Source: an uncultured Candidatus Saccharibacteria bacterium | GTDB taxonomy: Bacteria; Patescibacteriota; Minisyncoccia; Minisyncoccales; JANBVM01 | Length of the DNA: 57,340 nt | Assembly: GCA_964514375.1 (NCBI GenBank) | Contig: CAZEQH010000005.1 | Location: forward strand, 1 to 57,340 | Direction: 5' to 3' | Shown here: positions 1 to 57,340 of the stretch, in pieces | How the letters are laid out: each line of letters opens with the position of its first letter | Numbering within the stretch: position 1 is the first letter of the stretch | Position numbers and translations under genes: made by a program | The notes under the pieces: model-generated | Databases searched by the model: none | What the model saw: only the letters and a program-made list of their open reading frames with translations | Told to the model about the DNA's origin: nothing

Positions 1-13
1 TTTATAGAATAGA

Positions 14-124
14 CGCGGCTTTACCCGAAGGGTGACTCGCGATTTCATATCGCGGCTTTACCCGAAGGGTGACTCGCGATTTCATATCGCGGCTTTACCC
101 GAAGGGTGACTCGCGATTTCATAT
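14..124. repeat. Three perfect tandem copies of a 37-bp unit (CGCGGCTTTACCCGAAGGGTGACTCGCGATTTCATAT)
   Basis: Units at 14-50, 51-87 and 88-124 are identical, with no spacers; the array abuts the tRNA at 125. Confidence 0.95.
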
Positions 125-195
125 CGCGGTGTGGAGGAGTAGTACCTCGCCAGTCCCATAAGCTGGAGGCCTCCGTGCAATTCGGAGCACCGCAA
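125..195 (+). tRNA. tRNA-Met(CAT), initiator-like and atypical
   Basis: Cloverleaf: GCGGTG/CACCGC acceptor with C1-A72 mismatch, CCAGT-CCCATAA-GCTGG anticodon arm, CTCCG-TGCAATT-CGGAG T arm; no encoded CCA. Confidence 0.85.
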
Positions 196-232
196 CACTT
201 CGACTCGCTCATTGCAAGCACTTTATGAGTCG

Positions 233-305
233 GCCGGTGTAGCTCAACGGTTAGAGCAATGGCATCATAAGCCAGAGGTTACAGGTTCGAATCCCGTCAC
301 CGGCA
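233..305 (+). tRNA. tRNA with CAT anticodon (elongator Met or Ile2)
   Basis: GCCGGTG/CACCGGC acceptor, GCTC/GAGC D stem, loop ATCATAA, GGTTCGAATCC T arm. Confidence 0.9.
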
Positions 306-406
306 TAAAAATTGCTTAAGCAATTTTTAGTTATTAGTATTTAGTTTTTAATTTCTTGTCTAATTACTGATTACTAAGGACTAATAACTACGCACACAGT
401 GCGTAA

Positions 407-482
407 GGGGACGTAGTGTAGCCTGGTTTAACACGCCTCCCTGTCACGGAGGAGATCGTGGGTTCAAATCCCATCGTCCCCG
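407..482 (+). tRNA. tRNA-Asp(GTC)
   Basis: GGGGACG/CGTCCCC acceptor, CCTCC-CTGTCAC-GGAGG anticodon arm, G73. Confidence 0.95.
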
Positions 483-488
483 CTATGG

Positions 489-514
489 AACCCGAGCCAA
501 GAGCTCGGGTTTTT
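489..514 (+). terminator. Intrinsic terminator after the tRNA cluster
   Basis: AACCCGAGC/GCTCGGGTT stem plus T tract. Confidence 0.7.
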
Positions 515-558
515 GGTATAATATTAGCATAATAACCATCAACGACTTAACTCTAATA

Positions 559-1317
559 ATGGGAAAATCATTTTCAAAAATTAGTTTTTATATTTTACGG
601 GCGCGAGAAGTATATAATGAAAAAGGAATCTATTACGTTATATGTGGAGCGGTCAAGGTGATTTTTGAGTACCTCAAAAGTTTTTTGAGCTATTTTTCCT
701 ACCTGTACTACAAGATTTTCAAGACATCAAGAACTTTTCGTGTTCAGGGAGAAACATATACTTACTTTTGCCACAGATATAATGGGGCCTGGATAAACGA
801 AAGGGCGGTTGAAGTTCCGATAATCTGGAAAATTATAAAAGAAAATAAGGGAAAAAACATTCTTGAGGTAGGCAACGTGCTGTCCCATTATTTCTCCGTA
901 AATCACGATATCTTAGATAAATATGAAAAAGCAGAAGGTATAATAAATGAGGATGTTATTAATTTCAGACCTTCTAAAAAGTACGATTTAATTGTCAGTA
1001 TATCTACCCTGGAGCACGTAGGGTGGGACGAAAGCCCAAGGGAGCCTAGAAAAATTTTACTTGCCATTGATAATTTGAGAAATATTCTTACTGAAGAAGG
1101 AAAAATAGTAGTTACTTTACCAATGGGTTATAACCATGATATGGACAAACTTTTGAAAAAGAGAGAAATACCTTTTGACAAGGCACTTTACTTAAAACGG
1201 GTCTCCAAAGAGAGTTTATGGATTGAAGCTGAATGGAAAGAGATTAAGGATTTAAGCTATAACTCACCATTCATCAGTGCTAATGGATTAGTTATCGGCT
1301 TCATTAATAAAAAGTAG
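559..1317 (+). CDS. Class I SAM-dependent methyltransferase-like protein
   Basis: ILEVG motif I-like segment and YDLIVSISTLEHVG motif. Confidence 0.7.
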   Translation: MGKSFSKISFYILRAREVYNEKGIYYVICGAVKVIFEYLKSFLSYFSYLYYKIFKTSRTFRVQGETYTYFCHRYNGAWINERAVEVPIIWKIIKENKGKNILEVGNVLSHYFSVNHDILDKYEKAEGIINEDVINFRPSKKYDLIVSISTLEHVGWDESPREPRKILLAIDNLRNILTEEGKIVVTLPMGYNHDMDKLLKKREIPFDKALYLKRVSKESLWIEAEWKEIKDLSYNSPFISANGLVIGFINKK

Positions 1318-1507
1318 CTCTTTTATTATTTTTTCAAGTCCATAACCAGCTTGTGATTTTGAAAAAACCCGAAACCCCGACGCACCAGCGCATAGAGTTT
1401 TTTGGTTATATGGGTTTGCGCTTGATAACTGTAAAGTAGTATAATAAACATATAAAGGTTATAAAAAGGCCGGTTAATAAATTATTAAAATCTTTATTTA
1501 AGCTAAT

Positions 1508-2116
1508 ATGAACGAAGAATTAACCGCCGAAAAAGTAAAAGAGCTGCTGGCAATTCCCGGGGAGGTGAAGGGAGCCGTTTTTAAAACAGACGCAGCCTTT
1601 GTTATCAAGGAAAAGGGGGAGGAAGGACTAAAGCAGTTAGAAGAAGAGCTGAAGAAATTGGGCTGTCCCATAAAGTATGAGGAGGCTAAGAGCGTAAGCT
1701 TTCATCCGGTAGGAATGAGGGCCATTTCTCTCTTGGCCATGAAGAAGGTTTTTGGATTTGATAACGAGAAGATAAAGGAAATAGGCCGTTTTGCTACAAG
1801 GGTATCATTGATCGTCAGGCTTTTCGTAAGGTATTTTTCTTCAACTGAGAAATTTCTTAAAGAAAAAGCCCCCGAGCTTTGGAGCGGACACTGGACCAAA
1901 GGAACTCTGGATATGGCGGACGTGAACGTCAAAGAAAAGTATGTCGTGGCCAGAGTAAAGGATTTTAATCTTTGCACTACTTTTTGTTATTATTTGAGAG
2001 GATATTTCGAGGGTATATTGGAACTTACTACCGGAAGTGAAGAGGTTCACACCGAGGAAGTAAAGTGCACTTTCCGCGGAGATGACTATCACGAATATCT
2101 GACAAGATGGAAGTAG
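1508..2116 (+). CDS. V4R / DUF2378-like protein (paralog 1)
   Basis: C-terminal EEVKCTFRGDDYHEY; aligns by eye with 3834-4460 and 36890-37489. Confidence 0.65.
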   Translation: MNEELTAEKVKELLAIPGEVKGAVFKTDAAFVIKEKGEEGLKQLEEELKKLGCPIKYEEAKSVSFHPVGMRAISLLAMKKVFGFDNEKIKEIGRFATRVSLIVRLFVRYFSSTEKFLKEKAPELWSGHWTKGTLDMADVNVKEKYVVARVKDFNLCTTFCYYLRGYFEGILELTTGSEEVHTEEVKCTFRGDDYHEYLTRWK

Positions 2117-2140
2117 TTTCAGACGACATGGTATTTTAGT

Positions 2141-2168
2141 AAAAACGCCTTTTAGGAAAGGCGTTTTT
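2141..2168. terminator. Intrinsic terminator (bidirectional)
   Basis: AAAAACGCCTTT-TAGG-AAAGGCGTTTTT, 12-bp stem. Confidence 0.8.
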
Positions 2169-2188
2169 AATTCTAAGTAAGGGAAAAC

Positions 2189-2217
2189 TTGACAAGCGAT
2201 TGTTATGGGTATATACT
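2189..2217 (+). promoter_or_regulatory. Sigma70-type promoter
   Basis: TTGACA-17-TATACT. Confidence 0.75.
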
Positions 2218-2276
2218 CATAATAGCAGCAAAAGGTCAGATTATTAATCATTATTACCTTAAAATAAAAAATCAAT

Positions 2277-2510
2277 ATGCCTAGATTTGATGGGACAGGA
2301 CCTTCAGGATACGGTCCCGGTACGGGATGGGGCTTAGGGCCCTGCAGAAGGGGAATGGGACGGGGTAGAGGATACGGAAGAGGTTTCGGTTGGAGAAGAT
2401 CTTACTCTGGGAGTGAAGAATCAGAGATATTGAAAGACGAAATATCCGTTCTGGAGGATGAATTAAAATCCGCCAAGGAGCGCTTGACCGAACTGAAGGC
2501 TAAAAAGTAG
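2277..2510 (+). CDS. DUF5320 family protein
   Basis: MPRFDGTGPxGxGPGTGWGLGPC signature, Gly/Arg-rich segment, C-terminal coiled coil. Confidence 0.85.
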   Translation: MPRFDGTGPSGYGPGTGWGLGPCRRGMGRGRGYGRGFGWRRSYSGSEESEILKDEISVLEDELKSAKERLTELKAKK

Positions 2511-2585
2511 GAAAGCTTTTGCCCGGTGCTTTTTTAATAAAGCCTGGGTTTTAGCTTGTTTATAGACATTATTATTTATAATCTC

Positions 2586-2873
2586 ATGGTAAGACCAAGA
2601 CTTCATAGAAGAATCAGGTTTGAGCCGAAGGCAACCTATTTCAAGCCTCGGGGGATACCTTTAAGGTACTTGGAAGTGATAGAGCTCAGTTTTGAAGAAG
2701 CCGAAGCTTTAAGGCTGAAGAATTTAGAAGGCCTGGGACAGATGGAGTGCTCTAAAAAAATGAATACTTCGCAGAGTACTTTCCAGAGAATTTTGTCCTC
2801 CGCCTACCAAAAAGTAAGCGAAGCTCTGATAAAGGGTAAAGCCATTAGGATAATAAAAGAAAAAATTTCTTAG
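2586..2873 (+). CDS. DUF134 domain HTH protein
   Basis: MVRPR...YFKPRG...EAEALRL...MNTSQSTFQRIL...ALIKGKAI; ATG at 2586 preferred. Confidence 0.85.
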   Translation: MVRPRLHRRIRFEPKATYFKPRGIPLRYLEVIELSFEEAEALRLKNLEGLGQMECSKKMNTSQSTFQRILSSAYQKVSEALIKGKAIRIIKEKIS

Positions 2874-2953
2874 ATTTTTGGCTAATCAAAAACTGCCCTT
2901 CTACGGTCCGGCTGTCCGAGATCTTGGGCAGTTTTTGTTATTTCCTTTTTCTA

Positions 2954-3667
2954 TTAATCTTCGTCTGCCGTAGCAAAGAAGAAGATAAGCAAAGGAACGA
3001 CGCTCTCCCCGGCTCGGGAAATTAATAGCCTCCATCCTTCGGCGCTCCCCAGGGCATCAAAAACTCCTATTACGAAATAAATCAGGAAAGTAGAGGCGAA
3101 TCCTAACATCCATTTAGCTGTCGGACTTTTTGTTTTTTTCCAGCTCATTATTCTTCTTGCCAGTTCTATCGCGATTATCAAAGATAGAGGGAAGAGTACG
3201 CCGATAGTGAAAATTTTCTTGGCAAAAGCATTAGCTGAAGGGTCGGTACCCCAATAGGTAGCTTCTCCAGGCACAGCTCCCTTTGAAACGAGCACAAAGG
3301 TGGCTGCTAATATAATAATGGCAAAAAAAACGTTAAACCAGTTTCTTGTCTTACTATTATGGAAAAAGCTCCATCCGAAGTAATAGAAGAGGGGCATCAT
3401 GTGAAGATAGGTAAGAGTTCCTGCGAAATAAGTAAAGATGAATAGATCAAGTGCGGGTCTTCCTGCCCAGAAGAAGAAAGTTCTCAGGGCTACGAAAAAC
3501 CACATAATTCCGAAAAGGAGTAAGAAACAGTCAATACTTTCCGGAAATTTTAAACTACCCTCTTTTCTTCTTCTTTTTCTTAAACTCCACCATACCACCA
3601 GACTCACTACGGCAGTTAACAGGCAGGCCAGAATATTGTATATGGCACCTGCATATATTGAAGGCAT
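2954..3667 (-). CDS. Hypothetical multi-pass (about 7 TM) membrane protein
   Basis: Repeated hydrophobic segments; no soluble domain. Confidence 0.7.
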   Translation of the reverse strand: MPSIYAGAIYNILACLLTAVVSLVVWWSLRKRRRKEGSLKFPESIDCFLLLFGIMWFFVALRTFFFWAGRPALDLFIFTYFAGTLTYLHMMPLFYYFGWSFFHNSKTRNWFNVFFAIIILAATFVLVSKGAVPGEATYWGTDPSANAFAKKIFTIGVLFPLSLIIAIELARRIMSWKKTKSPTAKWMLGFASTFLIYFVIGVFDALGSAEGWRLLISRAGESVVPLLIFFFATADED

Positions 3668-3833
3668 ATATTAGTTGTTTTATTTAGATGTTATATTCTC
3701 GACTGTTTTAAAGAAAACCACTGTTCCTCCGAAAAACTTATCTTCTTTTATTTTACACATTATTTCTCTTAATGTAACCCCTTGCAGGGCGAATTGTGGT
3801 TAGATAATTTTTAGGTTAAAATGTAGAAATATT

Positions 3834-4460
3834 ATGGAATATCCAATTTCTCCAACAGAATTAAAGGAACTTGAGGATAAATATAAGGGCAAGGGAGAGG
3901 AAAGGGGTTTAACTTTCAAGAGTGAAACCATGTATATAGAAGAAAATGAAGGAGCGGACGGTTTAAAGAAACTTGAAGAAGCCATGGCGTCTTTGGGGTA
4001 TCCTATAAAGTATCATGATGTAAAGTTCAGCCACTTTTATCCCATCATTATAGAAGTGCTTACCCTGGTCCTTATTCAGAGAATTTTTAATTATAAGGAT
4101 GAAGATTTTGAGAAAATCGGCAAATATTCCTTAAAGGTTCCCGGAGTGGTGAGAACCCTTTTTATGATCCAGAAATATCTGCTTACTTCCAAAAGCATAT
4201 TGGATAGATTAGTTTCCAGGGTTTGGAAGCAGTATTATATGATTGGTGATTTAAAGATAGTCGAATATGAGTTGAATAAAAAGGTGGTATTGAGGGTTGA
4301 GGACTTTATGCACCATCCCTTAAATTGCCTGATGATAAAAGGCGGTCTTACTACACTTTTCCAGATGGCTACGAGAAAGCCTACCGTGTGTGAGGAAGTA
4401 AAATGCATGCACCGGGGAGATGAGGCGCATGAGTTCGTGATAACATGGAACAATAAATAG
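3834..4460 (+). CDS. V4R / DUF2378-like protein (paralog 2)
   Basis: [20 protein letters not shown]. Confidence 0.65.
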
Positions 4461-4471
4461 CTGTCTTTCCT

Positions 4472-5230
4472 GTGTCTATTCTAGAAACCAAAAATCTTTT
4501 TAAGATATATAAAAATAAAACAGCCGCCATTAAGGATGTCAGCTTTTCTATTAAACAGGGGAATACCATTGTGGGCCTGCTCGGTCCTAACGGTTCCGGG
4601 AAAACAACCTTTATCAAAATGTGCTGCGGTCTCCTAAAACCTACCCGAGGAGAAATTCTGATAAAAGGGATAGACATTGAACATAAGCTCCCCAAAGCAC
4701 AAAAGAAGATAGGATATCTGCCTCAGCAGAATGCTTTATTTTCTGAGCTTACGGTTTATGAAAATTTGTACTATTTCGGCACTAACTACGGCATTTTCGA
4801 CGGTGCAGAACTTCATAAAAGAATAGAGCATCTCATGAAAGTCTTTCGCCTGGAAGAGTTCAGGAATACCCTTTTAGAGAAGTTGTCTTCCGGCTTCCGC
4901 AGAAGAGTAGCAGTAGCAGCCACTTTGCTCCATAACCCGGAGATTCTTTTCTTGGACGAGCCCACCATTGGCTTAGACCCTTATATCAGAATTCAGTTTT
5001 GGAGTCTCTTTCACGACCTTAAACGGCAGGGTAAAACAATCTTAATAAGCACCCATTATATGGAGGAGGCCGATAACTGCGACAAAGTTGCTATTCTGAG
5101 GAACGGAACGTTGGTGGCCTTCGATAAACCCGATGAACTGAGAAAGATTATATTCGGAAGCGTCTTCAAGAACAAGGAGGATGAAACAAAAATAGAATTC
5201 GAGAAAGTCTATCTTAAACTTATCAAATAG
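4472..5230 (+). CDS. ABC-2 type transporter ATP-binding protein
   Basis: Walker [13 protein letters not shown] signature variant, LFLDEPT, H-loop STHY. Confidence 0.9.
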
Positions 5231-5233
5231 ACC

Positions 5234-6304
5234 GTGAACTACCTAAAAGTAATCTATCGAAATCTAATAAGAGAGTATCTTATCCTGGTAAGAAAACCGG
5301 CCGGTTTGATTTTCGCCCTTTTCCTGCCCACCTTGATTCTAGTGGTCATCGCCACATCTTTTCCCGGAGAATTTCTCGATGTTAAACATGCCAAAGTACC
5401 CATTATGGACGATGGGAGCAACAGTCAATTCGTTTCAGAATTAAAGGAAAAAGTATCCTCCGAAGAATTAAGCGTTGTTATAGAACAGGGAGCTTTGAAC
5501 AAGCTTGAAGACTTGGTAGGAGATAAAAAATACTTACTGGGACTTTATCCCCATTTATCGGAGGGAAGATTTGAAAATGTTGTAGTGGTTGATAATTCTA
5601 ATCCTCTGGCCAGAGACGCTGTCTTGTCAAAGATTAAGTCCCGCCTAGGAGCGGAAGAAGATTATAATGTTGTCCAAAAGGATATATACGAGGCCGATTT
5701 AAGGTTTATTGATTATTTATTCCCTGGAATCATCGCCTTGGGAATAATGTTTTTCTGTTTGAGTTTGGCTTCTATTGGGGTGGTGAGAGAGAGAGTGTCA
5801 GGCACCCTGGAAAGGATTAGAAGTTCTTTTTTGCCATTGGGTGTTCTTTTGGTAAGCAAGTATATTACCTATATTGTTCTGGCTGCTATATCCGGGATAT
5901 TTATTCTGGTATGCGGGTACGTCTTCTTCAATATTCCTATCGCCGGTTCCATCTGGTTGGTAATAATTCTGGAAATTATCACCGCAACCCCCTTTATCGG
6001 ATTAGCCCTGATTACCTCCACTATCGCCAAGACAGAATTTGAGTCCCAGGTAATAGTGCTTTTTGTAAGCATTCCTTCTATTTTTATCTCGGGAGTGTTT
6101 TTCCCCATTGAATGTATGCCGGAATATGTAGCCCGGGTGGTCAAATATTTTCCTCTTTCTTTTTCTGTGGAAGCTCTAAGAGACGTAATTATCAGAGGTT
6201 TTAATATTTATGAAGTAGCGCCTGCCATCCTGGCTCTTTCTTTGTATTCCCTGGTCTTTTTTGTAACAGCTTTAGCTATGTTTAAAAAAAGAGATACTGA
6301 ATAA
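5234..6304 (+). CDS. ABC-2 type transporter permease
   Basis: ERVSGTLERI motif, SGVFFPIECMP, about 6 TM. Confidence 0.85.
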   Translation: MNYLKVIYRNLIREYLILVRKPAGLIFALFLPTLILVVIATSFPGEFLDVKHAKVPIMDDGSNSQFVSELKEKVSSEELSVVIEQGALNKLEDLVGDKKYLLGLYPHLSEGRFENVVVVDNSNPLARDAVLSKIKSRLGAEEDYNVVQKDIYEADLRFIDYLFPGIIALGIMFFCLSLASIGVVRERVSGTLERIRSSFLPLGVLLVSKYITYIVLAAISGIFILVCGYVFFNIPIAGSIWLVIILEIITATPFIGLALITSTIAKTEFESQVIVLFVSIPSIFISGVFFPIECMPEYVARVVKYFPLSFSVEALRDVIIRGFNIYEVAPAILALSLYSLVFFVTALAMFKKRDTE

Positions 6305-6305
6305 C

Positions 6306-8060
6306 GTGAGATTCTTCACTAACGTTAACAAAAAAGTATTTTATTTCTGGCTTGTTTGGGCGGCTTTGAGCATTATTTTTTCCGCAGTTTCACATTTCTT
6401 TTTCTCAGCTTCCCTCTGGGGTTCTTTAGTCGGTATTATTGTTACTGCTGCGCTGTTTACACCCATCTTTTTAATTATTCTTAAGGTTATTTTTAAAAGG
6501 CTGGGTATAGCGGAACGGGAAAATACAGTCTTTTTCTTGGCACTTGCGGCCCTGGTCTTTTTTTCATTCTATACTGCTTTTTCCCTTCACAAGCATAATG
6601 ATTTTTTTACAGGTTACGACCTGGCTATCTTTGACCAGGCCGTTTGGCATATGAGCCGGTTTGAGGTTCCCTCCAGCAGCATAAGAGATGTCCCTGTTGT
6701 TTTCGGTGACCATTTTGACCCTGTTTTGGTGTTCCTGGCACCCTTTTACTGGATAGCCTCCGATGCCAGGACTCTTCTGATACTCCAGGGTATCATATTG
6801 CTTGCTCCCGCAGTCCTCATATATCTATGGGGAAAGGAATGGAAAATCAGTAATTTCCAGATAGCTGCTGTATCCCTGTTTTATTTAACCTCCATTCCCG
6901 TGCAGGCATTAGCAAATTTTGACTTCCATGAAATAATTTTCGCGCCCCTGTTTCTCTTGCTGACATTTTACTTTTTAATTAAAAAGAGATGGCCTTATTA
7001 TTTCCTAGGACTGTTTCTGCTGCTCTTTACAAAAGAAGATCTGGCACTTCTGGTTTCTGCCGTCGGTCTTTTCATTATACTGGAGGAGAAAGAATATTTT
7101 AAAGGACTGATGACTTTTTTTCTGGGTATCATTGGTCTTATTATTATTACGGGAGTGCTGATGCCGGCAATGAACTATGCCGTTTCCTATGATTACTGGA
7201 AGATGTATCCCGGTTTTGAAAACGGCATTACGGAGGGGATTATCCGTTATATAAAGGACCCGGGTGCCCTCTTTAATTTTCTGTTTCTCACCATGCAGGA
7301 AAAATGGTGGACTATAATCTTCTTTATAGTTTCCTGCATAATACCTGCGATTTTCGTACCTGCCTTTGTCTTGCTGGCAATACCAGTGATAGCAGAAAGA
7401 GTATTAAGCTCTTATCCGTATTTTGGGCTTATGAGGGTTCAATATAATATTTTATTTGTGCCTATAGGAGTGATAATCATGTTTTATTTTTTGAAAAAAA
7501 CTGAGCATTCCGCACTGGTTAAGAAAATTCAGGAAAGATTTGATAAATTGGAAATTTCTTTCGCCAATTTAGTGATTGCCTTTCCCCTGGTCGTTAATCT
7601 GGTTTTTAGCTACCAGTTTAGTTATATGTTTTCTCCGGTAGAGAATTGGAAGAGCGTTGAGGAACCGGGCAGGGAGGAGGGTTTACAGGAACTGCTTCAG
7701 GAAATCCCAGAAAACGCCGCTGTTTCAGCTTCCCAGGTTTTTCTTCCTCATTTGAGCCACCGCCAACAGCTCTATACCGTGCCCAGGATAAGTGACGCCG
7801 ATTTTATTATTCTGCACTTTTGCTACACCCAAGTTTGTAATGCCTGGCCTCTTACTCCGGACATGCTGGGAATCTTCTACTTATATCTCAAGGCCTATCC
7901 CTCTTTCGAAGCCATAAAGGAAAATCAATGGGGGGCCGTGTTCAGAAAGGTACATCCTCTTGATGAGGAGGCCGTCTCATCTATCTGCTCCATATTCATT
8001 AAATCTTCGCATCTGGAACCTGTTCATGAAAGCTACCTTTTAAACAGCTGCGAGCGGTAG
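6306..8060 (+). CDS. DUF2079 domain membrane protein (GT-C-like glycosyltransferase)
   Basis: YDLAIFDQAVW, FGDHFDP, DFHE and TKEDL motifs; multi-TM. Confidence 0.8.
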   Translation: MRFFTNVNKKVFYFWLVWAALSIIFSAVSHFFFSASLWGSLVGIIVTAALFTPIFLIILKVIFKRLGIAERENTVFFLALAALVFFSFYTAFSLHKHNDFFTGYDLAIFDQAVWHMSRFEVPSSSIRDVPVVFGDHFDPVLVFLAPFYWIASDARTLLILQGIILLAPAVLIYLWGKEWKISNFQIAAVSLFYLTSIPVQALANFDFHEIIFAPLFLLLTFYFLIKKRWPYYFLGLFLLLFTKEDLALLVSAVGLFIILEEKEYFKGLMTFFLGIIGLIIITGVLMPAMNYAVSYDYWKMYPGFENGITEGIIRYIKDPGALFNFLFLTMQEKWWTIIFFIVSCIIPAIFVPAFVLLAIPVIAERVLSSYPYFGLMRVQYNILFVPIGVIIMFYFLKKTEHSALVKKIQERFDKLEISFANLVIAFPLVVNLVFSYQFSYMFSPVENWKSVEEPGREEGLQELLQEIPENAAVSASQVFLPHLSHRQQLYTVPRISDADFIILHFCYTQVCNAWPLTPDMLGIFYLYLKAYPSFEAIKENQWGAVFRKVHPLDEEAVSSICSIFIKSSHLEPVHESYLLNSCER

Positions 8061-8375
8061 TTTCCTGGAAATACAAAACAGTCGGAAAACCGCTTTTCAC
8101 CTTATTTTGGGTATATTTTTAAGGCTTTCCTCCTTTTTTATTCACAGATTATGATTTGCTTTTAGCTTAATTTTAAGCTAAAATAAAGGCATATAAGACA
8201 GCCTGCAAGAGAGGTAAAAACAGTAGAAATAAGGCTGAAAAAAGTTTAGCAAGTAGTCACTTTTAAAGCGTTTCAAGAACAGAGGATGGTATGGGAAATT
8301 AATTTCAGATTTAACCATGAAAGTTGTTTTTTGTTTCTTAAACGCAGGATAAATAAAACTTATTATTAATTGAAA

Positions 8376-10361
8376 ATGGTGAAAAAAAAGAAAAAAGTCA
8401 GCAAGAAATCCAGGGTTCTCTCCAGGACTAAGAAAAGCGCAGCAGTTGGCACAGAAGAGAAAAAATCTTATACAGCCAAAGATATCTATGTTTTGGACGG
8501 GTTGGAACCTGTCAGGAAGAGGCCGGGAATGTACATAGGTTCCACCGGAGTGGAAGGTCTTCATCATCTTATAAAGGAGTGCGTTGGGAACAGCATAGAC
8601 GAGGCTATTATGGGGTACTGCAGTAATGTCGAGGTTACGCTTTTGGCGGACGGCGGGGTAAGGGTGGAAGACGACGGCAGGGGTATTCCGGTAGATAGGC
8701 ATCCCCAGACTAAAAAGTCCGCCCTGGAAACCGTAATGACTACACTGCACGCGGGAGCAAAATTCGGAGGAAAGGTGTATGTATCCAGCGGAGGGCTTCA
8801 CGGAGTGGGTATCTCGGTAGTCTGCGCCTTATCTAAAAACATGAAGGCTGAAATATGCCGGGACGGATACAGGTATATCCAGGAATATTCACGAGGAAAG
8901 GTAGCCAGTAAGCTTAAGAAATCCGAGAAATGCAAGAACAGCGGAACTATCATCACCTTTTATCCAGACTCGCAGATATTTAAAGACATTACATTCAAGA
9001 AGAAAGACATACTAAAATATTTGCGCCAACAGGCTTATTTAACAAAGGCCTTGAGAATTTCTCTGGTCGATGAACGCTTCCAACCCAGCGGCAGTTATTC
9101 GTTTTATTTTGAGGGAGGTATAGTTTCTTATGTAAAACACCTAGTCAGGGGGAGGACTCCTATCCAGGACAGGATTTTTTACTGCAACGAAAAGAGTGAA
9201 GACATAATAGTAGAGTCTGCTTTTATTTACACAGATGAATACGAAGCTTATGAGGATGCTTTTGCCAACAATATTTTTACCGGAGAAGGAGGCATGCATC
9301 TGACCGGTTTCAGGAGCGCCTTGACCAGGTCTTTCAACGATTATGCCAGGAAGAATGAATTAATAGACGAAAAATCCAATAATTTTTCAGGTAATGACAC
9401 CCGTGAGGGATTAACAGCCGTGGTGTCTATTAAGATAAAAGATCCTCAGTTTGAGGGTCAGACTAAGGCTAAGCTAGGCAATTCAGAGGCCAAGACCGCC
9501 GTAGAGCAGGTGATAGGCACCACTCTCACCGATTTTTTAGAAAGAAATCCCAGGGACGCCAGATCTATTATTCAAAAATTCCTTTTAGCTCAGAAAGCCA
9601 GGAAGGCAGCCAAAGCCGCCAAGGATATAATACTTAAAAAGAGAGTATTAGACGGGCTGGCCCTGCCGGGAAAACTTGCTGACTGTACTTCGCGGAAACC
9701 GGAAGAATCCGAGCTTTATATCGTGGAGGGGGAATCTGCAGGCGGCAGTTCCAGGCAGGCGCGCGACCGTCACTTCCAGGCAATCCTTCCCTTGAGAGGA
9801 AAAATTCTTAACGTGGAGAGAGCCCGATTAGACAGGATTCTTTCTTCCAAGGAAATCAAGTCCCTGGTCATAGCACTGGGAACAGCCATCGGGGAAGATT
9901 TCAACATTGAAAACAGCAGATATCACCGTATTATTATCATGTGCGATGCCGATTCTGACGGCAATCACATCAAGGCTCTGCTCTTGACTTTATTCTACCG
10001 TTACTTTAAACCTTTAATTGAGAACGGTTATATCTATTTAGCCCAGCCTCCCTTGTATAAAATTCAGTCTGGTAAGAAAATGGAATATGCCTACACTGAA
10101 GACGAAAAAGGGAAGATTATTAAGGAGTTGGGAGAAAAAACCAGAGCTTCTATTCAAAGGTATAAAGGTTTAGGAGAGATGAACGCCGGCGAGCTTTGGG
10201 ATACCACCATGGATCCAGAGAACAGGACTTTGCTTCAGGTTAGCATAGAAGATGCCAGAGAGGCCGACAAAATATTTGATACCTTAATGGGTAAGGAAGT
10301 TTCTTCGAGAAAGAAATTTATCCAAAACTACGCTAAGAAGGTAAGGAATCTGGACATATAA
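8376..10361 (+). CDS. gyrB: DNA gyrase subunit B
   Basis: VRKRPGMYIG, DDGRGIP, LHAGAKF, GGLHGVG, VEGESAGGS, PLRGKILN, QRYKGLGEM. Confidence 0.95.
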   Translation: MVKKKKKVSKKSRVLSRTKKSAAVGTEEKKSYTAKDIYVLDGLEPVRKRPGMYIGSTGVEGLHHLIKECVGNSIDEAIMGYCSNVEVTLLADGGVRVEDDGRGIPVDRHPQTKKSALETVMTTLHAGAKFGGKVYVSSGGLHGVGISVVCALSKNMKAEICRDGYRYIQEYSRGKVASKLKKSEKCKNSGTIITFYPDSQIFKDITFKKKDILKYLRQQAYLTKALRISLVDERFQPSGSYSFYFEGGIVSYVKHLVRGRTPIQDRIFYCNEKSEDIIVESAFIYTDEYEAYEDAFANNIFTGEGGMHLTGFRSALTRSFNDYARKNELIDEKSNNFSGNDTREGLTAVVSIKIKDPQFEGQTKAKLGNSEAKTAVEQVIGTTLTDFLERNPRDARSIIQKFLLAQKARKAAKAAKDIILKKRVLDGLALPGKLADCTSRKPEESELYIVEGESAGGSSRQARDRHFQAILPLRGKILNVERARLDRILSSKEIKSLVIALGTAIGEDFNIENSRYHRIIIMCDADSDGNHIKALLLTLFYRYFKPLIENGYIYLAQPPLYKIQSGKKMEYAYTEDEKGKIIKELGEKTRASIQRYKGLGEMNAGELWDTTMDPENRTLLQVSIEDAREADKIFDTLMGKEVSSRKKFIQNYAKKVRNLDI

Positions 10362-10369
10362 TAAAATCT

Positions 10370-10567
10370 ATGAAAATCACGGAATTTCCAAAAAAGACAT
10401 CAGTGTTTTTCAAGGAGGTACAGACGGAAATCAAAAAGGTAAGCTGGCCCACTTCCAAAGAAACCTTAAGAGACACTTTGATAGTCGTCGGGGTTTCCAT
10501 TGCGGTGGCTATCTTTCTGGGGAGCATGGATCTTATCTTTACCACCCTATTAAACAGACTTATATAG
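10370..10567 (+). CDS. secE: Preprotein translocase SecE
   Basis: EVQTEIKKVSWPT plus single TM; precedes nusG. Confidence 0.9.
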   Translation: MKITEFPKKTSVFFKEVQTEIKKVSWPTSKETLRDTLIVVGVSIAVAIFLGSMDLIFTTLLNRLI

Positions 10568-10592
10568 TAAGGAAATCTAATCATTATTCTTT

Positions 10593-11138
10593 ATGCCTAA
10601 ACAAAAATTGCCGCAGAAAAGGAATTGGTACGTTCTGCACACCTATTCCGGTTACGAAGAATCGGTAGCAAAAAATCTAAGACAAAGAATTGAATCTCTG
10701 GGTATGGAAGATAAGATATTCAACGTTATTGTTCCCAAGGAGAAGAAGATAAAAATAAAGAACGGTAAGAGAAAGGTAGTGGAAGAGAAGATATACCCCG
10801 GGTACGTACTGGTAGAAATGGTAGTGACGGATGATTCCTGGTATGTGGTAAGGAATACCCCGAACGTTACCGGCTTTATCGGTGCCGGCACGACGCCCGT
10901 TCCTGTTTCCGACAAGGAAATTACCAATCTCAAGGAAAGGATGAAGGTTGAAGAGCCTCAATTTAAGATAGACGTGAAGGAGGGAGACCTGGTCAAGATT
11001 ACGGATGGACCTTTCAAGGATTCGGATGGCAGGGTGTCTGAGATAGACCAGGAGAGAGGTAAAATCAAGGTCTTAATAAATATGTTTGGAAGGGATACGC
11101 CAGTTGAACTGGATTCCCTGCAGGTCAAGAAGCTCTAA
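10593..11138 (+). CDS. nusG: Transcription factor NusG
   Basis: WYVLHTYSGYE, YPGYVLVEM, VRNTPNVTGF, KOW GPF...MFGRDTPVEL. Confidence 0.97.
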   Translation: MPKQKLPQKRNWYVLHTYSGYEESVAKNLRQRIESLGMEDKIFNVIVPKEKKIKIKNGKRKVVEEKIYPGYVLVEMVVTDDSWYVVRNTPNVTGFIGAGTTPVPVSDKEITNLKERMKVEEPQFKIDVKEGDLVKITDGPFKDSDGRVSEIDQERGKIKVLINMFGRDTPVELDSLQVKKL

Positions 11139-11154
11139 TTTATTTTAAAATATT

Positions 11155-11589
11155 ATGGCTAAAAAAGTTGTTTCCGTGGTAAAACTGATAGTCCCAGCCG
11201 GAGAGGCAACTCCTGCTCCTCCGGTCGGGCCCATTTTAGCTCAACACGGCATTAATATTCCCGACTTCTGTCAGAAGTTCAATGATGCGACCCAGGATAA
11301 GAAGGGTTTTACTCTTCCGGTAACCGTTAAGGTATATGAGGACAGGAGTTATGATTTTCAGGTTAAGCAGCCTCTGGTTTCAGATTTGCTGAAAAAAGCA
11401 GCTGGAATAGAAAAGGGTTCCGGGGAGCCTAATAAGAAGATAGTTGGCAAAATTACCAAAGAGCAGTTGAAGGAGATAGCGGAGCAGAAGATAAAAGACC
11501 TCAATACCGAGGACGTGGAAAAAGCCATGAGAATAGTGGCTGCCACCGCCGGCAATATGGGAATAAAAATAGAAGGTTATAGTTTATAA
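11155..11589 (+). CDS. rplK: 50S ribosomal protein L11
   Basis: [25 protein letters not shown]. Confidence 0.97.
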
Positions 11590-11600
11590 AGGTTGATTAT

Positions 11601-12149
11601 ATGGAAGAAAAATCCATTAAGAGGCCGTCTAAAGACCAGTATTACCTTAAGATTGCCAGGGAAATATCTAAGCGTTCTACCTGTTTTAGGGCCAGGTCGG
11701 CCGCTATCATAGTCAAAGACGACGTGATTGTGGCGACCGGGTACATAGGCGCTCCCAGAAAGACCAAGGACTGCCTGGAAAGGGGTTTTTGCATCAGAGA
11801 CGAACTTAACATACCTCACGGCAGGCAGTATGAACTCTGCCGCAGCGTCCATTCGGAACAGAATGCCATTATCAACGCGGCACGCTCCGGGGCCAACGTC
11901 CTGGGAGGGGACATGTATCTTTACGGCGAAAAACCAGACGGGGAAAAATTCGACGCCCTTCCATGTTTTATCTGCAAAAAAATGATTATTAACGCCGGCA
12001 TCGACAGGTTTATCGGCTCTACCGCAGACGGCAGCTATAAGGTGTTTTATATAAAGGATTGGATAAAGGACTGGCAGAAGGGGGATATCATAGACGACAA
12101 ACAACAGTACGGGGCGGACCAGAATAAAAGAGCAGGAATGGAGAGCTAA
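11601..12149 (+). CDS. dCMP deaminase (ComEB-like)
   Basis: RSTC, TGYIGAP, HSEQNAII, PCFIC zinc motifs. Confidence 0.9.
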   Translation: MEEKSIKRPSKDQYYLKIAREISKRSTCFRARSAAIIVKDDVIVATGYIGAPRKTKDCLERGFCIRDELNIPHGRQYELCRSVHSEQNAIINAARSGANVLGGDMYLYGEKPDGEKFDALPCFICKKMIINAGIDRFIGSTADGSYKVFYIKDWIKDWQKGDIIDDKQQYGADQNKRAGMES

Positions 12150-12274
12150 AATTCACAAAGCAGAAACTTATACAGAGAGAGCCGAAGCGCTCTTTTTTTA
12201 TTGACTAATTTCCAGAGCTGTTTAATATGGTCACAGTACTTAAAGTACTTTTAAAAAATAGAAAAGTGATATTG

Positions 12275-12973
12275 ATGAATGGGATTTTACCCGTATTATT
12301 AATAGAAGCGAAAAATTTGGCCGAAGCATGGGAGAAAACAGTTCTTGAAGTCTGGGAGAAAGGTTTCCATATAAAGACGGAATACGGAGGCTCGAGCAAG
12401 GATGCTACCGTGCTCATTCATGTAGTCAACCCCTTACAGGAACCTAGGAAACACAGAGGTGATTACGTGACTTTTCTTGAGGTCAAAAATTATGTGCCCA
12501 TGGTACTGGAAGGCAGTATTGATTACAAAATCGGCAAAGGAGTTACGTATACTTATCATGACAGATTGTTTAAATATAAGCAGGATTCCAATAATCTTTC
12601 CTGGGAGATAGACCAGATAGAAAAGATTGTGGAGAAACTCAAAAAGAGCCCCTATTCAAGGAGAGCCCAAGCTATTACCTGGTTTGTTGACCGCGACTGG
12701 TTAACAGATGAACCTCCATGCCTTCAGAGAGTTTGGTGCAGGGTTTACGAAGGAAGATTAATTATGGAAACCACGTGGAGGTCCCGGGACCTATTTCATG
12801 CCTGGGGTTCCAATGCTTATGCTCTGACAGAGCTGCAGAAAGTCATGGCAGAAAAAATCGGCGTGGAGGTCGGCCAATATACAGACTTTTCCAATTCCCT
12901 CCACATCTACGAAAAGGATTTCAAGGAAGTTGAGAGATTTATCGCTACTCTTGAGATAAAAAAGAAGAATTAA
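12275..12973 (+). CDS. thyA: Thymidylate synthase, short archaeal-type ThyA
   Basis: YTYHDRL, SRRAQA, PPCL, RSRD, AWGSN, SLHIYE; ATG at 12275 preferred. Confidence 0.8.
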   Translation: MNGILPVLLIEAKNLAEAWEKTVLEVWEKGFHIKTEYGGSSKDATVLIHVVNPLQEPRKHRGDYVTFLEVKNYVPMVLEGSIDYKIGKGVTYTYHDRLFKYKQDSNNLSWEIDQIEKIVEKLKKSPYSRRAQAITWFVDRDWLTDEPPCLQRVWCRVYEGRLIMETTWRSRDLFHAWGSNAYALTELQKVMAEKIGVEVGQYTDFSNSLHIYEKDFKEVERFIATLEIKKKN

Positions 12974-13095
12974 ATATTTTTTTATTCAGGCTTCTTAAAG
13001 GAGCCTTTTTATTTTGTGATTGAGGGGTGCTATTTTTGGATTGACAGCGATAGTAATTTAATGTATGCTACGACAACGCTTGTTTATAATTTAAT

Positions 13096-13683
13096 ATGGA
13101 GGAGATAGATTTGGAAAATTCATTAAACAAAAAGAAGGTTGAGGGAAAAACAGGTAAAACTCTTATTTTCATAGATAATGATAACTTGTTTATCGAGCAG
13201 ATACATATAAATAAGAGGGTTGACCTGACTAACTTTTTTAAATTTCTGGCAGAATGCCGAGACAATAAAACCTTTATCTACTTTTATTATACGCCCGGTG
13301 ACATAGATAAAGCTAATTCCTCTTTTATGGGATTTCTGCGTTTTATATCCCGCAAGCTGTGGAGACAACTGGAACGGGAAGGAATATATTTTAAAGATTT
13401 TCCTTCCGCCAAGACCAAGGGGGGCGTAGACTCAATGATAATCTATGATCTGGCCGAGATTCTTCACAGAGAAGAAAATTCCATAGAGGAAATAGTTCTG
13501 GTTTCAGGAGACGGAGATTTTACAGAGAGCCTGGAGGACGCCAAAGCTAAGGGAATTCAGATAAAGATAATAGGAGGGAAAGAGAGCATTTCGGAATCCT
13601 TGAAAAAAATAGCCGACAAAGTTTTATGCCTGGAAGATATTCTAGAACAGCACAAAGAACTTGTCAGAAATGACGAAGACTAA
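13096..13683 (+). CDS. NYN (LabA/DUF88) PIN-fold nuclease
   Basis: IFIDNDN, KGGVDS, LVSGDGDF, SESLKKIAD. Confidence 0.85.
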   Translation: MEEIDLENSLNKKKVEGKTGKTLIFIDNDNLFIEQIHINKRVDLTNFFKFLAECRDNKTFIYFYYTPGDIDKANSSFMGFLRFISRKLWRQLEREGIYFKDFPSAKTKGGVDSMIIYDLAEILHREENSIEEIVLVSGDGDFTESLEDAKAKGIQIKIIGGKESISESLKKIADKVLCLEDILEQHKELVRNDED

Positions 13684-13737
13684 AGGGTTTTTTACACCCT
13701 TTTTTTATTGGGTAAAATCGATTAAAATAACAACAGT

Positions 13738-14391
13738 ATGTTAGATAAATATTTTAAAAATCTTGACGGCACCGTGGCCTTGCCCAGGAAAGGAAGGGCA
13801 GCCTTTATTGTATTCGAGGGACTGGATGGTTCAGGGCAGAGTACCCAGGCTGAGCTTCTAAAGGAGTTCCTTAAAGAAAAAGGATGTCAGGTTATCTTGA
13901 CCAAAGAACCCACTTCTGATTCTGAACCAGGCAGAGAAGCAAAAAAAATGCTCAACAAAAAAATTAATTCATCTCCAAGGAAAATCCAGGAACTTATAAC
14001 CAAAGACAGGAAAGAGCATCTGGAAAAAACCATTACCCCCGCTTTAAAAGAAGGTAAAATTGTCATATCCGACCGCTATTTTTTCTCTACCTTGGCCTAC
14101 GGTGCAGCTGATGGTATTGGTTCCGATTGGCTTTTCGAAATAAACAAACTATTTTTATATCCCGACATAATATTTCTTTTCAAGGTCAGACCCGAGGTCT
14201 GTATGGAAAGGATTATTAAAAGGGGAAGGCAGATATCTGTGTTTGAAGAAGAGAAAAAGCTGGCTTCCATTTGGGATGTTTATAAGACTTTCCCTGAAAA
14301 ATTTTCTAACTTCCATTTAATTGACGGAGAAAAGGACATCAGGGGAGTTTCTGAACAAATAAAAGCGCTAATCAGTAAAAACCTACTTTAA
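13738..14391 (+). CDS. tmk: Thymidylate kinase
   Basis: FEGLDGSGQST, TKEP, DRYFFSTLAY, PDI. Confidence 0.93.
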   Translation: MLDKYFKNLDGTVALPRKGRAAFIVFEGLDGSGQSTQAELLKEFLKEKGCQVILTKEPTSDSEPGREAKKMLNKKINSSPRKIQELITKDRKEHLEKTITPALKEGKIVISDRYFFSTLAYGAADGIGSDWLFEINKLFLYPDIIFLFKVRPEVCMERIIKRGRQISVFEEEKKLASIWDVYKTFPEKFSNFHLIDGEKDIRGVSEQIKALISKNLL

Positions 14392-14498
14392 TTTTAAGTT
14401 TCATTTAAGATTGACAAATTATCTTAATAAAAGTTAAATACAAGAAAAGGCCAACACCTTTTTAATCGTTCTTTTAAATTTTTTTGAGGTAATTTTAT

Positions 14499-15224
14499 TT
14501 GGTTGAAAAAGAAAATATATCTCTTTATAAATTTCAGTACGGCGTTATCCGTTCTATTTACCACATCAATAAGGTGACGGAGTTCGGCTCGAATTGGGCT
14601 GTTTTTGCCCATCTGGTGGAATCTCTTTCTGATGTATCGGAATCCATGCGTAAAAAGGAACAGAAGAAGATTAACGAAGAAAAAGCAAAGGATATGATTT
14701 CTGAAAACATAACAGTTACGCTTAAGCGTATGCTTTGCTTGGCTAACCTTCTTGAAGTGAACGTAGAAGAGAGCGTATGGAACAAATATCCCAACGTATG
14801 CCCTTATTGTTTAAAAGAAGAAAACTGCAGATGCGGAAAATACGAACCGATTTATGAAAACAGGGAGGACGAATATCCAAAAAAACTTGATGATTACAGA
14901 AAAAAGCAGGAAGGAAGACCTAAGAACCTATATGAATTTCAGCTGATGTCAAAAAGGATTTACGGCAACGTTAACAAGGAAGACGGAAGAGAGTCTTTAA
15001 GGACAATACTGGACCATGTTTTTGAGGAAGCAGGGGAAATAAGTAAAGCTATTAGGATAAAGAACAGGAGTAATCTTAAGAATGAATTCGCAGACCTTTT
15101 TATGTGGATCGTAGCCTTCGCTAATGAACTTGGTATAGCGGACCTAGGGAAGTCTCTTTGGGATTTATACCCCGGTAGATGCCGAAAGTGCGGTAGAAAA
15201 GAATGTGAATGCAAAGTTTGTTAA
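14499..15224 (+). CDS. Tandem MazG-like nucleotide pyrophosphohydrolase with Cys clusters
   Basis: FEEAGE...EFADLFMW in the second repeat; CPYC-CRC and CRKC-CEC motifs; start codon uncertain. Confidence 0.75.
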   Translation: MVEKENISLYKFQYGVIRSIYHINKVTEFGSNWAVFAHLVESLSDVSESMRKKEQKKINEEKAKDMISENITVTLKRMLCLANLLEVNVEESVWNKYPNVCPYCLKEENCRCGKYEPIYENREDEYPKKLDDYRKKQEGRPKNLYEFQLMSKRIYGNVNKEDGRESLRTILDHVFEEAGEISKAIRIKNRSNLKNEFADLFMWIVAFANELGIADLGKSLWDLYPGRCRKCGRKECECKVC

Positions 15225-15314
15225 ATTGAAAATTACGCCCTCTAATTGTTTAGAGAGCTTTTTTTTTCGGAAAATTCTGCTAAAATAGTGTTATAAAATA
15301 AGCTTGATTTAAAT

Positions 15315-15971
15315 ATGAACAAAAAAGACATATTAAAGAGGATAGACCATACCAACATTGAAAAGGGAGCAAAGGCTGCAGACATTAAAAAGCTCTGCCT
15401 GGAGGCTAAGAAGTACGGCTTCAGGGGGGTCTGTGTGAGGCCGAGATGGGTAAGGTTGGCTAAACAGGAGCTCCGGGGCACTAGCATCAAGGTAGTAGTC
15501 CTGGTAGACGATCCCATGGGCCTCAGTCCTCACCAAAAAAGAGTTCAGGTTTGCAAAAAGGCCAAACGCGATGGAACAGACGACCTGGATATCGTTATAA
15601 ACATAGTTGATTTGAAATACGAAAGATACGATAAAGTACTCACGGATCTCAAAGGTATCTGTAAAATAGGCCCGACCAAGGTTATAATCGGTTCAGGCTA
15701 TCTTACGGACTCTGAGATAGAAAAGGCTTCTTCACTAGTCAAGAAGGCGGCATGTGAATGCGTCAAAACAGCCACCGACAAGGACCCCTTGGAACACAGA
15801 GAACTGAAGGAAAAATTCCATCATTTAAGGCTGATGAGAAAATCGGCCCCTGGACTGTTGATAAAAGTGGCAGGTAAAATAAAAACTCTGGAGGATGCTA
15901 AAGCCGCCGTCAAAGCAGGAGCGGACATTATCGGGACCAGCTCCGGAGTGGAAATCGCAAAAAAAATCTAA
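15315..15971 (+). CDS. deoC: Deoxyribose-phosphate aldolase (divergent)
   Basis: IDHT, VCV, VKTAT, IKVAG, IIGTSSG. Confidence 0.85.
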   Translation: MNKKDILKRIDHTNIEKGAKAADIKKLCLEAKKYGFRGVCVRPRWVRLAKQELRGTSIKVVVLVDDPMGLSPHQKRVQVCKKAKRDGTDDLDIVINIVDLKYERYDKVLTDLKGICKIGPTKVIIGSGYLTDSEIEKASSLVKKAACECVKTATDKDPLEHRELKEKFHHLRLMRKSAPGLLIKVAGKIKTLEDAKAAVKAGADIIGTSSGVEIAKKI

Positions 15972-15990
15972 ATCACAACTGATAACTATC

Positions 15991-17445
15991 ATGGCTTATA
16001 GGCCGACCATAGGTCTGGAAATACACGTTGAGCTTAAGACGAAATCCAAGATGTTTTGTTCGTGCCTGAATGACCCGGAAGAGAAAAGACCCAATACCAA
16101 TATCTGTCCAATTTGTCTGGGCCATCCGGGTACCTTGCCTGTAATTAATAGAGATGCCGTCAGGAGAGTACTTAAGGCAGGATTGGCTCTGGGATGTAAT
16201 ATATCGGAAAAATCCAAGTTTGACAGGAAAAATTATTTTTACCCGGACTTACCCAAGGGATACCAGATTTCTCAGTATGATATGCCCTTTTGCGAGAAGG
16301 GAAACCTTAAGATAGGGGACAGGAAAATCCGGATTACCAGAGTGCACCTCGAAGAAGATACAGGCAGACTCGTCCATCCGGAGGGAGCTGATTACAGTTT
16401 GGTTGATTTTAACAGGGCCGGCATCCCTTTAATGGAACTGGTTACAGAGCCAGATATTAACTCGGCCGCAGAAGCTAGGAGTTTTGCTCAGGAACTACAG
16501 CTTATTCTTAGATATCTGGATGTTTCCGATGCCGATATGGAAAAGGGACAGATGAGGGTAGAGGCCAATATTTCCATAGCTTCGGCTTCTTCCGAATCAG
16601 GTAAACTGGGAACCAAAGTTGAGGTAAAAAACTTAAACTCTTTCAGATCAGTAGAAAGAGCTATTGATTATGAAATTAAACGGCAGGCCAAGGTTCTGGA
16701 CGGAGGCAAGAAAATTATACAGGAAACGAGAGGATGGAACGCTGGCAAGGAGATAACTTTTTCTCAGCGCGAGAAAGAAGAAGCGCACGACTATCGTTAT
16801 TTCCCGGAGCCAGATTTAATCCCTCTTAATTTTACAGAAGATGATTCAAAAGAGATAAAACAGGAGATTTCAGAACTTCCCCAAGCCAAGAGGGAGAGGA
16901 TGGTCGGAGAATACGGTCTTGATAATAAGGAAACAGAATTTTTTGTGCAGAACAAGGGAATGGGAGAATATTTTGAAAAAGTAATAAGCGAATTTGAGTC
17001 AGGAATTTCCGGGAAAGAAACCTCCAAGCTTATCAAGTTGGCAGCTAATTATCTTATTTCCGACCTTCAGGGCATTATGAAGACTGCCGGAGCCTGCGAG
17101 GAAGAATTAGTGATCAGCCCGAAAAGTTTTGCAGAATTCATCTCAATGATAGATAAAGGGGAAATATCCAGCAAGATAGCCAAGACGCTTTTGGCGGAAA
17201 TGTTTAAATCAGGAAAAGCTCCTTCGCTTCTAATAAAGGAAAAGGGTTTGGAGCAGATTGGAGACTCAGATATTATCAGCAGCACCGCAAGTGATGTGGT
17301 GGCGGAAAACCCAAAAGCTGCCGAAGACTTTATAAAAGGGAAAAAAGAAGCTTTACAATTCTTAATAGGTAAGATGATGGCTAAAACCAAAGGAAGGATA
17401 GACCCAGATGAGGCGCGTAAGGCTTTAGAGGAGAAACTTTCTTAG
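15991..17445 (+). CDS. gatB: Asp/Glu-tRNA amidotransferase subunit B
   Basis: IGLEIHVEL, RKNYFYPDLPKGYQISQ, EVKNLNS, DYRYFPEPDL; ATG at 15991. Confidence 0.97.
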   Translation: MAYRPTIGLEIHVELKTKSKMFCSCLNDPEEKRPNTNICPICLGHPGTLPVINRDAVRRVLKAGLALGCNISEKSKFDRKNYFYPDLPKGYQISQYDMPFCEKGNLKIGDRKIRITRVHLEEDTGRLVHPEGADYSLVDFNRAGIPLMELVTEPDINSAAEARSFAQELQLILRYLDVSDADMEKGQMRVEANISIASASSESGKLGTKVEVKNLNSFRSVERAIDYEIKRQAKVLDGGKKIIQETRGWNAGKEITFSQREKEEAHDYRYFPEPDLIPLNFTEDDSKEIKQEISELPQAKRERMVGEYGLDNKETEFFVQNKGMGEYFEKVISEFESGISGKETSKLIKLAANYLISDLQGIMKTAGACEEELVISPKSFAEFISMIDKGEISSKIAKTLLAEMFKSGKAPSLLIKEKGLEQIGDSDIISSTASDVVAENPKAAEDFIKGKKEALQFLIGKMMAKTKGRIDPDEARKALEEKLS

Positions 17446-17494
17446 GTGTTCTGCGTAAGATGATTATTGAAGTACTGAGCTCGACTCAGTATTT

Positions 17495-18403
17495 TTATTT
17501 TGTAAGGAAATTTTTTACCAGTTTCTCGGCCTTATGATAATCCGCAACCCATTTAATTGTTTCGTCTTTCTTAAACCAGGTCATCTGGCGTTTGGCAAAT
17601 TGTGCGGTGTGCAGAGCGATTTCCTTTTTTATTTCTCTTTTTTCTTCTCTTGTTATATTTTCTTTTTTTAAATAAGGTAACCACTCTTGATATCCGATGG
17701 TGTATAAGAGGGGAGAAGAACCGTACTCCTTGAAAAGCCTTCTTACTTCGACTTCCAATCCTGATTTAAACATCTTTTCCGTTCGCAGGACGATTCTTTT
17801 CCTGAGCTCTTTATTTGCTAGCTTGATGCCTATCTGCAGTACGCCGAATAATCCTTCCCCCTTTTTTCGTATTTCCCAGAAAGGTTTACCCGCACTCTCG
17901 CAGACTTCAATAGCCCTTATTAATCTTCGTTTGTTATTTCTGTCTATTATCGAGGCCCCTTTTAAGTCAAGCTTCTTGTATATGGCGAATAATTGTTTTA
18001 CAGTCTTTTTTTCTAATTTTCTTCTCAGTGCCATTTTAGGGGTTACTTTCGGGAAAAGATAATTATATACAACTGCGGCAATATACAAACCGGTTCCGCC
18101 TACCAAAAAAGGGATTTTTCCTCGGCGGACAATATCTGAGATGGCTTCAAGAGCCCTTTTCTTATATAGGGCTGCATTGAATCTTTCGTCAGGAATCAGA
18201 AAATCCACTAAATGATGGCGGATTCTTCTTCTTTCTTCCGCCGTAGGCTTGGCAGTACCTATCCCCATTTCTTTATAAATCTGCCTGGAATCTGCCGACA
18301 CGATTTCTCCGCCGAATTCCTCAGCCAATCTCAATGCGAACTCCGTCTTGCCGGAAGCCGTAGGGCCTAAAACAACTATTATTTTTGGAAGCTTCTGTTC
18401 CAT
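17495..18403 (-). CDS. miaA: tRNA dimethylallyltransferase
   Basis: GPTASGKT, SADSRQIY, VGGTGLY, AKRQMTWF. Confidence 0.97.
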   Translation of the reverse strand: MEQKLPKIIVVLGPTASGKTEFALRLAEEFGGEIVSADSRQIYKEMGIGTAKPTAEERRRIRHHLVDFLIPDERFNAALYKKRALEAISDIVRRGKIPFLVGGTGLYIAAVVYNYLFPKVTPKMALRRKLEKKTVKQLFAIYKKLDLKGASIIDRNNKRRLIRAIEVCESAGKPFWEIRKKGEGLFGVLQIGIKLANKELRKRIVLRTEKMFKSGLEVEVRRLFKEYGSSPLLYTIGYQEWLPYLKKENITREEKREIKKEIALHTAQFAKRQMTWFKKDETIKWVADYHKAEKLVKNFLTK

Positions 18404-18405
18404 AT

Positions 18406-19710
18406 TTACTTAATAATCTCACCCGCTAAACCCCAGGGGAATGCTTTTATCACTTTCACTTGTGCGAAACTGCCCATCATTTTCCCGGAATTTTTTCTTC
18501 CCTTAGGGAAATACACTGTTTTATATGAGCTTGTTTTAGCGGAAAAGAATCTCTTTCCGTTCTTTACCACCTCTTCCATGACCAAAACCCTTACCTTCCG
18601 ACCGACGTATTTTTCATTCTGTTCCAGAGCGGTGTGCTTCAAGACGCGGGTTAACATTTTAAACCTGCTTTCCTTTTCTTCTTCCGGCACTCTATCTTTG
18701 ATTTTACCAGCCTTAGTATCCGGCCTTGCGGAATAGCGGGCGATATAAGCCATATCAAACTTTATTTTCTTGAACAGTTTTATTGTGTTCTGAAAATGTT
18801 TTTTGGTCTCTCCCGGAAATCCTACAATCACGTCGGTAGAAAGGGCGATGTCGGGAACGGTCTTTCTTATTTTGTTTACCAGGTTTGTGTATTTACTTGC
18901 AGTATAAGGTCTGTTCATTTTTTTCAATATTGTATCGTCACCCGACTGGACCGGAAGATTCAGGTATTTACCCAGTTTTTTAGAGGCATCCATTGCCTTT
19001 ATTAGTTCCTCGGAAAAGTCCTTGGGATTGGGGCTGGTAAACCTGAGCCAGAAATCTCCGGAGATTTCATTTATCTTTTTTAAAAGCTGCGGAAATCTTA
19101 CGGAAGAGTTTGTGGGGCTCTGATAATCGTTGACGTTTTGCCCTAAAAGCCATATTTCCCTGGCGCCTTCCGCAATCCATCTTTTTGCTTCCTTAATAAT
19201 CTTTTCATGAGGACGGCATACGAGAGGGCCGCGGGTATAGGGGACAACACAGTAGGAGCAGAGATTATTACATCCCGTGGAAATAGGTATAAAGGCCGAT
19301 ATCTTGCTTGAAGGGGTACAATTTTCAAGATATTCTGTCCTTGAATCAAGCTTTTGTAATTTAAGAAAATAGTTTTTTTCCTGCAGGAACTTAGACCAGG
19401 AAGGCAGGAATTTGATGGGCAGGATAAAATCAAAAAATTTCCGGAATTTTTTCTCATCTTTCTTTAAAATACAGCCCGTCAGTATGGTTTTAAGAAGCGG
19501 TTTTTTTTCTTCTAATTGCTGGAAAAGTGGTGCCAAGCCGAAAACCCGATCAACCGCAGACTGTCTTACAGAACACATATTAATGATAATTAAGTCAGCA
19601 GTCTCCATTCCAAAGGCTTTCTCGTATCCATCGTTCTTGAGAACGCACTCAATCTTCTCACTATCACTCTTATTCATCTGGCATCCGAAAGTTTTAATAT
19701 AGTACTTCAT
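18406..19710 (-). CDS. miaB: tRNA-i6A37 methylthiotransferase
   Basis: TFGCQMN, CNNLCSYCVVP radical SAM motif, PVQSG, IVGFPGET. Confidence 0.95.
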   Translation of the reverse strand: MKYYIKTFGCQMNKSDSEKIECVLKNDGYEKAFGMETADLIIINMCSVRQSAVDRVFGLAPLFQQLEEKKPLLKTILTGCILKKDEKKFRKFFDFILPIKFLPSWSKFLQEKNYFLKLQKLDSRTEYLENCTPSSKISAFIPISTGCNNLCSYCVVPYTRGPLVCRPHEKIIKEAKRWIAEGAREIWLLGQNVNDYQSPTNSSVRFPQLLKKINEISGDFWLRFTSPNPKDFSEELIKAMDASKKLGKYLNLPVQSGDDTILKKMNRPYTASKYTNLVNKIRKTVPDIALSTDVIVGFPGETKKHFQNTIKLFKKIKFDMAYIARYSARPDTKAGKIKDRVPEEEKESRFKMLTRVLKHTALEQNEKYVGRKVRVLVMEEVVKNGKRFFSAKTSSYKTVYFPKGRKNSGKMMGSFAQVKVIKAFPWGLAGEIIK

Positions 19711-19723
19711 AAGCTAATATCCC

Positions 19724-19789
19724 TTATTCATCCCTGCCCTGCACCGAATGGTGCGGATGACACCCGAATGTTTTAATGTAGTATTTCAT
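19724..19789 (-). pseudogene. Mini-ORF MKYYIKTFGCHPHHSVQGRDE duplicating the first 10 codons of miaB
   Basis: Read from the sequence: identical first 10 residues with 5 synonymous differences, then a GCACC/GGTGC hairpin and a stop. Confidence 0.75.
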
Positions 19790-19864
19790 AGCTTTCTCCC
19801 TTATTTATAGCAGAAAATGACTTTTTATAAAAAAAGAACACCAAAGAATTTCTTTGATGCGTAA

Positions 19865-20170
19865 TTATTTCTTCTTTCGGACAAATAGTACTATTATTGG
19901 CGCTAGTACCATCGTCCCTATTATTATTCCGGAATTACTTCCGGAAACATCGGCGTTAATCCGTACCATAACCATTATAAAAATTAGAACACTGAAGATC
20001 GTCAATCTTATTCGGTATCCCGCGTACATCAGCGACCCAATGATCATCACAACTAATCCTATTATGGCCATCTCCAATTTATTATCGAATATCGGGTAGA
20101 AGTTCGCCGCAAGAACAAGCATTCCTATGACGAACAGAAAAGAAGCGAATACTTTTGTTGCATTTCCCAT
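19865..20170 (-). CDS. Small hypothetical membrane protein (about 4 TM)
   Basis: ORF with hydrophobic segments. Confidence 0.6.
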   Translation of the reverse strand: MGNATKVFASFLFVIGMLVLAANFYPIFDNKLEMAIIGLVVMIIGSLMYAGYRIRLTIFSVLIFIMVMVRINADVSGSNSGIIIGTMVLAPIIVLFVRKKK

Positions 20171-20287
20171 TATTGATCACCAAAAATTTTAATTTGCTAC
20201 TTTCATATTATAACATATTTTTATCTTATAGTCAAACACATTGAAACAAAAAACAGCCCTTATACAGTGCTGTTTTTCCCATAAAAT

Positions 20288-22012
20288 TTACTTTTTCTTT
20301 TCTACTTCTTTCCTGGCTTTTTCTATGAACTTTTTCAATTTAAACTCACCCATATCTTTTCCTTTTTTTCTGGCTCTGATGGTTTTTGCCTTCATTTCCC
20401 TGTCTCCCACCACCAGCAGGTAGGGGATTTTCTGTATTTCCCCCTGCCTGATTTTTTTGGAAACGGTTTCACCGCCGTCTTTCAGCTGACAGCGGAATCC
20501 GGCTGCCTTTAATTCCTCAGCTATGACTTTGGCGTACTTTTTATGGACAGAGCCCACCGGTATGGCCCACATCTGCTCTGGTGCCAGCCAGAGAGGCAGG
20601 TTGCCTGCATAATTCTCCAGCAGCACACCTATAAACCTTTCCAAGGAACCGAGCAGGGCCCTGTGTATCATGTAAGGTCTTTCCTTGTTACCTTTTTGGT
20701 TAACGAACGTCATGTCAAATCTTTCCGGCAGGTTGAAGTCTATCTGGATGGTGGTACACTGCCATTCCCGTCCGATGGAATCCTTTACCTTAATGTCTAT
20801 CTTCGGCCCGTAAAATGCGCCGCCTCCTTTGTCTACGTGATAATCCAGCTTGTCTTTCTTCAGCACGTATTCCAGGGCGTTGGTGGCTTTTCCCCAACCC
20901 TTATCAGTGCCCACGTATTTTTCCGGCTTGGTGGAAAGGTAAAGTTTGCATTCCTTGAAGCCGAAGGTGCGGAAGATTTTAAGAGCCTGCCTGAGCAGTT
21001 TTGCCGTTTCCTCATTGAGTTGGTCGGCCCGGCACCAGATGTGGGCATCATCCTGGGTAAACCCTCTCACCCTAGTCAGTCCGTGCAGGACGCCTGACTT
21101 TTCGTAGCGGTAGACCGTTCCGAATTCCGCGTACTTGATGGGCATATCCTTATAGCTCCTGATTTCCGACTTGTATACCTTGATGTGGAATGGACAGTTC
21201 ATGGGTTTTATCAGGTACTGCTCGTCTTCCACCTGCATAGGAGAATAGAGATTTTCTCTGTAAAAATCCCAATGTCCGGAAGTCTTCCAGATATCTATTT
21301 TCCCGATGTGCGGGCTCACTATCCACTGATATCCATGAGCACTCAGTTCTTCGTAAAGATAGTCTTTGATAATTTTAAGCAGGATAGCTCCCTTGGGATG
21401 CCAGACGTGGAGGCCGGCTCCGATTTCTTCGTCAGAAAGAAATAGTTTCAGTTTGCTCCCCAACAGGCGGTGGTCTCTCTTTTCTGCTTCTTCCTGCATT
21501 CTGAGGTAATTGTCCAGCTCTTTCTTTTTTGCAAAGGCTACTCCGTAAATCCTCGTAAGCATGGGGTTTTTCTCACTGCCCTTCCAGTAAGCTCCGGCCA
21601 GACGGGTCAACTTGAAGGAATCACTATCAATTTCTTTGCTGGATTTTATGTGAGGGCCGCGGCATAGGTCCGTGAAGTCTCCGGACTGGTAAATCGTCAC
21701 CTCCTTGTCTTCCAGGTCGCGGATCAGCTCTTTTTTATAGGATTGGTCCTTGAAAATTTCGGCAGCTTCCTTTTTGCTGACCTTTTTCTTTTTGAAGGCA
21801 ATGTCCTTTTTTATAAGTGCCTTCATCCGTTTCTCAATCCTGGGGAGGTCTGAGGGCTTCAAACTCACCGGCAGGTCGAAATCATAATAGAAGCCGTTTT
21901 CTATGGCCGGTCCCATCCCGATTTTTGCTTTTGGGAACATTTCCAGGACAGCATAGGCCATGAGATGGGATAAGGAATGGCGCATGCTGTCTATTTTTGC
22001 TTTTTTATCCAT
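20288..22012 (-). CDS. thrS: Threonine--tRNA ligase
   Basis: HSLSHL, DLCRGPH, RDHR, KPMNCP, RVRGFTQDDAH, IHRALLGSLERF. Confidence 0.98.
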   Translation of the reverse strand: MDKKAKIDSMRHSLSHLMAYAVLEMFPKAKIGMGPAIENGFYYDFDLPVSLKPSDLPRIEKRMKALIKKDIAFKKKKVSKKEAAEIFKDQSYKKELIRDLEDKEVTIYQSGDFTDLCRGPHIKSSKEIDSDSFKLTRLAGAYWKGSEKNPMLTRIYGVAFAKKKELDNYLRMQEEAEKRDHRLLGSKLKLFLSDEEIGAGLHVWHPKGAILLKIIKDYLYEELSAHGYQWIVSPHIGKIDIWKTSGHWDFYRENLYSPMQVEDEQYLIKPMNCPFHIKVYKSEIRSYKDMPIKYAEFGTVYRYEKSGVLHGLTRVRGFTQDDAHIWCRADQLNEETAKLLRQALKIFRTFGFKECKLYLSTKPEKYVGTDKGWGKATNALEYVLKKDKLDYHVDKGGGAFYGPKIDIKVKDSIGREWQCTTIQIDFNLPERFDMTFVNQKGNKERPYMIHRALLGSLERFIGVLLENYAGNLPLWLAPEQMWAIPVGSVHKKYAKVIAEELKAAGFRCQLKDGGETVSKKIRQGEIQKIPYLLVVGDREMKAKTIRARKKGKDMGEFKLKKFIEKARKEVEKKK

Positions 22013-22105
22013 AATTTTAATTTAATAAATTATTTTAGCACAGCTGAGTGCCTTTACCCAGCATGACAATTTTCAGGGAAAAATCATTTGTCCGGGTTTA
22101 CAAAC

Positions 22106-22126
22106 AAAAACCTCTTTTTCAAGAGG
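22106..22126 (-). terminator. Attenuator terminator in the thrS leader
   Basis: Minus strand CCTCTT-GAAA-AAGAGG-TTTTT. Confidence 0.8.
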
Positions 22127-22159
22127 CCAGTTTTTTCATTGGACAAACCAGCCCCTTAA

Positions 22160-22210
22160 CTAAGAGGTAGTGGTAGTAGTGATTGCGTTGGTCAATGTTG
22201 GTGCCTTCAT
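22160..22210 (-). CDS. Thr-rich leader peptide MKAPTLTNAITTTTTS
   Basis: 16 codons, 7 Thr with 5 consecutive; lies upstream of thrS within alternative hairpins. Confidence 0.85.
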   Translation of the reverse strand: MKAPTLTNAITTTTTS

Positions 22211-22221
22211 AATCTTTTTTA

Positions 22222-22249
22222 ATTCTAAAATATTGTATTTTTTTGTCAA
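22222..22249 (-). promoter_or_regulatory. Promoter of the thrS leader
   Basis: TTGACA-16-TAGAAT on the minus strand. Confidence 0.6.
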
Positions 22250-22257
22250 TAAAAATT

Positions 22258-25200
22258 CTAAGCCTCTATTATTTCTTCGATGTCTTCACAGATGAGCTTG
22301 GGCTCATCACTTTTCCTGTCCAGTCTTCCAGAAACGAAAACCACCTTGTTTTCTATAAAGGCCGCAGGGTTTTTTTCTAAAATACTGGGGAATACCACGA
22401 CCTCTATTCGGTCTGAAAGGTCTTCCAGATTTACAAAAAGCATGGCCCGTCCTGACTTGGTTATTATCTTCTTAATTTTTGATATGATGCCTCCCAGGGT
22501 TACCTGATGTCTGGCAGGAGGAGCGTCGGGGAGGTCGGCTATCTGGACGGTTCTTTTATGCAAAATATCCTTGTAGTCTTCCAGGGGATGGGAGCTGACG
22601 AAAAGACCCAACAGCTCCTTTTCCCAGGACAACTTTTCCTTTTTGGCGGCCGGCTTGATGGGTCTTAAATGAATCTTATGAGCAAAGTCGCTCCCACCGA
22701 AAAGATTCTTCTGGCCTGATTCTTTCACCTTCTGGCTTTCCCTGTTGCTCTGCAGTATTTCCTCCAGGTTGTAGAGGAGGAGATTCCTTTCAGCCAGCTT
22801 GTCGAAAACGCCCGCCTTAATCATGCTTTCCATGGACTTCTTGTTTAGATTCTTGGAGTCTATTCTGGAGATAAAGTCGTCAATGGATTTGAAGTGGCCG
22901 TTTTTCTTTCTCTCCGCTATGATATTTTCAACGATATTCTCTCCTACATTTTTAATCGCCAGCAGTCCGAATCTTATTTTCTTTTTCATGGGGATTACCG
23001 TGAAGTTGCGCCAGCTTTCATTGGCGTCTGGAGGGAGTATTTCTATACCCATCTTCTTACACTCTCCGATAAGAAAACCTATTCTTTCAATGTCAGACTT
23101 TTCCGAGGTTAATAGGGCGGCCATAAAGGAAACAGGGTAATGGGATTTCAAGTAAGCTGTTTGATAGGCGATAATGGCATAGGCACAGCTGTGGCTCCTG
23201 TTGAATCCGTAGCTGGCAAAAGGCAAAATCCACTGCCATATCTTATTGGCTACAGAATCTGTGATGCCGTTTTCTCTCATTCCCTTTATCAGTTTTTCTT
23301 TCTGGTCCATCAGAAGTTCCTTTATTTTCTTCCCTACGGCTTTTCTCAGAATGTCAGCTTCAGCTAAGCTGAAACCCGCTATTTCCCGGGCGATGAGCAT
23401 CAGGTCTTCCTGATAAACCGGCAATCCATATGTCTTTTTTAGAATTTTTTCCAGTTTCGGATGGATGTACTCCACTTTTTCTTTTCCTTTTTTCCGGTTT
23501 ATGTACGAAGGAATCAGCGACATGGGTCCCGGCCGATAGAGAGCCACCATGGCCACGATGTCTTCGAACTCATTGGGCTTAAGCTGTTTCAGATAGCGCT
23601 GAAATCCTCCGGACTCCATCTGAAATACCCCTACGGTATTTCCCTTTTGCAGAAGCTTGTATGTTCTTAGGTCGTTTAAAGGCAGGTTTTCTATGTCCAC
23701 CTTCTTTTTCTTTGTGGCGTATATTCTGGCCAGGGTGTCCTCAATAATAGTTAGGTTTTTTAGGCCGAGAAAATCCATTTTCAGCAGCCCGATATCTTCC
23801 ACGGCATGCATTTCATATTGGGTTACTATACTGTTGTCATCTTGGGTAGGATGTTGTAGAGGCACGATAGTATCAAGCGGCTCCTTGGACATGACTACTC
23901 CGCAGGCGTGGGTAGATGCGTGCCTGGCCACACCCTCCATTTTCTTTGCAAAATCTATCAATTTTCCGGCCTGCTGGTCTGTTTCGTAGAGCTGCCTGAA
24001 TTCAGGCACCTTAGCCAGGGCTTCGTCCAAAGTGTATCCGAAGGGAATCATCTTGGCCACCCTGTCGCAGAAGCTGTAGGGCATGGCTAGTGCTCTTCCC
24101 ACGTCCCTGACTGCCGCTCTGGCCGCCATGGTTCCAAAGGTGATAATTTGCGCCACCCGGTCCCTCCCGTATTTGTTGGCTACGTATTCAATGACTTCAT
24201 CTCTTCTCCTGTCCGTGAAATCCAGGTCGATATCAGGCATTGATATCCTAGAAGGATTAAGGAATCTTTCAAACAGTAGGTTATATTTCAGCGGGTCTAT
24301 ACTGGTAATGCCCAGCAGGTATGAAACCAGAGAGCCTCCAACCGAGCCGCGTCCCGGTCCTACCACAATCCTCTGTTCCTTGGCCCAATTAACGAAATCC
24401 TGCACTATCAGAAAGTAGGAGGAAAATCCCATCTTTTTAATCATTTCCAATTCGTAATCCAGCCGTTCCTGTACTTCCTTGCCGGAAAAAGCTCCGAATT
24501 TTTTATTCAGCCCTTTCAGGCATAACTCTCTCAAATATTCATCTTCGGTTTTGTTGTCCGGTGTTTCGAAATAAGGAATTTTTGTTTTTCCGAGTACGAA
24601 CTCAAAATTACACATCTCTACTATCTTCTGAGTATTTTCTATAGCTTCGGGTACATCCCGGAAAGCTTCTATCATTTCTTCGGGCGACCTCAGTGAAAAA
24701 TCATCCGATTTCATGGTTATTCTTTCTGGGTCGTTGGGGTCAGCCCCCGTGTTTATCAGCATCAGCACATCCTGTGCTTCGGCATCTTCGTGCCTTAAAT
24801 AGTGAGAATCGTTTGTGGCTACCAGGGGAATATCGAGTTCTTTAGAAAACTTTATCAGTTGTTCATTAACTATTGCCTGCTCCTTAATGTGGGGATGGTG
24901 CTGCAGCTCCAGATAGAAGTTGCCTTTCCCTAAAATCTTTTGATATTTGAGAGCGGTCTTCTTAGCCTCCTCAATCTTACCTTTTAGTATCATCCGGGGT
25001 ACTTTTCCCGCAATGCAAGCCGATAGACCTATGAGGCCTGAAGCGTGTTTCTGTAGGAGCTCCTCGTCAATCCTGGGTTTATAATAAAATCCTTCCAGAT
25101 GTGCTTTGGTCAGAAGCTTAACAAGATTCTTATATCCCTCCTGATTCTTAGCCAAAAGAACCAGGTGATACCTGGCGTTGTCGATATTTGGCCTTTTTTG

Positions 25201-25428
25201 TTCCATTCCTTCGTAGGCCACGTACATTTCACAACCTATAATCGGCTTTATTCCCTTTTTTTTCGCTTTCTTGTAAAATTCTATGGCACCGTACAGGGCG
25301 CCGTGGTCGGTCAGGGCGAGAGAATCCATACCCAGTTCTTTGGCATATTCCAAAAGGTCATCTATCTTAGATAGCCCATCCAGTAAAGAATAGTGTGAGT
25401 GAACGTGTAGGTGAGTAAACTTTGACAT
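22258..25428 (-). CDS. dnaE: DNA polymerase III alpha subunit
   Basis: PHP HLHVHSHYSLLDG, GPGRGS, MPDIDLDF, LLKMDFLGL, YGFNRSH. Confidence 0.98.
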   Translation of the reverse strand: MSKFTHLHVHSHYSLLDGLSKIDDLLEYAKELGMDSLALTDHGALYGAIEFYKKAKKKGIKPIIGCEMYVAYEGMEQKRPNIDNARYHLVLLAKNQEGYKNLVKLLTKAHLEGFYYKPRIDEELLQKHASGLIGLSACIAGKVPRMILKGKIEEAKKTALKYQKILGKGNFYLELQHHPHIKEQAIVNEQLIKFSKELDIPLVATNDSHYLRHEDAEAQDVLMLINTGADPNDPERITMKSDDFSLRSPEEMIEAFRDVPEAIENTQKIVEMCNFEFVLGKTKIPYFETPDNKTEDEYLRELCLKGLNKKFGAFSGKEVQERLDYELEMIKKMGFSSYFLIVQDFVNWAKEQRIVVGPGRGSVGGSLVSYLLGITSIDPLKYNLLFERFLNPSRISMPDIDLDFTDRRRDEVIEYVANKYGRDRVAQIITFGTMAARAAVRDVGRALAMPYSFCDRVAKMIPFGYTLDEALAKVPEFRQLYETDQQAGKLIDFAKKMEGVARHASTHACGVVMSKEPLDTIVPLQHPTQDDNSIVTQYEMHAVEDIGLLKMDFLGLKNLTIIEDTLARIYATKKKKVDIENLPLNDLRTYKLLQKGNTVGVFQMESGGFQRYLKQLKPNEFEDIVAMVALYRPGPMSLIPSYINRKKGKEKVEYIHPKLEKILKKTYGLPVYQEDLMLIAREIAGFSLAEADILRKAVGKKIKELLMDQKEKLIKGMRENGITDSVANKIWQWILPFASYGFNRSHSCAYAIIAYQTAYLKSHYPVSFMAALLTSEKSDIERIGFLIGECKKMGIEILPPDANESWRNFTVIPMKKKIRFGLLAIKNVGENIVENIIAERKKNGHFKSIDDFISRIDSKNLNKKSMESMIKAGVFDKLAERNLLLYNLEEILQSNRESQKVKESGQKNLFGGSDFAHKIHLRPIKPAAKKEKLSWEKELLGLFVSSHPLEDYKDILHKRTVQIADLPDAPPARHQVTLGGIISKIKKIITKSGRAMLFVNLEDLSDRIEVVVFPSILEKNPAAFIENKVVFVSGRLDRKSDEPKLICEDIEEIIEA

Positions 25429-25558
25429 TGGAATTTAGTGAACGCCTGCTTTGGCATGGAGATAAAATTATGCCCTTTTGATTTTGAGCATTGTTTCATT
25501 TTACTTTCTTGTCTATGCTTCGTCAAATCATAAAAAACAGAGGAACTTTTTAGTTCCT

Positions 25559-25972
25559 CTAAGGGTCTTTTTTTTCAACCCTCCCTCTAATTTTAGGATT
25601 CCCGATTAGGGAATTTGTTATTATATTGTATCCTCTACCTGATTCGATCTCGGCGGCTTCAATGCTTTCTGCTTCTATAAATTGCCCTGCCTTTACTCTC
25701 CCGGCCTTCAAGAGTCCTTTTATCTTAATATGGCCTCCTGCGCTTATTAAAGCTTCATCAGCATTCATTATTAAGTCTCCTTCTATTTGCATGTTCCATT
25801 TTGTTTTTACCAGCCCTCCATCAACCGCCAAGTTTTTAGCTTTCAGCTCTAAGACCTCGAGGCTTGTTTCTACTTTGCAGTCTTGCTCAATTACTAGTAT
25901 GCTTTTCGGATTATATAATCCCAATAATGTTTTACTCCTTACTTTTCTTATATCTATAACCAACAATATCAC
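25559..25972 (-). CDS. Hypothetical protein with beta-helix (bactofilin-like) repeats
   Basis: Repeated I/V-x-A/G pattern (IKIKGLLKAGRVKAGQFIEAESIEA). Confidence 0.5.
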   Translation of the reverse strand: MILLVIDIRKVRSKTLLGLYNPKSILVIEQDCKVETSLEVLELKAKNLAVDGGLVKTKWNMQIEGDLIMNADEALISAGGHIKIKGLLKAGRVKAGQFIEAESIEAAEIESGRGYNIITNSLIGNPKIRGRVEKKDP

Positions 25973-26043
25973 TTTTAAAGGTTCTTTTTAATTAAAAAAT
26001 AAACTCATTGTTTTGTCAATGAGTGAAATAAAAAAGAGAAGGA

Positions 26044-26280
26044 TTATTGGAGAGGTTTCAAGATTACTTCCGGCAAATGTTCCGGAAAGACAGTGACGCT
26101 TGCAACCTCAAATTTGTTCGTTTTGAGGTTTATTTCTTCACCTATCCTTGCTGGTACAATAAGCTTCAGGTCTATCGCCACGTAATCTCCTTCTTCCAAT
26201 AATCCTTCCTTGGTAAAATTGGCGATGGGAATAATTTTCCCATCCATTTCCAGTCCGCTAATTAAATAACGATCTAGCAT
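26044..26280 (-). CDS. Small hypothetical protein, probably leaderless
   Basis: ATG at 26280 lies 8 nt downstream of a consensus -10; the track's TTG start is the -35 hexamer itself. Confidence 0.55.
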   Translation of the reverse strand: MLDRYLISGLEMDGKIIPIANFTKEGLLEEGDYVAIDLKLIVPARIGEEINLKTNKFEVASVTVFPEHLPEVILKPLQ

Positions 26281-26287
26281 GTCTACA

Positions 26288-26316
26288 ATTATAATATTAA
26301 AATACAATTTTGTCAA
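26288..26316 (-). promoter_or_regulatory. Consensus sigma70 promoter
   Basis: TTGACA-17-TATAAT on the minus strand. Confidence 0.8.
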
Positions 26317-26356
26317 GAAACTTCACCTAATCTGTTTTTCCCTTTATAATTGAGGA

Positions 26357-27055
26357 ATGGAATATCCCAACCTCTCAGAGGAAAAGAAATTGTGGAAGAA
26401 AGACTTTGATAGTGTAATAGGAATAGATGAAGCGGGCAGGGGACCTTTGGCCGGTCCTGTGATGGCCGCAGCCGTACTTATTAAATCAGATTTCAAACGC
26501 AGCGCCTCCGGCATTAAAAAGCTGACCTCAGACCTCAAAGTAAGAGACTCAAAATTGCTTTCAGAAAAAAAAAGAGAGGAGATTTACGATATTCTAATAC
26601 ATTATCCTCATATAGAATGGGGGATAGGAAGGGTTTCACACAAGGTGATAGACAGGATAAATATTTTACAGGCTACCCGTCTGGCTATGAAAAGGGCCGT
26701 TATAAATCTCAATAGAAAAATTGGCAGAGGTCCGACCTCTGTCAATTTAGCAGAGGCCCGTCCTCTGTCGGGCCGGGAGTTTCTTCTGCTGGACGGCCGC
26801 ATCACATTGGACTTGGATATTCCTCAGAAATCTATAGTCAATGCTGACCGCACCGTTTTTTCCTGTGCAGCAGCCTCCGTCATTGCCAAGGTGAGGCGGG
26901 ACCGGCTCATGAAAAAGTATGCTAAGATTTATCCAGAATACGGCTTTATTTTCCATAAGGGTTACGGCACCCGACTTCACTTTGAGAGACTGGAGAAGCA
27001 CGGTTCCTGCCCCATCCACAGAAAGTCTTTTAAGCCGGTTTCAAATATAGGGTGA
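26357..27055 (+). CDS. rnhB: Ribonuclease HII
   Basis: GIDEAGRGPLAGPV, RDSK, LDG, AAASVIAKV, HKGYGT, HRKSF. Confidence 0.97.
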   Translation: MEYPNLSEEKKLWKKDFDSVIGIDEAGRGPLAGPVMAAAVLIKSDFKRSASGIKKLTSDLKVRDSKLLSEKKREEIYDILIHYPHIEWGIGRVSHKVIDRINILQATRLAMKRAVINLNRKIGRGPTSVNLAEARPLSGREFLLLDGRITLDLDIPQKSIVNADRTVFSCAAASVIAKVRRDRLMKKYAKIYPEYGFIFHKGYGTRLHFERLEKHGSCPIHRKSFKPVSNIG

Positions 27056-27148
27056 TTAAAGGACAGGTATTGCCAAAGAATTGAGAATTTGTTATTCTTG
27101 TATTATATCTTTGGTCGAAATTTTTCATTTCGGCCCCGCTTAATTATC

Positions 27149-27445
27149 ATGCCGGCACCGAAAAAGAGAACAACCAAATCAAAGAGAGACAAAAGAAGAC
27201 AGCACATCTTTATCAAGAAGCCTGCTTTAGGAAAGTGTCCTAAATGCGGCAAAAGCATCATACATCATACGGTGTGCCCTTTTTGCGGCCATTACGCCGG
27301 CAGGGAAGTAATAGATGTTATGGCTAAGCTTAATAAGAAGGAGAAGAAAAAGAGAGAAAAAGAGATTAAGGAAAAAGAAAGAGAAGACAAAGGAATTTCT
27401 CCCAAGAAGAGGTCGTTGGATTGGAGATCTTTATCGCGAAAGTAA
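27149..27445 (+). CDS. rpmF: 50S ribosomal protein L32 with charged C-terminal extension
   Basis: [32 protein letters not shown]; ATG at 27149. Confidence 0.92.
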
Positions 27446-27452
27446 AAATTTT

Positions 27453-27941
27453 ATGGCTTCACGTCATCTTTCTCGTTCCATCGCCATGCAGTCACTCTAC
27501 GAGTGGGATTTTTCTGACCAGGAACCGGCCCTGGAAGGGTTGGTAGAAAGGAACCTGGAAGAATTCGGCCCCGGCCTGGAAGACCATGAGTTTGTCTGGA
27601 AACTGGTGACCGGAGTGATAGAGCACCTGAAGGAAATTAACGAAATCATCAAGAAAGCCGCTCCTCAGTGGCCCATTGCACAAATTTCCATTGTAGACAG
27701 GAATATTTTAAGGTTAGGAATTTATGAATTGCTGTATTCAGACAAAAAAGCGGTTCCTCCGAAAGTAGCCATTAACGAAGCCATAGAACTGGCCAAATCA
27801 TTCGGAGGAGAGAACTCAGGAAAGTTCATCAACGGAGTTCTGGGTACGGTTTATGAGCTGATAGCTCCCGAAGAGAGCTCCCAGAAAAAAGAAACAAAGA
27901 CTCCGCCAGCTGGCGGGGAGGAAAAAGAGTCAAACGAATAA
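27453..27941 (+). CDS. nusB: Antitermination factor NusB
   Basis: [40 protein letters not shown]. Confidence 0.95.
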
Positions 27942-28037
27942 AATAATAAATAATAAACAATAAACAATAAACTGGTGGTTGGTAGTTAATAGTTGAATCT
28001 CTTAGCTGCTAACTACAAACTACTAGTTTGAAAGTCT

Positions 28038-28727
28038 GTGAAGGAGTTTTCAAAATTTGAAAAAGGATTAAGTATTAATTTTAAAAACCGTGATTTGCTG
28101 ACCCAGGCTTTTGTCCATAGGTCTTATCAGAACGAGCATCCTGATTTTCATCTTTCCAATAACGAACGGCTGGAATTCTTGGGCGATGCAGTACTGGAGC
28201 TGGTGGTAACAGAGGATCTTTTCCAGAAATATCCGGATAAACCCGAAGGAGAGCTTACTAATTGGAGAGCATCCCTGGTGAACTCCAAGATACTCTCCCG
28301 AATCGCCAGGAGATTGGGATTTAACGATTTTCTTCTGCTTTCCCGGGGAGAATCAAAGGAAATAGGTAAGGCCAGGAAATATATCTTAGCCAATACCTTT
28401 GAGGCAGTCATCGGCGCCATCTATCTTGACCAGGGATACGAAGTTTGTCAGGATTTCATTATAAAGAACCTTATGGGGGAGCTTCCTCAGATAATAGAGA
28501 AGGGTCTATATAAGGACTCCAAATCACGTTTCCAGGAAGAAGCACAAGAGAAGGTGGGGATTACCCCTACTTACCGGGTGTTGAAAGAATGGGGTCCCGA
28601 CCACGCCAAAAGTTTCGTGGTAGGAGTATTTTTAGGCAAAGAGCTAATAGCCGAAGGCGACGGTTCCTCCAAACAGGAGGCTGAAGAATCATCCGCCCGC
28701 CAAGCACTAGAAAGTAAACAATGGTAA
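28038..28727 (+). CDS. rnc: Ribonuclease III
   Basis: NERLEFLGDAVL, dsRBD KSRFQEEAQ. Confidence 0.97.
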   Translation: MKEFSKFEKGLSINFKNRDLLTQAFVHRSYQNEHPDFHLSNNERLEFLGDAVLELVVTEDLFQKYPDKPEGELTNWRASLVNSKILSRIARRLGFNDFLLLSRGESKEIGKARKYILANTFEAVIGAIYLDQGYEVCQDFIIKNLMGELPQIIEKGLYKDSKSRFQEEAQEKVGITPTYRVLKEWGPDHAKSFVVGVFLGKELIAEGDGSSKQEAEESSARQALESKQW

Positions 28728-28741
28728 ACCAGTAAAAAAAT

Positions 28742-29380
28742 ATGTTAATGATAAGATTATTCCGTGTAGGAAAAAGGAATCAGCCGATTTTTAAGATAGT
28801 AGTTACGGAAAAAAGGAACTCTCCGAAGAGAGGGCGTTTTACTGAGGAAATCGGTTTTGTAAACCCTTTAACCAAGGAAAAGAAAATAAATAAAGAGAGA
28901 GCAAGTTACTGGCTGTCGGTGGGGGCTCAGCCTTCAGCTACGGTATATAATCTTTTGATAGATGAGAAAATTATAAAGGGACAGAAAAAGAGAAAGCACG
29001 GAAAATCCAAGAAGAAAGTTTCTGCTGAAACTTCAGAAGAACAGGAAGTTAAAGCTGGAGCTGCAGAAGGGGAACAGGCAAAGGAGAAATCCAAGGAAGA
29101 AATTAAGGAGGAAGCGAAGGAAAAAACTCCCGAGGAAAAACCGGAAACCCCTATCAAGGAAGAGGAAAAAGAGCCCCAGGAGAAGGCTCAGGGACCAGAG
29201 CAGGAAAAAGAATCTGGCGCAGAACCAAAAGAAAAAAAAGAAACAGTTGAGGATAATAAAGAGATTGAAGCCCCCGAGAAGAAAGAAGAAATAGAGGCGC
29301 CGGAAAAAGGAGAAGAAAAAAGAGAAGAAAAAAGAGAAGAAGAACCTTCTGGAGAACGGGAAAATATAGAGGAAAAATAA
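28742..29380 (+). CDS. rpsP: 30S ribosomal protein S16 with long Glu/Lys-rich tail
   Basis: IRLFRVGKRNQP, GRFTEEIG, WLSVGAQPS. Confidence 0.93.
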   Translation: MLMIRLFRVGKRNQPIFKIVVTEKRNSPKRGRFTEEIGFVNPLTKEKKINKERASYWLSVGAQPSATVYNLLIDEKIIKGQKKRKHGKSKKKVSAETSEEQEVKAGAAEGEQAKEKSKEEIKEEAKEKTPEEKPETPIKEEEKEPQEKAQGPEQEKESGAEPKEKKETVEDNKEIEAPEKKEEIEAPEKGEEKREEKREEEPSGERENIEEK

Positions 29381-29479
29381 CCATTATTTTCGAGTTAATT
29401 CTATGAAATGAACGGAATCACCGTTCATTTTTGTGTAATAAATATCGTCTTTAGACGTCATACTATAAAGAGCACTAAT

Positions 29480-29637
29480 ATGGCCGAATTTTACTTACCA
29501 TTGTTATTTTTCTATTTTTTACCAAGAGGCCTTTTCGTCACTGCCACTACCTCTTCTTAGTGAGGTTGGTTTGTAGTTTAAATAAAAAAGTATATAACAC
29601 TGAAAAACAAACCAACCTCTCTGCGAAGAGGTTTTTT
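29480..29637 (+). promoter_or_regulatory. Attenuator-like leader (26-aa ORF 29480-29560 plus alternative hairpins), homologous to the thrS leader
   Basis: ORF ends GTC ACT GCC ACT ACC TCT TCT TAG; 13-bp 2:3 helix; AACCTCT/AGAGGTT terminator plus T tract. Confidence 0.7.
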
Positions 29638-29675
29638 CGTACTTTTACAATCAAAAATAAAGAGGTGAAAGCCGA

Positions 29676-29915
29676 ATGGAAAGCGAATTGGTATCAGTTA
29701 AGGATTTATTAATAGGAAGAGCCATTGTCGATATAAAGGAAATATCAGATAACCAGGGATGCAATATTATTAAATTTTGCCTGGATAATAACAGTGTCCT
29801 GGAGATGGGCATGAAAGACGGGATAAGAGACAACGGTATTTATCTGTACTCCTATTTATCTTTGGACGGCCGGGAAATATATAATGACGTTGACGGCCAA
29901 ATCAGCTCCTTCTAA
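29676..29915 (+). CDS. Hypothetical protein (79 aa)
   Basis: ORF with GAGGTG SD; followed by terminator 29927-29947. Confidence 0.6.
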   Translation: MESELVSVKDLLIGRAIVDIKEISDNQGCNIIKFCLDNNSVLEMGMKDGIRDNGIYLYSYLSLDGREIYNDVDGQISSF

Positions 29916-30050
29916 AGAATAATATTAAGGCCTTTCAGGCCTTTTTTATTACCTAATTCACTGTTTGGGCGGATGCCGAAGAACTCAGCCTGTTTCTCCC
30001 GTCGGGCGGGAGCGTAGTCGTTTATCCTGAACGAAGTCGAAGGAAATCCG

Positions 30051-30078
30051 TTGACAAATCATACTAAAATGTTATAAT
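30051..30078 (+). promoter_or_regulatory. Sigma70 promoter with extended -10
   Basis: TTGACA-16-TATAAT with TGn. Confidence 0.75.
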
Positions 30079-30313
30079 ATTAATAGTCGCGACTGGACAG
30101 AATCAAATAAAGATTCCCTTTCCTACACCATTCACGTAATGGTAGGGAAAGGGATGGAGGAGGGAGCACTTTTTATTACAAAATATAATCTCCTCCATCC
30201 CTTTCCCTATAGAGGGAATTGTTCTTTATAAGGAAAAAAGGGAAGAACCCTCGGATGGTGTAATTTGTTCGCTGAAAAAGAGAGGATAAATTACACCATC
30301 TGAGGTAAACTAG

Positions 30314-30595
30314 ATGAAAGAAAAAGTTTTTAAAGATGAGAAAGACATAGAAATATTCAGAAGGATCAGTATGCCTAACGTAGAAGATCTTTTGGATATA
30401 GAGATAGAAATCAAAAACCTGTCCAGTTTTTTCAACGAAGAGAGAGTTATGAAGGCGGTTGAAAAATTGATTATCCGCTTTGCCAGGATGGTTATTGTGT
30501 CTGGTATCACAACAGATCTCTTGGGGGACTGGTCAATGTTGGATAGAATAGACTCGTTTATAGAAGAGCTCAACAAAGAGTTAACATTATTTTAA
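30314..30595 (+). CDS. Hypothetical protein (93 aa)
   Basis: ORF with GAGGT SD buried in a long hairpin. Confidence 0.6.
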   Translation: MKEKVFKDEKDIEIFRRISMPNVEDLLDIEIEIKNLSSFFNEERVMKAVEKLIIRFARMVIVSGITTDLLGDWSMLDRIDSFIEELNKELTLF

Positions 30596-30782
30596 AATCT
30601 TCCTTTTTTCTTTTTTAATATTAACCCTGAGCTTGTCGAAGGGTTGACAAAGTCATCATAAACATTAATAATTTTAGTAGGCAGTAGCTTTTTTCTGAAT
30701 AGCCGTTTCTCCGAAATGATGGGAAACAGTTAGGCTGAAAGGTCGGGCTACTGGGAAAATACGAACGAATTCTGTTGGAACT

Positions 30783-31094
30783 ATGACAAAAGATTCAATT
30801 GACAAGGAATTTCTTGAGTATATTGTCAAAGCCTTAGTCGATAATCCCAGCGACGTCAAAGTTGATAGAAAAGTTGACGAAATGGGCGTATTACTTTCCC
30901 TGAAAGTAAACCCCGAAGATATGGGCCAAATTATCGGTAAGGGCGGCTCTACTGCTAGAGCTATCAGGAATCTGGTTCGGATTGTTGGGCTGAAGAATCA
31001 CGCCCGCGTGAACCTCAAAATAGAGGAACCAGAAGGCTCTGCTAAAGGAAAAAAGTCCTCAGCAGACGAAAGTCTTGAAGACTTAAAACTGTAA
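30783..31094 (+). CDS. khpA: KH-domain RNA-binding protein (KhpA/YlqC family)
   Basis: LEYIVKALVDNP, DMGQIIGKGGSTARAIR; in the rpsP-trmD neighbourhood. Confidence 0.88.
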   Translation: MTKDSIDKEFLEYIVKALVDNPSDVKVDRKVDEMGVLLSLKVNPEDMGQIIGKGGSTARAIRNLVRIVGLKNHARVNLKIEEPEGSAKGKKSSADESLEDLKL

Positions 31095-31160
31095 ATCTTA
31101 AACTCGATTTACTTTGCGAGAAAGCGATGCTATAATTATTAGCATCGTTTTCTTGTGTTT

Positions 31161-31859
31161 ATGCTGAAAATTGATATCGTTAGTATTTTCCCGGAAATAT
31201 TTGACCCTTTCCTTAAGACAAGCCTGATAAACAGGGCACAGAAAAAGGGGCTTCTTGGAATTGAAGTACACAATCTGAGAGACTGGACCGAAGATAATCA
31301 CCAGACGGTTGACGACAGGCCCTATGGGGGAGGTATCGGCATGGTGATGAAAGTTGAGCCCATATTTCGGGCCGTGAAAGACATCAAAAAATTAAAGCGG
31401 ACCAGTAAAAGAAAAGTCATCCTGTTTTCTCCCCGCGGAAAGAAGTTCAATCAGAAAGCAGCCCATTCTTTAAGCAGATTAAATCATATTATTATGCTGT
31501 GCGGAAGATACGAGGGGGTGGATGAGAGGGTGGCTAAGAATATAGCAGATGTCGAACTTTCCATAGGAGATTACGTTTTGATGGGAGGGGAATTACCTGC
31601 TATGGTGGTAATGGAATCTTTGGCTCGCCTCATTCCCGGCGTGCTGGGAAAACCCGCCTTTCTAAAGGAAAGAGTGACCAAGCAGAAAGGGTTTGTAGAA
31701 TATCCGCAGTATACTCGTCCCGAAGTATTCAGTCCGGGTCCTCGGCAGAGTAAAAGCAAGAAAACAGCGAAATGGAAAGTACCCGAGGTCTTGCTTACAG
31801 GCGATCACAAGAAGATTCAAGAATGGAGAGAAGAGCACTCTAAAGTTATTGAGGAATAG
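31161..31859 (+). CDS. trmD: tRNA (guanine-N1)-methyltransferase
   Basis: [42 protein letters not shown]. Confidence 0.97.
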
Positions 31860-31972
31860 GTTGAAATTCCGATTAAAATAATGTAAGGTGATAAATTGAG
31901 AAAACGTTAGAAACCGTGGGTTTCTAAAGAGCGAAGCCTTTAAGGCTGAGCGACTGATTACATATTACCACA

Positions 31973-32054
31973 GGGTGGTTGGCGGAGCAGCTATCGCACC
32001 AGTCTGTAAAACTGGCGTCTTATGACTTCGGGGGTGCAAGTCCCTCACCACCCA
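31973..32054 (+). tRNA. tRNA-Tyr(GTA)
   Basis: GGGTGGT/ACCACCC acceptor, CCAGT-CTGTAAA-ACTGG anticodon arm, long variable arm. Confidence 0.92.
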
Positions 32055-32216
32055 CACAAAGAGATATTAGTACGCTCGCCTTGCGAGCTTTAGTAGATGA
32101 GTAAAGAGAACTTATTTGCTTATTAACTCATCTCCCCATCTGCTCATTAACTAATAAACTTTTAATTACACGGTAATTACAAGGAGCGTAACGACTGATT
32201 CCTATTACTAGTTATC

Positions 32217-32289
32217 GCCGATGTAGCTCAGTTGGCAGAGCACCTCCATGGTAAGGAGTAGGTCGCCAGTTCAAGTCTGGCCATCGGCT
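32217..32289 (+). tRNA. tRNA-Thr(GGT)
   Basis: GCCGATG/CATCGGC acceptor, loop ATGGTAA, T arm GTTCAAGT. Confidence 0.92.
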
Positions 32290-32383
32290 CATAAATGTGT
32301 ATTGTTTAAATTAGAAACATAACCTGGAGTTTTGAAAATTAATCCTGAATTAGAGGGATTTAATTCGAAATTCTTCTACGGGG

Positions 32384-32545
32384 ATGCCGAAAAAAAAGAA
32401 ACCATACGTAAAAATGAAGTGTACCATTTGCAAGAGGGTGAACTATTACACCCGCAAATCCCAAAAAATGATAGGGGAAAAGTTAGAGTTGAAAAAGTAC
32501 TGCAAATGGTGCAAGAAACATACCCTTCATAAGGAGGCGAAATAA
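32384..32545 (+). CDS. rpmG: 50S ribosomal protein L33, Zn-binding form (missed by the ORF track)
   Basis: [25 protein letters not shown]...[20 protein letters not shown]; lies before tRNA-Trp. Confidence 0.93.
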
Positions 32546-32577
32546 TCCTGTGTTTATAGTTTAGTATTTGACTATAT

Positions 32578-32651
32578 GGGGGCGTCGGTTAATAGGCAAA
32601 CCACCGGTCTCCAAAACCGGCATACTGGGGGTTCAATTCCCTCCGCCCCTG
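32578..32651 (+). tRNA. tRNA-Trp(CCA)
   Basis: GGGGGCG/CGCCCCT acceptor, CCGGT-CTCCAAA-ACCGG anticodon arm. Confidence 0.93.
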
Positions 32652-32873
32652 CAACCCTTCGCTAAAGCTACGGAATTGCTTCGGGGCTTTAAAATAAGAT
32701 ATCCGCATAGTCAATCAGGTGTTCTGAAGCTTTAGCGAAAGACACCTCTCCGCCCCTGCTTGTCTCGCCGGAGCCTTGTAGGGCGAAGGTGGGCCTTTCT
32801 TAAATGGCGTGGAAACACGTCATTTATTCTTCTCTTAAAGGGTATCTTCGTGTTATAATAACGTAGTAAAGAT

Positions 32874-33203
32874 ATGAATCTTCCCAAGCTGAATAAAACT
32901 AAAATTCTACTTACCGTCCCATTAGCCGTTATTTCTCTGAAAATATATCTAGGAGCTGTTTTTGGATATTTTTTTGCCAGGTTTATGGCCGAGCATCTGG
33001 ATTCAGTTATTCTTTCATTCGGTAGCTACCACCTGCATTTTCACCATTGGATGATGGGCTCGATAGGAGTATTATTTTTCCTGTTGTACGAATTTACTCC
33101 TTCAATAGAGCATTTCATCTTCGGATTCTTAGGAGGATTAATCTTCCAAGGGGTGACTTCTTATCCTGATTGGTATCGCATACTTAGAAAGGGTCAAGAT
33201 TAA
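32874..33203 (+). CDS. Small membrane protein
   Basis: Hydrophobic ORF with HLHFHHW motif. Confidence 0.65.
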   Translation: MNLPKLNKTKILLTVPLAVISLKIYLGAVFGYFFARFMAEHLDSVILSFGSYHLHFHHWMMGSIGVLFFLLYEFTPSIEHFIFGFLGGLIFQGVTSYPDWYRILRKGQD

Positions 33204-33280
33204 TTTTTTTAAAATATATTATAATTATTAAAGTACGAAAGTACCACTAATTTATAATTAAAAAATAATTTTTCACTTTT

Positions 33281-34888
33281 ATGAATAAAGCAATCATTTT
33301 CTTAATAGTCGTTGTGGTGGCAGCAGGGGTTATCTATCAGACCCTAGTCAGGAAGTCTGAGCCGGAATTCAAGACGGCCGAGGTTGCCCGGGGGCAGGTA
33401 GTTCAGGAAGTTTCGGAAACAGGACAGGTGGAAAAAGGTGACAAAATAAACTTAAACTTTCAGCTTTCCGGTACCATTAAGGATATTTACTTGGAAGTGG
33501 GGGATGAGGTGCAGAAAGGAGACATTCTTGCCAAGCTTGATGATGAGCAATTAAGAATCAGGATAAACGATGCCGAAGCGGCCTTGGATCTGGCAGACGC
33601 CCAGTTCAATAAACTCCTGGCCGGGGCCACCCCTCAGGAAATAAAGATTGCCGAGACATCTGTTAAAAATGCTCAGACTGCCCTCTCCTCAGCCCAACAG
33701 GGCCTTAATGATGTTAAGGCTCAGGCTGCAGAAGGCCTTGAATCTGCATACGAAGACTCCTTGAATTTATTAGATGATGCTTCTCTTCAGCTTGCCAACA
33801 GTTATCATTTAGCTGATTCTGTCCAGACCACTTATTTTAAAGCCAGCGATCAGGAAGGCATAAAGGTGCAAAATCAGGCCCAGGAGATAAGGATGGCTCA
33901 GAACGAATTTAATCCTGTTAACAGCAAGGCTCAGGTCTCAGGGGAGGAACAGGATATTGACGCAGCCCTTATTTCAGCCCAGCAAGCACTAGGAAGGGTT
34001 TCAGAAGCTCTAAAAACCATCAGACAGGCCTGTACCGGTCTTACTTATAAAAACCTTGTTTCATCAGCAGATAAAACCTTGCTGGAGACCCAGCAGGGTT
34101 ATGTGCTTGCGTCCTTGACCAACATAGTCAATTCACAACAGGCTGTGGCTTCGGCCAGATTAAGTAATCAGACGAACGTAAATACAGCCCAGGCCAAGGT
34201 GGAAGTTTCTTCCGGTCAGCTTGCCGCGGCTCAGGACGAACTAGACAGATTAAAAGCGCCTCCCCGGCAGGAGGACGTCAATCTATATCAGGCTCAGGTT
34301 AAACAGGCCAGAAGTCAGATTACTTTGCTGGAAAACCAATTGGAAGAAACATTACTTACCAGTCCTTCTTCCGGCCAGATTGTCCAGATTAATAGAAGAA
34401 AGGGGGAGGTGGTCCAGTCCGCTTTACAGGAGCCGGTTATGGTGCTTCTGCCTCAGGACCCATTTGTTATAAAGGTGGACATTTATGAGGAAGACGTAGC
34501 CCATATGAGCCTCGGCAATCCCGTATCCATCTCTTTAGTGGCTTTTCCTGACCAGAGCATTGAAGGCGAAGTGGTGGCCATAGATCCGGCTGAGAAAATG
34601 ATAGAAGGAGTAGTTTATTACGAGGTGACCGTAGATTTTTCTCAGGTTCCCGAAGGAATCAAGCCTGGTATGACAGCAGACTTGATTATTACGACCCAGG
34701 TTAAGGACAACGTGTTGTTTGTGCCGGATGAAGCGATTCAGCAGCGGGACGGAAATACCGCCGTTATTGAGATAATGGATTCTGGCAAACCACGGGAAAT
34801 AACCGTGGAGCTTGGTTTAAAAGGGAGTTCTGACCGCCAGGAAATACTATCCGGGCTCAGCGAAGGAGATTTGGTGGTGATAAGATAA
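33281..34888 (+). CDS. Efflux periplasmic adaptor (HlyD/MacA-like)
   Basis: N-terminal TM, VGDEVQKGDILAKLD lipoyl half, long coiled coil, beta-barrel IKPGMTAD. Confidence 0.88.
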   Translation: MNKAIIFLIVVVVAAGVIYQTLVRKSEPEFKTAEVARGQVVQEVSETGQVEKGDKINLNFQLSGTIKDIYLEVGDEVQKGDILAKLDDEQLRIRINDAEAALDLADAQFNKLLAGATPQEIKIAETSVKNAQTALSSAQQGLNDVKAQAAEGLESAYEDSLNLLDDASLQLANSYHLADSVQTTYFKASDQEGIKVQNQAQEIRMAQNEFNPVNSKAQVSGEEQDIDAALISAQQALGRVSEALKTIRQACTGLTYKNLVSSADKTLLETQQGYVLASLTNIVNSQQAVASARLSNQTNVNTAQAKVEVSSGQLAAAQDELDRLKAPPRQEDVNLYQAQVKQARSQITLLENQLEETLLTSPSSGQIVQINRRKGEVVQSALQEPVMVLLPQDPFVIKVDIYEEDVAHMSLGNPVSISLVAFPDQSIEGEVVAIDPAEKMIEGVVYYEVTVDFSQVPEGIKPGMTADLIITTQVKDNVLFVPDEAIQQRDGNTAVIEIMDSGKPREITVELGLKGSSDRQEILSGLSEGDLVVIR

Positions 34889-34902
34889 GGAGGTTTTGGA
34901 AT

Positions 34903-35625
34903 ATGTCCAATGAGCCTTTGATTAAATTAGAAAAAATATTCAAGACGTATCAATTAGGCAAGACTGACATAGCCGTTTTAAAGGGTTTAGACCTTAATAT
35001 CAGGGAGGGTAGTTTTGCAGTGATTTTGGGGCCTTCCGGTTCTGGTAAATCGACTCTTCTTAATATCGTGGGCCTGCTGGACACTCCCGATGCAGGGAAA
35101 GTCTTTTTTAAAGGACGTGATACATCTCACCTTTCTGGAGATGATTTGGCAGAGATAAGAGGCGGGAGCATAGGTTTTGTTTTTCAGCAGTTTAATCTCT
35201 TGTCCAACCTGACGGCCTTGGAGAATGTGATGATTCCAATGCTTTTTCAGGATATCGAGGAAAAGAAGAGAGTGGCAAGGGCGGAAAACCTGCTTTCTTC
35301 CATGGGTTTGGCCGAAAGATTGGATCACCGTCCATCAGAAATGTCTGGAGGGGAGCAGCAGAGGGTAGCGATTGCCAGGTCTTTAGCCAATCAGCCGGAT
35401 GTTATAGTGGCAGACGAGCCAACGGGAAACCTGGATTCCACCACCGGCAAGATTATTATGGAAATCTTGATAGACCTCCACAAAAAAGAGAAGAAGACCA
35501 TTATCGTGGTTACCCATGACCCGACCATAGCAGACTACGGAGAGGAAACCATACGGATTAAAGACGGCATGCTTCTGAAAGACCATAAGCATGAAGAAGA
35601 AGTGGTCTGGGAAGAAAAAAAATAG
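34903..35625 (+). CDS. ABC transporter ATP-binding protein (MacB/LolD-like)
   Basis: GPSGSGKST, MSGGEQQRVAIAR, ADEPTGNLD. Confidence 0.93.
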   Translation: MSNEPLIKLEKIFKTYQLGKTDIAVLKGLDLNIREGSFAVILGPSGSGKSTLLNIVGLLDTPDAGKVFFKGRDTSHLSGDDLAEIRGGSIGFVFQQFNLLSNLTALENVMIPMLFQDIEEKKRVARAENLLSSMGLAERLDHRPSEMSGGEQQRVAIARSLANQPDVIVADEPTGNLDSTTGKIIMEILIDLHKKEKKTIIVVTHDPTIADYGEETIRIKDGMLLKDHKHEEEVVWEEKK

Positions 35626-35633
35626 GATAAAAT

Positions 35634-36851
35634 ATGAGCCTTAAAGAATATTTTAAAATTGCAATAAAGAATCTGATGACCAGGCCCCTGAGAAGCTGGC
35701 TGACTATTCTGGGGATTGTTATCGGGGTTTTTCTGATAACTTCACTTCTTTCTATTAGTGAGGGGCTGCAGAATACGATTATGAAAGAACTTAAAATGAT
35801 AGGAAAAGACATTGTCATTATTGTTCCCGGAGAAGCTACCAATTTCGTTACGGCTTTTCTTGGACATCTTAAGTTGAGTGACGAAGACCTCAAGGCCATC
35901 AGGAAGACGGAAGGCGTGGAGGCTGTAGTGCCCGTCATAGATAAAACCGAAATTGTCAGATACAGAGGCGAAAGCAAGCCCATTCTGATATCCGGGTCTG
36001 ATTGGAGGAATTCCCTGGAGATTTACCAGACAGACATGGGTCTTTCATTAAAAGAGGGAAGATGGCCTGTGGCCGGAAAGAAAGAGGTGGTGGTTGGCAG
36101 TTTAATTCCAGAGGAAATCTTTAAAGATTTGATAATAAACACCTACCTCAGCATCCAGGGCAGAAACTATGAGATAGTGGGAATACTTAATTCCATGGGT
36201 TCGAAAATGGACGATTCTCTTGTCCATCTGGATGCGGATATTTTCAAGGAAATAACCGGAGAAAGGAAAGGAGCCAATCAGGCCTTGGCTAAAATAAAGT
36301 CTGGCTATTCTCCGGAGACGGTTGCTGAGAACATCAAAGAGAATCTGAAGGAAGTGCAGAAAAGAAGACAGGGACAGGATGAAATTCCATTTTCCGTCTT
36401 AACCAGTGAAAAAGTGGGAGGTATTGTGAGTAATGTTACCGGAGTGATTCAACTGGCAGTTTTCAGTTTCGCCAGCATAGCCATCGCCGTCGGAGGAATC
36501 GGCATTATGAACACTATGTATACTTCCGTTCATGAAAGGACCAGGGAAATAGGTATCCTAAAAGCGGTGGGAGCCAAGAGCTCTGTCATTACTTTTTTAT
36601 TCCTTGTAGAGTCGGGAATCATAGGAGTAGTTGGGGGATTGGGAGGTCTTTTGCCGGGATTGGCTTTAGCAAAACTGATTGAAAGCGTGGCTCAAGTGCA
36701 TCCTGTATTTTATATCGAAGCTTCTTTTTCACCATTTATCCTTTTCTTTGGAGTGTCATTTTCATTCTTTGTCGGATGTCTGTCGGGATTTTTGCCGGCC
36801 AGGAGGGCGGCCTCATTAAAGCCTGTTGATGCACTAAGAAGTTATGAATAA
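35634..36851 (+). CDS. ABC transporter permease (MacB/FtsX-like)
   Basis: RSWLTILGIVIG, GGIGIMNTMYTSVHERTREIGILKAVGA. Confidence 0.92.
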   Translation: MSLKEYFKIAIKNLMTRPLRSWLTILGIVIGVFLITSLLSISEGLQNTIMKELKMIGKDIVIIVPGEATNFVTAFLGHLKLSDEDLKAIRKTEGVEAVVPVIDKTEIVRYRGESKPILISGSDWRNSLEIYQTDMGLSLKEGRWPVAGKKEVVVGSLIPEEIFKDLIINTYLSIQGRNYEIVGILNSMGSKMDDSLVHLDADIFKEITGERKGANQALAKIKSGYSPETVAENIKENLKEVQKRRQGQDEIPFSVLTSEKVGGIVSNVTGVIQLAVFSFASIAIAVGGIGIMNTMYTSVHERTREIGILKAVGAKSSVITFLFLVESGIIGVVGGLGGLLPGLALAKLIESVAQVHPVFYIEASFSPFILFFGVSFSFFVGCLSGFLPARRAASLKPVDALRSYE

Positions 36852-36889
36852 ATTTAATTTAAGAACATTTTATTATAATTATTAAAAAT

Positions 36890-37489
36890 ATGCTTCAAGT
36901 ATTTTCACCGCAGGAAAAGGAGGAAATGGAAAAGGTGAAGGGGCAGGTTAGGGGTCTGGCCCTAAAGTCAGAATTGGGCTTTGTTTTCCGCGAAGAAGGG
37001 AGAGATGGCCTGCATCAGATGGAGCAAGCCTTAGCCGAAGCAGGGTATCCTTTGAAATACAATGAGATTCAGTCCGGCACATTCTATCCCTTGAAGGTTT
37101 GGGGCTATCTGTTGCTCGGTATAAGAAATATCTTTCATTATGATGATGCTAAATTTTTCAAGATAGGTGAATTTGACGTCAAATTATCCCGGTTAATTAC
37201 TCTTTTCGTCCAGCACTTCGTGACCGTGGACAGGGCTTTCAAGGAGGCGGAGAAAATGTGGAGCAAATACTTTACTGTAGGGAAGCTGGAGGTTAAGGAA
37301 CTCGACAAAGAACAAAGATATATCCGGGTTGTTTTGGAAGACTTCTATTTGCATCCGCTTCACTGCCTGGTTTTTGCCGGTCATTTCACGGGAGCCATGA
37401 AAATGATATTTAAGGGAGGGGGCAGCTGCGAGGAAGTGAAATGTATGTACCGGGGCGACAAATATCATGAATTTATTTTAAGGTGGTAA
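36890..37489 (+). CDS. V4R / DUF2378-like protein (paralog 3)
   Basis: CEEVKCMYRGDKYHEFILRW. Confidence 0.65.
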   Translation: MLQVFSPQEKEEMEKVKGQVRGLALKSELGFVFREEGRDGLHQMEQALAEAGYPLKYNEIQSGTFYPLKVWGYLLLGIRNIFHYDDAKFFKIGEFDVKLSRLITLFVQHFVTVDRAFKEAEKMWSKYFTVGKLEVKELDKEQRYIRVVLEDFYLHPLHCLVFAGHFTGAMKMIFKGGGSCEEVKCMYRGDKYHEFILRW

Positions 37490-37498
37490 ATTATTAAC

Positions 37499-37825
37499 AT
37501 GTACCTACAACTTTTCGTCGCAGGTTTCCTGGGAGGGGTGGTAAGGGGGCTGGTGGGGTTCATGAAACACCAGTTTGCTTACAAAAACGTGCCTTTCAAA
37601 CCTTCTTACTTTCTGGGCACCACCATGCTTTCCGGTATAATAGGAATGGCTTCCAGTTTGGCCGTTCAGAACGTAGGATTTACCCTGCAAGGGACTTTTA
37701 CTCCCGCCCTGGGTTTTATTATAGGGTATGCGGGAGGAGATTTTATAGAGAACGTCTATAAGATTATTATAGCAAAGTCATCTCTCACCAAGACAGAAGA
37801 AGAGAAAAAGCTGCCTTCAGAATAG
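37499..37825 (+). CDS. Small Gly-rich 3-TM membrane protein
   Basis: Hydrophobic ORF in an operon. Confidence 0.6.
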   Translation: MYLQLFVAGFLGGVVRGLVGFMKHQFAYKNVPFKPSYFLGTTMLSGIIGMASSLAVQNVGFTLQGTFTPALGFIIGYAGGDFIENVYKIIIAKSSLTKTEEEKKLPSE

Positions 37826-37835
37826 CTTTATTGTC

Positions 37836-38486
37836 ATGACTTTAATAGAAAAGCTAATAGACGGCGGCTGGCTAAAAAGCCCTAAAATCATAGAAGCCTT
37901 CCGGGAAATAAAGAGGGTGGATTTTTTGCCGAAATACATGGCGGGTCTGGCAGAAATTAACGAAGCCCTGCCCATAGGTCGCGGACAGACCATTTCCCAG
38001 CCCTTGGTAGTGGCTTTTATGATGGAAAAACTGCAGCCTGAAGAAGGTGATAAAGTTTTAGACATAGGTTCGGGTTCTGGTTGGACAACCGCCATATTGG
38101 CTCATCTGGTGGGAAAAACGGGTAAGGTGATTGCACTGGAAATAATCCCGGAATTAAAAGAATTCGGAGAAAAGAACGTAGCCAAATACAGCTTTATAAA
38201 TAGGGGAATAGTGGAATTTATCTGCGCGGACGGTTCCCTGGGATGTCCCGACATTACTTCGCGTCCTGAATTTGTCGAAGGCTTTGATAAGATTCTGGCT
38301 TCCGCCGCAGGAAACTCCTTGCCTAAAAAATGGAAAGAACAACTGAAAATAGGGGGTAAGATAGTGACTCCCCTTAAATCTTCCATCTGGGTTTTCGAAA
38401 AGAATCCGCCAGCCGGCGGGAAGGACGGATTTAGAGAAACAGAATATCCCGGCTTTGCCTTCGTTCCTCTGATAACGGGAAAATAG
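37836..38486 (+). CDS. pcm: Protein-L-isoaspartate O-methyltransferase
   Basis: ALPIGRGQTISQP, VLDIGSGSGW, FAFVPL. Confidence 0.93.
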   Translation: MTLIEKLIDGGWLKSPKIIEAFREIKRVDFLPKYMAGLAEINEALPIGRGQTISQPLVVAFMMEKLQPEEGDKVLDIGSGSGWTTAILAHLVGKTGKVIALEIIPELKEFGEKNVAKYSFINRGIVEFICADGSLGCPDITSRPEFVEGFDKILASAAGNSLPKKWKEQLKIGGKIVTPLKSSIWVFEKNPPAGGKDGFRETEYPGFAFVPLITGK

Positions 38487-38490
38487 ATTA

Positions 38491-39549
38491 ATGAGCAGCT
38501 CAAAAGTTTTCAAAATAATAATAGTTATTTCACTGTTCCTGTCGCTTTCAGCGGCTGTCTTTATTCTTGTCTGGCAGGGTATTTACATACCTAAAAACCC
38601 TGCAGATAAAGAAAATAAGATTTTTGCCGTAGAACAGGGAGAAGGTCTATTCCAGATAGCTTCTGGTTTGGAGCAGGAGGGTTTTATAAAAAGCAAATTA
38701 TTTTTTGACCTCCATGTTTTTATAATCAAATCTCAGGGAAAGTTGCAGGCGGGAAATTATTCTCTCAGTCCTTCTATGAACGTATCTCAAATAGCCAAGA
38801 TAATGATTGCAGGGCAAACTGTTAAAGAAACCATTACCATTCCCGAAGGATGGAATATCAGGGATATAGGGCAATATCTTGAAGAGAGGGGACTGGTAAG
38901 GAAAGATGATTTTTACAAAGTGGCGGGATTTCCGGCAGCAGATTATTCTATACCCGGCGAACTGCCCTTTCCCGTGGATTTCAGCCCAGACTATAACTTT
39001 CTTTCAGGAAAAACTGACCGGGTGGGCCTGGAGGGTTTTCTTTTTCCCGATACCTACGAGATTCAGGGGCGTGATGCGGAAAAAATAGTGAGGAAAATGC
39101 TGGATAATCTTCAGGAGAAACTTTCTCCTGGTGTTATGGGAGAAATAAAGCGGCAGGGAAAAAGCGTTTTTGATATCCTGACCATGGCTTCCCTTTTGGA
39201 AAAAGAAGTGAGGACCGTAGAAGACAAGAAAATCGTGTCCGGAATATTGTGGAAGAGGTTGGAAAATGATTTTCCTTTACAGGTTGACTCCACCATAACT
39301 TACGTTACAGGCCGAAAGTCCAGTAAGGTTTCCAAGGAAGAAACGGAAATCAACTCCGCTTTCAACACATACAAATATCCTGGTTTGCCGTTGGGACCTG
39401 TCTGTAACCCGGGCTTGGACAGCATTATGGCAGCTCTATATCCTAAAGTTAGTGATTATTGGTATTATTTGTCTACTCCCGAAGGAGAAACCATTTTCAG
39501 TATTACCCTGGCTGACCACAATACAGCTAAGGATATGTATTTAAGATAA
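38491..39549 (+). CDS. mltG: Endolytic transglycosylase MltG
   Basis: TIPEG, LEGFLFPDTY, MASLLEKE, LQVDST, FNTYKYPGLPLGPVCNPG. Confidence 0.93.
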   Translation: MSSSKVFKIIIVISLFLSLSAAVFILVWQGIYIPKNPADKENKIFAVEQGEGLFQIASGLEQEGFIKSKLFFDLHVFIIKSQGKLQAGNYSLSPSMNVSQIAKIMIAGQTVKETITIPEGWNIRDIGQYLEERGLVRKDDFYKVAGFPAADYSIPGELPFPVDFSPDYNFLSGKTDRVGLEGFLFPDTYEIQGRDAEKIVRKMLDNLQEKLSPGVMGEIKRQGKSVFDILTMASLLEKEVRTVEDKKIVSGILWKRLENDFPLQVDSTITYVTGRKSSKVSKEETEINSAFNTYKYPGLPLGPVCNPGLDSIMAALYPKVSDYWYYLSTPEGETIFSITLADHNTAKDMYLR

Positions 39550-39552
39550 AAT

Positions 39553-40095
39553 ATGGAGAATAATCATCAAAAAGCAGTTATAGTGGTTGCCTTCCGCGAT
39601 TTCCGCGACCCGGAGTATTTTATCCCCAGGCAGATTTTGGAAGAAGCCGGAGTCGAGATAAAAACGGCCTCCAACAAAAAGGGCACTGCCATTGGAGCTG
39701 AAGGAGGAGATACGGAAGTCGATTTACTGGTTTCTGAAATTGATATTGCGGATTTCAATGCCGTAATTTTTGTCGGCGGACCGGGATGCCTTAAAGGTCT
39801 CGACAACGAGGACTCCTATAAGGTAATTCACAGCGTGATTCAACAAAAGAAAGTTTTGGCTTCCATTTGTATTTCACCCGTTATCCTGGCCAAGGCAGGA
39901 GTCTTGAAAGATAAACAGGCAGTGGTTTGGAACTCTCCTATGGACAAGAGCGGCATAAGGGAGCTGGAGTCAAGAGGAGCAAAATACCTTAATAAGCCCG
40001 TTGTCCAGGACGGATTGATTATTACTGCCAGCGGCCCCCAGGCAGCCGAAAGCTTTGCCAAAACCGTACTGGAAGAGCTTAGAAATCAATCCTAA
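39553..40095 (+). CDS. DJ-1/PfpI family protein
   Basis: FRDPEY, FVGGPG, ASICISP, IITASGP. Confidence 0.9.
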   Translation: MENNHQKAVIVVAFRDFRDPEYFIPRQILEEAGVEIKTASNKKGTAIGAEGGDTEVDLLVSEIDIADFNAVIFVGGPGCLKGLDNEDSYKVIHSVIQQKKVLASICISPVILAKAGVLKDKQAVVWNSPMDKSGIRELESRGAKYLNKPVVQDGLIITASGPQAAESFAKTVLEELRNQS

Positions 40096-40100
40096 AGGGG

Positions 40101-40129
40101 TTGACACGTTTTGAGGGAAAGTATATACT
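40101..40129 (+). promoter_or_regulatory. Promoter of rplJL
   Basis: TTGACA-17-TATACT. Confidence 0.8.
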
Positions 40130-40140
40130 TTATTATTATT

Positions 40141-40224
40141 CCACAGACAGCAGGCAGCTTTAAAAAGCGTAAACACTCCTGCCGAGGAAACTTAAAAGTT
40201 TATTTTTTTGTTTTTTGTCTGTGG
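40141..40224 (+). promoter_or_regulatory. L10 leader RNA
   Basis: AGACAGCAGG...CCTGCCGAGG core, closing CCACAGACA/TGTCTGTGG; upstream of rplJ. Confidence 0.8.
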
Positions 40225-40300
40225 TATTCCACAGATTTTTATTTTTCCCATAGAGAAATTTCTGTTCAATATTAGTAGATATCCGAATTATTATATTAGT

Positions 40301-40822
40301 ATGGCTAAAACAAAAAAACAAAAAGAAGAAGCTCTAAAGGGTTTAAAGGAGAAAGTTGCCAAAGGGCAAACCCTTTTACTGGTTGACTTTAAGGGTCTTA
40401 AGGTCAGCGATATGTTTGACTTAAGAACCAAGCTTAAAAAGGAAGGGGGGGAGCTTAAGGTAGCCAAGAAAACCCTTATTAAGCTCGCTCTTAAAGAGAA
40501 TAAGTTACAGATAGATGACGAAAGACTAGAAGGTGAAATTGCCCTTGTATTCGGATATGAAGACGAAATAGCTCCTGCTAAAATAGTTTACGAGGTGGTT
40601 AGAAGAAACCAATCGTTAAGGATTTTAGGAGGGTTTTCCGGAAACGAATTCAAGGATGCTGATTATTTCACAACCCTGGCCCAGCTTCCTTCCAGAGAAG
40701 AATTATTGGGTCAGCTTGTCGGGAGCTTATCAGCTCCGGTAGGGAATTTCGTTCGCGCTTTACAATATAATATTAAAGGTCTACTTTTCGTTTTTAACGC
40801 AATAAAAGAGGTAAAACAATAA
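40301..40822 (+). CDS. rplJ: 50S ribosomal protein L10
   Basis: [22 protein letters not shown]; ATG at 40301. Confidence 0.95.
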
Positions 40823-40824
40823 AT

Positions 40825-41271
40825 ATGGCAGAAGAAACAAAAAATCCGCCAGCTGGCGGAGAGGAAAAGGAAGTGGAAGTCCCTGCCAAATTCAAGGATT
40901 TGGTGGAAAAGATTGAAAAGATGAACGTCCTGGACCTGGCTGAACTGGTGAAGATTTTAGAGAAGAAATTTGGAGTTTCGGCAGCCCCTCAGATAGTTGC
41001 CGCAGCCGGTGCCGCAGCAGGTGCCGCCGCAGGCGATCAGGGAGGCGAAAAAAGCAGCTTTAACGTAGTTCTGGCAGGCGTGGGAGAAAAGAAAATAGAG
41101 GTCATTAAGGTTGTCCGTGATATTACCCAGAAGGGCTTGAAGGAATCCAAAGACCTGGTTGACGCGGCAGCTTCAACCCCTCAGGTGATAAAGGAAGGGG
41201 CCAAGAAGGAAGAAGCAGAGGAAATGAAGAAGAAGTTTGAAGAGGCGGGAGCCAAGGTTGAACTGAAGTAA
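40825..41271 (+). CDS. rplL: 50S ribosomal protein L7/L12
   Basis: [42 protein letters not shown]. Confidence 0.97.
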
Positions 41272-41384
41272 AAATTTCCTTGTGTAAAAACAAAAAAGGC
41301 CTTGTTGAAAGGTTCTTTTTTGTTGAAAAATCCGATTTTTAAGCAAAAAAAATAAGGGACTTATCATCGCGTTGGTAGGCGCCC

Positions 41385-42668
41385 TTAAGCCTTTTTTTCT
41401 TCGAAGCCTTTTAATGTTTCCGCTACTATAGTTACGATAGCGTCTAATTTTATTTGTGTTGGAGGCACATCCGGGGCAGTAAGACTGCCGTTGAAAATGA
41501 ATATGCCTCTTTTTCCGTCGCTTTGAGCGTCGCCCAGAAAGTAGTACCATTCCGGGCACTCCAGAATGCTTCCTTCGTTATTCATGCTTTCCCTATCTTT
41601 AGGAAATTCTCTGTTTTGTTTCATTACCTCTAATTTTCTTAAGTCGTGAACGATTTTATCTGTCATTTCCTTTGTCACAGCTGCTTTATTAAAGAATATC
41701 TGCACCTGCTTCGTCTTATTTTTTTGTACTACAGCCATCGCTCCGCATTTAAGAGCAACGACATGGCTCTTTTCGTTCAATAAAATTTCTTTGGAAAAGG
41801 CATCGATTACCATAATAAAGTGACCTCCTCCTATTCCTATCCTCTTATAGTCTTCCACGCTATTTTGTGCTTTCCTATATTTCAGGAAACTCCCATACAG
41901 GAGTTCCATTAGTGTTTCTCCTAGCTCTTGAGTCGCTTTCTCTCCGTATTTCTGCAAAGAGGAAGATAATATTTCACAAAGGTCGCAAGGCCTCTGGAAA
42001 TTCTCTTTGCCTAATTGGTTATAGTATCTTCTAAACCGCTCAGGAGTTTTTATCTTTTTCTTATCAAAGAAATCCTTAAGCAGTTCCCTCGTTAAATCAG
42101 TATTCCTCTCAATTCCCTGTTTGTGGAATAGAAGCACCAAATAAGCTGCTTTTATTCCCAATTCCGATTTTTCTTTTTCAGATAAATTGCTCCTGCCGAT
42201 GACTTTCGACACTTCATTGCAGTCGAAGGGGTTTGATAACCCTTTTCTTTCCGCGTTATATATTATTTTACGGACAGTCAAAAGCCATTCCTCTTCTGCC
42301 AATCCCAGCTTTTTTACCGCCATGTCGAAGCTGCTAGATTCTCCGGTTCCGTGGTGGTCATAATCTTTCCGACCTCTGTCAACAAAATTGCCGTTTTTAA
42401 TGCTAACCGTGTATCCGTCTCCGTTCTTCAGAGACAGAAATTTCATTTTTTTTAGACTATCTTCTATTCGTATCCCGCTGAGTTCTTCATGCCTCATGAG
42501 CAGTATAGCTTCAGTAAAATCCACGTCACTGTCTTTTTGCGCGTGATGAGCAAAAGTCTCCGGGAGCTTTATTTTTTCTTTCCTTTTTTTCTTTTCGGCT
42601 TCTTTCCCTTCAAGCGTTTGGAACTTTTTGAAGGGATCTTCTTCGTCCGGGTTTAATTCTTTTTCCAT
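41385..42668 (-). CDS. Hypothetical protein, possibly DHH/MYG1-like phosphoesterase
   Basis: TFAHHAQKDSD and VDRGRKDYDHHG resemble MYG1/DHH motifs; start ambiguous (42680 or 42668). Confidence 0.45.
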   Translation of the reverse strand: MEKELNPDEEDPFKKFQTLEGKEAEKKKRKEKIKLPETFAHHAQKDSDVDFTEAILLMRHEELSGIRIEDSLKKMKFLSLKNGDGYTVSIKNGNFVDRGRKDYDHHGTGESSSFDMAVKKLGLAEEEWLLTVRKIIYNAERKGLSNPFDCNEVSKVIGRSNLSEKEKSELGIKAAYLVLLFHKQGIERNTDLTRELLKDFFDKKKIKTPERFRRYYNQLGKENFQRPCDLCEILSSSLQKYGEKATQELGETLMELLYGSFLKYRKAQNSVEDYKRIGIGGGHFIMVIDAFSKEILLNEKSHVVALKCGAMAVVQKNKTKQVQIFFNKAAVTKEMTDKIVHDLRKLEVMKQNREFPKDRESMNNEGSILECPEWYYFLGDAQSDGKRGIFIFNGSLTAPDVPPTQIKLDAIVTIVAETLKGFEEKKA

Positions 42669-42955
42669 TTTTTGAATCACCCCGATTTACCCATCTTTTT
42701 AGCCGGGCAAATCGGGATGATTTTCTTTGTAAAGAACAGGTAAAAGTGAATAATTTTCACTTTCTATCATAATTATAATATCAAAATATAATTTTGTCAA
42801 CAGAAACCATGAATTTTCTAAAATACCTGAATCTTCTAAATACTCACTAATTATGCATATGCATAATTAGCGCGTATCGAGAGAAAAGAAGAGGGTGGGA
42901 AAAGTAAAAAACCGGGGGTTAGCCGGTTTGCGAATCCAGAGAAAATTTAATTAGA

Positions 42956-44995
42956 TCAGAGGTCTATTTTGTAGAGGATGAGGCCGTTTAATAAATAAAC
43001 GGCCTTTTCGTCTTCCGATACGGTAAAGTCAAGCAGGTTATCAAACTTTTCACTTTGAAACTGCTTTATGGTCTCGCCGTCTTTATCTAATATGACAAGC
43101 CGTCTTTGCTCGGGCTCCAGTATATAAAGGTAAGAGAAATGAGAATCGGTAATCACTTTGGAGAATTTCTTGGGGGCAGGGAAGATATTGATGTCCAGTT
43201 CTCTCTGTAATTCTCCTCCATAATATTCCTGGAGTTTGTTTTCCCTTAGAATCCACACAGAGCCGTCGATGGCAATGGAGTCAGCTCCTACCACTTTGGT
43301 AGTTTTTCCCGTAAGCCAGAGCTGGGGAGAACCCCATTGGAACGCTGAAAGATACGGATATTTTATTATTTGACCGGACTTTTTATCAAGGAAATATAAA
43401 CTCTGATTGAAAGAGTCAAAATCACTCAGCGCATAATCAGGATAAGGACTTTCCAGAGAGAATCTGGAGGGCGAGTCGTTCTTCAGCACGATTACCTGGT
43501 TGGGAGCAGAGAAAAAGGCTGCCGCCTTCTCGAGAACTGCGGAAGAGTTTATTTGTTTTTCCGTTCCGATAGTATTTTCCTCACCGTTTGTCTTGAGTTC
43601 AAAAATATTGGCGGCGTAAGGGCTGGAAAAATAAATATCGGAGCCTGATATTACCACCTTATAAGGCACAAAGGATCCATTTTCAAATTGATGAAAGGCG
43701 GTCGGTTCTTCTATAGTTTCCAGACTGTTGAGCTTAAACAATCTGTCGGTAATCTCATTCTTAATGATGGAAACCTGATTGTTAAAGGATTCGGGAAGGC
43801 CCGAGGTTTCTTTTGACAGGGAAGAAATCTTTTCCAAGCTTTCCATCAGAAGAAGATTGGCTTTTTGTACAGCTTCGGGTTGAGTATCTTTTAAAATTAG
43901 ATAGCTGTCTATGGTGGTAATGTTCTGCTCTATGCCTTCCAGTTCCTGAGTATAAACATCAATCTTTTTCTGCTCATTTCTGGTGGCAAAGAAAGAGCCA
44001 ATTATCAGAATGAAAAGAAGTGTTGCTATTAAAATTACTTTTCTGTTTTTAATAAAAATGCGGGTTTTTTCTCCGAGAGAAGCAAAAAACATCCTGATTT
44101 TGAGTGAGATTTTTCCCAAAAAGTCTACTGCGAACTTCGGAGCGGGGAGTTTAATTTCCGGTATCTTTAGCGCCTTAGGCATACTCATCTTCCTTCCGGA
44201 TTTTCCGGATACAGACTCGGTTCTCTCTTCGCGCTGCAGGAATTTCAATAAGGGAGAGAACACTTCCTTGAAAGAGAATTCTTTAAGTGTTTCGGGCGCG
44301 AAAGTCTCTTTGGTGCCGATAACAGCCTCTTTGGTGAGAGCTGCGACCAGCATAATTCCCTGGATGTTGGTCATCCGCTCTCTTCTTTCCTCCAAAATCT
44401 TTTTTAAGGCCTTTTCGTCAAAGAATGGGATTTGAGCCATCGCATCAAGCACTTTTTCTTTTTGGAAGAAATCAAAAACGTTTTTTGTTAAAACCAATAT
44501 CAGGTCGCCTTCAGCTAACTTCCCTGAAACCGTATTACTAAAAACCTTCAATGGATATGGTTCCAAGTCCTGACCGTTTATTTTCTTGTCTATGTCTATA
44601 AGTATATTCTTCCTCAATACCATAATTTTAATATCTCCCACTTTTGCGAAATTCAATTTGAAGTCCTTAATGGATAAAACGGTGAAATTAAGGTTTCCCA
44701 GCCAGCTGACATTACCCTGTTTGATTAGTTTGTCCAGAAATTCATTAGCCACCTTTAAACTTTCTTTCAAAGACTTTTCCGGTTTTAAGATGCTTTTTCG
44801 GTAATAGTAATCCTTTATCACTTTGGCCAGCTTTTCTATAAAATGGTTGTTCTGGGGAATGGTATTTTCCAAGAGACCTACCATATATAGGCTGCCCATC
44901 CTTTTTTCATAGATATTTATCGGCTCATAACAAAAACTGTCGAAATTCAGATTCGGTTTAACTTTCGGATTGAAATGGAACTCAAAAACCTGCAT
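42956..44995 (-). CDS. Large membrane-anchored protein (PP2C-like N-terminus, one TM, beta-propeller-like C-terminus)
   Basis: FAKVGDIKI...GDLILVLT resembles a PPM fold without a clear metal motif; TM near residue 330; NHL-like LYILEP repeats. Confidence 0.5.
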   Translation of the reverse strand: MQVFEFHFNPKVKPNLNFDSFCYEPINIYEKRMGSLYMVGLLENTIPQNNHFIEKLAKVIKDYYYRKSILKPEKSLKESLKVANEFLDKLIKQGNVSWLGNLNFTVLSIKDFKLNFAKVGDIKIMVLRKNILIDIDKKINGQDLEPYPLKVFSNTVSGKLAEGDLILVLTKNVFDFFQKEKVLDAMAQIPFFDEKALKKILEERRERMTNIQGIMLVAALTKEAVIGTKETFAPETLKEFSFKEVFSPLLKFLQREERTESVSGKSGRKMSMPKALKIPEIKLPAPKFAVDFLGKISLKIRMFFASLGEKTRIFIKNRKVILIATLLFILIIGSFFATRNEQKKIDVYTQELEGIEQNITTIDSYLILKDTQPEAVQKANLLLMESLEKISSLSKETSGLPESFNNQVSIIKNEITDRLFKLNSLETIEEPTAFHQFENGSFVPYKVVISGSDIYFSSPYAANIFELKTNGEENTIGTEKQINSSAVLEKAAAFFSAPNQVIVLKNDSPSRFSLESPYPDYALSDFDSFNQSLYFLDKKSGQIIKYPYLSAFQWGSPQLWLTGKTTKVVGADSIAIDGSVWILRENKLQEYYGGELQRELDINIFPAPKKFSKVITDSHFSYLYILEPEQRRLVILDKDGETIKQFQSEKFDNLLDFTVSEDEKAVYLLNGLILYKIDL

Positions 44996-45081
44996 TCTTT
45001 GAAGTTATATCTCCCTTAGAATATTTTACTTTTTATTTATCTTATTGTAAAATAGCAAAGTTGCTTTAAAGGTGAAAAATT

Positions 45082-45555
45082 GTGATAATAAGATTAGATA
45101 AAACTATGTTAATAGAAGGTTATAAACAAGAAATTAAAAAGATAGGGTTCGACTTTGACGGGACCTTCACTTATTGTAATCAAGAATTAAAAAGAACGCT
45201 GGAATCTCTCAGAATTCCCTGGAGCATAATCAACTTGTTGTTTATCAATAGCCGTCCCAATAAGAGACTCATCAAGGCCTTGAAAAAAATCCAAAGAGAC
45301 TACAAAATAGTCATAATTTCTTCGAGGCCGACGTTCCTCAGGAAAAAGATAGAAAATTTCCTGGTAACCCAAGGATTGCAGGAGATAGAGATAATATGCA
45401 CCGGCTGGCTGCGCAGAAAGAACAGGAAGCTCAAGGCGTTGAAGGAGACTGGAATCAATGTTTATATTGATAACGAAAAAGATATCAGGGAATTCTTGAA
45501 GGAAAACCTGATATCGACTTTTTCTCCGTTGGCTTTTTGCAAGCTTGTTTCATAG
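45082..45555 (+). CDS. HAD-superfamily hydrolase (5'-nucleotidase-like)
   Basis: GFDFDGT motif I, ISSR motif II, K, YIDN motif IV. Confidence 0.7.
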   Translation: MIIRLDKTMLIEGYKQEIKKIGFDFDGTFTYCNQELKRTLESLRIPWSIINLLFINSRPNKRLIKALKKIQRDYKIVIISSRPTFLRKKIENFLVTQGLQEIEIICTGWLRRKNRKLKALKETGINVYIDNEKDIREFLKENLISTFSPLAFCKLVS

Positions 45556-45625
45556 GGCATTTTAACAGTGCCCTTTGTTTTTTATTTACTTGCAGCGCGA
45601 TATCTGTTAAATTAATGTAGGTTTG

Positions 45626-45699
45626 GGGCGAATGGCTCAGTTGGTCAGAGCGCTGCATTCACATTGCAGAGGTCACAGGTTCGAATCCTGTTTCGCCCA
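45626..45699 (+). tRNA. tRNA-Val(CAC)
   Basis: GGGCGAA/TTCGCCC acceptor, CTGCA-TTCACAT-TGCAG anticodon arm. Confidence 0.93.
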
Positions 45700-45853
45700 C
45701 CTTTCCCTTCAACTAGGTTCAGGGCAAGCGACTCGCGTTGCTCGCTCCCTTCGACAAGCTCCGGATAAAACAGGACAGGCTATTTAATCGCTTTTTGGCG
45801 ATTTTTTGTTTACAAAATTATTAGGAAATGAGATGATTAACTAATAGTCTTAT

Positions 45854-46183
45854 ATGAAAAAGATATACATTGAAGAAGAATTATATAAAAAAGCTCCGGT
45901 TAACGATTTGATTATATTCAGCGCCTACCTGATGATGGAGTCCGGGAAGAAATGCGATTTTGAAAGTTTAACAGAAAAATGTTTCGGTTTATTTCCTAAG
46001 GTTTTTTCAATTTCCGGATATCCCAAATGGCCCGATACACGCAAACTTGACCGCCCCCTGAGAGCTTTGCGGAGTGACAGTCTTATTACGGGAAGCCCTC
46101 AGGCAGAATTCGGGCTGACTAAAAAGGGAAGGAAACGTGCCGTAGAAATAGCAGAGAATTTCAGGCAGGGAAAGCTGCTTTAG
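45854..46183 (+). CDS. Hypothetical protein, probably winged helix
   Basis: Helical ORF ending in a wing-like FGLTKKGRKRA. Confidence 0.5.
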   Translation: MKKIYIEEELYKKAPVNDLIIFSAYLMMESGKKCDFESLTEKCFGLFPKVFSISGYPKWPDTRKLDRPLRALRSDSLITGSPQAEFGLTKKGRKRAVEIAENFRQGKLL

Positions 46184-46260
46184 CGGCTTGATTATCGACT
46201 TTTTTTCCGTTAGAATAATCTTATGAAAGGTCGTATTAATAGAGTAATTTGACATCAAAA

Positions 46261-46386
46261 ATGGGATCGTCGTCGCTAATTGACCTTTACGAAACATTCG
46301 TATTTGGAGTAACCGTTTTGTTTACAATAGGCTTTATAGTAACAGCATTATTTGCTGCTTTAATTAAAAGCCTAAGAGGATTTTAG
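46261..46386 (+). CDS. 41-aa single-TM small protein (not in the ORF track)
   Basis: MGSSSLIDLYETFVFGVTVLFTIGFIVTALFAALIKSLRGF; promoter TTGATT-17-TAGAAT at 46188-46216. Confidence 0.55.
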   Translation: MGSSSLIDLYETFVFGVTVLFTIGFIVTALFAALIKSLRGF

Positions 46387-46412
46387 AAAAAATCTTATAA
46401 AAATTATCTTAT

Positions 46413-46694
46413 ATGGCAAGCCCGGCCAGAATTCATATGCTGGTATCAGGCCAAGTCCAGGGTGTCTATTTTAGAGAGAACACCCGGAAAAAGGCTGAAG
46501 AGCTGGGTATTTCCGGTTGGGTTCAAAATATGCTTGACGGGAGGGTTGAGATTGTAGCTGAAGGAAACAAAGAAAAATTAGAGGAACTGGCGCGCTGGGC
46601 CAAACAAGGTCCAGCTTTTGCTAAAGTGGAGGAATTCCAAACAGATTGGCAGGAATATAAGGGAGGCCTGGAAGAATTTCAGATAAGATATTAA
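46413..46694 (+). CDS. acyP: Acylphosphatase
   Basis: GQVQGVYFR, GWVQNMLDGRVE, GPAFAKV. Confidence 0.93.
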   Translation: MASPARIHMLVSGQVQGVYFRENTRKKAEELGISGWVQNMLDGRVEIVAEGNKEKLEELARWAKQGPAFAKVEEFQTDWQEYKGGLEEFQIRY

Positions 46695-46732
46695 GCAGCT
46701 TACCCCCTGTATTTATATGCCGAAGAAAGACA

Positions 46733-47209
46733 ATGATTAACGAACTTTTCCTTCAACTTTCGGGCTTGGGTTATGTAGGCATTTTTATTATAAACCTGAT
46801 AGGTGCTTCGACTATAATTTTTCCCATGCCAGCTGCAGCTTTCGTGCTGGCCTCGGGAGCTTTCTTGAACCCCGTTCTTTTGGGTCTTAGTGCGGGCTTG
46901 GGAGCAGCTTTGGGTGAGTTGGTTGGATACGGTTTAGGATTGGGAAGCAGGAAAATTGGAGAAAAAAAATTTGATAAGGAATTATTGAAGGCGGAAAAAA
47001 TGTTTGAGAAATACGGAGGGTTTGTGACGCTGATGGTGTTCGCCGCTACTCCTCTGCCGGATGACGTAGTAGGTGTGGTGGCTGGCATATTAAACTACAA
47101 GGTTAAGAAGTTTTTCATAGCTGTCCTAATTGGGAAAATCGTTCTTAATATAACTTTAGCTGCAGCAGGTTTCTACGGTATTAAAGGAATAATAAAGTAT
47201 TTTTTTTAA
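46733..47209 (+). CDS. VTT / DedA-family membrane protein
   Basis: GAALGELVGYGLG, FAATPLPDD, GKIV. Confidence 0.85.
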   Translation: MINELFLQLSGLGYVGIFIINLIGASTIIFPMPAAAFVLASGAFLNPVLLGLSAGLGAALGELVGYGLGLGSRKIGEKKFDKELLKAEKMFEKYGGFVTLMVFAATPLPDDVVGVVAGILNYKVKKFFIAVLIGKIVLNITLAAAGFYGIKGIIKYFF

Positions 47210-47212
47210 TCT

Positions 47213-47515
47213 ATGAATATCGTCAAAAAGATTATCTTTTTTATCAGGAAAATTCTGGAAAAACTGCTGGTTTTCCTGGAACTATTTTTGTTTTTGAGAT
47301 TGCTTTTGAAGCTCTTGGCCGCTAATCCCTTTACTCCGGTAGTAAAATACCTATACAGATACAGCGGTCTTCTGGTAGAGCCATTTCAATATATATTCCC
47401 CGATTTCTATTGGAGAGGGAAGCTTGTTGAGATGTCCGCTATTTCAGCCATGATAGGGTATGGTATTGCGGTATATGTTGTCGTGCGTCTAATAAACATA
47501 TTGTTAAAAGATTAA
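47213..47515 (+). CDS. YggT family membrane protein
   Basis: LRLLLKLLAANP...LVEPF. Confidence 0.8.
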   Translation: MNIVKKIIFFIRKILEKLLVFLELFLFLRLLLKLLAANPFTPVVKYLYRYSGLLVEPFQYIFPDFYWRGKLVEMSAISAMIGYGIAVYVVVRLINILLKD

Positions 47516-47520
47516 TCTCT

Positions 47521-48003
47521 TTGCCTTTCGGACGGGACACTATGCCTGCTGAAAATAAAGAAAAAAGGAAACCTAAGATAATAATGTTTTTAATAGATAC
47601 GCTGTTGGGTATGCTGTTGAAGAATATCTTTTCTATGGCGGGCTATGAGGTTAAAGCTTTCTACAGCTATCAGGGTGCCGCGGAGACCATTATTAAGGAG
47701 AAGCCCGACATTTTAATCTGCGATGTTTTGTTAGACAAAACCAAAGAGAGGGTGGACAAGATAGGAGGATTTGATGCCATCAAAATATTCAAGTCAGACA
47801 AGAAAACTGCCGATATTCCCGTGGTTATCTTAAGCGACCTCTGTTATGAAGAAAACGTCAAGATGGGCTTGAGATTGGGGGCGGAAGAATATCTGTGTCT
47901 TGCCTTGTATCCTCCTTATAAAACTTTGGAGTTTGTAACAAACTTTTTGATAGAGAAGAAATATTTTAAGAAGGAGGATTTTAATCTCGTGAGAGGAAAA
48001 TGA
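47521..48003 (+). CDS. Single-domain response regulator
   Basis: KPDILICDV, IPVVILS, GAEEYL. Confidence 0.8.
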   Translation: MPFGRDTMPAENKEKRKPKIIMFLIDTLLGMLLKNIFSMAGYEVKAFYSYQGAAETIIKEKPDILICDVLLDKTKERVDKIGGFDAIKIFKSDKKTADIPVVILSDLCYEENVKMGLRLGAEEYLCLALYPPYKTLEFVTNFLIEKKYFKKEDFNLVRGK

Positions 48004-48617
48004 AGTCTTTTAAATCTATAGAAGCAGTTTTGGCTTTTCTGCTGATGATTGCAGTGGTTTTTGGAGTCTGGCATTCAAGGGAGACAAAACCTGAAGAAGA
48101 AACCGTAAAAGACAAAATTTTTTCTGTTCTGGCAGGATTTGATTTCCGTGACCCCGAGAGCTTTTCTTCGGTTTCCCAGATAGAAGAATTAGGGGAAAAG
48201 ACGGTGCCCGTGCTTCAGGGTCTGCTTGACAGTGATTCCATTTCCGAACGCTGGGCGGCCGTAATTCTTCTGCCCAGGTTTGCCGCACAAAATGAGGAGC
48301 TTGTGCCGTCAGTTGTTTCCGGGCTGACTAAGACCTTAGATGACCATGACGATACCCTGCGGATGCTTTCAGCCGTACAGCTAGCTTCTTTGGGGGAGAA
48401 AGATGGCATAAGGGTTTTGATTGAATCTTTATCTTCAGAAGAAACCACTCATTTTGGAGAACCGCCGGAATTGGTAAGGGAAAGAGCTTTGATTTACTTA
48501 CAACATTATACCGATTTTAACGGGACTTCTTTGTCGGCGTGGGAGAGCTGGTGGCAGGAAAACCAGACAGGATTGTTTTGGAACGCAGAGAAGAAGGTTT
48601 TTGAAACAAATCAATAA
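48000..48617 (+). CDS. Membrane-anchored HEAT-repeat protein
   Basis: N-terminal TM; LDDHDDTLRMLSAVQLASLG HEAT-like repeats. Confidence 0.7.
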   Translation: MKSFKSIEAVLAFLLMIAVVFGVWHSRETKPEEETVKDKIFSVLAGFDFRDPESFSSVSQIEELGEKTVPVLQGLLDSDSISERWAAVILLPRFAAQNEELVPSVVSGLTKTLDDHDDTLRMLSAVQLASLGEKDGIRVLIESLSSEETTHFGEPPELVRERALIYLQHYTDFNGTSLSAWESWWQENQTGLFWNAEKKVFETNQ

Positions 48618-48623
48618 ATTATC

Positions 48624-50192
48624 ATGAAAGGGAAGTTGATAACATTGCTAATAATTATATCTCTGTTCGTTCTTGGCGGGACGGCTCAAGCCAGGACTAC
48701 CGTTACCGTAAAGAATCGTACCATTGAAGTGGCTTTGAATCTTGCCTTTTCCTTTAAGGACAAAATTTCCTCAAAGGAACAGGAGCGCCTGATTGCAGAA
48801 TGGGTGGACGGTATGATGGATATATGGAACAACCCTGATTTTTCTTACGGGTCCTGTCGATATCCTGTCCATTTTCAGGTTACAACCGAGATACTGCCCG
48901 AAGACAAGACTTGTCTTGATGCACAGGAAAAGATGCCTGGTTTCCACTGCATCACCGTGGTCAGCAGTCCTGTTAATGCACGAGGCAATATCTCTGATTC
49001 TTCTTTAGTCTCACAGCAGTCTCCCAATAGTTACGGCGAGTGGACTGTCCACGCCACACCGGAGGACGCCGCCCATGAAATGGGGCACATGATGGGTTTG
49101 GGGAGAGAATATTACAGAGATGAGCGGGGTAATTGGATAACTGATAAACCTGAGGCGAATGACAGTATCATGGCCAGGGTCTGGAGTGAAGCCCAAGCCA
49201 AACAGTATCACATCGACGAGATTATGGAAGAAGCCGGAATTTCCTGTCCAAAGTCTTATGCCGGCGGCGAAGTAAAGGATATTATTCTGGTGGGGGACAT
49301 CATGATGGACAGGGGAGTTGAGTATTTTATGGACAAAAACAGCAGTGTTTTTTATCCCTTTGAAAAATTTAAAGATTTTTCCGAGGGCAAAGATATAATA
49401 TTCGGCAATCTTGAAGGGCCCATAGTTACAAATTATCAGATATCTCCTGAGGAAGAGTATCGTTTTGCCTTTGCCCCGGATACTGCCGAAGCCCTCAGCT
49501 TTGCCAATTTCAATCTGGTTTCTCTGGCCAATAACCATACCCTCAATATGGGGAGGGAAGGCTTTGAAGAAACCAAAGATTTTTTGAGTGTTTCTGGTAT
49601 AGATTTTATCGGAGATTCTGTCTACTGCAACCCGGAAGACGGCTGGCAAACGGAGGGTTTGGTTTTTTTGGCTTTCAATAAGACATTTCCTTTTAATTGC
49701 GGAGACGAAGAGATTACAGGAGTTATAAGAGATGTTTCAATAGAAAATCCTGATAAATTGCTGATAGTCAGTTTTCACTGGGGCAATGAATACCAGGAGA
49801 CGAGCTCTATTTTTCAGCAGGAACTGGCCCATAAGTCCGTGGACGCCGGAGCAGACCTCATAGTAGGCCAGCACCCCCACGTGGTGCAGGAAATCGAAGA
49901 ATACAAAGGAAAGCTTATTTTTTATTCCTTAGGCAACTTTTTATTCGACCAGTTTTTTTCCGAAGAAACCAAGCAGGGCTTGGTGGTTGAGGCCGTATTA
50001 TTCCAGGATTACACAATTTATAAGCTTTTCCCTTTTGACTTAAGCTTGGCCCAGCCGACTATGATGCAGGGTGAAGATAAAAACAATTTTTTAGGAAAAT
50101 TGGCACTGAGGTCTGATGAGGCCCTTACCTATCAAATAAAAGAAGGAGTTATAACAATCGAGTCGCAAAATATTATTTTAAATGTAGATTAG
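48624..50192 (+). CDS. Secreted zincin-like domain fused to a CapA (PGA_cap) metallophosphatase domain
   Basis: Signal peptide; HEMGHMMGL; VGDIMMDR, GNLEGP, LANNHTLN, SFHWGNEY, GQHPHVVQ, YSLGNFLFDQ. Confidence 0.85.
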   Translation: MKGKLITLLIIISLFVLGGTAQARTTVTVKNRTIEVALNLAFSFKDKISSKEQERLIAEWVDGMMDIWNNPDFSYGSCRYPVHFQVTTEILPEDKTCLDAQEKMPGFHCITVVSSPVNARGNISDSSLVSQQSPNSYGEWTVHATPEDAAHEMGHMMGLGREYYRDERGNWITDKPEANDSIMARVWSEAQAKQYHIDEIMEEAGISCPKSYAGGEVKDIILVGDIMMDRGVEYFMDKNSSVFYPFEKFKDFSEGKDIIFGNLEGPIVTNYQISPEEEYRFAFAPDTAEALSFANFNLVSLANNHTLNMGREGFEETKDFLSVSGIDFIGDSVYCNPEDGWQTEGLVFLAFNKTFPFNCGDEEITGVIRDVSIENPDKLLIVSFHWGNEYQETSSIFQQELAHKSVDAGADLIVGQHPHVVQEIEEYKGKLIFYSLGNFLFDQFFSEETKQGLVVEAVLFQDYTIYKLFPFDLSLAQPTMMQGEDKNNFLGKLALRSDEALTYQIKEGVITIESQNIILNVD

Positions 50193-50206
50193 CCTAAGAT
50201 AATTTT

Positions 50207-50422
50207 ATGCCTGAAAAATTTGAGAATTTGGACAAATGGCTGAAGCCTGAGGAGGAAGAAGAGAAAAAAAAGGAAGAAAAAGACGGAAAAGCCAAAAAGC
50301 CGACCTTAGATAAATGGATGAATCCGCCGGCTGGCGGAAAAGAAAAAGAGGAGGAAGAAGAGGATGATGACATGAAAAAACAAGGTTACGGAGATAAAGA
50401 TTTTCTTCGTCCTTTTGGATGA
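50207..50422 (+). CDS. Small highly charged hypothetical protein
   Basis: Two LDKW motifs, poly-Glu, NPPAGG. Confidence 0.5.
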   Translation: MPEKFENLDKWLKPEEEEEKKKEEKDGKAKKPTLDKWMNPPAGGKEKEEEEEDDDMKKQGYGDKDFLRPFG

Positions 50423-50692
50423 GTTTGCTTGACTATTTTTACAAAAGATTTACAGTTTATTAGTAAAACAAAAATTTAAAAACGAGGTGGGAATGAATGT
50501 TCAAAAAATTAAAAGCAGTTTGTAAGCTTTCGAAGGTAATGTCTGAATTGAATTTATATAAATTCAGGCTCCCCAGGTCTTTTTAAATTAATTATCTGTA
50601 AGCTCTTTCTAAAAGAGCTTTTTATTTTACCCCCGGGCAGTTGTCAATTTAAGGGAATGGCGGTAAAGTAGATATAGTAACCAGATAAACAT

Positions 50693-51529
50693 ATGAAAAA
50701 AACATTTATTCTGCTTATTGGCATCGTTCTTGCCACATTAATTACAGGTATTTTCACGGTTTGGTATTGTCCTGCCTGCCGCCAGAAGCTTTTCCCGCAA
50801 AAGGAAGCTCCGGCAGCTACTTTCCAGGAATGTGTGGACAGAGGGTACCCTGTTATGGAGTCCTATCCCCGCCAGTGCCGGACACCCGAAGGCAGGGTGT
50901 TTATTGAAGATATAGGCAACGAACTGGAGAAAGCGGATCTCATAAGAGTTTCAAACCCTCGCCCTAATCAATCCGTAGCCAGCCCCTTAACCATTAATGG
51001 GGAAGCCAGGGGTTACTGGTTTTTCGAAGCGAGTTTTCCCGTAGTATTGTTTGATGCAGAAGGCAATACGTTAGCCCAGGGTATTGCTCAGGCTAAGTCA
51101 GACTGGATGACCGAAGACTTCGTTCCTTTCGAGTCAGAGCTTCAGTTTGCAGCTCCTGCTACTGTGGAGGGAAATCTGGTTTTAAAGAAGGATAATCCTT
51201 CCGGGCTTCCGGAAAACGATGACGAACTGATAGTGCCTGTGCTGTTCAGTCAGGTCTCGCAGCTGCCCAATCCTGCTTCCGTTTACTGCGAGCAGCAGGG
51301 TGGTACTGAGGAAAATAGGGATTTCACGGCTGGAACTAAAGGATTTTGTATTTTTGATGACGATTCTGAGTGCGACGAATGGAACCTTATGCGGGGAAAT
51401 TGCCATGCGGGAGAAATTTTCTGCAAAGATCTCTGCGGAGACAGCCAGTGCCAGGAAATAGTCTGTGCGGCAGTGGGATGTCCTTGCGCCGAAACCCCCG
51501 TTTCCTGTCCCCAGGACTGCGGAGAATAA
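50693..51529 (+). CDS. Gmad2 Ig-like plus DUF333 plus Cys-rich exported protein
   Basis: FQECVDRGYPVMESYPRQC, GYWFFEASFPV, LPNPASVYCEQQGG. Confidence 0.8.
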   Translation: MKKTFILLIGIVLATLITGIFTVWYCPACRQKLFPQKEAPAATFQECVDRGYPVMESYPRQCRTPEGRVFIEDIGNELEKADLIRVSNPRPNQSVASPLTINGEARGYWFFEASFPVVLFDAEGNTLAQGIAQAKSDWMTEDFVPFESELQFAAPATVEGNLVLKKDNPSGLPENDDELIVPVLFSQVSQLPNPASVYCEQQGGTEENRDFTAGTKGFCIFDDDSECDEWNLMRGNCHAGEIFCKDLCGDSQCQEIVCAAVGCPCAETPVSCPQDCGE

Positions 51530-51671
51530 CTCCATTATATTGTGATTATCATTAAGAACAGCCTTGAATTAAAGGCTGTTCTCATTCAAGCTCTTATTTT
51601 CGAAGAATAATTCTTCTGACGTATAAGTATTCCTGGGTGAGAGTTTTCCACAGTTTTTACACTATGGAGGG

Positions 51672-51699
51672 TTGACACTATGACAGGGTCTGTTAAGAT
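51672..51699 (+). promoter_or_regulatory. Promoter of ncRNA candidate 1
   Basis: TTGACA-16-TAAGAT with TGn extended -10. Confidence 0.6.
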
Positions 51700-51705
51700 T
51701 TAAAA

Positions 51706-51980
51706 CGCAGACGGGAAAACTATGGGATAGTCTGCAAACACACTCGACGGTAATCCGTCACTTTGTAAATTTTTTACGAAGGTCCGCAAGGAGAGGGTTA
51801 GGTCCCATACAATGTATTTTTCAACGCACAGATAGCAGGTAATACTGCCGTCAAACAAAATATATACCTCGAAAGGGGAAATCAGGCGAAAGCTAGTTAT
51901 TATATATTAAATACGTTGAAAATAAAAATACATTGAAGAGAACAATCCGAAAGGAGAATCTCAAGACCACTCCTTTTTTC
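51706..51980 (+). ncRNA. Unidentified structured RNA candidate 1
   Basis: Many helices, four GNRA tetraloops, 8-bp pseudoknot, no ORF in the track. Confidence 0.6.
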
Positions 51981-52016
51981 TTTATACTGAGTAAAACCGA
52001 AGTATTTGTTTACATT

Positions 52017-52047
52017 AAAAAAGCCGGCTCTTACGAGGGCCGGCTTT
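52017..52047. terminator. Terminator-like hairpin
   Basis: AAAGCCGGCTCT-TACG-AGGGCCGGCTTT; the longer U tract is on the minus strand. Confidence 0.7.
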
Positions 52048-52278
52048 CAGTTCTATTATTATCCGACAGAGGTCCGACCTCTGTAAATTTATGAGCAAAG
52101 GAGGGAAGTATTTGTGGTGCCGCCTTTGGCCCGCTTCGCCGTCGAATCGGGGCGAGCGATCCTCGCCCGTTGGGCGGGAGCGAAGTCGTACATCATGAGC
52201 GGCGCCGAAAGAAACCACTTGTACTGGGCGAGCGGAGGAGAAGGAGGGAATGATCTTGTGGTGAGCTGCGCCGAACCA

Positions 52279-52307
52279 TTGACAAATTCAATAATATATT
52301 ATATAAT
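52279..52307 (+). promoter_or_regulatory. Perfect consensus sigma70 promoter
   Basis: TTGACA-17-TATAAT. Confidence 0.85.
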
Positions 52308-52314
52308 AGTGATT

Positions 52315-52735
52315 ATGATAGTGAGAAAAAATACAGAAGTATTTTCCTTCTCCTTCATTATTAAAAATTAGAACCGAGTGAGAAAGGTTTTAAATAGTCG
52401 CCTAAAAATCAACCCAAGAGGGTAAAGCACGACTGTTATTACCCACGGTAGAACAACGTTGACGGTTCCTGCTGCGCTGCGGCTAGAGAGCTGAGTGAAA
52501 TGACGCCAAAGAGAGGCGCCGAAGCAGGTATTGCACTATGGCTGAGATAGCAAAGTTCCTGTTTGTTCTAGGTAGGGGAAGAAAGCGTGTAAAGTAGCGG
52601 GCTTGACTATACCATTAACTCCTCGTTTCTATTTTCCAATTTTCTTACTTTTTGAGCCTTTCAGGCAGCTGGAAAGTTCAAAAAAGTTGACAGAAGTATT
52701 AAAAAAGGACGGCATCTCAAGGCCGTTCTTTTTTT
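52315..52735 (+). ncRNA. Unidentified structured RNA candidate 2 (with an 18-codon 5' sORF)
   Basis: Lies between a promoter and a terminator; long-range helices; no long ORF. Confidence 0.5.
52701..52735 (+). terminator. Intrinsic terminator
   Basis: AAAAAAGGACGGC/GCCGTTCTTTTTT. Confidence 0.8.
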
Positions 52736-52809
52736 AATGCTTAATTTGACAAGGAAATATTTTGAAACTAAATTAAAGTAGAAACTTAAATCATACAAAA
52801 GGAGGTGGT

Positions 52810-53073
52810 ATGAAAATGGGAGAGGTAATGCTCAGGTGTGAAAAGTGCAAACAGATAGTCGATGAAGACCCGAGGTGCTACCGGGAAGGATGCGACGGAA
52901 AACTGGAAATAGTTGCCGAAGACAAAACAGCCAACGTAGTTTTTTGCAAGAAATGCAGAAGGTCTTGCCTCATCGACGATTACAAAGTGCAGTGTCCTTT
53001 CTGCGGAAGCTCAGCGATATTTTTCATAACGGCAGACCTGGCTAAAAAAGAAAGGGAAAGAGCGGCATCTTGA
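52810..53073 (+). CDS. Double zinc-ribbon small protein
   Basis: CEKC, C-x4-C, CKKC, CPFC; AAGGAGGT SD; own promoter TTGACA-17-TAAATT at 52746-52774. Confidence 0.7.
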   Translation: MKMGEVMLRCEKCKQIVDEDPRCYREGCDGKLEIVAEDKTANVVFCKKCRRSCLIDDYKVQCPFCGSSAIFFITADLAKKERERAAS

Positions 53074-53091
53074 ATGCCGCCCTTTATTTTC

Positions 53092-53502
53092 TTATTGTCT
53101 TCTAGCTAAGGAAACGACTTTTGATTTGATGATATCCCTGATCTTCCGGACGCCATCCATGTTCTCGTGGTAGGGGTCTTTTATCTCCCAGAATACAGCC
53201 TTCTTGCTATTCAGCACAAAATCCGGGCAATATTGTTTCTGACACATAACAATTACTTTATCGCTTTCGTCTATCATTCCCTTGGTAACAATCTTCACTT
53301 TTTTATCGGACACATCAATTCCTTCCTCTTTCATTACTTCAATAATGTCTTCTGTGGGATGAGCGTATCTCTCAGGCGTTGTGGAGTCTACGCCCGCACT
53401 TATGGCTTCCCCGGAGCTGGTCAGATGATTGTAAAATGCCTCTGCCATCTGGCTCCTTCCTATATTCCCGCGGCAAATGAAAAGCATTTTTTTGTCACTC
53501 AT
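53092..53502 (-). CDS. Low-MW protein-tyrosine phosphatase / ArsC family
   Basis: FICRGNIGRSQMAEA P-loop, W-x-I-x-DP. Confidence 0.9.
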   Translation of the reverse strand: MSDKKMLFICRGNIGRSQMAEAFYNHLTSSGEAISAGVDSTTPERYAHPTEDIIEVMKEEGIDVSDKKVKIVTKGMIDESDKVIVMCQKQYCPDFVLNSKKAVFWEIKDPYHENMDGVRKIRDIIKSKVVSLARRQ

Positions 53503-53608
53503 AATTTGTATTACAAATAATACGATTAATAATTAAAGATAATTAATAGTTATGACTTTGGCAAATTCTTAATTTAAAAAAGAAAAAAATCTGATAATAT
53601 TAAAGCAT

Positions 53609-54325
53609 ATGGACAAATCTATTACCATATTATCGACCTTTGCCCAGGATAAAATTATCAATAAAGATGCGGGAACGGAAAGAATCGTAAGAGGCGGTCC
53701 TGCCTTTTATATTTCCAAAGTTTTTGAGGAAGAAAAATTACCATTCAATCTCATAACGGCTTCCAATGCCGAAGTAGAGATATTGATAAAAGAGGACAGT
53801 GAGAAAGGAAGATTAGTGAAAAAACCCGTTATTAAGAAAGTAGATTTTATTAAAATCAAAACTCCTTTTCTTCTGATTTCCACTATTCTGGATGATTTCG
53901 ATTTAGAAAATATATCTGCTTTTAAGGGTAAGGTGTTTTTAGATATACAGGGGTATGTGAGAGACGGAGAGAGATTTGGAGGAAAAAAATTGTACAATCT
54001 TCAGACGAAAGTACAGTCTTCGATATTCTGCTTAAAGGGAACGGAAGAGGAACTGAATTATATCCCTAGGAATTGGCTAACCTCCCAGAAGAAAAAAATT
54101 CTAATTATCACCAAGGGAAAGTCTGGATGTATTTTATTTACATCTGGAGAAGAGTTTGAGTTGAATGTTTCAAGAAAAATAGTTTCTCACAATACTATCG
54201 GAGCCGGAGACACTTTTTTTGCTTATATTATCAGTCACTTTATCAATACCAATAACATCAAGGAGAGTATAGGCTATGCCATTGAGAAAACCTCGGATTT
54301 TTTACTCTCTAAAAGCAGTCCATGA
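53609..54325 (+). CDS. PfkB-family carbohydrate/nucleoside kinase
   Basis: GGPAFY, IITKGKSG, NTIGAGDTF. Confidence 0.85.
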   Translation: MDKSITILSTFAQDKIINKDAGTERIVRGGPAFYISKVFEEEKLPFNLITASNAEVEILIKEDSEKGRLVKKPVIKKVDFIKIKTPFLLISTILDDFDLENISAFKGKVFLDIQGYVRDGERFGGKKLYNLQTKVQSSIFCLKGTEEELNYIPRNWLTSQKKKILIITKGKSGCILFTSGEEFELNVSRKIVSHNTIGAGDTFFAYIISHFINTNNIKESIGYAIEKTSDFLLSKSSP

Positions 54326-54382
54326 CAAGCTTTACGGTAGATAGAAATTAAGCTCGTAAATAGTTATTTTGCGGGCAATTTT

Positions 54383-55207
54383 TTATAATTTTGACTTAGT
54401 GTTAAAAAATCTCTGTTCAATATAATTCAGAATATCAACAACCCCCTTAGTATATGCTTTATTAGAAACGTAATCGGCTTCCTCCTTAACTTCACTCAGA
54501 GCATTTGCAACCGTAAAAAATCCCTCTGCTTCTTGACGTGTTTCTGAATCAATTAAATCGTCACCAATCATAAATAAAAGGTATTCAGGGTAAAATTTCC
54601 TTATTTTATTTAGAGCTTTTGTTTTGTTTACATATCGCGGCCAAAATATAACGTTTCCAAAAGATTTTGTACTTTCCACTGATAAGCCTAATTGTTTTTT
54701 AAGAAAATACTTTTTTAAAAAAATGCATAATTCATTCGCTAATCGGATATCTCTCTTTCCATATCGGAAGATGTGGACACTTCCTGTATACTTCCTAAAT
54801 TTATTCAGGAATATTCCGAGAGGAATTTTCTTGAGTTTTTTAGACCTGATAGCTTTTACCGTATTAGTGCTCGAAAACTGGCAGCTTAACCTGTTTTCCT
54901 TGATAAAAGCCTTTATCGCTTCAACTGACATTTTATTAAGCAAGGGAGGTCTTTTTATCAAAAAAATTTTTCGTGCATTTAAGGATTTTAAGAAATACAC
55001 CCCATTCTCTAAAATAACCGGACCATTGAGTCCAAATTGACTATAAATAGGTACGATATCTTCGAGTGAACGATTAGAGTTCAAACCAAAAAGCACTCCC
55101 AGCTTGGCTAACTTTTGGATAATAGAGGGTAACTTTTTGGTATTCGGACGTTGATTTGGTTGAATCAACGTACCGTCAATATCTAAAAAGGTTAATACTT
55201 TTTTCAT
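54383..55207 (-). CDS. HAD class IIB (Cof-like) hydrolase
   Basis: LDIDGTLI, ENG, VNKTKAL, MIGDDLID. Confidence 0.85.
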   Translation of the reverse strand: MKKVLTFLDIDGTLIQPNQRPNTKKLPSIIQKLAKLGVLFGLNSNRSLEDIVPIYSQFGLNGPVILENGVYFLKSLNARKIFLIKRPPLLNKMSVEAIKAFIKENRLSCQFSSTNTVKAIRSKKLKKIPLGIFLNKFRKYTGSVHIFRYGKRDIRLANELCIFLKKYFLKKQLGLSVESTKSFGNVIFWPRYVNKTKALNKIRKFYPEYLLFMIGDDLIDSETRQEAEGFFTVANALSEVKEEADYVSNKAYTKGVVDILNYIEQRFFNTKSKL

Positions 55208-55261
55208 AATATATTATATAAAAAAATAGAGTAGTATTTTTAAACTACTCCTTATTATGAA

Positions 55262-56161
55262 TTAATTAACGATTTTGTCCAGATACTTCTTGCCTTGATT
55301 AAAAAGTGCAAGTGCTTGTGTCGGCTCCTTTTCCATTCTAAATCGGGCCGAGAGGAAACATTGTAAAACTCTCCCTAAGAAAAATACTTTTTTAGCAATC
55401 TCATTCGATACCTCCAGGAGAGAAGCTACTTGACCCATTGCAAAGTCGTATAATAACTTATATCCTTCTATGGTTCCAGGAGCTTTATAAGCATCGCGCA
55501 CTACTCCGCCGAAACAAGCTAAATCAATTATGGGTATACCGAGAACATCCTCATGAGGATCTCCGTATTTAATTCCTTGAGGAGTCAAGTAGATATCTTC
55601 TGGAGTAAAATCCCAACTCGAGAAACAAGAAAATCGAAGATTGAGGGAATTTAAAAAATTTAAGAGTTTTCTGAGCTGCGGTAACGCCTTATTCAAGTCA
55701 AGAGGATTTAAATAACGTTCGTATTGTTCTATCACCTTATTCGCAACGCTAATTATCATACGCTTACTGTCTTCGCTAACGCGTAAACTTTCAAAATAGA
55801 TGGTTTGCATTTCCGTGATCAACCTTCGGAACAATTGGATTGGTTTCTGAGCTTGACGCAACAAAGTAATGAAATTGGGACCGCAATATTCCAGAAGAAC
55901 AAAAGCTGAATCCTTGGAAACCTGCGAGCCGATGATTGTTGGAATAAATTTATTCAATCCCATATTCTTTAGCTTCTGATAACCCGCAATATTCATCTGA
56001 ATCTCTGCAATGGTACGTTCAGTAGTCCCAATTTTTAATACTAGGGGACTGCCATCTTCCTGCTGGACTTTGTATACGGCGTTGCAAATGTTACCTCCCG
56101 TCAATACTTTTTCTACTTTAAGCCGGTATTTATTACAAATCATTAAAAGATATTCTTCCAT
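55262..56161 (-). CDS. APH/choline-kinase-like phosphotransferase (divergent)
   Basis: GGNICNAVYKV Gly loop, VLK, SWDFTPEDI and YGDP in place of HGDxxxxN and DFG; DLA. Confidence 0.6.
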   Translation of the reverse strand: MEEYLLMICNKYRLKVEKVLTGGNICNAVYKVQQEDGSPLVLKIGTTERTIAEIQMNIAGYQKLKNMGLNKFIPTIIGSQVSKDSAFVLLEYCGPNFITLLRQAQKPIQLFRRLITEMQTIYFESLRVSEDSKRMIISVANKVIEQYERYLNPLDLNKALPQLRKLLNFLNSLNLRFSCFSSWDFTPEDIYLTPQGIKYGDPHEDVLGIPIIDLACFGGVVRDAYKAPGTIEGYKLLYDFAMGQVASLLEVSNEIAKKVFFLGRVLQCFLSARFRMEKEPTQALALFNQGKKYLDKIVN

Positions 56162-56177
56162 TTTTGCACCTCCCGTC

Positions 56178-56813
56178 CTATATCAGTGAATCTAAATAAA
56201 AATCCGGTGTCCAATCTAAATGATTTTGTTTTCCAATCAAAGCAACAATACAACCCATCTTTTTCGCCATCTGTGCGTTTTCTGAATTATCTTCTACAAC
56301 GACTACTAGTTTTCCCTTCCCCAACTTTTCTTTCAAAGGATTGAAAGCTTCTGGTGCCGGTTTTATCATAAAATTCAACTCTTCCATGCCAAATATATTA
56401 GAGAAAAGAGATAATACCCCTAACGTTTTTAGGATTCGTCTAGCAAAATTCGAGGGATTATTTGTGAGTATGATTTTATCGCCCTTTAGACTAGATATCA
56501 ATTCGTAAAGAGGCTTAGACTCTCTAATCCCATAATCTTCAGGCGAGACAGAGAGGTATGTAGATTGAATAAAACGCGATACGTCTATTCCTTCATTCCT
56601 TAATGCTATGGCAGTATATCTAGTATCATACTTTCTTAACAAAGCTTCTCTTAATGCTTTTGCTTCACGGAAACCAATATTATACTCCTTTTTGATGAAA
56701 GCGACCATTAAGTTCTCTACGGCGGACTTGATTTCTTGTGTATTAGTATATAACGTCCCATCACAATCAAAAACCCATAAATCAGCAGGAATTTTTCTTA
56801 AACAGTTATGCAT
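56178..56813 (-). CDS. HAD class IA hydrolase (pyrimidine 5'-nucleotidase-like)
   Basis: VFDCDGTLY, ILTN, IKPAPEAF, VEDNSEN. Confidence 0.85.
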   Translation of the reverse strand: MHNCLRKIPADLWVFDCDGTLYTNTQEIKSAVENLMVAFIKKEYNIGFREAKALREALLRKYDTRYTAIALRNEGIDVSRFIQSTYLSVSPEDYGIRESKPLYELISSLKGDKIILTNNPSNFARRILKTLGVLSLFSNIFGMEELNFMIKPAPEAFNPLKEKLGKGKLVVVVEDNSENAQMAKKMGCIVALIGKQNHLDWTPDFYLDSLI

Positions 56814-57030
56814 GAATACACCTCCTTATTTTCTTATAAAAGTACGAATTAATTTATTGCATTACCTTTTTTTGGTACTATGCATATAAAACCATAACAG
56901 ACCAAGAAACTTTCGTCAATAATAACCATACTTAAATATTGATAATGATTAGCTTAACGGAGTCTTACATTCGTTTGACAGCGACTCGTTGTGATTTAAA
57001 AAAATCTACTGCATTGTTTTTATACAAGGC

Positions 57031-57059
57031 TTGACAAAGTTTTTAAACTCTGATATTTT
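57031..57059 (+). promoter_or_regulatory. Promoter of the T-box leader
   Basis: TTGACA-17-TATTTT with TGn. Confidence 0.6.
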
Positions 57060-57109
57060 AGTAAGCAGTTGTAAGAAATTTGAAAATTAGAAAATCCATA
57101 ACTAAGTCC

Positions 57110-57329
57110 CGGGTTTTAAATTCGGGGTTGGGCTTAGTTCTCTCGATTTACGAGAAGGATGGCCTTTGCGACAGTGAAGGCCCGGCAGTCTCCGTAACCA
57201 AGGACTAACTGATGCTGCTATCAGCAAAGTCGGTAAAAGTGATTTTGATTCGTTTTACTGACGAATTTTTTCGTTATAACGGGTTAAAATAAAAAAGGTG
57301 GCACCGCGGGAAATACCTCTCGCCCTTTT
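57110..57329 (+). promoter_or_regulatory. T-box riboswitch leader (regulated gene lies outside the window)
   Basis: AAGG-TGGCACC-GCG...CTCGCCCTTTT antiterminator at 57293-57329, preceded by multiple hairpins. Confidence 0.8.
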
Positions 57330-57340
57330 GTCCAAGCTTT

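Follow-up and report, generated by a model that had tools for sequence, protein, structure and literature searches.

Very little is known about gene regulation in the Patescibacteria (CPR), most of which are uncultured. In a 57,340-nucleotide stretch of DNA from this lineage (hereafter the window), the minus strand at positions 22106-22249 carries a promoter-like sequence, a short open reading frame (ORF) that closes with a run of threonine codons, and an intrinsic terminator, all directly ahead of thrS, the gene for threonyl-tRNA synthetase (ThrRS). Does this arrangement regulate thrS, and what would it sense? A preliminary description had assigned it the logic of E. coli thrL and pheM, and the comparative evidence gathered here fits every element of that classical leader-peptide attenuator model. 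We consider it very likely, judging from sequence comparison, that the element acts as a leader-peptide transcription attenuator, mediated by the ribosome, in which the availability of charged tRNA-Thr determines how far transcription reads through into thrS. A shortage of charged tRNA-Thr would most likely raise synthetase output through this attenuator. The element would represent a conserved, mechanistically interpretable regulatory circuit in Patescibacteria that is built on a textbook principle, with an amino-acid-specific sensor of tRNA charging placed on an essential translation gene.

The leader between dnaE and thrS

The features first described could be located in the window. A putative promoter, P1, occupies 22249-22222 and consists, as claimed, of a -35 hexamer TTGACA (22244-22249, minus strand) and a -10 hexamer TAGAAT (22222-22227) separated by 16 nt. 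It was the top promoter-like site (11 of 12 matches) in a scan of 6 kb, a region across which such sites are no more frequent than in shuffled sequence. Eleven nucleotides beyond the -10 hexamer, an ATG at 22210 without a Shine-Dalgarno sequence opens the leader ORF MKAPTLTNAITTTTTS (22160-22210, minus strand), which comprises 16 codons and a TAG at 22162-22160. The five consecutive Thr codons reported near its stop are present as ACT ACT ACC ACT ACC (22166-22180); five successive ACN triplets, (ACN)5, occur once on the two strands of the 57-kb window against 0.015 occurrences expected from composition.

Four segments of the predicted RNA, all on the minus strand, follow one another from the end of this ORF to the terminator. 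Region 1, ACCUCUU (22162-22168), was placed by folding; it covers the final Thr codon and a Ser codon, reaches into the stop codon by one base, and can pair with either region 2 or region 4. Region 2, AAGGGGCUGGUUU (22145-22157), and region 3, AAACUGGCCUCUU (22121-22133), were defined by folding and covariation as the 5' and 3' arms of an antiterminator, with region 3 doubling as the 5' arm of the terminator. Region 4, AAGAGG (22111-22116; terminator scan and folding), forms the terminator's 3' arm and runs into a U tract (22106-22110; terminator scan). The terminator as a whole, CCTCTT-GAAA-AAGAGG-TTTTT at 22126-22106, was recovered independently by the terminator scan.

thrS itself (20288-22012, minus strand) encodes a 574-aa protein with the Pfam domains tRNA_SAD, tRNA-synt_2b and HGTP_anticodon and without an N-terminal TGS domain. 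Its ATG at 22012 lies 93 nt past the U tract, close to the 95 nt or so first estimated. The upstream neighbour is dnaE (DNA polymerase III alpha, assigned by Pfam; 22258-25428, minus strand), which has no terminator of its own ahead of the cassette.

A candidate second promoter, P2, which the preliminary description did not note, lies below the attenuator, between the terminator and thrS, in the form of an extended -10 sequence, TGCTAAAAT (22032-22040, minus strand), 19 nt before the thrS ATG. Terminator-to-thrS spacers are AT-rich, range from 22 to 457 nt and share no hairpin. The motif TGnTAnnnT is present in 14 of 32 such spacers compared with 3.6 ± 1.6 in shuffles (0 of 500 shuffles reached 14), and in 8 of these 14 it falls 16-22 nt from the thrS ATG. 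P2 is also kept in the closest relative, L084, although the remaining spacer is not conserved. These patterns suggest that P2 is probably a promoter. As P2 would bypass the attenuator, control of thrS may be partial; the preliminary description of an attenuator controlling thrS fits the position of thrS directly downstream and is qualified by this probable promoter in between.

Distribution and codon conservation in Patescibacteria

The family was collected by pattern scans of DNA that placed no constraint on the downstream gene. The first pattern, (ACN)4...CCTCTT-loop-AAGAGGTTTT, gave 14 matches in 596 Gb of genomes, of which 11 were short Thr-run ORFs in Patescibacteria, 9 of them with thrS directly downstream. 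In metagenomes it gave 38 matches, 31 of them leader-like; thrS followed in 29 of the 31, and the contigs of the remaining two were too short to tell the downstream gene. Overall, thrS lay directly downstream of 38 of the 42 leader-like matches. With a second pattern, limited to the end of the leader ORF, all seven matches were Patescibacteria leaders: four new loci with thrS, a hairpin and a U tract, whose terminator sequences differ; two previously linked to thrS; and L085, which runs off its locus and whose leader region matches that of L100, which has thrS. In total, the scans recovered about 40 distinct short Thr-run ORFs from Patescibacteria, and almost all of them immediately precede thrS.

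The cassette shared by these loci consists of a promoter, a leaderless short ORF ending in Thr codons, an antiterminator and a terminator, and an intrinsic terminator is predicted between the leader ORF and the structural gene in every family member. An exact TTGACA with 16-18 nt spacing to the -10 hexamer is present in 27 of 37 distinct relatives, and 27 of 37 leaders keep the promoter together with the leaderless geometry. The -10 hexamer lies 4-16 nt (median 9) from the leader ATG across the family, a distance that implies a leaderless or near-leaderless transcript from the predicted start site.

The cassette is patchily distributed, another feature that the preliminary description had not noted. 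The preliminary description had called for a comparison of thrS upstream regions from Patescibacteria, and across about 40 distinct sequences this comparison found the Thr run conserved and helix 2:3 covarying; the element expected in relatives is present in those sequences and absent from many close relatives. The cassette is absent from most ThrRS relatives, which in Patescibacteria are 40-70% identical, and is therefore dispensable. The dnaE-thrS synteny is found in 40 of 80 ThrRS loci. A scan of these 80 loci for Thr runs looked 450-500 nt upstream and missed L013, where the spacer is longer. Two loci flagged for Thr runs, L034 and L062, have neither a terminator nor a covariance-model match and were set aside as relics or chance occurrences.

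This distribution bears on the explanation that the hairpin and U tract merely form the intrinsic terminator of dnaE, with the Thr ORF and promoter hexamers being accidents of an AT-rich spacer. That dnaE has no other terminator, that the minimum-free-energy fold of the leader is a single long hairpin reaching the U tract, and that promoter-like sites in the 6-kb region are no commoner than in shuffles would all be expected on this account. However, 41 distinct sequences share a run of at least three Thr codons read in frame from an ATG that lies 4-16 nt past TTGACA/TAnAAT, with the stop codon inside regions 1-2 and with free wobble positions. Moreover, in 18 relatives dnaE ends <60 nt before thrS with no terminator between them, and copies of the element are found elsewhere than next to dnaE, following rpsP in the window and a tRNA gene in L087. 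We regard a dnaE terminator with accidental neighbours as extremely improbable. The attenuator hairpin may well also stop dnaE transcripts, a role that alone leaves the ORF unexplained.

Conservation within the ORF is concentrated in its Thr codons. The N-terminal parts of the 41 distinct leaders are unconserved, and all leaders close with a Thr run of 3-9 codons followed by 1-7 further codons. The first two bases of the Thr codons are invariably AC and their third bases vary freely, with a family-wide usage of 81 ACA, 55 ACC, 53 ACT and 3 ACG. The last Thr codon is the exception, being ACC in 32 of 41 sequences because it is part of region 1. Selection is visible at the level of the codon in the Thr run. 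In about 1.1 Mb of DNA, short ORFs with a run of at least four identical residues followed by a terminator were Thr runs in 40 of 40 cases, and no analogous leaders with runs of other amino acids were found in this DNA, which is biased toward thrS loci.

The same pattern helps to weigh a further alternative, in which the ORF encodes a functional Thr-rich micropeptide, the hairpin ends its small transcript and thrS is driven by P2 alone. The probable extended -10 promoter between the terminator and thrS would permit this, and trans-acting leader peptides are known, such as peTrpL in Sinorhizobium (PMC7298713). Yet the peptide is unconserved beyond the Thr run and a tail of SF and stop, itself conserved because it is dictated by region 1, and the conserved, covarying part is the RNA. 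A stand-alone micropeptide gene would also fail to explain why the element is so closely linked to thrS and why region 3 has two possible partners, and we consider it very unlikely.

Alternative helices and ribosome position

Three mutually exclusive helices had been proposed for the leader. All three are present, with energies in the window of -9.2 (1:2), -15.9 (2:3) and -9.4 (3:4) kcal/mol. The proposal had overlooked the pairing of region 1 with region 4 and had put helix 2:3 at 11 bp, slightly short of the 13 bp found here. The 1:4 pairing holds in 96-98% of alignment cells, and region 1 lay outside the first search pattern. The minimum-free-energy fold of the leader (z = -3.2 against dinucleotide shuffles) is a nested 1:4 plus 2:3 hairpin, which likewise reaches the U tract; since region 1 pairs with region 4 as well, the unmasked leader is predicted to fold into one long terminator.

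Helix 2:3 is supported by covariation. In a MAFFT alignment, which is not fitted to structure, pairing holds in 89% of cells, and double (compensatory) changes are seen at 12 of 13 variable pairs; the covariation score is 0.314 compared with 0.182 in shuffles, 0 of 500 reaching it, and with at most 0.164 for slid partners. A model-fitted alignment gave similar numbers. Opposite-strand shadow matches of the symmetric hairpin had been excluded from the covariation alignment (A4 replacing A3). Across the family, the loop closed by helix 2:3 is constant neither in sequence nor in length. RNAalifold recovered only part of helix 2:3 from a 13-sequence alignment and only the terminator from a 36-sequence alignment, and because this recovery was incomplete the nested structure was set from per-sequence folds. 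Where the ORF reaches into region 2, an antiterminator segment begun at the stop codon truncates that region, and low 2:3 energies in those leaders are artefacts of the shortened segment.

We propose that the transcript from P1 would start on the leader AUG or only a few bases ahead of it. As this AUG lacks a Shine-Dalgarno sequence, the model depends on leaderless initiation, by which a ribosome would load without a Shine-Dalgarno interaction and trail the polymerase closely. With plentiful Thr-tRNA, the ribosome would reach the stop codon, in the loop between regions 1 and 2, and cover region 2; helix 3:4 (CCUCUU-GAAA-AAGAGG plus U5) would form and transcription would terminate at about 22106. 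With scarce Thr-tRNA, the ribosome would stall while its A site lies within the run of five Thr codons, covering region 1 and not region 2; helix 2:3 would form, region 4 would be left without a partner and the polymerase would enter thrS. On RNA without a ribosome, for example dnaE read-through transcripts, either 1:2 plus 3:4 or the nested 1:4 plus 2:3 would form, and as both folds end at the U tract, termination would again be expected. P2, as a probable extended -10 promoter, would provide basal expression of the essential thrS. In this scheme we infer the transcription start, translation of the leader, termination (with a 3' end at 22106) and the response to Thr.

The effect of ribosome position was modelled with partition-function folds, at equilibrium only, in which 11-15 nt downstream of the A site, the stretch that a ribosome protects, were assumed to be masked. 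In the window, the predicted probability that region 4 is paired was 0.98 without a ribosome and 0.99 with a ribosome at the stop codon. Only when Thr codons 2-5 occupied the A site did it fall, to 0.07-0.15; at every other codon, the stop included, it was at least 0.93. Across 37 leaders, the A-site positions giving a probability below 0.5 are Thr codons in 59 of 60 cases, with Thr making up only 32% of leader codons. The family mean at the middle of the Thr run is 0.49 under equilibrium folding, and relief of the terminator at equilibrium is predicted to be only partial in many family members, for which the model requires a kinetic argument. There is also some circularity in the masking test, since the spacing from Thr run to terminator was set by the search pattern. 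The modelled geometry supports attenuation, in that a stall on Thr codons would mask region 1 only and a ribosome at the stop would mask region 2. Both the comparison and the masking folds are consistent with the original suggestion that Thr-tRNA is sensed by ribosome stalling on the thrS leader.

A ribosome slowed for any reason within the right 3-4-codon window would lead to the same structures, and the element could on that basis sense general translation capacity (ribosome arrival or speed, as in ermC-type leaders) and not Thr-tRNA specifically. Three observations argue against this: the codons in that window are Thr in those 59 of 60 cases, Thr runs extend up to 9 codons, and the regulated gene is a Thr-specific synthetase. 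We therefore judge a general translation sensor to be very unlikely. If the attenuator model is true, close translation-transcription coupling and leaderless-mRNA initiation are predicted in these ultra-small cells.

Further copies and relation to known systems

The window contains a second, paralogous attenuator, likewise missing from the preliminary description and matched by the covariance model R1 (29540-29637, plus strand; 53.6 bits, E ~1e-8), with its leader ORF MAEFYLPLLFFYFLPRGLFVTATTSS in the region of the match (29480-29560, plus strand). It has the same predicted nested 1:4 plus 2:3 fold (z = -4.3) and the terminator CCTCTC-TGCG-AAGAGG-TTTTTT, and it is conserved in L133, L134 and L135; the homologous leader in L134 reads ...EGTTTTSF. 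At least three genomes carry this copy between rpsP and khpA. Downstream lies an orphan 79-aa gene (29676-29915, plus strand) preceded by a Shine-Dalgarno sequence, AGAGGTGA, whose product has no Pfam family. Only two homologues were found, one through a word-indexed search and one more through exhaustive phmmer (72% and 45% identity); both occupy the same rpsP-to-khpA position, each behind the same attenuator. The AlphaFold model of the 79-aa protein is all-beta (pLDDT 83), and Foldseek against the PDB returned no match better than E = 0.38. In L087, a further copy of the element, after the tRNA gene, precedes another orphan ORF that has no similarity to the 79-aa protein and no homologues.

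As two copies of the element precede unrelated orphan genes, its link to thrS is not exclusive. We raise as a tentative and rather doubtful possibility that the attenuator defines a small Thr-tRNA-responsive regulon in Patescibacteria, composed of thrS, the orphan 79-84-aa all-beta protein and the L087 orphan gene. The 79-aa gene behind the second copy is a candidate threonine-starvation protein. Should Thr shortage induce the orphan proteins, they might serve in ThrRS or tRNA-Thr homeostasis as factors not yet described, or alternatively could have a role in scavenging threonine from the host. The covariance model could also be used to annotate short leader ORFs that gene callers would report as hypothetical proteins.

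At gathering thresholds, an Rfam scan of the whole window returned tRNAs and an L10 leader only, with no T-box and no Thr_leader. A permissive scan of the locus (E up to 10) gave a single sub-threshold match, to Thr_leader (RF00506; 16.6 bits, E = 1.2), and as the gathering threshold is 55 the locus does not belong to that family. No Rfam match came from 16 related thrS loci that lack the cassette, and the T-box model found none in the window, at the locus (E up to 10) or in those 16 loci. These results bear on whether the RNA is sensed directly and without translation, either through ThrRS binding a tRNA-Thr mimic or through uncharged tRNA-Thr binding as in a T-box. thrS is regulated by such routes in E. 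coli and Bacillus, and ACN triplets are complementary to tRNA-Thr anticodons and could act as specifier-like codons. Nevertheless, neither a T-box nor any other Rfam family matched in the window, the locus or the 16 relatives; the 2:3 loop is variable, leaving no conserved anticodon-like or T-box loop; and every ACN run shares its frame with a start codon and with a stop codon close by, neither of which an RNA-only sensor needs. Direct sensing is in our estimation exceedingly unlikely.

The element combines a proposed mechanism familiar from textbooks with a lineage and a gene for which no earlier description was found, and its sequence matches no Rfam family. In line with the preliminary description, we found no prior account in the searchable literature of a Thr leader-peptide attenuator on thrS in Patescibacteria, and nothing relevant on leader peptides, attenuation or T-boxes in CPR, Patescibacteria or Parcubacteria.

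The leader of E. coli thrL (RF00506) has in common with the Patescibacteria element a Thr-rich short ORF, 1:2, 2:3 and 3:4 hairpins, an intrinsic terminator and, as proposed here, a readout of charged tRNA-Thr by stalling. E. coli thrL controls the biosynthetic thrABC operon, carries Ile codons too and is translated from a Shine-Dalgarno sequence, whereas the Patescibacteria element lies ahead of a synthetase gene, has a near-leaderless ORF enriched in no codons other than those for Thr, and allows an additional pairing between regions 1 and 4. The Bacillus thrS/thrZ T-box has the same input (tRNA-Thr charging), output (terminator versus antiterminator) and regulated gene as proposed for the Patescibacteria element; it differs in binding uncharged tRNA directly and in having no ORF. 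At the E. coli thrS operator, feedback control also acts through the 5' leader, with ThrRS binding tRNA-like anticodon-arm mimics at the ribosome-binding site in translational autorepression; by comparison, the hairpin loops in Patescibacteria are unconserved, and in the window 93 nt separate the structure from the start of thrS.

Further parallels come from leader peptides on synthetase genes. E. coli pheM-pheST, as cited in PMC1262725, has a leader-peptide transcription attenuator that controls an aminoacyl-tRNA synthetase operon; it likewise combines cognate-amino-acid codons with a synthetase target and differs in its Phe codons, its gammaproteobacterial host and its unrelated sequence. 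A His leader-peptide attenuator of Bacillus hisS paralogues, found by comparative analysis (PMC2965389), also acts on a synthetase-family gene outside Proteobacteria and Actinobacteria, but it uses His codons, belongs to Firmicutes and replaces a T-box. In Streptomyces, leaderless short ORFs lie upstream of the synthetase genes leuS, trpS and alaS (PMC1262725; PMC8079986), in an unrelated lineage and with unrelated sequence. A weaker thrS leader peptide, 'thrL', has been proposed in S. lividans, and the concept is therefore not wholly unprecedented; that leader has two Thr codons only and no U tract, and its authors called termination unclear (PMC8079986). The Patescibacteria family, in contrast, is supported by covariation and combines a canonical terminator with Thr runs of 3-9 codons. 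It would be a clear example of leader-peptide control, known for other synthetase genes (pheST, trpS, leuS and hisS paralogues), acting on thrS.

Leader and alternative helices ahead of thrS

The elements named in the preliminary description all read as described on the minus strand. The leader promoter P1 comprises a -35 hexamer TTGACA (22249-22244) and, after a 16-nt spacer, a -10 hexamer TAGAAT (22227-22222), and was the top-ranked site in a promoter scan of 6 kb (11 of 12 matches). The leader ATG (22210) lies 11 nt past the -10, without a Shine-Dalgarno sequence, and opens the ORF MKAPTLTNAITTTTTS, which ends in a TAG stop at 22162-22160; its (ACN)5 run is the only one on either strand of the 57-kb window, versus 0.015 expected. 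Region 2 (AAGGGGCUGGUUU) and its loop follow, then region 3 (AAACUGGCCUCUU), GAAA, region 4 (AAGAGG) and a UUUUU tract with its end at 22106. The gene downstream, placed about 95 nt away by the preliminary description, is a Pfam-supported thrS (22012-20288, minus) at 93 nt, with tRNA_SAD, tRNA-synt_2b and HGTP_anticodon domains. The encoded ThrRS has 574 aa and starts at the SAD/editing region, with no TGS domain detected by Pfam at its N-terminus. The upstream neighbour, dnaE (25428-22258, minus), has no terminator of its own.

Each of the three proposed helices folds, with computed energies of -9.2 (1:2), -15.9 (2:3) and -9.4 kcal/mol (3:4); the 2:3 antiterminator has 13 bp rather than the 11 first counted, and the 3:4 hairpin was recovered independently by a terminator scan. 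Region 1 shares CCUCUU with the 3' portion of region 3, and region 2 opens with a sequence similar to region 4. As a result, the full leader has a nested 1:4 + 2:3 hairpin as its minimum-free-energy fold (-34.2 kcal/mol, z = -3.2). This hairpin, overlooked at first, also abuts the U tract.

Recurrence and covariation in Patescibacteria

We scanned whole collections with patterns that left the downstream gene unspecified. Pattern 1 ((ACN)4, 25-55 nt, CCTCTT, 3-6 nt, AAGAGGTTTT) gave 14 matches in genomes (596 Gb), of which 11 were short Thr-run ORFs in Patescibacteria, one of them in a Gracilibacteria MAG, and three were chance ends of longer proteins. thrS lies directly downstream of nine of the 11; one locus (L085) ends too early, its leader region matching that of L100, which has thrS, and another (L087) is the sole exception to thrS linkage among genome matches. 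Metagenomes yielded 38 matches, comprising 31 short Thr-run ORFs in Patescibacteria and seven chance matches in Thr-rich proteins; 29 of the 31 have thrS directly downstream, and the other two sit on contigs that end before the downstream gene could be identified. Pattern 2 ((ACN)4-ACC-TCT-TTT-TAG), covering the end of the leader only, had seven genome matches, all short Thr-run ORFs in Patescibacteria: four new loci (L136-L139) with variant terminators, a U tract and thrS, two already linked to thrS (L089 and L092), and L085. Thr-rich short ORFs upstream of thrS, which the preliminary description proposed to look for in this phylum, are thus recurrent, with 41 distinct leaders in total.

A ThrRS-based search limited to one genome per species gave 80 loci. 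The closest (47-66% identity) are titled Patescibacteria or CPR (Parcubacteria, Paceibacterota, Nealsonbacteria and auto-labelled 'Saccharibacteria' MAGs), and remoter ones come from other phyla, for example Zixibacteria and Omnitrophota. dnaE is upstream of thrS in half of them (40 of 80), and in 18 of these 40 the gap is <60 nt, leaving no room for a leader. Four loci with gaps of 196-596 nt (L002, L010, L013 and L018) carry the same cassette: TTGACA-16-TAnAAT, an ATG a few bases on, a short ORF with a Thr run at its end, nested hairpins, a CCUCUU/AAGAGG terminator and a U tract. Its distribution among relatives is patchy. Leader-end-like sequences upstream of thrS in L034 (about 2690-2720, ACC ACC ACC TCC TTC) and L062 (about 2725-2790, ACC ACA ACT TCT TTT TCC) have no stop, terminator or model hit, and may represent degenerate copies of the cassette. 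In several relatives (L010 at about 2720-2735, L083, L085 and others), the dnaE stop TGA lies inside or abuts the leader-promoter -35 (GCTTGACAA), so that the cassette immediately adjoins dnaE.

Taking the longest in each of the 41 leaders, Thr runs are 3-9 codons long (median of 5). Third positions of Thr codons are free (ACA 81, ACC 55, ACT 53, ACG 3), except in the last one, which is ACC in 32 of 41 leaders because it is part of region 1; the usual tail, SF*, is the translation of CCUCUUUUUAG. Residues ahead of the run are weakly conserved. Many leaders (L082, L083, L092, L094, L098, L102, L109, L119 and others) have K-[LF]-N just before it, as in LRKFNITTTTTSF and QKLNTTTTTSF, for which shared ancestry, a constraint for A-rich RNA or an effect of the nascent peptide may be the reason. 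In 27 of 37 leaders, TTGACA is exact and accompanied by a good -10, and the ATG lies 4-16 nt (median of 9) past the -10. As transcription usually starts about 6-8 nt past the -10, the leader transcript is expected to be leaderless or to have only a few untranslated bases. Streptomyces provides documented cases of leaderless leader peptides (PMC8079986).

The covariation among relatives that the preliminary description proposed to look for was found in helix 2:3. A2 is a MAFFT alignment of 36 leaders made independently of any structure. Counted for the nested structure, 89% of its cells pair, and helix 2:3 has 13 variable pairs, 12 of which have changed on both sides. The covariation score was 0.314, compared with 0.182 +/- 0.011 in shuffled alignments (0 of 500 reached 0.314) and ≤0.164 in a slide control with 3' partners shifted. 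The model-fitted alignment A4 gave 90.9% paired cells and double changes in 12 of 16 pairs. Helix 1:4 is nearly invariant, and covariation neither supports nor contradicts it; region 1, though outside the first search pattern, is complementary to region 4 in 96-98% of cells.

A second copy of the proposed attenuator and orphan genes

The covariance model built from the leader family (R1) also matched the plus strand of the window at 29540-29636 (53.6 bits). This putative paralogous Thr-type attenuator, with leader ORF MAEFYLPLLFFYFLPRGLFVTATTSS (29480-29560, plus), is predicted to adopt the same nested structure (z = -4.3) and carries the terminator CCTCTC-TGCG-AAGAGG-T6. Behind it is an orphan 79-aa ORF (29676-29915, plus) with a good Shine-Dalgarno sequence, the two being placed between rpsP and khpA/trmD. 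Only two homologues of the 79-aa protein were found in the databases searched (72% and 45% identity), both in the same position with the same attenuator upstream; the pair is kept in the related loci L133 and L134/L135, and the L134 leader ends ...EGTTTTSF*. The protein is predicted to fold into a small all-beta domain (pLDDT 83), and had no family match and no significant PDB fold match for the predicted model. Being putatively co-regulated, this orphan protein offers the most open-ended line of inquiry. At the exceptional locus L087 (6114-6234, minus), an attenuator of the same type, with leader MNIRYFLKDITITTTTTFF, follows a tRNA gene and precedes an unrelated orphan 68-aa ORF, for which no homologues were found, and then ftsZ.

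Ribosomal protein S16 of the window (28742-29380, plus) has 212 aa, with the Pfam S16 domain restricted to residues 8-65 and the rest a long Lys/Glu-rich C-terminal extension. The approximately 400 nt past the orphan gene (29916-30313) have no Rfam match at the gathering threshold, and ORFs on both strands reach 31 aa at most. An Rfam L10_leader match above the gathering score (40123-40252, plus, 68.2 bits), upstream of an rplJ-like ORF, gives the window a second cis-regulatory RNA of a known type.

Ribosome position, probable basal expression and known attenuators

To represent the ribosome, the mRNA was masked from its 5' end to 11, 13 or 15 nt beyond the first base of the A-site codon, and the probability of region 4 pairing was read from equilibrium folds. 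In the window leader, this probability was 0.98 for free RNA and for a ribosome on any codon up to Ile-10, 0.07-0.15 on Thr codons 2-5 (the exact codons vary with the assumed footprint), 0.93-0.99 on the Ser codon and 0.99 on the stop codon. Across 37 leaders, the lowest value fell on a Thr codon in every case, and Thr codons, which make up 32% of leader codons, accounted for 59 of the 60 A-site positions below 0.5, with the distance from Thr run to terminator fixed by the search pattern itself. Terminator relief was partial in many members (mean of 0.49 at mid-run).

Classical ribosome-mediated attenuation ahead of thrS explains the data best, an interpretation with strong support from sequence comparison. 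The thrL/pheM-type logic originally proposed is likewise backed by thrS linkage, free wobble positions, 2:3 covariation and the masked folds. A ribosome stalled on Thr codons would mask region 1, so that 2:3 forms, region 4 stays single-stranded and polymerase enters thrS; a ribosome at the stop would mask region 2, and 3:4 would end transcription. With no ribosome, termination would occur by 1:2 + 3:4 or by the long 1:4 + 2:3 hairpin, which would stop dnaE read-through as well.

A candidate second promoter, P2, has an extended -10 (TGCTAAAAT, 22040-22032, minus) 19 nt ahead of the thrS ATG. Of 32 loci, 14 have TGnTAnnnT in the terminator-to-thrS spacer, versus 3.6 +/- 1.6 in shuffles, and in 8 of those 14 it sits 16-22 nt upstream of the ATG; P2 is kept in the closest relative, L084, where the remaining spacer differs. 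P2 is probably a second promoter for basal thrS expression, in which case the attenuator would contribute inducible expression on top of this and not govern all thrS transcription. The earlier phrase 'controlling thrS' holds for linkage, with thrS directly downstream, but may overstate the extent of control, given a probable promoter below the attenuator.

Rfam models detected no T-box in the window, at the locus or in 16 related thrS loci. Full-text searches of a literature collection with incomplete coverage found nothing relevant on leader peptides, attenuation or T-boxes in CPR, Patescibacteria or Parcubacteria, in keeping with the preliminary description, which knew of no account for this lineage. 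Proteobacterial leader-peptide attenuators include thrL, trpL and hisL. Further examples are pheM-pheST in Proteobacteria and trpS and leuS in Streptomyces (PMC1262725), and a His leader on hisS paralogues in Bacillus (PMC2965389); in S. lividans, a weak two-Thr 'thrL' was proposed upstream of thrS, with termination unclear (PMC8079986). The window attenuator scores 16.6 bits against the Rfam Thr_leader threshold of 55 and is not a member. The family appears to be a new group within a well-known kind of regulator, with no clear prior description found for the lineage or gene. It also departs from the trp paradigm, as the antiterminator alone would not block termination here unless region 1 is masked.

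Follow-up and report, generated by a model that had tools for sequence, protein, structure and literature searches.

A short GC-rich palindrome found in frame in four genes of a Candidatus Saccharibacteria genome: a probable DNA-level hairpin repeat of Patescibacteria

REP/BIME elements and REPINs are short hairpin repeats rich in GC, with stems that are conserved and loops that vary, and are present in multiple copies; some REPs act as terminators or protein-binding sites. In cyanobacteria, the perfect palindrome HIP1 (GCGATCGC) is common in coding regions and is conserved beyond codon needs. The DUS and USS sequences are DNA motifs that lie within genes, in tolerated frames and poorly conserved segments, and inverted pairs of them serve as terminators. 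The parS and Noc sites are 16-bp palindromes with 6-nt arms and a 4-nt core, which occur in few copies, often intragenically, and across phyla. Rickettsia palindromic elements (RPEs) are palindromic repeats inserted in frame at tolerated positions of unrelated housekeeping genes; they act at the DNA level, the encoded peptide being a by-product, and several families are present per genome (PMC10969869). SPRITE of Streptococcus pneumoniae looks like a Rho-independent terminator, and in-frame fusions can result from MITE insertions (PMC10969869).

The sequence analyzed here, referred to as the window, is a stretch of 57,340 nucleotides from an uncultured Candidatus Saccharibacteria bacterium (GCA_964514375.1 CAZEQH010000005.1:1-57340). 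It contains four copies of the 16-bp palindrome TCCGCCAGCTGGCGGA at up to two mismatches, compared with 0.01 expected from 100 shuffles. This palindrome, termed family A, is GC-rich and hairpin-forming, with the arms TCCGCC/GGCGGA and the 4-nt centre AGCT. All four copies are located on the plus strand and inside genes. The first (TCCGCCAGCTGGCGGG, 27902..27917, one mismatch) lies in NusB (ORF 27315-27941, with a shorter call starting at 27453), the Pfam domain of which covers residues 53-180, and gives (T)PPAGG in the C-terminal tail. The second (TCCGCCAGCCGGCGGG, 38405..38420, two mismatches), with the loop variant AGCC, lies in Pcm (ORF 37836-38486), where NPPAGG falls within a loop between the last of the beta-strands. 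The perfect 16-mer is found at 40845..40860 in the RplL gene (ORF 40825-41271), where NPPAGG constitutes residues 7-12 of a Lys/Glu-rich N-terminal tail and precedes the Pfam N-domain, which begins at residue 24. The last copy (TCCGCCGGCTGGCGGA, 50323..50338, one mismatch) encodes (NP)PAGG in an acidic protein of 71 amino acids (ORF 50207-50422); its loop variant GGCT is the AGCC variant of the Pcm copy read from the other strand. In all four cases the codon reading is xxT CCG CCA GCT GGC GGA, translated as TPPAGG or NPPAGG, and the flanks are purine-rich. The variant bases among the copies are synonymous in 4/4 and coincide exactly with the hairpin-neutral positions. The four positions, the common frame and the character of the flanks had been described in the original prediction and are confirmed for every copy, as is the lack of intergenic copies: a search of the whole window at 3 mismatches gave none beyond the four, and 4 mismatches admitted two extra, chance-like matches. 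Since contigs of three other samples contain the same sequence with 100% identity, it is not an artefact of assembly.

Judged against orthologues, the 16-mer appears as an insertion in all four proteins; it is missing from the closest orthologues of three of them and is not ancestral in all orthologues. Both the C-terminal tail of NusB and the motif were missing in 23/23 sampled relatives; the RNA hairpin of the NusB copy is calculated at -13 kcal/mol. In RplL, the motif was missing in about 60 syntenic relatives and in both closest relatives (92% identical); 3 of 120 others carry it with the same codons, AAT CCG CCA GCT GGC GGA being identical in RplL orthologues of 73-74% identity. At the corresponding spot of Pcm, most of 120 homologues have K-K-S and a patchy subset has NPPAGG; between filled and empty alleles (K-NPPAGG versus K-K-S), the 16-mer replaces 4 nt, so that 12 nt are gained. 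Filled and empty alleles are patchily spread over the Pcm tree; this neighbour-joining tree, poorly resolved with about 200 columns, suggests repeated gains. Older Pcm copies have drifted to NPPTGG, NPPVGG and NPSDNG. The 71-amino acid ORF gave no Pfam match and has no entry in the protein collection; it is a real gene all the same. Its 144-amino acid homologue P0243 has LDKW(L/M)NP and the very same C-terminal MKKQGYGDKDFLRPFG in common with it and lies among similar neighbours (PGA_cap, Gmad2/DUF333). Where the homologue (P0243/L475) reads AAT CCC GAA AAA (NPEK), the window copy reads AAT CCG CCG GCT GGC GGA AAA (NP-PAGG-K) and is 12 nt longer. Neither the four copies nor those in Pcm and RplL orthologues are flanked by a direct repeat, no pair of empty and filled alleles gave a clean junction with a target-site duplication, and the genes of the window include no transposase, RAYT or other mobility gene.

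The copies in NusB and RplL have more than the palindrome in common. The shared peptide ETK(T/N)PPAGGEEKE is real and corresponds to a segment of about 39 nt on the plus strand, which in NusB consists of GAAACAAAGAC, the palindrome and GAGGAAAAAGAG (27891..27929) and has its RplL counterpart at 40834..40872. At the DNA level, 9/11 and 10/12 bases of the two flanks agree. Over 425 purine-rich junctions of the window, one flank was matched as well in 1.4% and 1.6% of cases, respectively, and both flanks in none. These matches show that one copy has been duplicated within the genome, between rplL and nusB, and that about 11-12 nt of flanking sequence on either side went with it. The donor was probably RplL, because MAEETK... 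and ...EEKEVEVP, its flanks, belong to the native RplL sequence of relatives.

Whether DNA or peptide is the conserved entity can be read from the codons. In nine Pcm orthologues, third codon positions within the motif are 80% identical, compared with 36% at other conserved fourfold sites, and conservation around the motif is limited to 16-18 nt, with no extended identity. In 1.93 Mb of CPR (Patescibacteria) DNA, PPAGG occurs solely where the palindrome encodes it, and no instance using other codons was found. The nucleotide sequence, synonymous sites included, is the same in unrelated genes and distant lineages. Given the insertion status, the fixed synonymous sites, the confinement of PPAGG to the palindrome and the non-coding copies described below, the 16-mer is a DNA-level element and the peptide PPAGG probably a by-product. 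The proposal in the original prediction that such an element is inserted or duplicated into flexible regions is supported by orthologues, codons and distribution; targeted insertion, the more specific part, has neither a target-site duplication nor an enzyme in its favour.

An exact scan of 596 Gb gave at least 120 loci of the 16-mer, 41 of them in CPR-labelled MAGs, whose share of the bases is estimated, not measured, at a few per cent. Nine copies with up to two mismatches, one of them in pcm itself, were found in 1.06 Mb of CPR DNA that had been chosen around pcm, independently of the motif, versus about 0.06 expected by an estimate from base composition. This is an enrichment of about 150-fold in CPR DNA, at a copy density that is low (about 5-10 per Mb). 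The identical 16-mer is encountered across phylum-level CPR lineages. In many Patescibacteria MAGs it is present both in the genes of numerous unrelated proteins and in DNA that is non-coding. Among the 46 exact CPR copies, 27 are in long ORFs, where they are read in the PPAGG frame 24 times, as SASWR twice and as RQLA once; the other 19 (41%) are outside long ORFs, some of them as terminator-like hairpins or at the top of longer hairpins. These copies are neither frame-random (24:2:1) nor mostly intergenic, and the outcome that would have spoken against the original prediction was thus not found. Coding copies are almost always in the Pro-Pro-Ala-Gly-Gly frame and lie in tails or surface loops. 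Copying together with flanks is also seen elsewhere, in a repeat of about 140 nt (locus L035) and one of 51 nt (L038), and tandem 16-mers occur in L076 and L100; longer repeats containing the 16-mer are found in other genomes and none in the window.

Other hairpin families behave like family A. Family B (CAGAGGTCCGACCTCTG, 9 nt, variant CAGAGGCCCGTCCTCTG) is located in frame on the plus strand at 26725..26767 and belongs to an 18-amino acid insert (IGRGPTSVNLAEAR..LSGR) of RNase HII (26357-27055), which is apparent against the solved structure 3o3g. A further copy, ACAGAGGTCCGACCTCTGT (52066..52084, no strand assigned), is non-coding and lies downstream of a terminator-like hairpin. All 26 exact family B loci in genome contigs are in MAGs labelled or looking like CPR, and they are intergenic or read in three frames. 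The Pcm loop has received five different hairpin-forming inserts, with at least four other hairpins in other lineages, where they directly follow the same A-run.

Taken together, we favour, with a probability of roughly 0.55, a family of short GC-rich hairpin repeats in CPR that are DNA first and are copied between purine-rich Lys/Glu-coding stretches. Spread would proceed by templated copying between stretches similar to each other, through either ectopic gene conversion or template switching during replication, and the reading frame would be carried along with the copied flanks. Selection would then retain only copies with a harmless peptide, acting as a tolerance filter on frame and position. 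It would also retain only copies with an A-run upstream on the sense strand; in this orientation the terminator-like hairpin plus T-run would face antisense, and the transcript of the host gene would not be stopped. As to such geometry, a terminator scan called the RplL and Pcm copies on the minus strand, where the RplL hairpin is followed by TTTTTT, several intergenic copies carry T-runs, and an A-rich upstream flank accompanies about 36% of copies versus 11% in the background; the small-protein copy does not show the hairpin plus T-run arrangement. Against the favoured reading stand the low copy number, the outcome of the searches for a target-site duplication and for mobility genes in the window, and the intact arms discussed below.

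A serious but tentative competitor, which we would put clearly behind, is a functional cis-acting site that is under selection and has been acquired through insertions. It could be the binding or cleavage site of a dimeric protein conserved in Patescibacteria, or a hairpin of RNA or DNA, for instance an antisense terminator, and would run through coding sequence because small genomes have little spacer DNA. The pattern of variation speaks for it. The arms (CCGCC/GGCGG) never vary, not even at positions 4 and 13, which are synonymous, transitions make the 4-nt centre drift, and 13/15 single-mismatch variants fall within the four central positions. No compensatory covariation was seen, which argues for constraint on the sequence and not on pairing alone. 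The Pcm copies of the window and of locus L121 have two derived changes in common and one further difference although dS is saturated; persistence of the arms at saturated synonymous sites looks like in-place constraint and not like junk DNA, and the intact arms may reflect protein recognition or hairpin self-correction. A site under selection would also suit the identity of the 16-mer between phylum-level lineages, the density of four copies within 22 kb of the window versus about nine per Mb elsewhere, the different hairpins after the same Pcm-loop A-run, the small GIY-YIG nuclease genes that adjoin some intergenic copies, and the two copies scored as minus-strand terminators.

Against a cis-acting site, however, stands that no candidate binding protein has been identified and that the copies occupy non-orthologous positions in essential genes, those in NusB, RplL and the small protein being lineage-specific, which speaks against a function tied to position. 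For a terminator the sequence need not be fixed, and only about one third of coding copies have the A-rich flank. Older copies decay at the peptide level (NPSDNG and similar). Nor is the site parS: canonical parS, known in CPR from three occurrences in locus L175, and a ParB gene were looked for in the window and neither was found. It is conceivable, if less likely than the favoured reading, that the 16-mer and the unrelated family B are sequence-specific signals read by a conserved Patescibacteria protein, perhaps a nuclease or recombinase (such as the small GIY-YIG enzymes) or a chromosome or transcription factor. Selection would in that case keep both sequences intact in essential genes across phylum-level lineages, and they would represent either a new minimal mobile hairpin, with 12-16 nt per event, or a nucleic-acid code within protein-coding sequence.

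Biased DNA uptake or a recombination hotspot, with motif-bearing alleles spreading horizontally by transformation, would account for the patchy distribution in the Pcm tree and for the frame bias. USS and DUS sequences likewise show frame bias and a preference for poorly conserved segments, and the palindrome contains GCTGGCGG, one base off E. coli Chi. This is nonetheless an improbable explanation: the density of the 16-mer is about 100x below that of known uptake sequences, the Pcm orthologues lack extended identity around the motif, a palindrome cannot carry a Chi-type orientation bias, and low-GC viral contigs are not enriched in the 16-mer.

Still less credit can be given to a selected short linear peptide, NPPAGG serving as a protease or partner tag with the palindrome incidental, which the original prediction had offered as its alternative. 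Synonymy of the four variant bases and exposure of the motif in tails and loops would suit it. A conserved peptide with free codon choice was not what emerged, however: of 1024 possible codings the same codons are used everywhere, variation is restricted to hairpin-neutral bases, the motif is missing from the closest orthologues of three of the four proteins, drift of the peptide is seen in older copies, long ORFs do not include 41% of the exact CPR copies, and family B is read in three frames. This reading is largely refuted by codon fixity, non-coding copies and peptide drift. Chance, base composition or assembly artefact can be dismissed, for although an estimated 140 or so exact occurrences of the 16-mer are expected in 596 Gb and many high-GC matches are of this kind (ordinary RQLAE coding), the shuffles, the CPR enrichment, the independent samples and the motif in orthologues from unrelated studies refute it.

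Returning to the known systems, the 16-mer resembles parS/Noc sites in its 16-bp length with 6-nt arms and 4-nt core, but its sequence is unrelated to parS TGTTNCACGTGAAACA. Uptake sequences of the DUS/USS type are not palindromic, are family-specific and occur about once per kb, in contrast to four 16-mers in 57 kb and nine in 1.06 Mb of CPR DNA. With HIP1 it shares being a perfect palindrome within coding regions that is kept beyond codon needs; HIP1, however, is 8 bp long, has a frequency of about one per kb and can be created by point substitution, while the 16-mer is about 100x rarer, is seen as an insertion and cannot arise in that way. Like MITEs and SPRITE, it is small and non-autonomous with hairpin potential, but MITEs comprise 50-500 bp with terminal inverted repeats around an internal segment and are recognized by target-site duplications; the 16-mer is a single 16-bp palindrome, and its copies show no such duplication. 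REPs match it as GC-rich hairpin repeats in multiple copies with kept stems and variable loop, but they lie outside genes, measure about 35 nt, number in the hundreds and depend on a RAYT gene, whereas the 16-mer is mostly intragenic (27/46 in long ORFs) and of low copy number, with no RAYT among the window genes. RPEs, put forward as a precedent for coding-sequence palindromes in the original prediction, justify that role, the 16-mer likewise being inserted in frame in unrelated genes at tolerated positions. Compared by description, the two differ in that RPEs are imperfect palindromes of about 100-150 bp that encode tens of residues and are confined to Rickettsia, whereas the 16-mer is a perfect palindrome of 16 bp (18 with AA) adding 4-6 residues, is the same across phylum-level CPR lineages, its host here being a Patescibacteria MAG, and has about 40% of its copies in non-coding DNA. 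By these analogies, the 16-mer would be an RPE/REP-like element and a much shorter relative of the in-gene palindromic repeats of Rickettsia.

Four copies of the 16-bp palindrome TCCGCCAGCTGGCGGA with at most two mismatches are present in the window (at 27902, 38405, 40845, and 50323), against 0.01 expected from shuffled sequence, and allowing three mismatches reveals no further copy there. All four are read in the same frame, T CCG CCA GCT GGC GGA, which yields (T/N)PPAGG, and all have purine-rich flanks; the original prediction of in-frame copies in four unrelated proteins is thereby borne out. The copy at 27902 lies in the C-terminal tail of NusB, beyond the Pfam match (residues 53-180), that at 38405 in a loop of Pcm, and that at 40845 encodes residues 7-12 of RplL, in a Lys/Glu-rich tail ahead of the Pfam N-domain; the fourth, at 50323, belongs to a 71-amino acid acidic ORF (50207-50422). 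The window, from a Patescibacteria (Parcubacteria-like) MAG, is a housekeeping region carrying gyrB, nusG, L11, dnaE, thrS, rnhB, nusB, rnc, S16, trmD, pcm, mltG, L10, and L12, with no mobility genes among its genes, and these loci are 100% identical in contigs of three other samples. Rfam matched only tRNAs and the L10 leader, and no known RNA family at the four sites.

The 71-amino acid ORF is without family match and is absent from the protein collection; an exhaustive HMMER search retrieved a 144-amino acid homologue. Since LDKW(L/M)NP is common to both, the 16-residue C-terminus is identical, and the neighbours are similar, the ORF is a real gene. The small acidic protein (homologue at 5001-5435 of locus L475, from another genome) represents a conserved unnamed family with the invariant C-terminus MKKQGYGDKDFLRPFG; PGA_cap and Gmad2/DUF333 genes lie nearby in both genomes, and the window's version contains an internal LDKW(L/M)(K/N)P repeat. 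NusB (27315-27941) is found in the collection as both a 208- and a 162-amino acid protein, the start-codon calls disagreeing, and the Arg/Lys-rich extension of 46 residues is likely to be spurious. RplL (40825-41271) with the ATG at 40825 is absent from the collection, while the M(A/T)EE start is conserved in relatives. Ribosomal protein S16 (28742-29380) comprises 212 amino acids, of which approximately the first 80 form the S16 domain, followed by a long C-terminal extension; the adjoining ~1.4 kb up to a KH-domain gene (29380-30783) hold only two small ORFs, without family match, and no Rfam match.

Judged by the presence and absence of the motif among orthologues, a check called for by the original prediction, the element is an insertion. 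In NusB, neither the long tail nor the motif occurs in any of 23 syntenic relatives; in RplL, the motif is absent from all of ~60 syntenic relatives and from both relatives at 92% identity, and K-NPPAGG-E is found in the same Lys/Glu-rich tail of 3 of 118 other homologues. The distribution in Pcm is patchy. Most of 120 homologues read ...IKKSEKEF... in the loop, while approximately 25 have NPPAGG or drifted forms, including NPPTGG, NPPVGG, NPPGGG, and NPSDNG; a rough neighbour-joining tree scatters the NPPAGG alleles over at least eight positions, with sister pairs distinguished by presence alone, and the net difference between Pcm with and without the motif is four codons. For the small acidic protein, AAT CCC GAA AAA (NPEK) in the homologue compares with AAT CCG CCG GCT GGC GGA AAA in the window, a 12-nt gain beside a pre-existing AATCC.

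Two readings had been put forward for these segments, namely, a DNA element or a selected peptide motif serving, for example, as a tag, and codon usage decides for the former. In nine Pcm orthologues that possess PPAGG (65-83% amino acid identity), identity at the motif's third codon positions is 80%, compared with 36% at conserved fourfold-degenerate residues elsewhere in these genes; the perfect 16-mer is present in five of the nine, and Asn is AAT in all of them. An identical 18-mer occurs in RplL orthologues at 73-74% identity. In 1.93 Mb of Patescibacteria (CPR) DNA picked independently of the motif, PPAGG is found in long ORFs at two sites only, and at both the palindrome encodes it. On this evidence, the peptide hypothesis fails.

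The element recurs in Patescibacteria MAGs. A scan of 596 Gb of GTDB representative genomes returned the exact 16-mer at 120 or more loci, with high-GC matches representing ordinary RQLAE coding as expected by chance; among the matches listed, 41 of these loci are in CPR-labelled MAGs, which make up a few per cent of the bases by the authors' own estimate. The CPR loci contain 46 exact copies, and frame bias and coding status, proposed for a genome-wide count, were determined on these: 24 are in the PPAGG frame of ORFs of at least 120 amino acids, two are read as SASWR and one as RQLA, and 19 lie outside any long ORF. Of the non-coding copies, some cap longer perfect hairpins or precede a T-run. 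CPR DNA obtained via pcm synteny (1.06 Mb) contains nine copies with at most two mismatches (one in pcm itself), against ~0.06 expected as estimated from base composition. This corresponds to roughly 5-10 copies per genome, by which measure the window's four in 22 kb are dense. In Bacteroidota (L004, L021, L036, L037, L055, L017), the 16-mer mostly forms the tip of other, longer repeat hairpins, such as ...ccctcTCCGCC...GGCGGAgaggg..., or ones with gtcattgcgag... as flank; one of these loci, L017, has four copies inside 2.5 kb.

With regard to the origin of the copies, the stretch shared by NusB and RplL is real. The flanks agree at 9 of 11 and 10 of 12 bases; one flank is matched as well by 1.4% and 1.6%, respectively, of 425 purine-rich window junctions, and both flanks by none of the 425. 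Since such sharing is rare and the flanks at rplL belong, in relatives, to native RplL sequence, the end of nusB most likely received a copy of a ~39-nt segment of rplL. Elsewhere, the palindrome is contained in repeats of ~140 nt (L035) and 51 nt (L038), and two loci (L076, L100) have tandem copies plus flanks inside one protein. The repeat of L035, from a Shapirobacteria MAG, is a multi-hairpin unit ending in a terminator (1425-1558 and 3908-4065), and in L038 a 30-nt perfect palindrome, present twice (4455-4505 and 7303-7353), is built around the 16-mer. Comparison of Pcm and RplL alleles revealed neither a target-site duplication nor a clean empty site, and a single clean insertion does not account for the difference between filled and empty Pcm alleles. 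For these reasons, templated copying between similar Lys/Glu-coding stretches would be the probable route. Of the mechanism originally envisaged, which adds the element to flexible regions, the insertion and its placement in tails and loops stand, and a target-site duplication is not found. Copying with flanks would preserve the reading frame, and this, along with a Pro/Gly-rich peptide being harmless, would help to account for the 24:2:1 frame bias. A repeat that propagates by templated copying, its copies surviving where they are tolerated, is given a probability of about 0.55.

A selected cis-acting site, compatible with such spread, is a tentative explanation, falling clearly short of even odds. 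As RNA, the motif would form a hairpin of 6-7 bp with a 4-nt loop (-11 to -13 kcal/mol). Among 15 single-mismatch variants drawn from the window, orthologues, and secondary copies, 13 are changed in positions 7-10 (25% expected by chance), and the other two in an arm and at position 16, respectively. With arms fixed and the loop left free, AGCT is commonest, followed by its single transitions GGCT/AGCC and AACT/AGTT; the same loop variant appears in opposite orientations in the window's Pcm (AGCC) and small-protein (GGCT) copies. Arm positions 4 and 13, which are synonymous and mutually paired, never change and never covary. The Pcm copies of the window and of locus L121 (83% identical) have two derived changes in common and one further difference, while synonymous sites elsewhere between the two are near saturation; the common copy would thus be old, with its arms kept. 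Such maintenance over long divergence points to a mechanism of recognition or correction, which may be recognition by a protein or self-correction of the hairpin. Read from the antisense strand, the copies in RplL and Pcm consist of a GC-rich hairpin with T-rich sequence after it, and a terminator scan ranks both among its top matches; an A-rich upstream flank accompanies ~36% of coding copies against 11% of a background that is unmatched for Lys-rich context. Since a hairpin with T-run would survive within a gene in antisense orientation only, this geometry may reflect either a filter or a function.

Other candidates fared less well. A general link to GIY-YIG nucleases is weak, being confined to three or four loci, with eight other GIY-YIG genes lacking a palindrome nearby. 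L062 (2170-2545) and L044 (1-110) contain duplicated 5' fragments of tRNA-Asn with the 16-mer in place of the D-loop; these fragments flank a small GIY-YIG gene or sit ~25 nt upstream of it, with the intact tRNA adjoining; in L029 and L055 such a gene lies 60-120 nt from copies. The small GIY-YIG gene may be a lead to an enzyme handling the palindrome. An uptake sequence or Chi site is unlikely, the density being too low and a recombination tract around the motif absent. A parS-like centromere site is rejected, as the window contains neither canonical parS nor ParB and a CPR MAG does have clusters of canonical parS; the three near-canonical sites inside 230 bp of L175 (11036-11266) show that these bacteria use ordinary parS. 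A tRNA with D-loop insert (L057, L062, L044) is dismissed because ARAGORN gives normal neighbouring tRNAs only, and a phage link because most of the 55 exact matches in viral contigs represent high-GC RQLAE coding and the second palindrome, ACAGAGGTCCGACCTCTGT, has none there.

This second family occurs as two tandem in-frame copies in RNase HII (26725-26767), an 18-amino acid insert relative to the solved structure PDB 3o3g, and as one copy in non-coding DNA (52066-52084). Its exact 19-mer was located at 26 loci of the genome collection (L449-L474), all in CPR-type MAGs and several per genome, either intergenic, often with T-runs, or genic in three frames (YRGPTSV, TEVGPL, QRSDLC). As in the 16-mer, stems are kept and the centre is variable. 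In other lineages (L210, L227, L243, L133), the Pcm loop (38390-38440) has received no fewer than four further inserts that are GC-rich and hairpin-forming, including SPSFAKATEGK, GDEPSVHLHS..., EGDEAVASSSPSLLRSKSS, and ARHNAVALGG, all directly after the Lys-codon A-run. More hairpin families are seen in CPR loci (L251, 2261 and 3701; L276, 2182; L178, 4240-4297 and 15000-15040), among them an in-frame CCTGCC...GGCAGG palindrome read as GLPAGRQG and, in non-coding DNA, TCCCGC-GAAA-GCGGGA with gtcat/atgac flanks.

Much of bacterial diversity belongs to the Patescibacteria, whose proteins are noted for extra segments that lack an explanation. Some of these, at least, are copies of short palindromic DNA repeats and not protein adaptations; DNA-level processes are writing the tails and loops of core proteins, ribosomal ones included. 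These inserts are homoplasies by which alignments and the assignment of start codons can be led astray. To our knowledge, the Patescibacteria concerned are not yet amenable to genetic manipulation.

No description of these CPR palindromes was found in the literature searched. REP/REPIN, MITE/SPRITE, HIP1, uptake sequences, and parS each have some features in common with the element, and each departs from it in at least one defining test. The closest precedent, as originally proposed, is the Rickettsia palindromic elements (PMC10969869), which are ~ten times longer, imperfect, and genus-specific. The CPR element is a new, very short form of intragenic palindromic repeats, with a unit far smaller than any described.

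Follow-up and report, generated by a model that had tools for sequence, protein, structure and literature searches.

A probable threonine attenuator, paralogous to the thrS leader, in front of an orphan small gene of a Patescibacterium

Leader-peptide attenuation depends on transcription and translation being tightly coupled, and pheM-pheST is the textbook example of its use for an aminoacyl-tRNA synthetase. In Firmicutes, thrS is usually controlled by T-box leaders, in which uncharged tRNA-Thr brings about antitermination. To our knowledge, almost nothing has been established about gene regulation in uncultured CPR bacteria of the kind studied here. A search of a paper library found no report of leader-peptide attenuation in Patescibacteria/CPR; most descriptions of the mechanism concern Proteobacteria and Actinobacteria, and a few cases are from Firmicutes (PMC2965389). 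In Bacilli, related His leader peptides precede the hisS/hisZ paralogues, which was read as capture or duplication of an attenuator (PMC2965389, Naville and Gautheret 2010). In Sinorhizobium, the leader RNA rnTrpL and the leader peptide peTrpL are described as acting in trans (PMC6614838, PMC7298713).

The window, that is, the whole stretch of 57,340 nt analysed here, contains a thrS gene (22012-20288, minus strand) and an orphan gene of 79 codons, ORF79 (29676-29915, plus strand). The element in front of ORF79 (29480-29637, plus strand), read from the sequence as a leader ORF plus four pairing segments, is probably a ribosome-mediated attenuator that senses charged tRNA-Thr, is paralogous to the thrS leader and gates readthrough into ORF79. 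Like the proteobacterial attenuators (E. coli thrL/thrABC, Thr_leader RF00506; trpL; pheM), it combines a short ORF bearing a cluster of cognate codons, a mutually exclusive antiterminator and terminator, and an intrinsic terminator ahead of the gene under control. Those systems default to tandem 1:2 and 3:4 hairpins, whereas a nested 1:4 plus 2:3 structure is predicted here when the leader is untranslated; the CPR host and a target with no known link to amino-acid metabolism set the locus further apart. Searches for the Rfam leader families, including Thr_leader (RF00506), gave no match over the attenuator at gathering score or at E <= 5, the matches at E <= 5 being chance miRNA-like hairpins only. 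This lack of sequence or structure similarity to any Rfam leader family therefore suggests an origin independent of the classical attenuators. The output logic, antitermination ahead of thrS in response to uncharged tRNA-Thr, is that of T-boxes, but the T-box covariance model had no match in the window, and the element is far too short, holds an ORF predicted to be translated, and would sense through the ribosome rather than by direct tRNA binding. As with the hisS/hisZ leaders of Bacilli, a single genome holds related attenuators in front of two distinct genes; in Bacilli the two genes both serve His metabolism or charging, whereas the second target here is an orphan protein.

The thrS leader family and its ORF79 offshoot

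The thrS leader of the window occupies 22104-22249 on the minus strand (element 22210-22104). A promoter, TTGACA-16-TAGAAT (22249-22222), precedes a leader ORF encoding MKAPTLTNAITTTTTS and ending in a stop codon (22210-22160), and the antiterminator and a terminator (22128-22109) with its T run follow. Between the attenuator and the thrS ATG stands an extended -10 element, TGCTAAAAT (22032-22040), which probably provides thrS with a second promoter, a constitutive one; TGnTAnnnT is enriched in the family, where 23 of 43 loci carry it and shuffles give 4.0 +/- 2.0. Scans of genome and metagenome contigs with the exact pattern ACNACCTCTT...CCTCT...AGAGGTTTT yielded about 55 thrS loci with ORFs of 14-20 codons that carry 4-9 in-register Thr codons and end in T-S-[FLS]-stop, nearly all of them behind a TTGACA-16/17-TAnAAT promoter. 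Since an exact pattern was required, diverged copies such as L076 (see below) were missed, and the invariance of the pattern segments in the thrS alignment is partly a product of this way of finding loci. Wherever it could be read, the downstream gene in these Thr-run loci was thrS (45-88% identical), and at one of them (L035) the homoserine kinase gene thrB (NF002288, 357 bits) lies between attenuator and thrS. Apart from thrS, thrB-thrS and chance matches, the scans found the module only before a proB-like locus: in a different Patescibacterium (L022/L052), Pro-Pro-Thr occupies the sensing window upstream of a proB-like glutamate 5-kinase gene. Pattern matches consisting of tRNA 3' ends plus terminators were set aside as chance matches rather than module copies.

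RNAalifold applied to the thrS alignment predicted the terminator alone and missed the antiterminator, which was therefore tested explicitly on an alignment of 45 thrS leaders that had not been fitted to the structure. In the 2:3 helix 79% of the cells paired, versus 66% in shuffles and 29-59% in slid controls, and 72 cells had changed on both sides, versus 24 in shuffles. The Thr runs, the covariation of the antiterminator and the thrB insertion make the thrS leader a well-supported Thr attenuator as judged by comparative sequence evidence.

The covariance model R1 was trained on 45 thrS leaders from related, Nealsonbacteria-like Patescibacteria, with the ORF79 copies left out. It matched the window at 29531-29641 over the full model length (50.4 bits, E 1.7e-9), and scored the thrS leader of the window at 67 bits; the next unrelated match in the window reached 17.6 bits. 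Only two other species carry ORF79 (loci L001, L076 and L077); the L076 copy of the element scored 50.2 bits and the 5'-truncated L001 copy 32.3 bits. A gap-free alignment of the ORF79 and thrS copies covers CCACTACCTCTT, 6 nt and G[GA]GG[CT]TGGTTTGT, in a common codon register; the stop codon of the ORF79 leader falls one codon later. Four differences between them in the 2:3 helix all keep pairing: G.U to A-U, U.G to U-A, G.U to G-C, and C-G to U-A, in the last of which both sides have changed. Both the homology to the thrS leader and the pairing-preserving substitutions that the sequence-only reading had described are thus borne out. A 12-mer of the attenuator copies occurs exactly twice in the window and, with at most one mismatch, at three sites, against 0.18 expected and with no shuffle giving three. 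The one-mismatch site (36082-36093, minus strand) was rejected as a third copy, being ordinary sequence that has no attenuator features and no R1 match.

The family is located upstream of thrS or thrB-thrS, and the ORF79 element is not; because its downstream gene is ORF79, it is to be seen as a paralogous offshoot rather than an orthologue. ORF79-type leaders form a subgroup of their own, mutually 77-80% identical, versus at most 67% identity (median ~57%) to the thrS leaders. Both types share the four segments, ACCTCTT at the end of the ORF, AAGAGGT followed by a T run, the codon register, Thr in the sensing window and a -10-like element after the terminator. They differ in the target (thrS versus an orphan 79-aa ORF), in the TTGACA promoter that only the thrS leaders have, in the length of the leader ORF (14-20 codons versus 26 for ORF79) and in the Thr run, which is interrupted (T-A-T-T) in the ORF79 copy; the latter also has a longer loop and a 2:3 helix of a perfect 13 bp.

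Architecture and conservation of the ORF79 leader

Directly upstream of ORF79 is a short ORF that has a start codon and is predicted to be translated. It comprises 26 codons and a stop (ATG at 29480, TAG at 29558-60), encodes MAEFYLPLLFFYFLPRGLFVTATTSS, with the C-terminal end V-T-A-T-T-S-S-stop, and appears in the ORF list as the 3' portion of a longer frame; its Shine-Dalgarno sequence is weak (AAGAG). The openness of this frame was dropped as evidence of translation, because the T-rich stretch 29480-29560 is open in all three frames. Segment 1, ACCTCTT (29549-29555), can pair either with segment 2, in a hairpin of 5 bp only (ACCTC/GAGGT), or with segment 4 (AAGAGGT). Segment 2, GAGGTTGGTTTGT (29562-29574), and segment 3, ACAAACCAACCTC (29607-29619), are perfect 13-bp complements and form the 5' and 3' strands of the antiterminator, which shares 29614-19 with the 5' strand of the terminator. 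The intrinsic 3:4 terminator found by the terminator scan, AACCTCT-CTGCGA-AGAGGTT followed by T6, spans 29614-29637 (stem to 29633). All features that had been claimed for this leader were recovered at their positions by sequence reading and terminator scan. The minimum-energy fold of the leader is the nested 1:4 plus 2:3 structure, and the ORF79 and thrS leaders are both more stably folded than their shuffled versions (z -3.9 and -2.8).

The attenuator accompanies ORF79 in all three species that carry the gene. Although ORF79 has a dS of ~0.99 between the window and L001, the two are 100% identical in segment 2 (17 nt) and in the 45 nt that run from segment 3 to 14 nt beyond the terminator; the loop of the leader, by contrast, has diverged. 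The leader ORF of L001, the closest relative, is absent from the sequence and not recoverable because the contig begins just past the leader stop codon. In L076 and L077 the ORF79 homologue is 45% identical and the synteny rnc-rpsP-ORF-khpA is kept. L076 has a complete element, with segment 2 conserved at 11 of 13 positions and an in-register leader ORF that starts with ATG, has 22 codons and encodes MLSTNLHLISWNFFEGTTTTSF, ending in ...EGTTTTSF-stop; the motif with its in-register ORF is therefore found in a third species, upstream of the ORF79 homologue. Conservation between the window and L076 does not extend to the N-terminal part of the leader peptide.

Transcription, sensing codons and alternative readings

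Upstream of the leader, the intrinsic terminator of rpsP (Pfam Ribosomal_S16), GAACGG-N5-CCGTTC then ATTTTT (29410-29435), is modest, with a 6-bp stem, and its hairpin is kept in L076; readthrough may therefore reach the leader. The sigma-70 scan found no consensus promoter upstream of the ORF79 leader. The alignment of the window with L076 shows a conserved block, GTAATAAAT followed after 17 nt by TAYWWT (29435-29466; TACTAT in the window, TATATT in L076), which lies 9-13 nt before the leader ATG, has no consensus -35 and could be a weak promoter. This block and rpsP readthrough are the only candidate upstream sources of transcription. Downstream of the terminator, a -10-like hexamer, TACAAT (29646-29651), is kept in all three species (TACAAT in L001, TAAAAT in L076). 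It has neither a TG extension nor a -35, and could be a basal promoter of ORF79; as it occupies the position of the conserved TGnTAAAAT of the thrS loci, ORF79 may also, or only, be transcribed from there. A strong Shine-Dalgarno sequence, GAGGTG (29662-29667), 8 nt upstream of the ORF79 ATG, is kept in L001 and L076. Beyond the gene, the terminator scan identified AAGGCCT-TTC-AGGCCTT followed by a T run (29927-29950), which is predicted to close ORF79 as a monocistronic unit.

The codons that would sense the signal were located with a ribosome-masking partition-function model, which describes equilibrium rather than kinetics. In the window, codons 21-24 (Thr, Ala, Thr, Thr; ACT GCC ACT ACC, 29540-29551) are the only ones at which the probability that segment 4 is paired drops, from 0.98 to values of 0.12-0.5. 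The terminator 3' strand of L076 becomes unpaired only with A-site codons 17-20 (TTTT), and that of the thrS leader only with codons 12-15 (TTTT). Three of the four codons in the cluster near the leader 3' end thus specify Thr in the window, with Ala amid them; this run is weaker and degraded relative to TTTT in L076 and to the 4-9 Thr codons of the thrS leaders, and the modelled readthrough is shallower (minimum probability of pairing 0.12-0.15 versus 0.00-0.02). In the model, the codon placement fits a switch in which the antiterminator is freed by a stalled ribosome but blocked by one that has reached the stop codon.

In the proposed mechanism, RNA polymerase would reach the leader from the weak promoter or by reading through the rpsP terminator, and a ribosome would translate the 26-codon ORF. 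With plentiful Thr-tRNA, the ribosome would arrive at the stop codon (29558-60) and mask segment 2, so that the 3:4 terminator would end transcription at the T run. An untranslated leader would form the nested 1:4 plus 2:3 hairpin, which should terminate as well because it abuts the T run. When Thr-tRNA is scarce, the ribosome would stall with its A site on ACT-GCC-ACT-ACC and mask segment 1; the 13-bp 2:3 pairing would then form, segment 4 would be left without a partner, and the polymerase would continue into ORF79.

The ORF79 copy might instead be a relic that has stopped sensing and works as a constitutive terminator or insulator, separating ORF79 from the highly expressed rpsP; ORF79 would then be transcribed from the hexamer at 29646-51. 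We regard this as unlikely. The missing consensus promoter upstream of the leader and the degradation of the Thr run to T-A-T-T agree with it, as does the hexamer retained in three species at the position of the second thrS promoter, but this hexamer has neither of the flanking promoter elements, and rpsP already has a terminator of its own. Furthermore, a plain terminator needs no segment 2, yet segment 2 is fully conserved in L001 at a dS of ~1 and largely so in L076, where the ATG and four in-frame Thr codons are also kept exactly in the modelled sensing window.

A working attenuator that reports another signal, such as Phe/Leu supply, Ala or a general slowing of translation, is very improbable. 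The leader does contain 5 Phe and 5 Leu codons, and GCC (Ala) is the central codon of the modelled window; however, in the model the terminator stays fully formed (P = 0.98) with ribosomes on the Phe/Leu codons, L076 does not conserve the Phe/Leu-rich part and has TTTT in its sensing window, and the parent family is linked with thrS and thrB. Responsiveness to Phe or Leu, which the sequence-only reading had offered beside Thr, was accordingly rejected, these codons lying outside the modelled readthrough window. We give the least credence to the idea that the leader unit is mainly a gene of its own, acting in trans as a terminated RNA or leader peptide with ORF79 next to it by chance: the fold predicts a stable terminated product of ~150 nt, segments 1 and 3 resemble the 16S rRNA 3' end and segments 2 and 4 a Shine-Dalgarno sequence, and rnTrpL/peTrpL provide a precedent, but the peptide differs in its N-terminal part between the window and L076, ORF79 adjoins the unit in every species that has the gene, and no target is known.

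ORF79 and the reuse of the attenuator

We return to the reading of the element as a Thr attenuator reused before an uncharacterised gene, for which the match to the thrS-only model, the L076 copy and the ~55 Thr-run loci argue. Its Shine-Dalgarno sequence, a dN/dS of 0.157 against L001 and its own terminator indicate that ORF79 is a real gene, and it is under purifying selection. The protein is beta-rich (AF2 model, pLDDT 83) and belongs to a family of three known members: a word-indexed search found one relative, an exhaustive phmmer search over 1.8 billion representatives one more, and a profile search no further relatives. ORF79 had no family match in Pfam and NCBIfam, only chance-level matches in PHROGs and no match in a profile search of PDB sequences, and Foldseek searches of the PDB with two AF2 models gave best E values of 0.14 and 0.38 at a TM of ~0.3, which is not meaningful. 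The gene lies in the ribosome-biogenesis cluster rpsP-khpA-trmD. None of the three family members contains any Thr, a residue whose share in the long ORFs of the window is 4.1%; just 3.2% of 79-residue segments lack it. The suggestion that the attenuator hints at the function of ORF79 stays weak: the Thr-free composition is the only link found, and the HMM and structure searches returned no match. Because a conserved switch of the thrS type precedes the gene, ORF79 is probably turned on when charged Thr-tRNA runs short; our best guess from the sequence is a small protein that is made under Thr-tRNA limitation and, because it contains no Thr, can still be made then.

The module had been called reused or mobile. 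Reuse is supported; mobility is not, because the three ORF79 loci are syntenic orthologues, and one old duplication fits them. A broader picture, which we put forward tentatively and hold to be somewhat less probable than its opposite, is that the Thr attenuator is a portable cassette of ultra-small CPR bacteria that is copied to new genes and retuned by codon swaps, one copy driving ORF79 as a Thr-free protein of new fold in a dedicated response to Thr-tRNA shortage and another the proB-like gene.

The mechanism itself is the textbook one; the novelty lies in its patescibacterial host and in an element not contained in Rfam, which make it a classic mechanism in a new family and a new phylum. 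The locus illustrates how duplicating a cis-acting RNA module may enlarge a regulon. For ORF79, the codon-readable switch would provide a rare testable statement on when an orphan protein is needed, namely during a shortage of Thr-tRNA.

The leader of ORF79 and its thrS parent family

All elements that a sequence-only reading had listed in front of ORF79, an orphan gene encoding 79 aa (29676-29915, + strand), were found in the window sequence. On the same strand, a predicted leader ORF encoding MAEFYLPLLFFYFLPRGLFVTATTSS extends from the ATG at 29480 to the TAG at 29558-29560. The attenuator strands comprise segment 1 (ACCTCTT, 29549-29555), segment 2 (GAGGTTGGTTTGT, 29562-29574) and segment 3 (ACAAACCAACCTC, 29607-29619), the last pairing perfectly with segment 2 over 13 bp. 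The terminator scan called the leader terminator (AACCTCT-CTGCGA-AGAGGTT followed by T6, 29614-29633), a weak 1:2 hairpin of 5 bp, and ORF79's own terminator (29927-29943). A Shine-Dalgarno sequence (GAGGTG, 29662-29667) lies between the leader terminator and ORF79; that of the leader start codon is weak. The open leader frame was discarded as evidence, since this T-rich stretch is open in all three frames.

The other attenuator copy precedes thrS (20288-22012, - strand). It consists of a promoter (TTGACA-16-TAGAAT, 11/12 matches in the promoter scan) 5' of the leader, a leader ORF (MKAPTLTNAITTTTTS, 22210-22160, -) and a terminator (22128-22109, -). The two copies align without gaps as CCACTACCTCTT + 6 nt + G[GA]GG[CT]TGGTTTGT in a shared codon register, with the stop of the ORF79 leader one codon later, and the occurrence of their common 12-mer in the window is far over chance expectation. 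As had been claimed, substitutions between the copies preserve pairing: their 2:3 helices differ at four places, all of which still pair, and one of these changes both sides from C-G to U-A. Both leaders folded more stably than shuffles (z -3.9 and -2.8), and the predicted minimum-energy structure of each was a nested 1:4 + 2:3 hairpin abutting the U run. A covariance model built from 45 thrS leaders only (R1) matched 29531-29641 with 50.4 bits (E 1.7e-9), compared with 67.2 bits for the window's own thrS leader and 17.6 bits for the top unrelated site in the 57-kb window, which supports homology of the ORF79 element to the thrS leaders. Neither leader belongs to an Rfam family, and the Rfam search of the window found no T-box.

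Proteins named Candidatus Nealsonbacteria (Parcubacteria, Patescibacteria/CPR) share 70-71% identity with the window ThrS. In three relatives (ThrS 88%, 72% and 71% identical), each thrS upstream region carries a TTGACA promoter, a leader ORF of 15-16 codons with 7-8 consecutive Thr codons ending in T-S-(L)-stop, and all four segments, with compensated substitutions in the 2:3 helix. An exact-pattern scan (ACNACCTCTT N{32,62} CCTCT N{4,8} AGAGGTTTT) yielded 23 loci in species-representative genomes and 45 in metagenomes. About 55 loci held an ORF of 14-20 codons with 4-9 Thr codons, and wherever the DNA was readable the gene downstream was thrS (45-88% identical). The remaining loci were rejected as chance matches, for instance tRNA 3' ends with a terminator behind them. 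When 45 distinct thrS leaders were aligned with MAFFT, without structure fitting, 79% of the cells in the 2:3 helix were found to pair (66% in shuffles, 29-59% in slid controls), and both sides are changed in 72 cells versus 24 expected, a number reached by none of 500 shuffles. Nothing was concluded from the invariance of segment 1, segment 4 and the terminator, which is partly due to the scan pattern demanding those sequences. Furthermore, one locus (Ga0114923_10006843, 806-1823, -) has the order Thr attenuator, thrB (homoserine kinase; NF002288, 357 bits vs cut-off 194), thrS. Here a Thr-biosynthesis gene is inserted under the thrS-type switch, a link between the element and threonine that does not depend on the codons.

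Conservation of the ORF79 copy in relatives

Only two relatives of ORF79 were found in the databases searched. The first (L001, GCA_964566875.1) is 72% identical, with a dN/dS of 0.157 at a dS of ~0.99 and 65% identity at third codon positions. Its leader region is 100% identical to that of the window over 17 nt that span segment 2 and over 45 nt that start at segment 3, include the terminator and end at TACAAT, with a diverged loop between the segments; at 65% neutral identity, the chance of 62 unbroken identities is ~1e-12. The contig (CAZMJM010000058) begins exactly with the final two bases of the leader stop codon and the leader ORF lies off it, a break that may be an assembly artefact arising from sequence common to both leaders. 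The thrS leader of this genome is present on another contig.

The second relative (P0123 at L076/L077; 84 aa, 45% identical, E 8e-7) shares the gene order of the window, namely rnc, rpsP, ORF79 homologue and khpA. Its element is complete, consisting of the leader MLSTNLHLISWNFFEGTTTTSF-stop, segment 2 (AGGGGCTGGTTTGT, matching the window's thrS-type segment 2 exactly), segment 3 (ACAAGCCAACCTC) and a terminator (AACCTC-N8-GAGGTT + T6), followed by a GAGGTG Shine-Dalgarno and an ATG; that of L076 scores 50.2 bits with R1. The motif with its in-register ORF therefore does occur elsewhere. ORF79-type leaders are 77-80% identical among themselves and at most 67% (median ~57%) identical to thrS leaders, and this sequence relationship argues that they are orthologues from one old thrS-leader duplication, not recent copies. 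The description of the module as mobile was therefore abandoned.

Modelled sensing codons and candidate transcription starts

In an equilibrium (not kinetic) ribosome-masking model, the RNA was removed as far as 10, 12 or 14 nt beyond each A-site codon and the pairing probability of the terminator's 3' strand was read out. For the window leader, the predicted probability was 0.98 without a ribosome or with one on upstream codons, including all Phe/Leu codons, and 0.94-0.97 with the ribosome at the stop or the Ser codon before it. The strand was freed only at codons 21-24 (T, A, T, T; minimum 0.12-0.15), as it was at codons 17-20 (TTTT, 0.01-0.02) of the L076 leader and codons 12-15 (TTTT, 0.00) of the window thrS leader. 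In all three leaders the modelled sensing window thus coincides with the Thr codons, and the suggested Phe/Leu sensing is not supported. One of the four sensing codons in the window species is mutated to Ala (ACC to GCC), for which a shallower response is predicted. Seven tRNA genes occur in the window (125-483, 31973-32652 and 45626-45701); one, tRNA-Thr(GGU) at 32217-32290, reads ACU and ACC, the codons used in both leaders. At another locus (L022 4132-4263, Patescibacteria bacterium KR11_N3.mb.38, JAHIHE010000019.1) and at L052, the same attenuator module was found (R1 37.7 bits). The L022 module carries a TTGACA promoter of its own as well as the leader MSTTEIVSTINLQVPPTTSCH-stop and lies 360 nt 5' of a proB-like glutamate 5-kinase gene (TIGR01027 130 bits, under the cut-off of 186; Pfam AA_kinase). 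Its modelled readthrough window is Pro15-Pro16-Thr17, and this copy may be retuned to proline.

No consensus promoter 5' of the ORF79 leader was found by the promoter scan. The sole candidate conserved between the window and L076 is GTAATAAAT, 17 nt, TACTAT or TATATT, with the ATG 9-13 nt on; alternatively, the leader could be transcribed by readthrough of the modest rpsP terminator (29410-29435). Between attenuator and thrS ATG, an extended -10 (TGnTAnnnT) is present at 23 of 43 thrS loci versus 4.0 +/- 2.0 in shuffles (maximum 10), and TAnAAT in 37 of 43 versus 21 +/- 3. It takes the form TGnTAAAAT or TATATAAT, often 12-17 nt before the ATG, and in the window reads TGCTAAAAT (22040-22032, -). 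Given this enrichment, thrS probably combines a constitutive second promoter with attenuator-controlled readthrough from the first. The thrS upstream regions examined contain no Shine-Dalgarno, and the placement of the putative second promoter suggests that it would often give leaderless or nearly leaderless mRNA.

At the matching position, ORF79 loci carry a -10-like hexamer without TG or -35 (TACAAT at 29646-29651, +, in the window and L001; TAAAAT in L076). A second promoter may thus lie 3' of the leader terminator, and ORF79 may have some attenuator-independent transcription. Under a rival explanation, which we regard as improbable, the element would be a relic terminator and ORF79 would be transcribed from a promoter downstream of it. 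A working Thr-responsive attenuator is the reading we consider likely, and the small remainder falls jointly to other signals or a trans-acting role of the leader. The main form of the earlier proposal, in which a Thr attenuator has been reused in front of an orphan gene, is supported.

The ORF79 protein, its neighbourhood and known systems

The proposed HMM and structure searches gave ORF79 no Pfam, NCBIfam or PHROG family and, by profile search, no PDB relative. Its AF2 model, built from three sequences, was small and confident (pLDDT 83); it comprises five strands and a short helix, and no PDB fold matched it meaningfully. All three homologues contain zero Thr residues. Across the long ORFs of the window, Thr accounts for 4.1%, and just 3.2% of 79-aa windows have none; the joint chance, relatedness allowed for, is ~0.002, an estimate counted as suggestive only because it is post hoc. 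This absence fits regulation by Thr-tRNA shortage.

Between ORF79 and khpA lies a likely small-RNA gene, conserved in all three species (window 30051-30232, +; L001 ~1380-1510; L076 ~2130-2290) and without an Rfam family. A perfect promoter (TTGACA-16-TATAAT with TG, 12/12) precedes a very stable predicted fold of ~145 nt (-57 kcal/mol, z -5.6), which comprises a 20-bp hairpin (GGGAAAGGGAUGGAGGAGGG/CCCUCCUCCAUCCCUUUCCC), a second, small one (CCAUUCACGUAAUGG) and an end resembling a terminator. The interval itself varies (window 29916-30782, L001 356-1663, L076 2097-2433): the window has a 93-aa ORF (30314-30595) with no family match, L001 a 121-aa MJ1673-family ORF instead, and L076 neither. 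A 19-nt motif (GGCTGAAAGGTCGGGCTAC) in the khpA 5' UTR (window 30733-30751, +; L001 ~1616-1634; L076 ~2388-2406) is identical in the three species, whose proteins have diverged strongly; khpA encodes a KH-domain protein (Pfam KH_KhpA-B). The motif probably belongs to a structured leader of the khpA-trmD operon, and a TTGACA promoter lies upstream of it in L001 and L076. The usual place of rimM is between khpA and trmD; in the window it is absent there, and trmD (31155-31859) directly follows khpA (30783-31094). A ribosomal protein L10 leader is located at 40123-40252 (+; RF00557, 68 bits).

The ORF79 and thrS leaders follow the logic of classical leader-peptide attenuators, for example thrL, trpL, and pheM before pheST. 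Among published systems, the closest parallel found is the His leader before two hisS/hisZ paralogues in Bacilli, before which leader peptides had been demonstrated only in Proteobacteria and Actinobacteria (PMC2965389). A full-text literature search of incomplete coverage, and hence giving absence of evidence only, returned no paper connecting leader-peptide attenuation with Patescibacteria, CPR or Parcubacteria and no description of a Thr-codon attenuator of thrS. A protein needing no Thr would be at an advantage if meant for production during Thr-tRNA scarcity, and the ORF79 leader would represent a known mechanism found in a phylum whose regulation is largely unexplored.

Follow-up and report, generated by a model that had tools for sequence, protein, structure and literature searches.

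A strain-restricted candidate non-coding RNA gene in a gene-free island of a Patescibacteria genome

Does the gene-free stretch downstream of a Gmad2/DUF333 gene on this contig encode an RNA and, if it does, is that RNA a regulator, a large molecule with a tertiary fold or the by-product of decaying DNA? The window, i.e., the whole stretch of DNA that was analysed (57,340 nucleotides), comes from a Patescibacteria (CPR, Parcubacteria-like) bacterium; of the 80 best relatives of a neighbouring protein, nearly all carry the labels Patescibacteria, Parcubacteria or Paceibacterota. The genomes of Patescibacteria are about 1 Mb long and densely coding, and to our knowledge almost no non-coding RNAs have been described in them. 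A 1.28-kb gene-free island that holds two strongly promoted and strongly folding units is unusual for this phylum. The preliminary description of the locus had reported about 275 nt without an open reading frame (ORF); the absence of ORFs was upheld, but the length was not, the real gap being 1.28 kb (51530-52809). The island is closed in every frame, under genetic code 4 as well, and its longest open stretch has 94 codons. From 5' to 3' it consists of a first unit, RNA A, which occupies its first third, a GC-rich block B, a second unit, RNA C, and a third promoter, after which the zinc-ribbon gene follows. Its two borders are:

50693-51529: Gmad2/DUF333 gene (278 aa), upstream border
52810/52816-53073, plus strand: zinc-ribbon ORF (85/87 aa; 85 aa from 52816) with four CxxC pairs and a very strong Shine-Dalgarno sequence, downstream border

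The answer that we favour, tentatively and with somewhat less than even confidence, is that the plus strand of this Patescibacteria genome carries, in RNA A, a strain-restricted non-coding RNA gene of ~300-350 nt that is transcribed independently. The features on which this reading is based are as follows:

51672-51699, plus strand: sigma-70-type promoter of RNA A, consensus match 10/12, extended -10
51707-51809, plus strand: 5' domain, P1-P4 plus the proposed pseudoknot strands
51707-51712 / 51730-51735, plus strand: P1, GCAGAC/GTCTGC, 17-nt loop
51746-51750 / 51755-51759, plus strand: P2, GACGG/CCGTC
51761-51769 / 51773-51781, plus strand: P3
51783-51792, plus strand: P4, TCC-GCAA-GGA
51810-51935, plus strand: central three-way-junction domain, 126 nt, AT-rich
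51810-51826 with 51914-51919 and 51925-51935: central closing helix, 17 bp, 5-nt bulge
51831-51852, plus strand: central hairpin
51859-51866 / 51901-51908: AU helix AATATATA/TATATATT, which encloses two C-GAAA-G hairpins
51867-51878, plus strand: CCTC-GAAA-GGGG hairpin, one G-U pair
51885-51894, plus strand: GGC-GAAA-GCT hairpin, one G-U pair
51936-52019, plus strand: 3' segment, a small hairpin and then a C/U-rich stretch
51938-51962, plus strand: small 3' hairpin, containing TCC-GAAA-GGA (51946-51955)
51966-51979, plus strand: anti-Shine-Dalgarno-like ACCACUCCUUUUUU in the C/U-rich stretch
52020-52047, plus strand: terminator of RNA A, GC-rich hairpin of 12 pairs with a 5' A-run and a 3' TTTCAGTT

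The boundaries of the unit were examined at both ends. The promoter that had been proposed ahead of the RNA was confirmed as a sigma-70 extended -10 promoter: its -35 element (TTGACA, 51672-51677) is followed by a 16-nt spacer and by TAAGAT (51694-51699), with a TG at 51691-51692, one base 5' of the -10 element (TGtTAAGAT). TTGACA-type promoters are used elsewhere in this genome too, for example ahead of the L10 leader. The predicted transcription start lies at ~51705-51707, of which ~51706 is one base 5' of the first helix, and P1 begins 7 nt past the promoter. A repeat in direct orientation, formed by ACACTATGGAGGG (51658-51670) and ACACTATGACAGGG (51675-51688), straddles the -35 element and could be the operator of a regulator. 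At the other end, the terminator hairpin is flanked on one side by an A6, which reads as an uninterrupted U6 on the minus strand (52015-52047), whereas the U-run of the plus strand is interrupted. Folding of 52015-52055 gave z -5.0 on the plus strand and z -4.0 on the minus strand, and the terminator looks bidirectional. There is also a weak minus-strand promoter (52327-52298), from which an antisense transcript of block B of ~275 nt (z -2.4) that ends at the terminator at 52015-52047 could originate. Judged by consensus matches, RNA A would thus combine the promoter, the lack of coding capacity and the intrinsic terminator that are expected of a small-RNA gene, and we infer that it is transcribed and stable.

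The plus strand of the region folds far better than expected from its composition. The minimum free energy of 51700-52050 was -100.2 kcal/mol (z -6.14; 0 of 100 shuffles were as good), compared with z -2.55 for the minus strand. As an in-genome control, 380 segments of 300 nt were folded on both strands over the whole window; 51700-51999 (+) ranked 6th of the 380 (z -6.7; its own minus strand -1.9), and among the six best segments it is the only one with an opposite strand outside the 25 best. Of the five segments that ranked higher, four come from two long symmetric hairpins (~29.6 and 30.2 kb), each represented by both strands, and the fifth is 15100-15399 (-). When RNA A was divided into its parts, the fold signal proved to come chiefly from one 126-nt domain, 51810-51935 (z -5.32 plus, -3.26 minus). 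The 5' domain (51706-51809) reached z -2.69 on the plus strand, where 1 of 200 shuffles was as good, and -1.62 on the minus strand, while the 3' segment (51936-52019; z -0.57 plus, 0.4 minus), of ~85 nt, is unstructured and its C/U-rich stretch is predicted to be unpaired or weakly paired. In the central domain, the long helices are inverted repeats with perfect Watson-Crick pairing, and hence they are uninformative about the strand and about RNA as opposed to DNA; the only plus-strand-specific elements of this domain are its two GAAA hairpins. The strand specificity of RNA A comes from small hairpins. Its fold includes 7 G-U pairs, in place of which the opposite strand would have A-C mismatches, and the preliminary claim that four GNRA loops favour the plus strand was borne out by the numbers of GNRA-capped hairpins, four for the plus strand versus one for the minus strand (P = 0.0018, dinucleotide shuffles), although a count of four per 281 nt is matched at two or three other sites in the window. 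Every helix that had been listed earlier is present in the sequence, and the long helix does enclose AATATATA/TATATATT (51859-51866 / 51901-51908); only its dimensions had to be corrected, from 16 bp with a 4-nt bulge to 17 bp with a 5-nt bulge.

The region was also compared with known RNA families. Searching the whole window with Rfam 15 at gathering thresholds gave no match within 51530-52809, and at E<=10 with permissive filters, for 1.6 kb and 366 nt, there were only sub-threshold matches to small RNAs, of at most 23 bits and almost all due to the terminator hairpin. ARAGORN found no tRNA or tmRNA in 51530-52809 and seven tRNAs elsewhere in the window. The models of GOLLD, ROOL, OLE, HEARO, raiA, riboswitches and T-boxes remained without a match, and these identities were rejected for RNA A. 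The earlier statement that the hallmarks of RNase P, tmRNA, SRP and 6S RNA are lacking agrees with the absence of any matching Rfam 15 family, and with it the novelty of the locus stands.

The preliminary description went further and saw in RNA A a ribozyme-like or scaffold RNA with tertiary structure; that it acts in this way and founds a class of its own among large structured RNAs, held together by a pseudoknot and GNRA contacts, we consider unlikely. Such a reading draws on the four C-GNRA-G hairpins carried by one strand, on the multi-branched fold (z -6) and on the fact that RNA A falls into no known family. The loop TATGGGAT (51721-51728) is indeed complementary to GTCCCATA (51802-51809), with 7 Watson-Crick pairs and one G-U pair (-11.6 kcal/mol), and this 8-bp complement adjoins the long helix, on which it could stack. 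However, a complement of at least 8 bp to the 17-nt loop of P1 occurred in 12% of the shuffles of the remaining RNA, so that the complement claimed earlier exists but does not exceed chance (P about 0.12). Of the four GNRA stems, three are just 3 bp long, other sites in the window have as many GNRA loops, the canonical 11-nt tetraloop receptor (CCUAAG/UAUGG) was absent from the RNA A region when checked by eye, and ~85 nt of the 3' end are unstructured. With the pseudoknot at chance level, no receptor seen and a z of -0.6 for the 3' third, the claim of a tertiary fold was not sustained, and from the standalone non-coding RNA of the preliminary description what stands is a plus-strand, ORF-free, stably folding unit that runs from a promoter to a terminator. 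RNA A resembles GOLLD (RF01998), ROOL (RF03087), OLE, raiA (RF03072) and HEARO (RF02033) in being multi-branched with several GNRA loops and in having no tie to a downstream gene and no obvious function. Unlike them, it matches none of the models at E<=10 and is shorter than most; moreover, these large ornate RNAs are widespread and show strong covariation, whereas RNA A is known from one strain cluster and no family could be assembled.

The distribution of the island among related genomes bears on all of these readings. Four other assemblies from different samples (L083, L084, L085 and L086) each contain parts of the region and agree with the window at 100% identity in whatever they cover of it; L084, a JGI contig, takes in the whole of 51530-52810, and its identity with the window extends over 50736-53700. 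The identical contigs derive from JGI 3300031692 and 3300031364 and from SRR8557364 and SRR9700623. The independent assembly of an identical sequence in four other samples excludes an assembly artefact, and these copies offer no variation in which base pairs could covary. In relatives that have the upstream gene, an ordinary protein gene follows 110-140 nt downstream and the island is absent. The closest of those with a contig that continues beyond the upstream gene is L081 (~77% nucleotide identity), in which similarity is lost ~30 nt past the stop codon of that gene and is replaced by a terminator of its own, a promoter and a DUF2178 gene, with no island. L081 and L090-L094 have a different gene downstream of the Gmad2/DUF333 homolog, and in distant relatives (60-68% amino-acid identity) a sigma-factor or other protein gene lies ~110 nt 3' of the upstream gene. 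The contig of L001 (~77-78% identity) stops 31 nt past the upstream gene and that of L082 likewise ends soon after it; the ~77%-identical relatives include the MAG with CAZMJM010000034 and JGI sample 3300057003. For the genes downstream of the island, the contig of the sole close LMWPc relative ends 10 nt past the LMWPc gene.

Searches for diverged homologs were carried out with nhmmer, as had been proposed in the preliminary description, and with a covariance model, and they yielded none in the collections searched. Neither RNA A, block B nor RNA C had an nhmmer match in 80 GTDB loci around Gmad2/DUF333 homologs, Patescibacteria loci totalling 0.87 Mb likewise gave no nhmmer match, and a covariance model of the central domain run over about 0.87-0.89 Mb gave one 22-bit match, which lies in coding sequence. 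There was no blastn match in phage and plasmid collections. A pattern scan of JGI metagenomes that required both pseudoknot strands returned the identical contig alone, and scans of IMG/VR with purine/pyrimidine-coded hairpin and pseudoknot patterns and with the core of block B returned one chance match in a phage coding region. Because no diverged homolog was found, no base pair of RNA A has comparative support; the preliminary description had counted missing covarying homologs among the things that would speak against a function, and this objection still stands. In a lineage that is so sparsely sampled, the missing homologs are an absence of evidence and do not prove that RNA A is functionless.

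The main rival is almost as likely as a regulatory RNA, although we would still call it unlikely when taken on its own: the island may be a recent, non-functional or decaying strain-specific insertion or remnant, e.g., palindromic or derived from a mobile element, in a variable region, with the fold as a by-product of inverted repeats and any transcript without a function. L081 and the more distant relatives without the island at the equivalent site are consistent with this, as are the perfect inverted repeats of the central domain, which fold significantly on both strands (z -5.3 and -3.3), the orphan status of the next gene and the lack of relatives of ORF 52114. The surroundings are strain-variable too, with a 2.7-kb indel and a drop from 100% to ~75% identity at 53700, and independent assemblies break within the central domain. 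Like MITEs and other palindromic insertions, RNA A contains an AT-rich 126-nt domain bounded by 17-bp perfect inverted repeats (51810-51826 and 51914-51935). Contrary to what is seen in MITEs, this domain is single-copy (17-bp arm, at most 2 mismatches) in the 57-kb window and in 0.87 Mb of related loci, its flanks (...CCCATA and AAGAGA...) are unduplicated, so that no target-site duplication is visible, and its interior hairpins are plus-strand-specific. A near-consensus promoter placed exactly at the first helix, a terminator 3' of the fold and the plus-strand specificity of the 5' domain and of the GNRA hairpins also argue against decaying DNA.

Two further readings assign RNA A to a partner gene, and we regard both as very improbable. 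In one, which resembles a type I toxin-antitoxin system, RNA A would act as an antisense antitoxin against the minus-strand mRNA of MRFSFRIVLFNVFLFSTYLIYNN, a 23-aa hydrophobic ORF (51893-51964) with a TTG start at 51964 and AGGAG 5 nt upstream. In its favour are the ORF itself, with a Shine-Dalgarno sequence and a hydrophobic product, and the fact that RNA A, with its strong promoter, covers this ORF entirely. Hydrophobic peptides, however, are the default product of AT-rich DNA, the start codon is TTG and the spacer is short, no credible minus-strand promoter was found between 51975 and the terminator, and a minus-strand transcript from further right would run into the hairpin and U6 at 52047-52015. 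The other reading takes RNA A for a long 5' leader, with a terminator that would gate read-through into ORF 52114-52371. The interrupted U-run of the plus-strand terminator, a Shine-Dalgarno sequence (GGAGG 9 nt before GTG) and start codon 65 nt downstream, and the lack of a plus-strand promoter between the terminator and ORF 52114 would fit such an attenuator; against it, that ORF is an orphan, crosses a consensus promoter and has a composition unlike that of the genome, no sequence competes with the terminator stem (no complement of GCCGG was seen by eye), and no riboswitch or T-box model matched. RNA A lacks the marks of a riboswitch or cis-acting leader, with ORF 52114 an orphan beyond a 12-bp GC-rich terminator and no antiterminator seen.

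The favoured reading, a regulatory RNA gene, can be formulated as follows. The near-consensus extended -10 promoter would drive transcription from the foot of the first hairpin (~51706). The body of the predicted transcript would consist of the four 5' hairpins and the 126-nt three-way-junction domain with its GAAA-capped hairpins, and the 3' part of a largely unstructured C/U-rich stretch and the intrinsic terminator at 52020-52047. RNA A might then perhaps act in trans, with the folded body providing stability or a protein-binding surface and with the exposed ACCACUCCUUUUUU (51966-51979) pairing with ribosome-binding sites. Among 65 starts in the window, the best partners of this stretch were the two that lie downstream of RNA A in the same island, ORF 52114 (-15.9 kcal/mol) and ORF 52810 (-15.2 kcal/mol). 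Its pairing scores, however, track generic anti-Shine-Dalgarno complementarity (Spearman rho 0.82), and duplexes of the whole of RNA A with 63 start regions gave no target that was better than with shuffled RNA; given these two outcomes, pairing with ribosome-binding sites is an inference and not a result. The regulatory reading is further limited by a fold signal that is mainly an inverted repeat and is significant on the minus strand also, and by the location of the uninterrupted U-run of the terminator on the minus strand.

Known stand-alone small RNAs of the Gram-positive type, such as RsaE/RoxS-like RNAs, have their own promoter, a structured body, a C/U-rich unpaired seed and an intrinsic terminator. 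RNA A is similar to them in its sigma-70-type promoter, its terminator and the absence of an ORF, and likewise in an unpaired, C/U-rich stretch with complementarity to Shine-Dalgarno sequences and in its restriction to a strain or lineage. It differs in being long (~350 nt), in having a more branched body with more GNRA loops, in lacking detected homologs and in having targets that are only predicted. We know of no RNA chaperone context in Patescibacteria. RNA A is a genuine candidate, with clear limits, for a non-coding RNA gene that is an orphan, belongs to no described family and comes from an understudied phylum; as one unconserved candidate, its value is that of a target for metatranscriptome mapping and not of a discovery. 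If expressed and functional, RNA A and RNA C would give access to RNA-based regulation in a lineage that is uncultivated and episymbiotic.

The remainder of the island, with RNA C, comprises the following features:

52100-52280: block B, GC-rich, separates RNA A from the next promoter; promoter-upstream module, duplicated in part
52114-52371, plus strand: ORF of 85 aa, called as a gene in public data, which spans block B and the RNA C promoter
52279-52307, plus strand: promoter of RNA C, perfect consensus TTGACA-17-TATAAT
52312-52742, plus strand: RNA C, ORF-free, predicted transcript of ~430 nt with a multi-branched fold
52700-52740, plus strand: terminator of RNA C, good

RNA C folds with z -4.07 on the plus strand and -2.17 on the minus strand and, like RNA A, had no match in Rfam 15. 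ORF 52114-52371, which is GC-rich and then AT-rich, had no relative among 1.84 billion representative proteins; because of this and because it runs across the promoter of RNA C, it is probably a false gene call. The four CxxC pairs of the downstream border protein suggest two zinc ribbons. No homolog was found among 5.8 billion proteins and no match in Pfam, PADLOC or PHROG, and a comparison with the PDB gave weak matches to the zinc ribbons of RNA polymerase subunit P (E 0.1). PADLOC, PHROGs and PDB searches of the neighbouring proteins indicated no defence or phage context. An improbable extension, to which we give slightly less weight than to a tertiary-structured class for RNA A by itself, is that RNA A and perhaps RNA C are the first members of new, Patescibacteria-specific non-coding RNA classes, ornate and with tertiary structure, and that a small exchangeable island carries them along with an orphan zinc-ribbon protein, by which they are possibly bound.

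Several minor observations concern the island and its surroundings. A tandem duplication of its two halves was considered as an origin of the island and was rejected, the local alignment score being not above that of shuffles. The heptamer ACTATGG occurs three times in the island, including the P1 loop (51719) and RNA C (52535), which by our estimate is the chance expectation for a 7-mer within 1.28 kb, and the hairpin TCCGMAAGGAGA, which is present twice, is by a similar estimate not above chance. Contigs of independent assemblies break in or just past RNA A, with the end of L083 at 51827 and the starts of L085 and L086 at 51880 and 51999, respectively, and these breaks could be due to hairpin-related loss of coverage or to strain heterogeneity in the central domain. 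Downstream of the island, L084 falls abruptly from 100% to ~75% identity at 53700, inside a PfkB-like gene, and lacks 54326-57083 of the window (a 2.7-kb indel with three minus-strand genes); the change at 53700 suggests a recombination boundary or a gene-content polymorphism beside the island.

Block B contains two pairs of repeats, GGAGGGAA..TTGTGGTG at 52100 and 52244 and TGAGC.GCGCCGAA at 52196 and 52262. Its core, GGGCGGGAGCGWAGTCGT, has one further copy in the window, at 30004, just 5' of a TTGACA promoter. At three promoters (30028, 30628 and 52262), the -35 TTGACA is preceded at a distance of 3-9 nt by a motif of the form TGARC-N3-7-YCGAA, with a decayed duplicate at 52196 and related stretches at 29995-30053 and 30628-30655; this promoter-upstream module could be the site of a regulator or a mobile promoter cassette. 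The two long, near-perfect hairpins at 29500-29800 and 30100-30400 are the strongest of the window (z -7 to -12 on both strands) and sit in a gene-poor stretch (29380-31155); one of them forms part of the leader of ORF 30314-30597, 3' of a consensus promoter.
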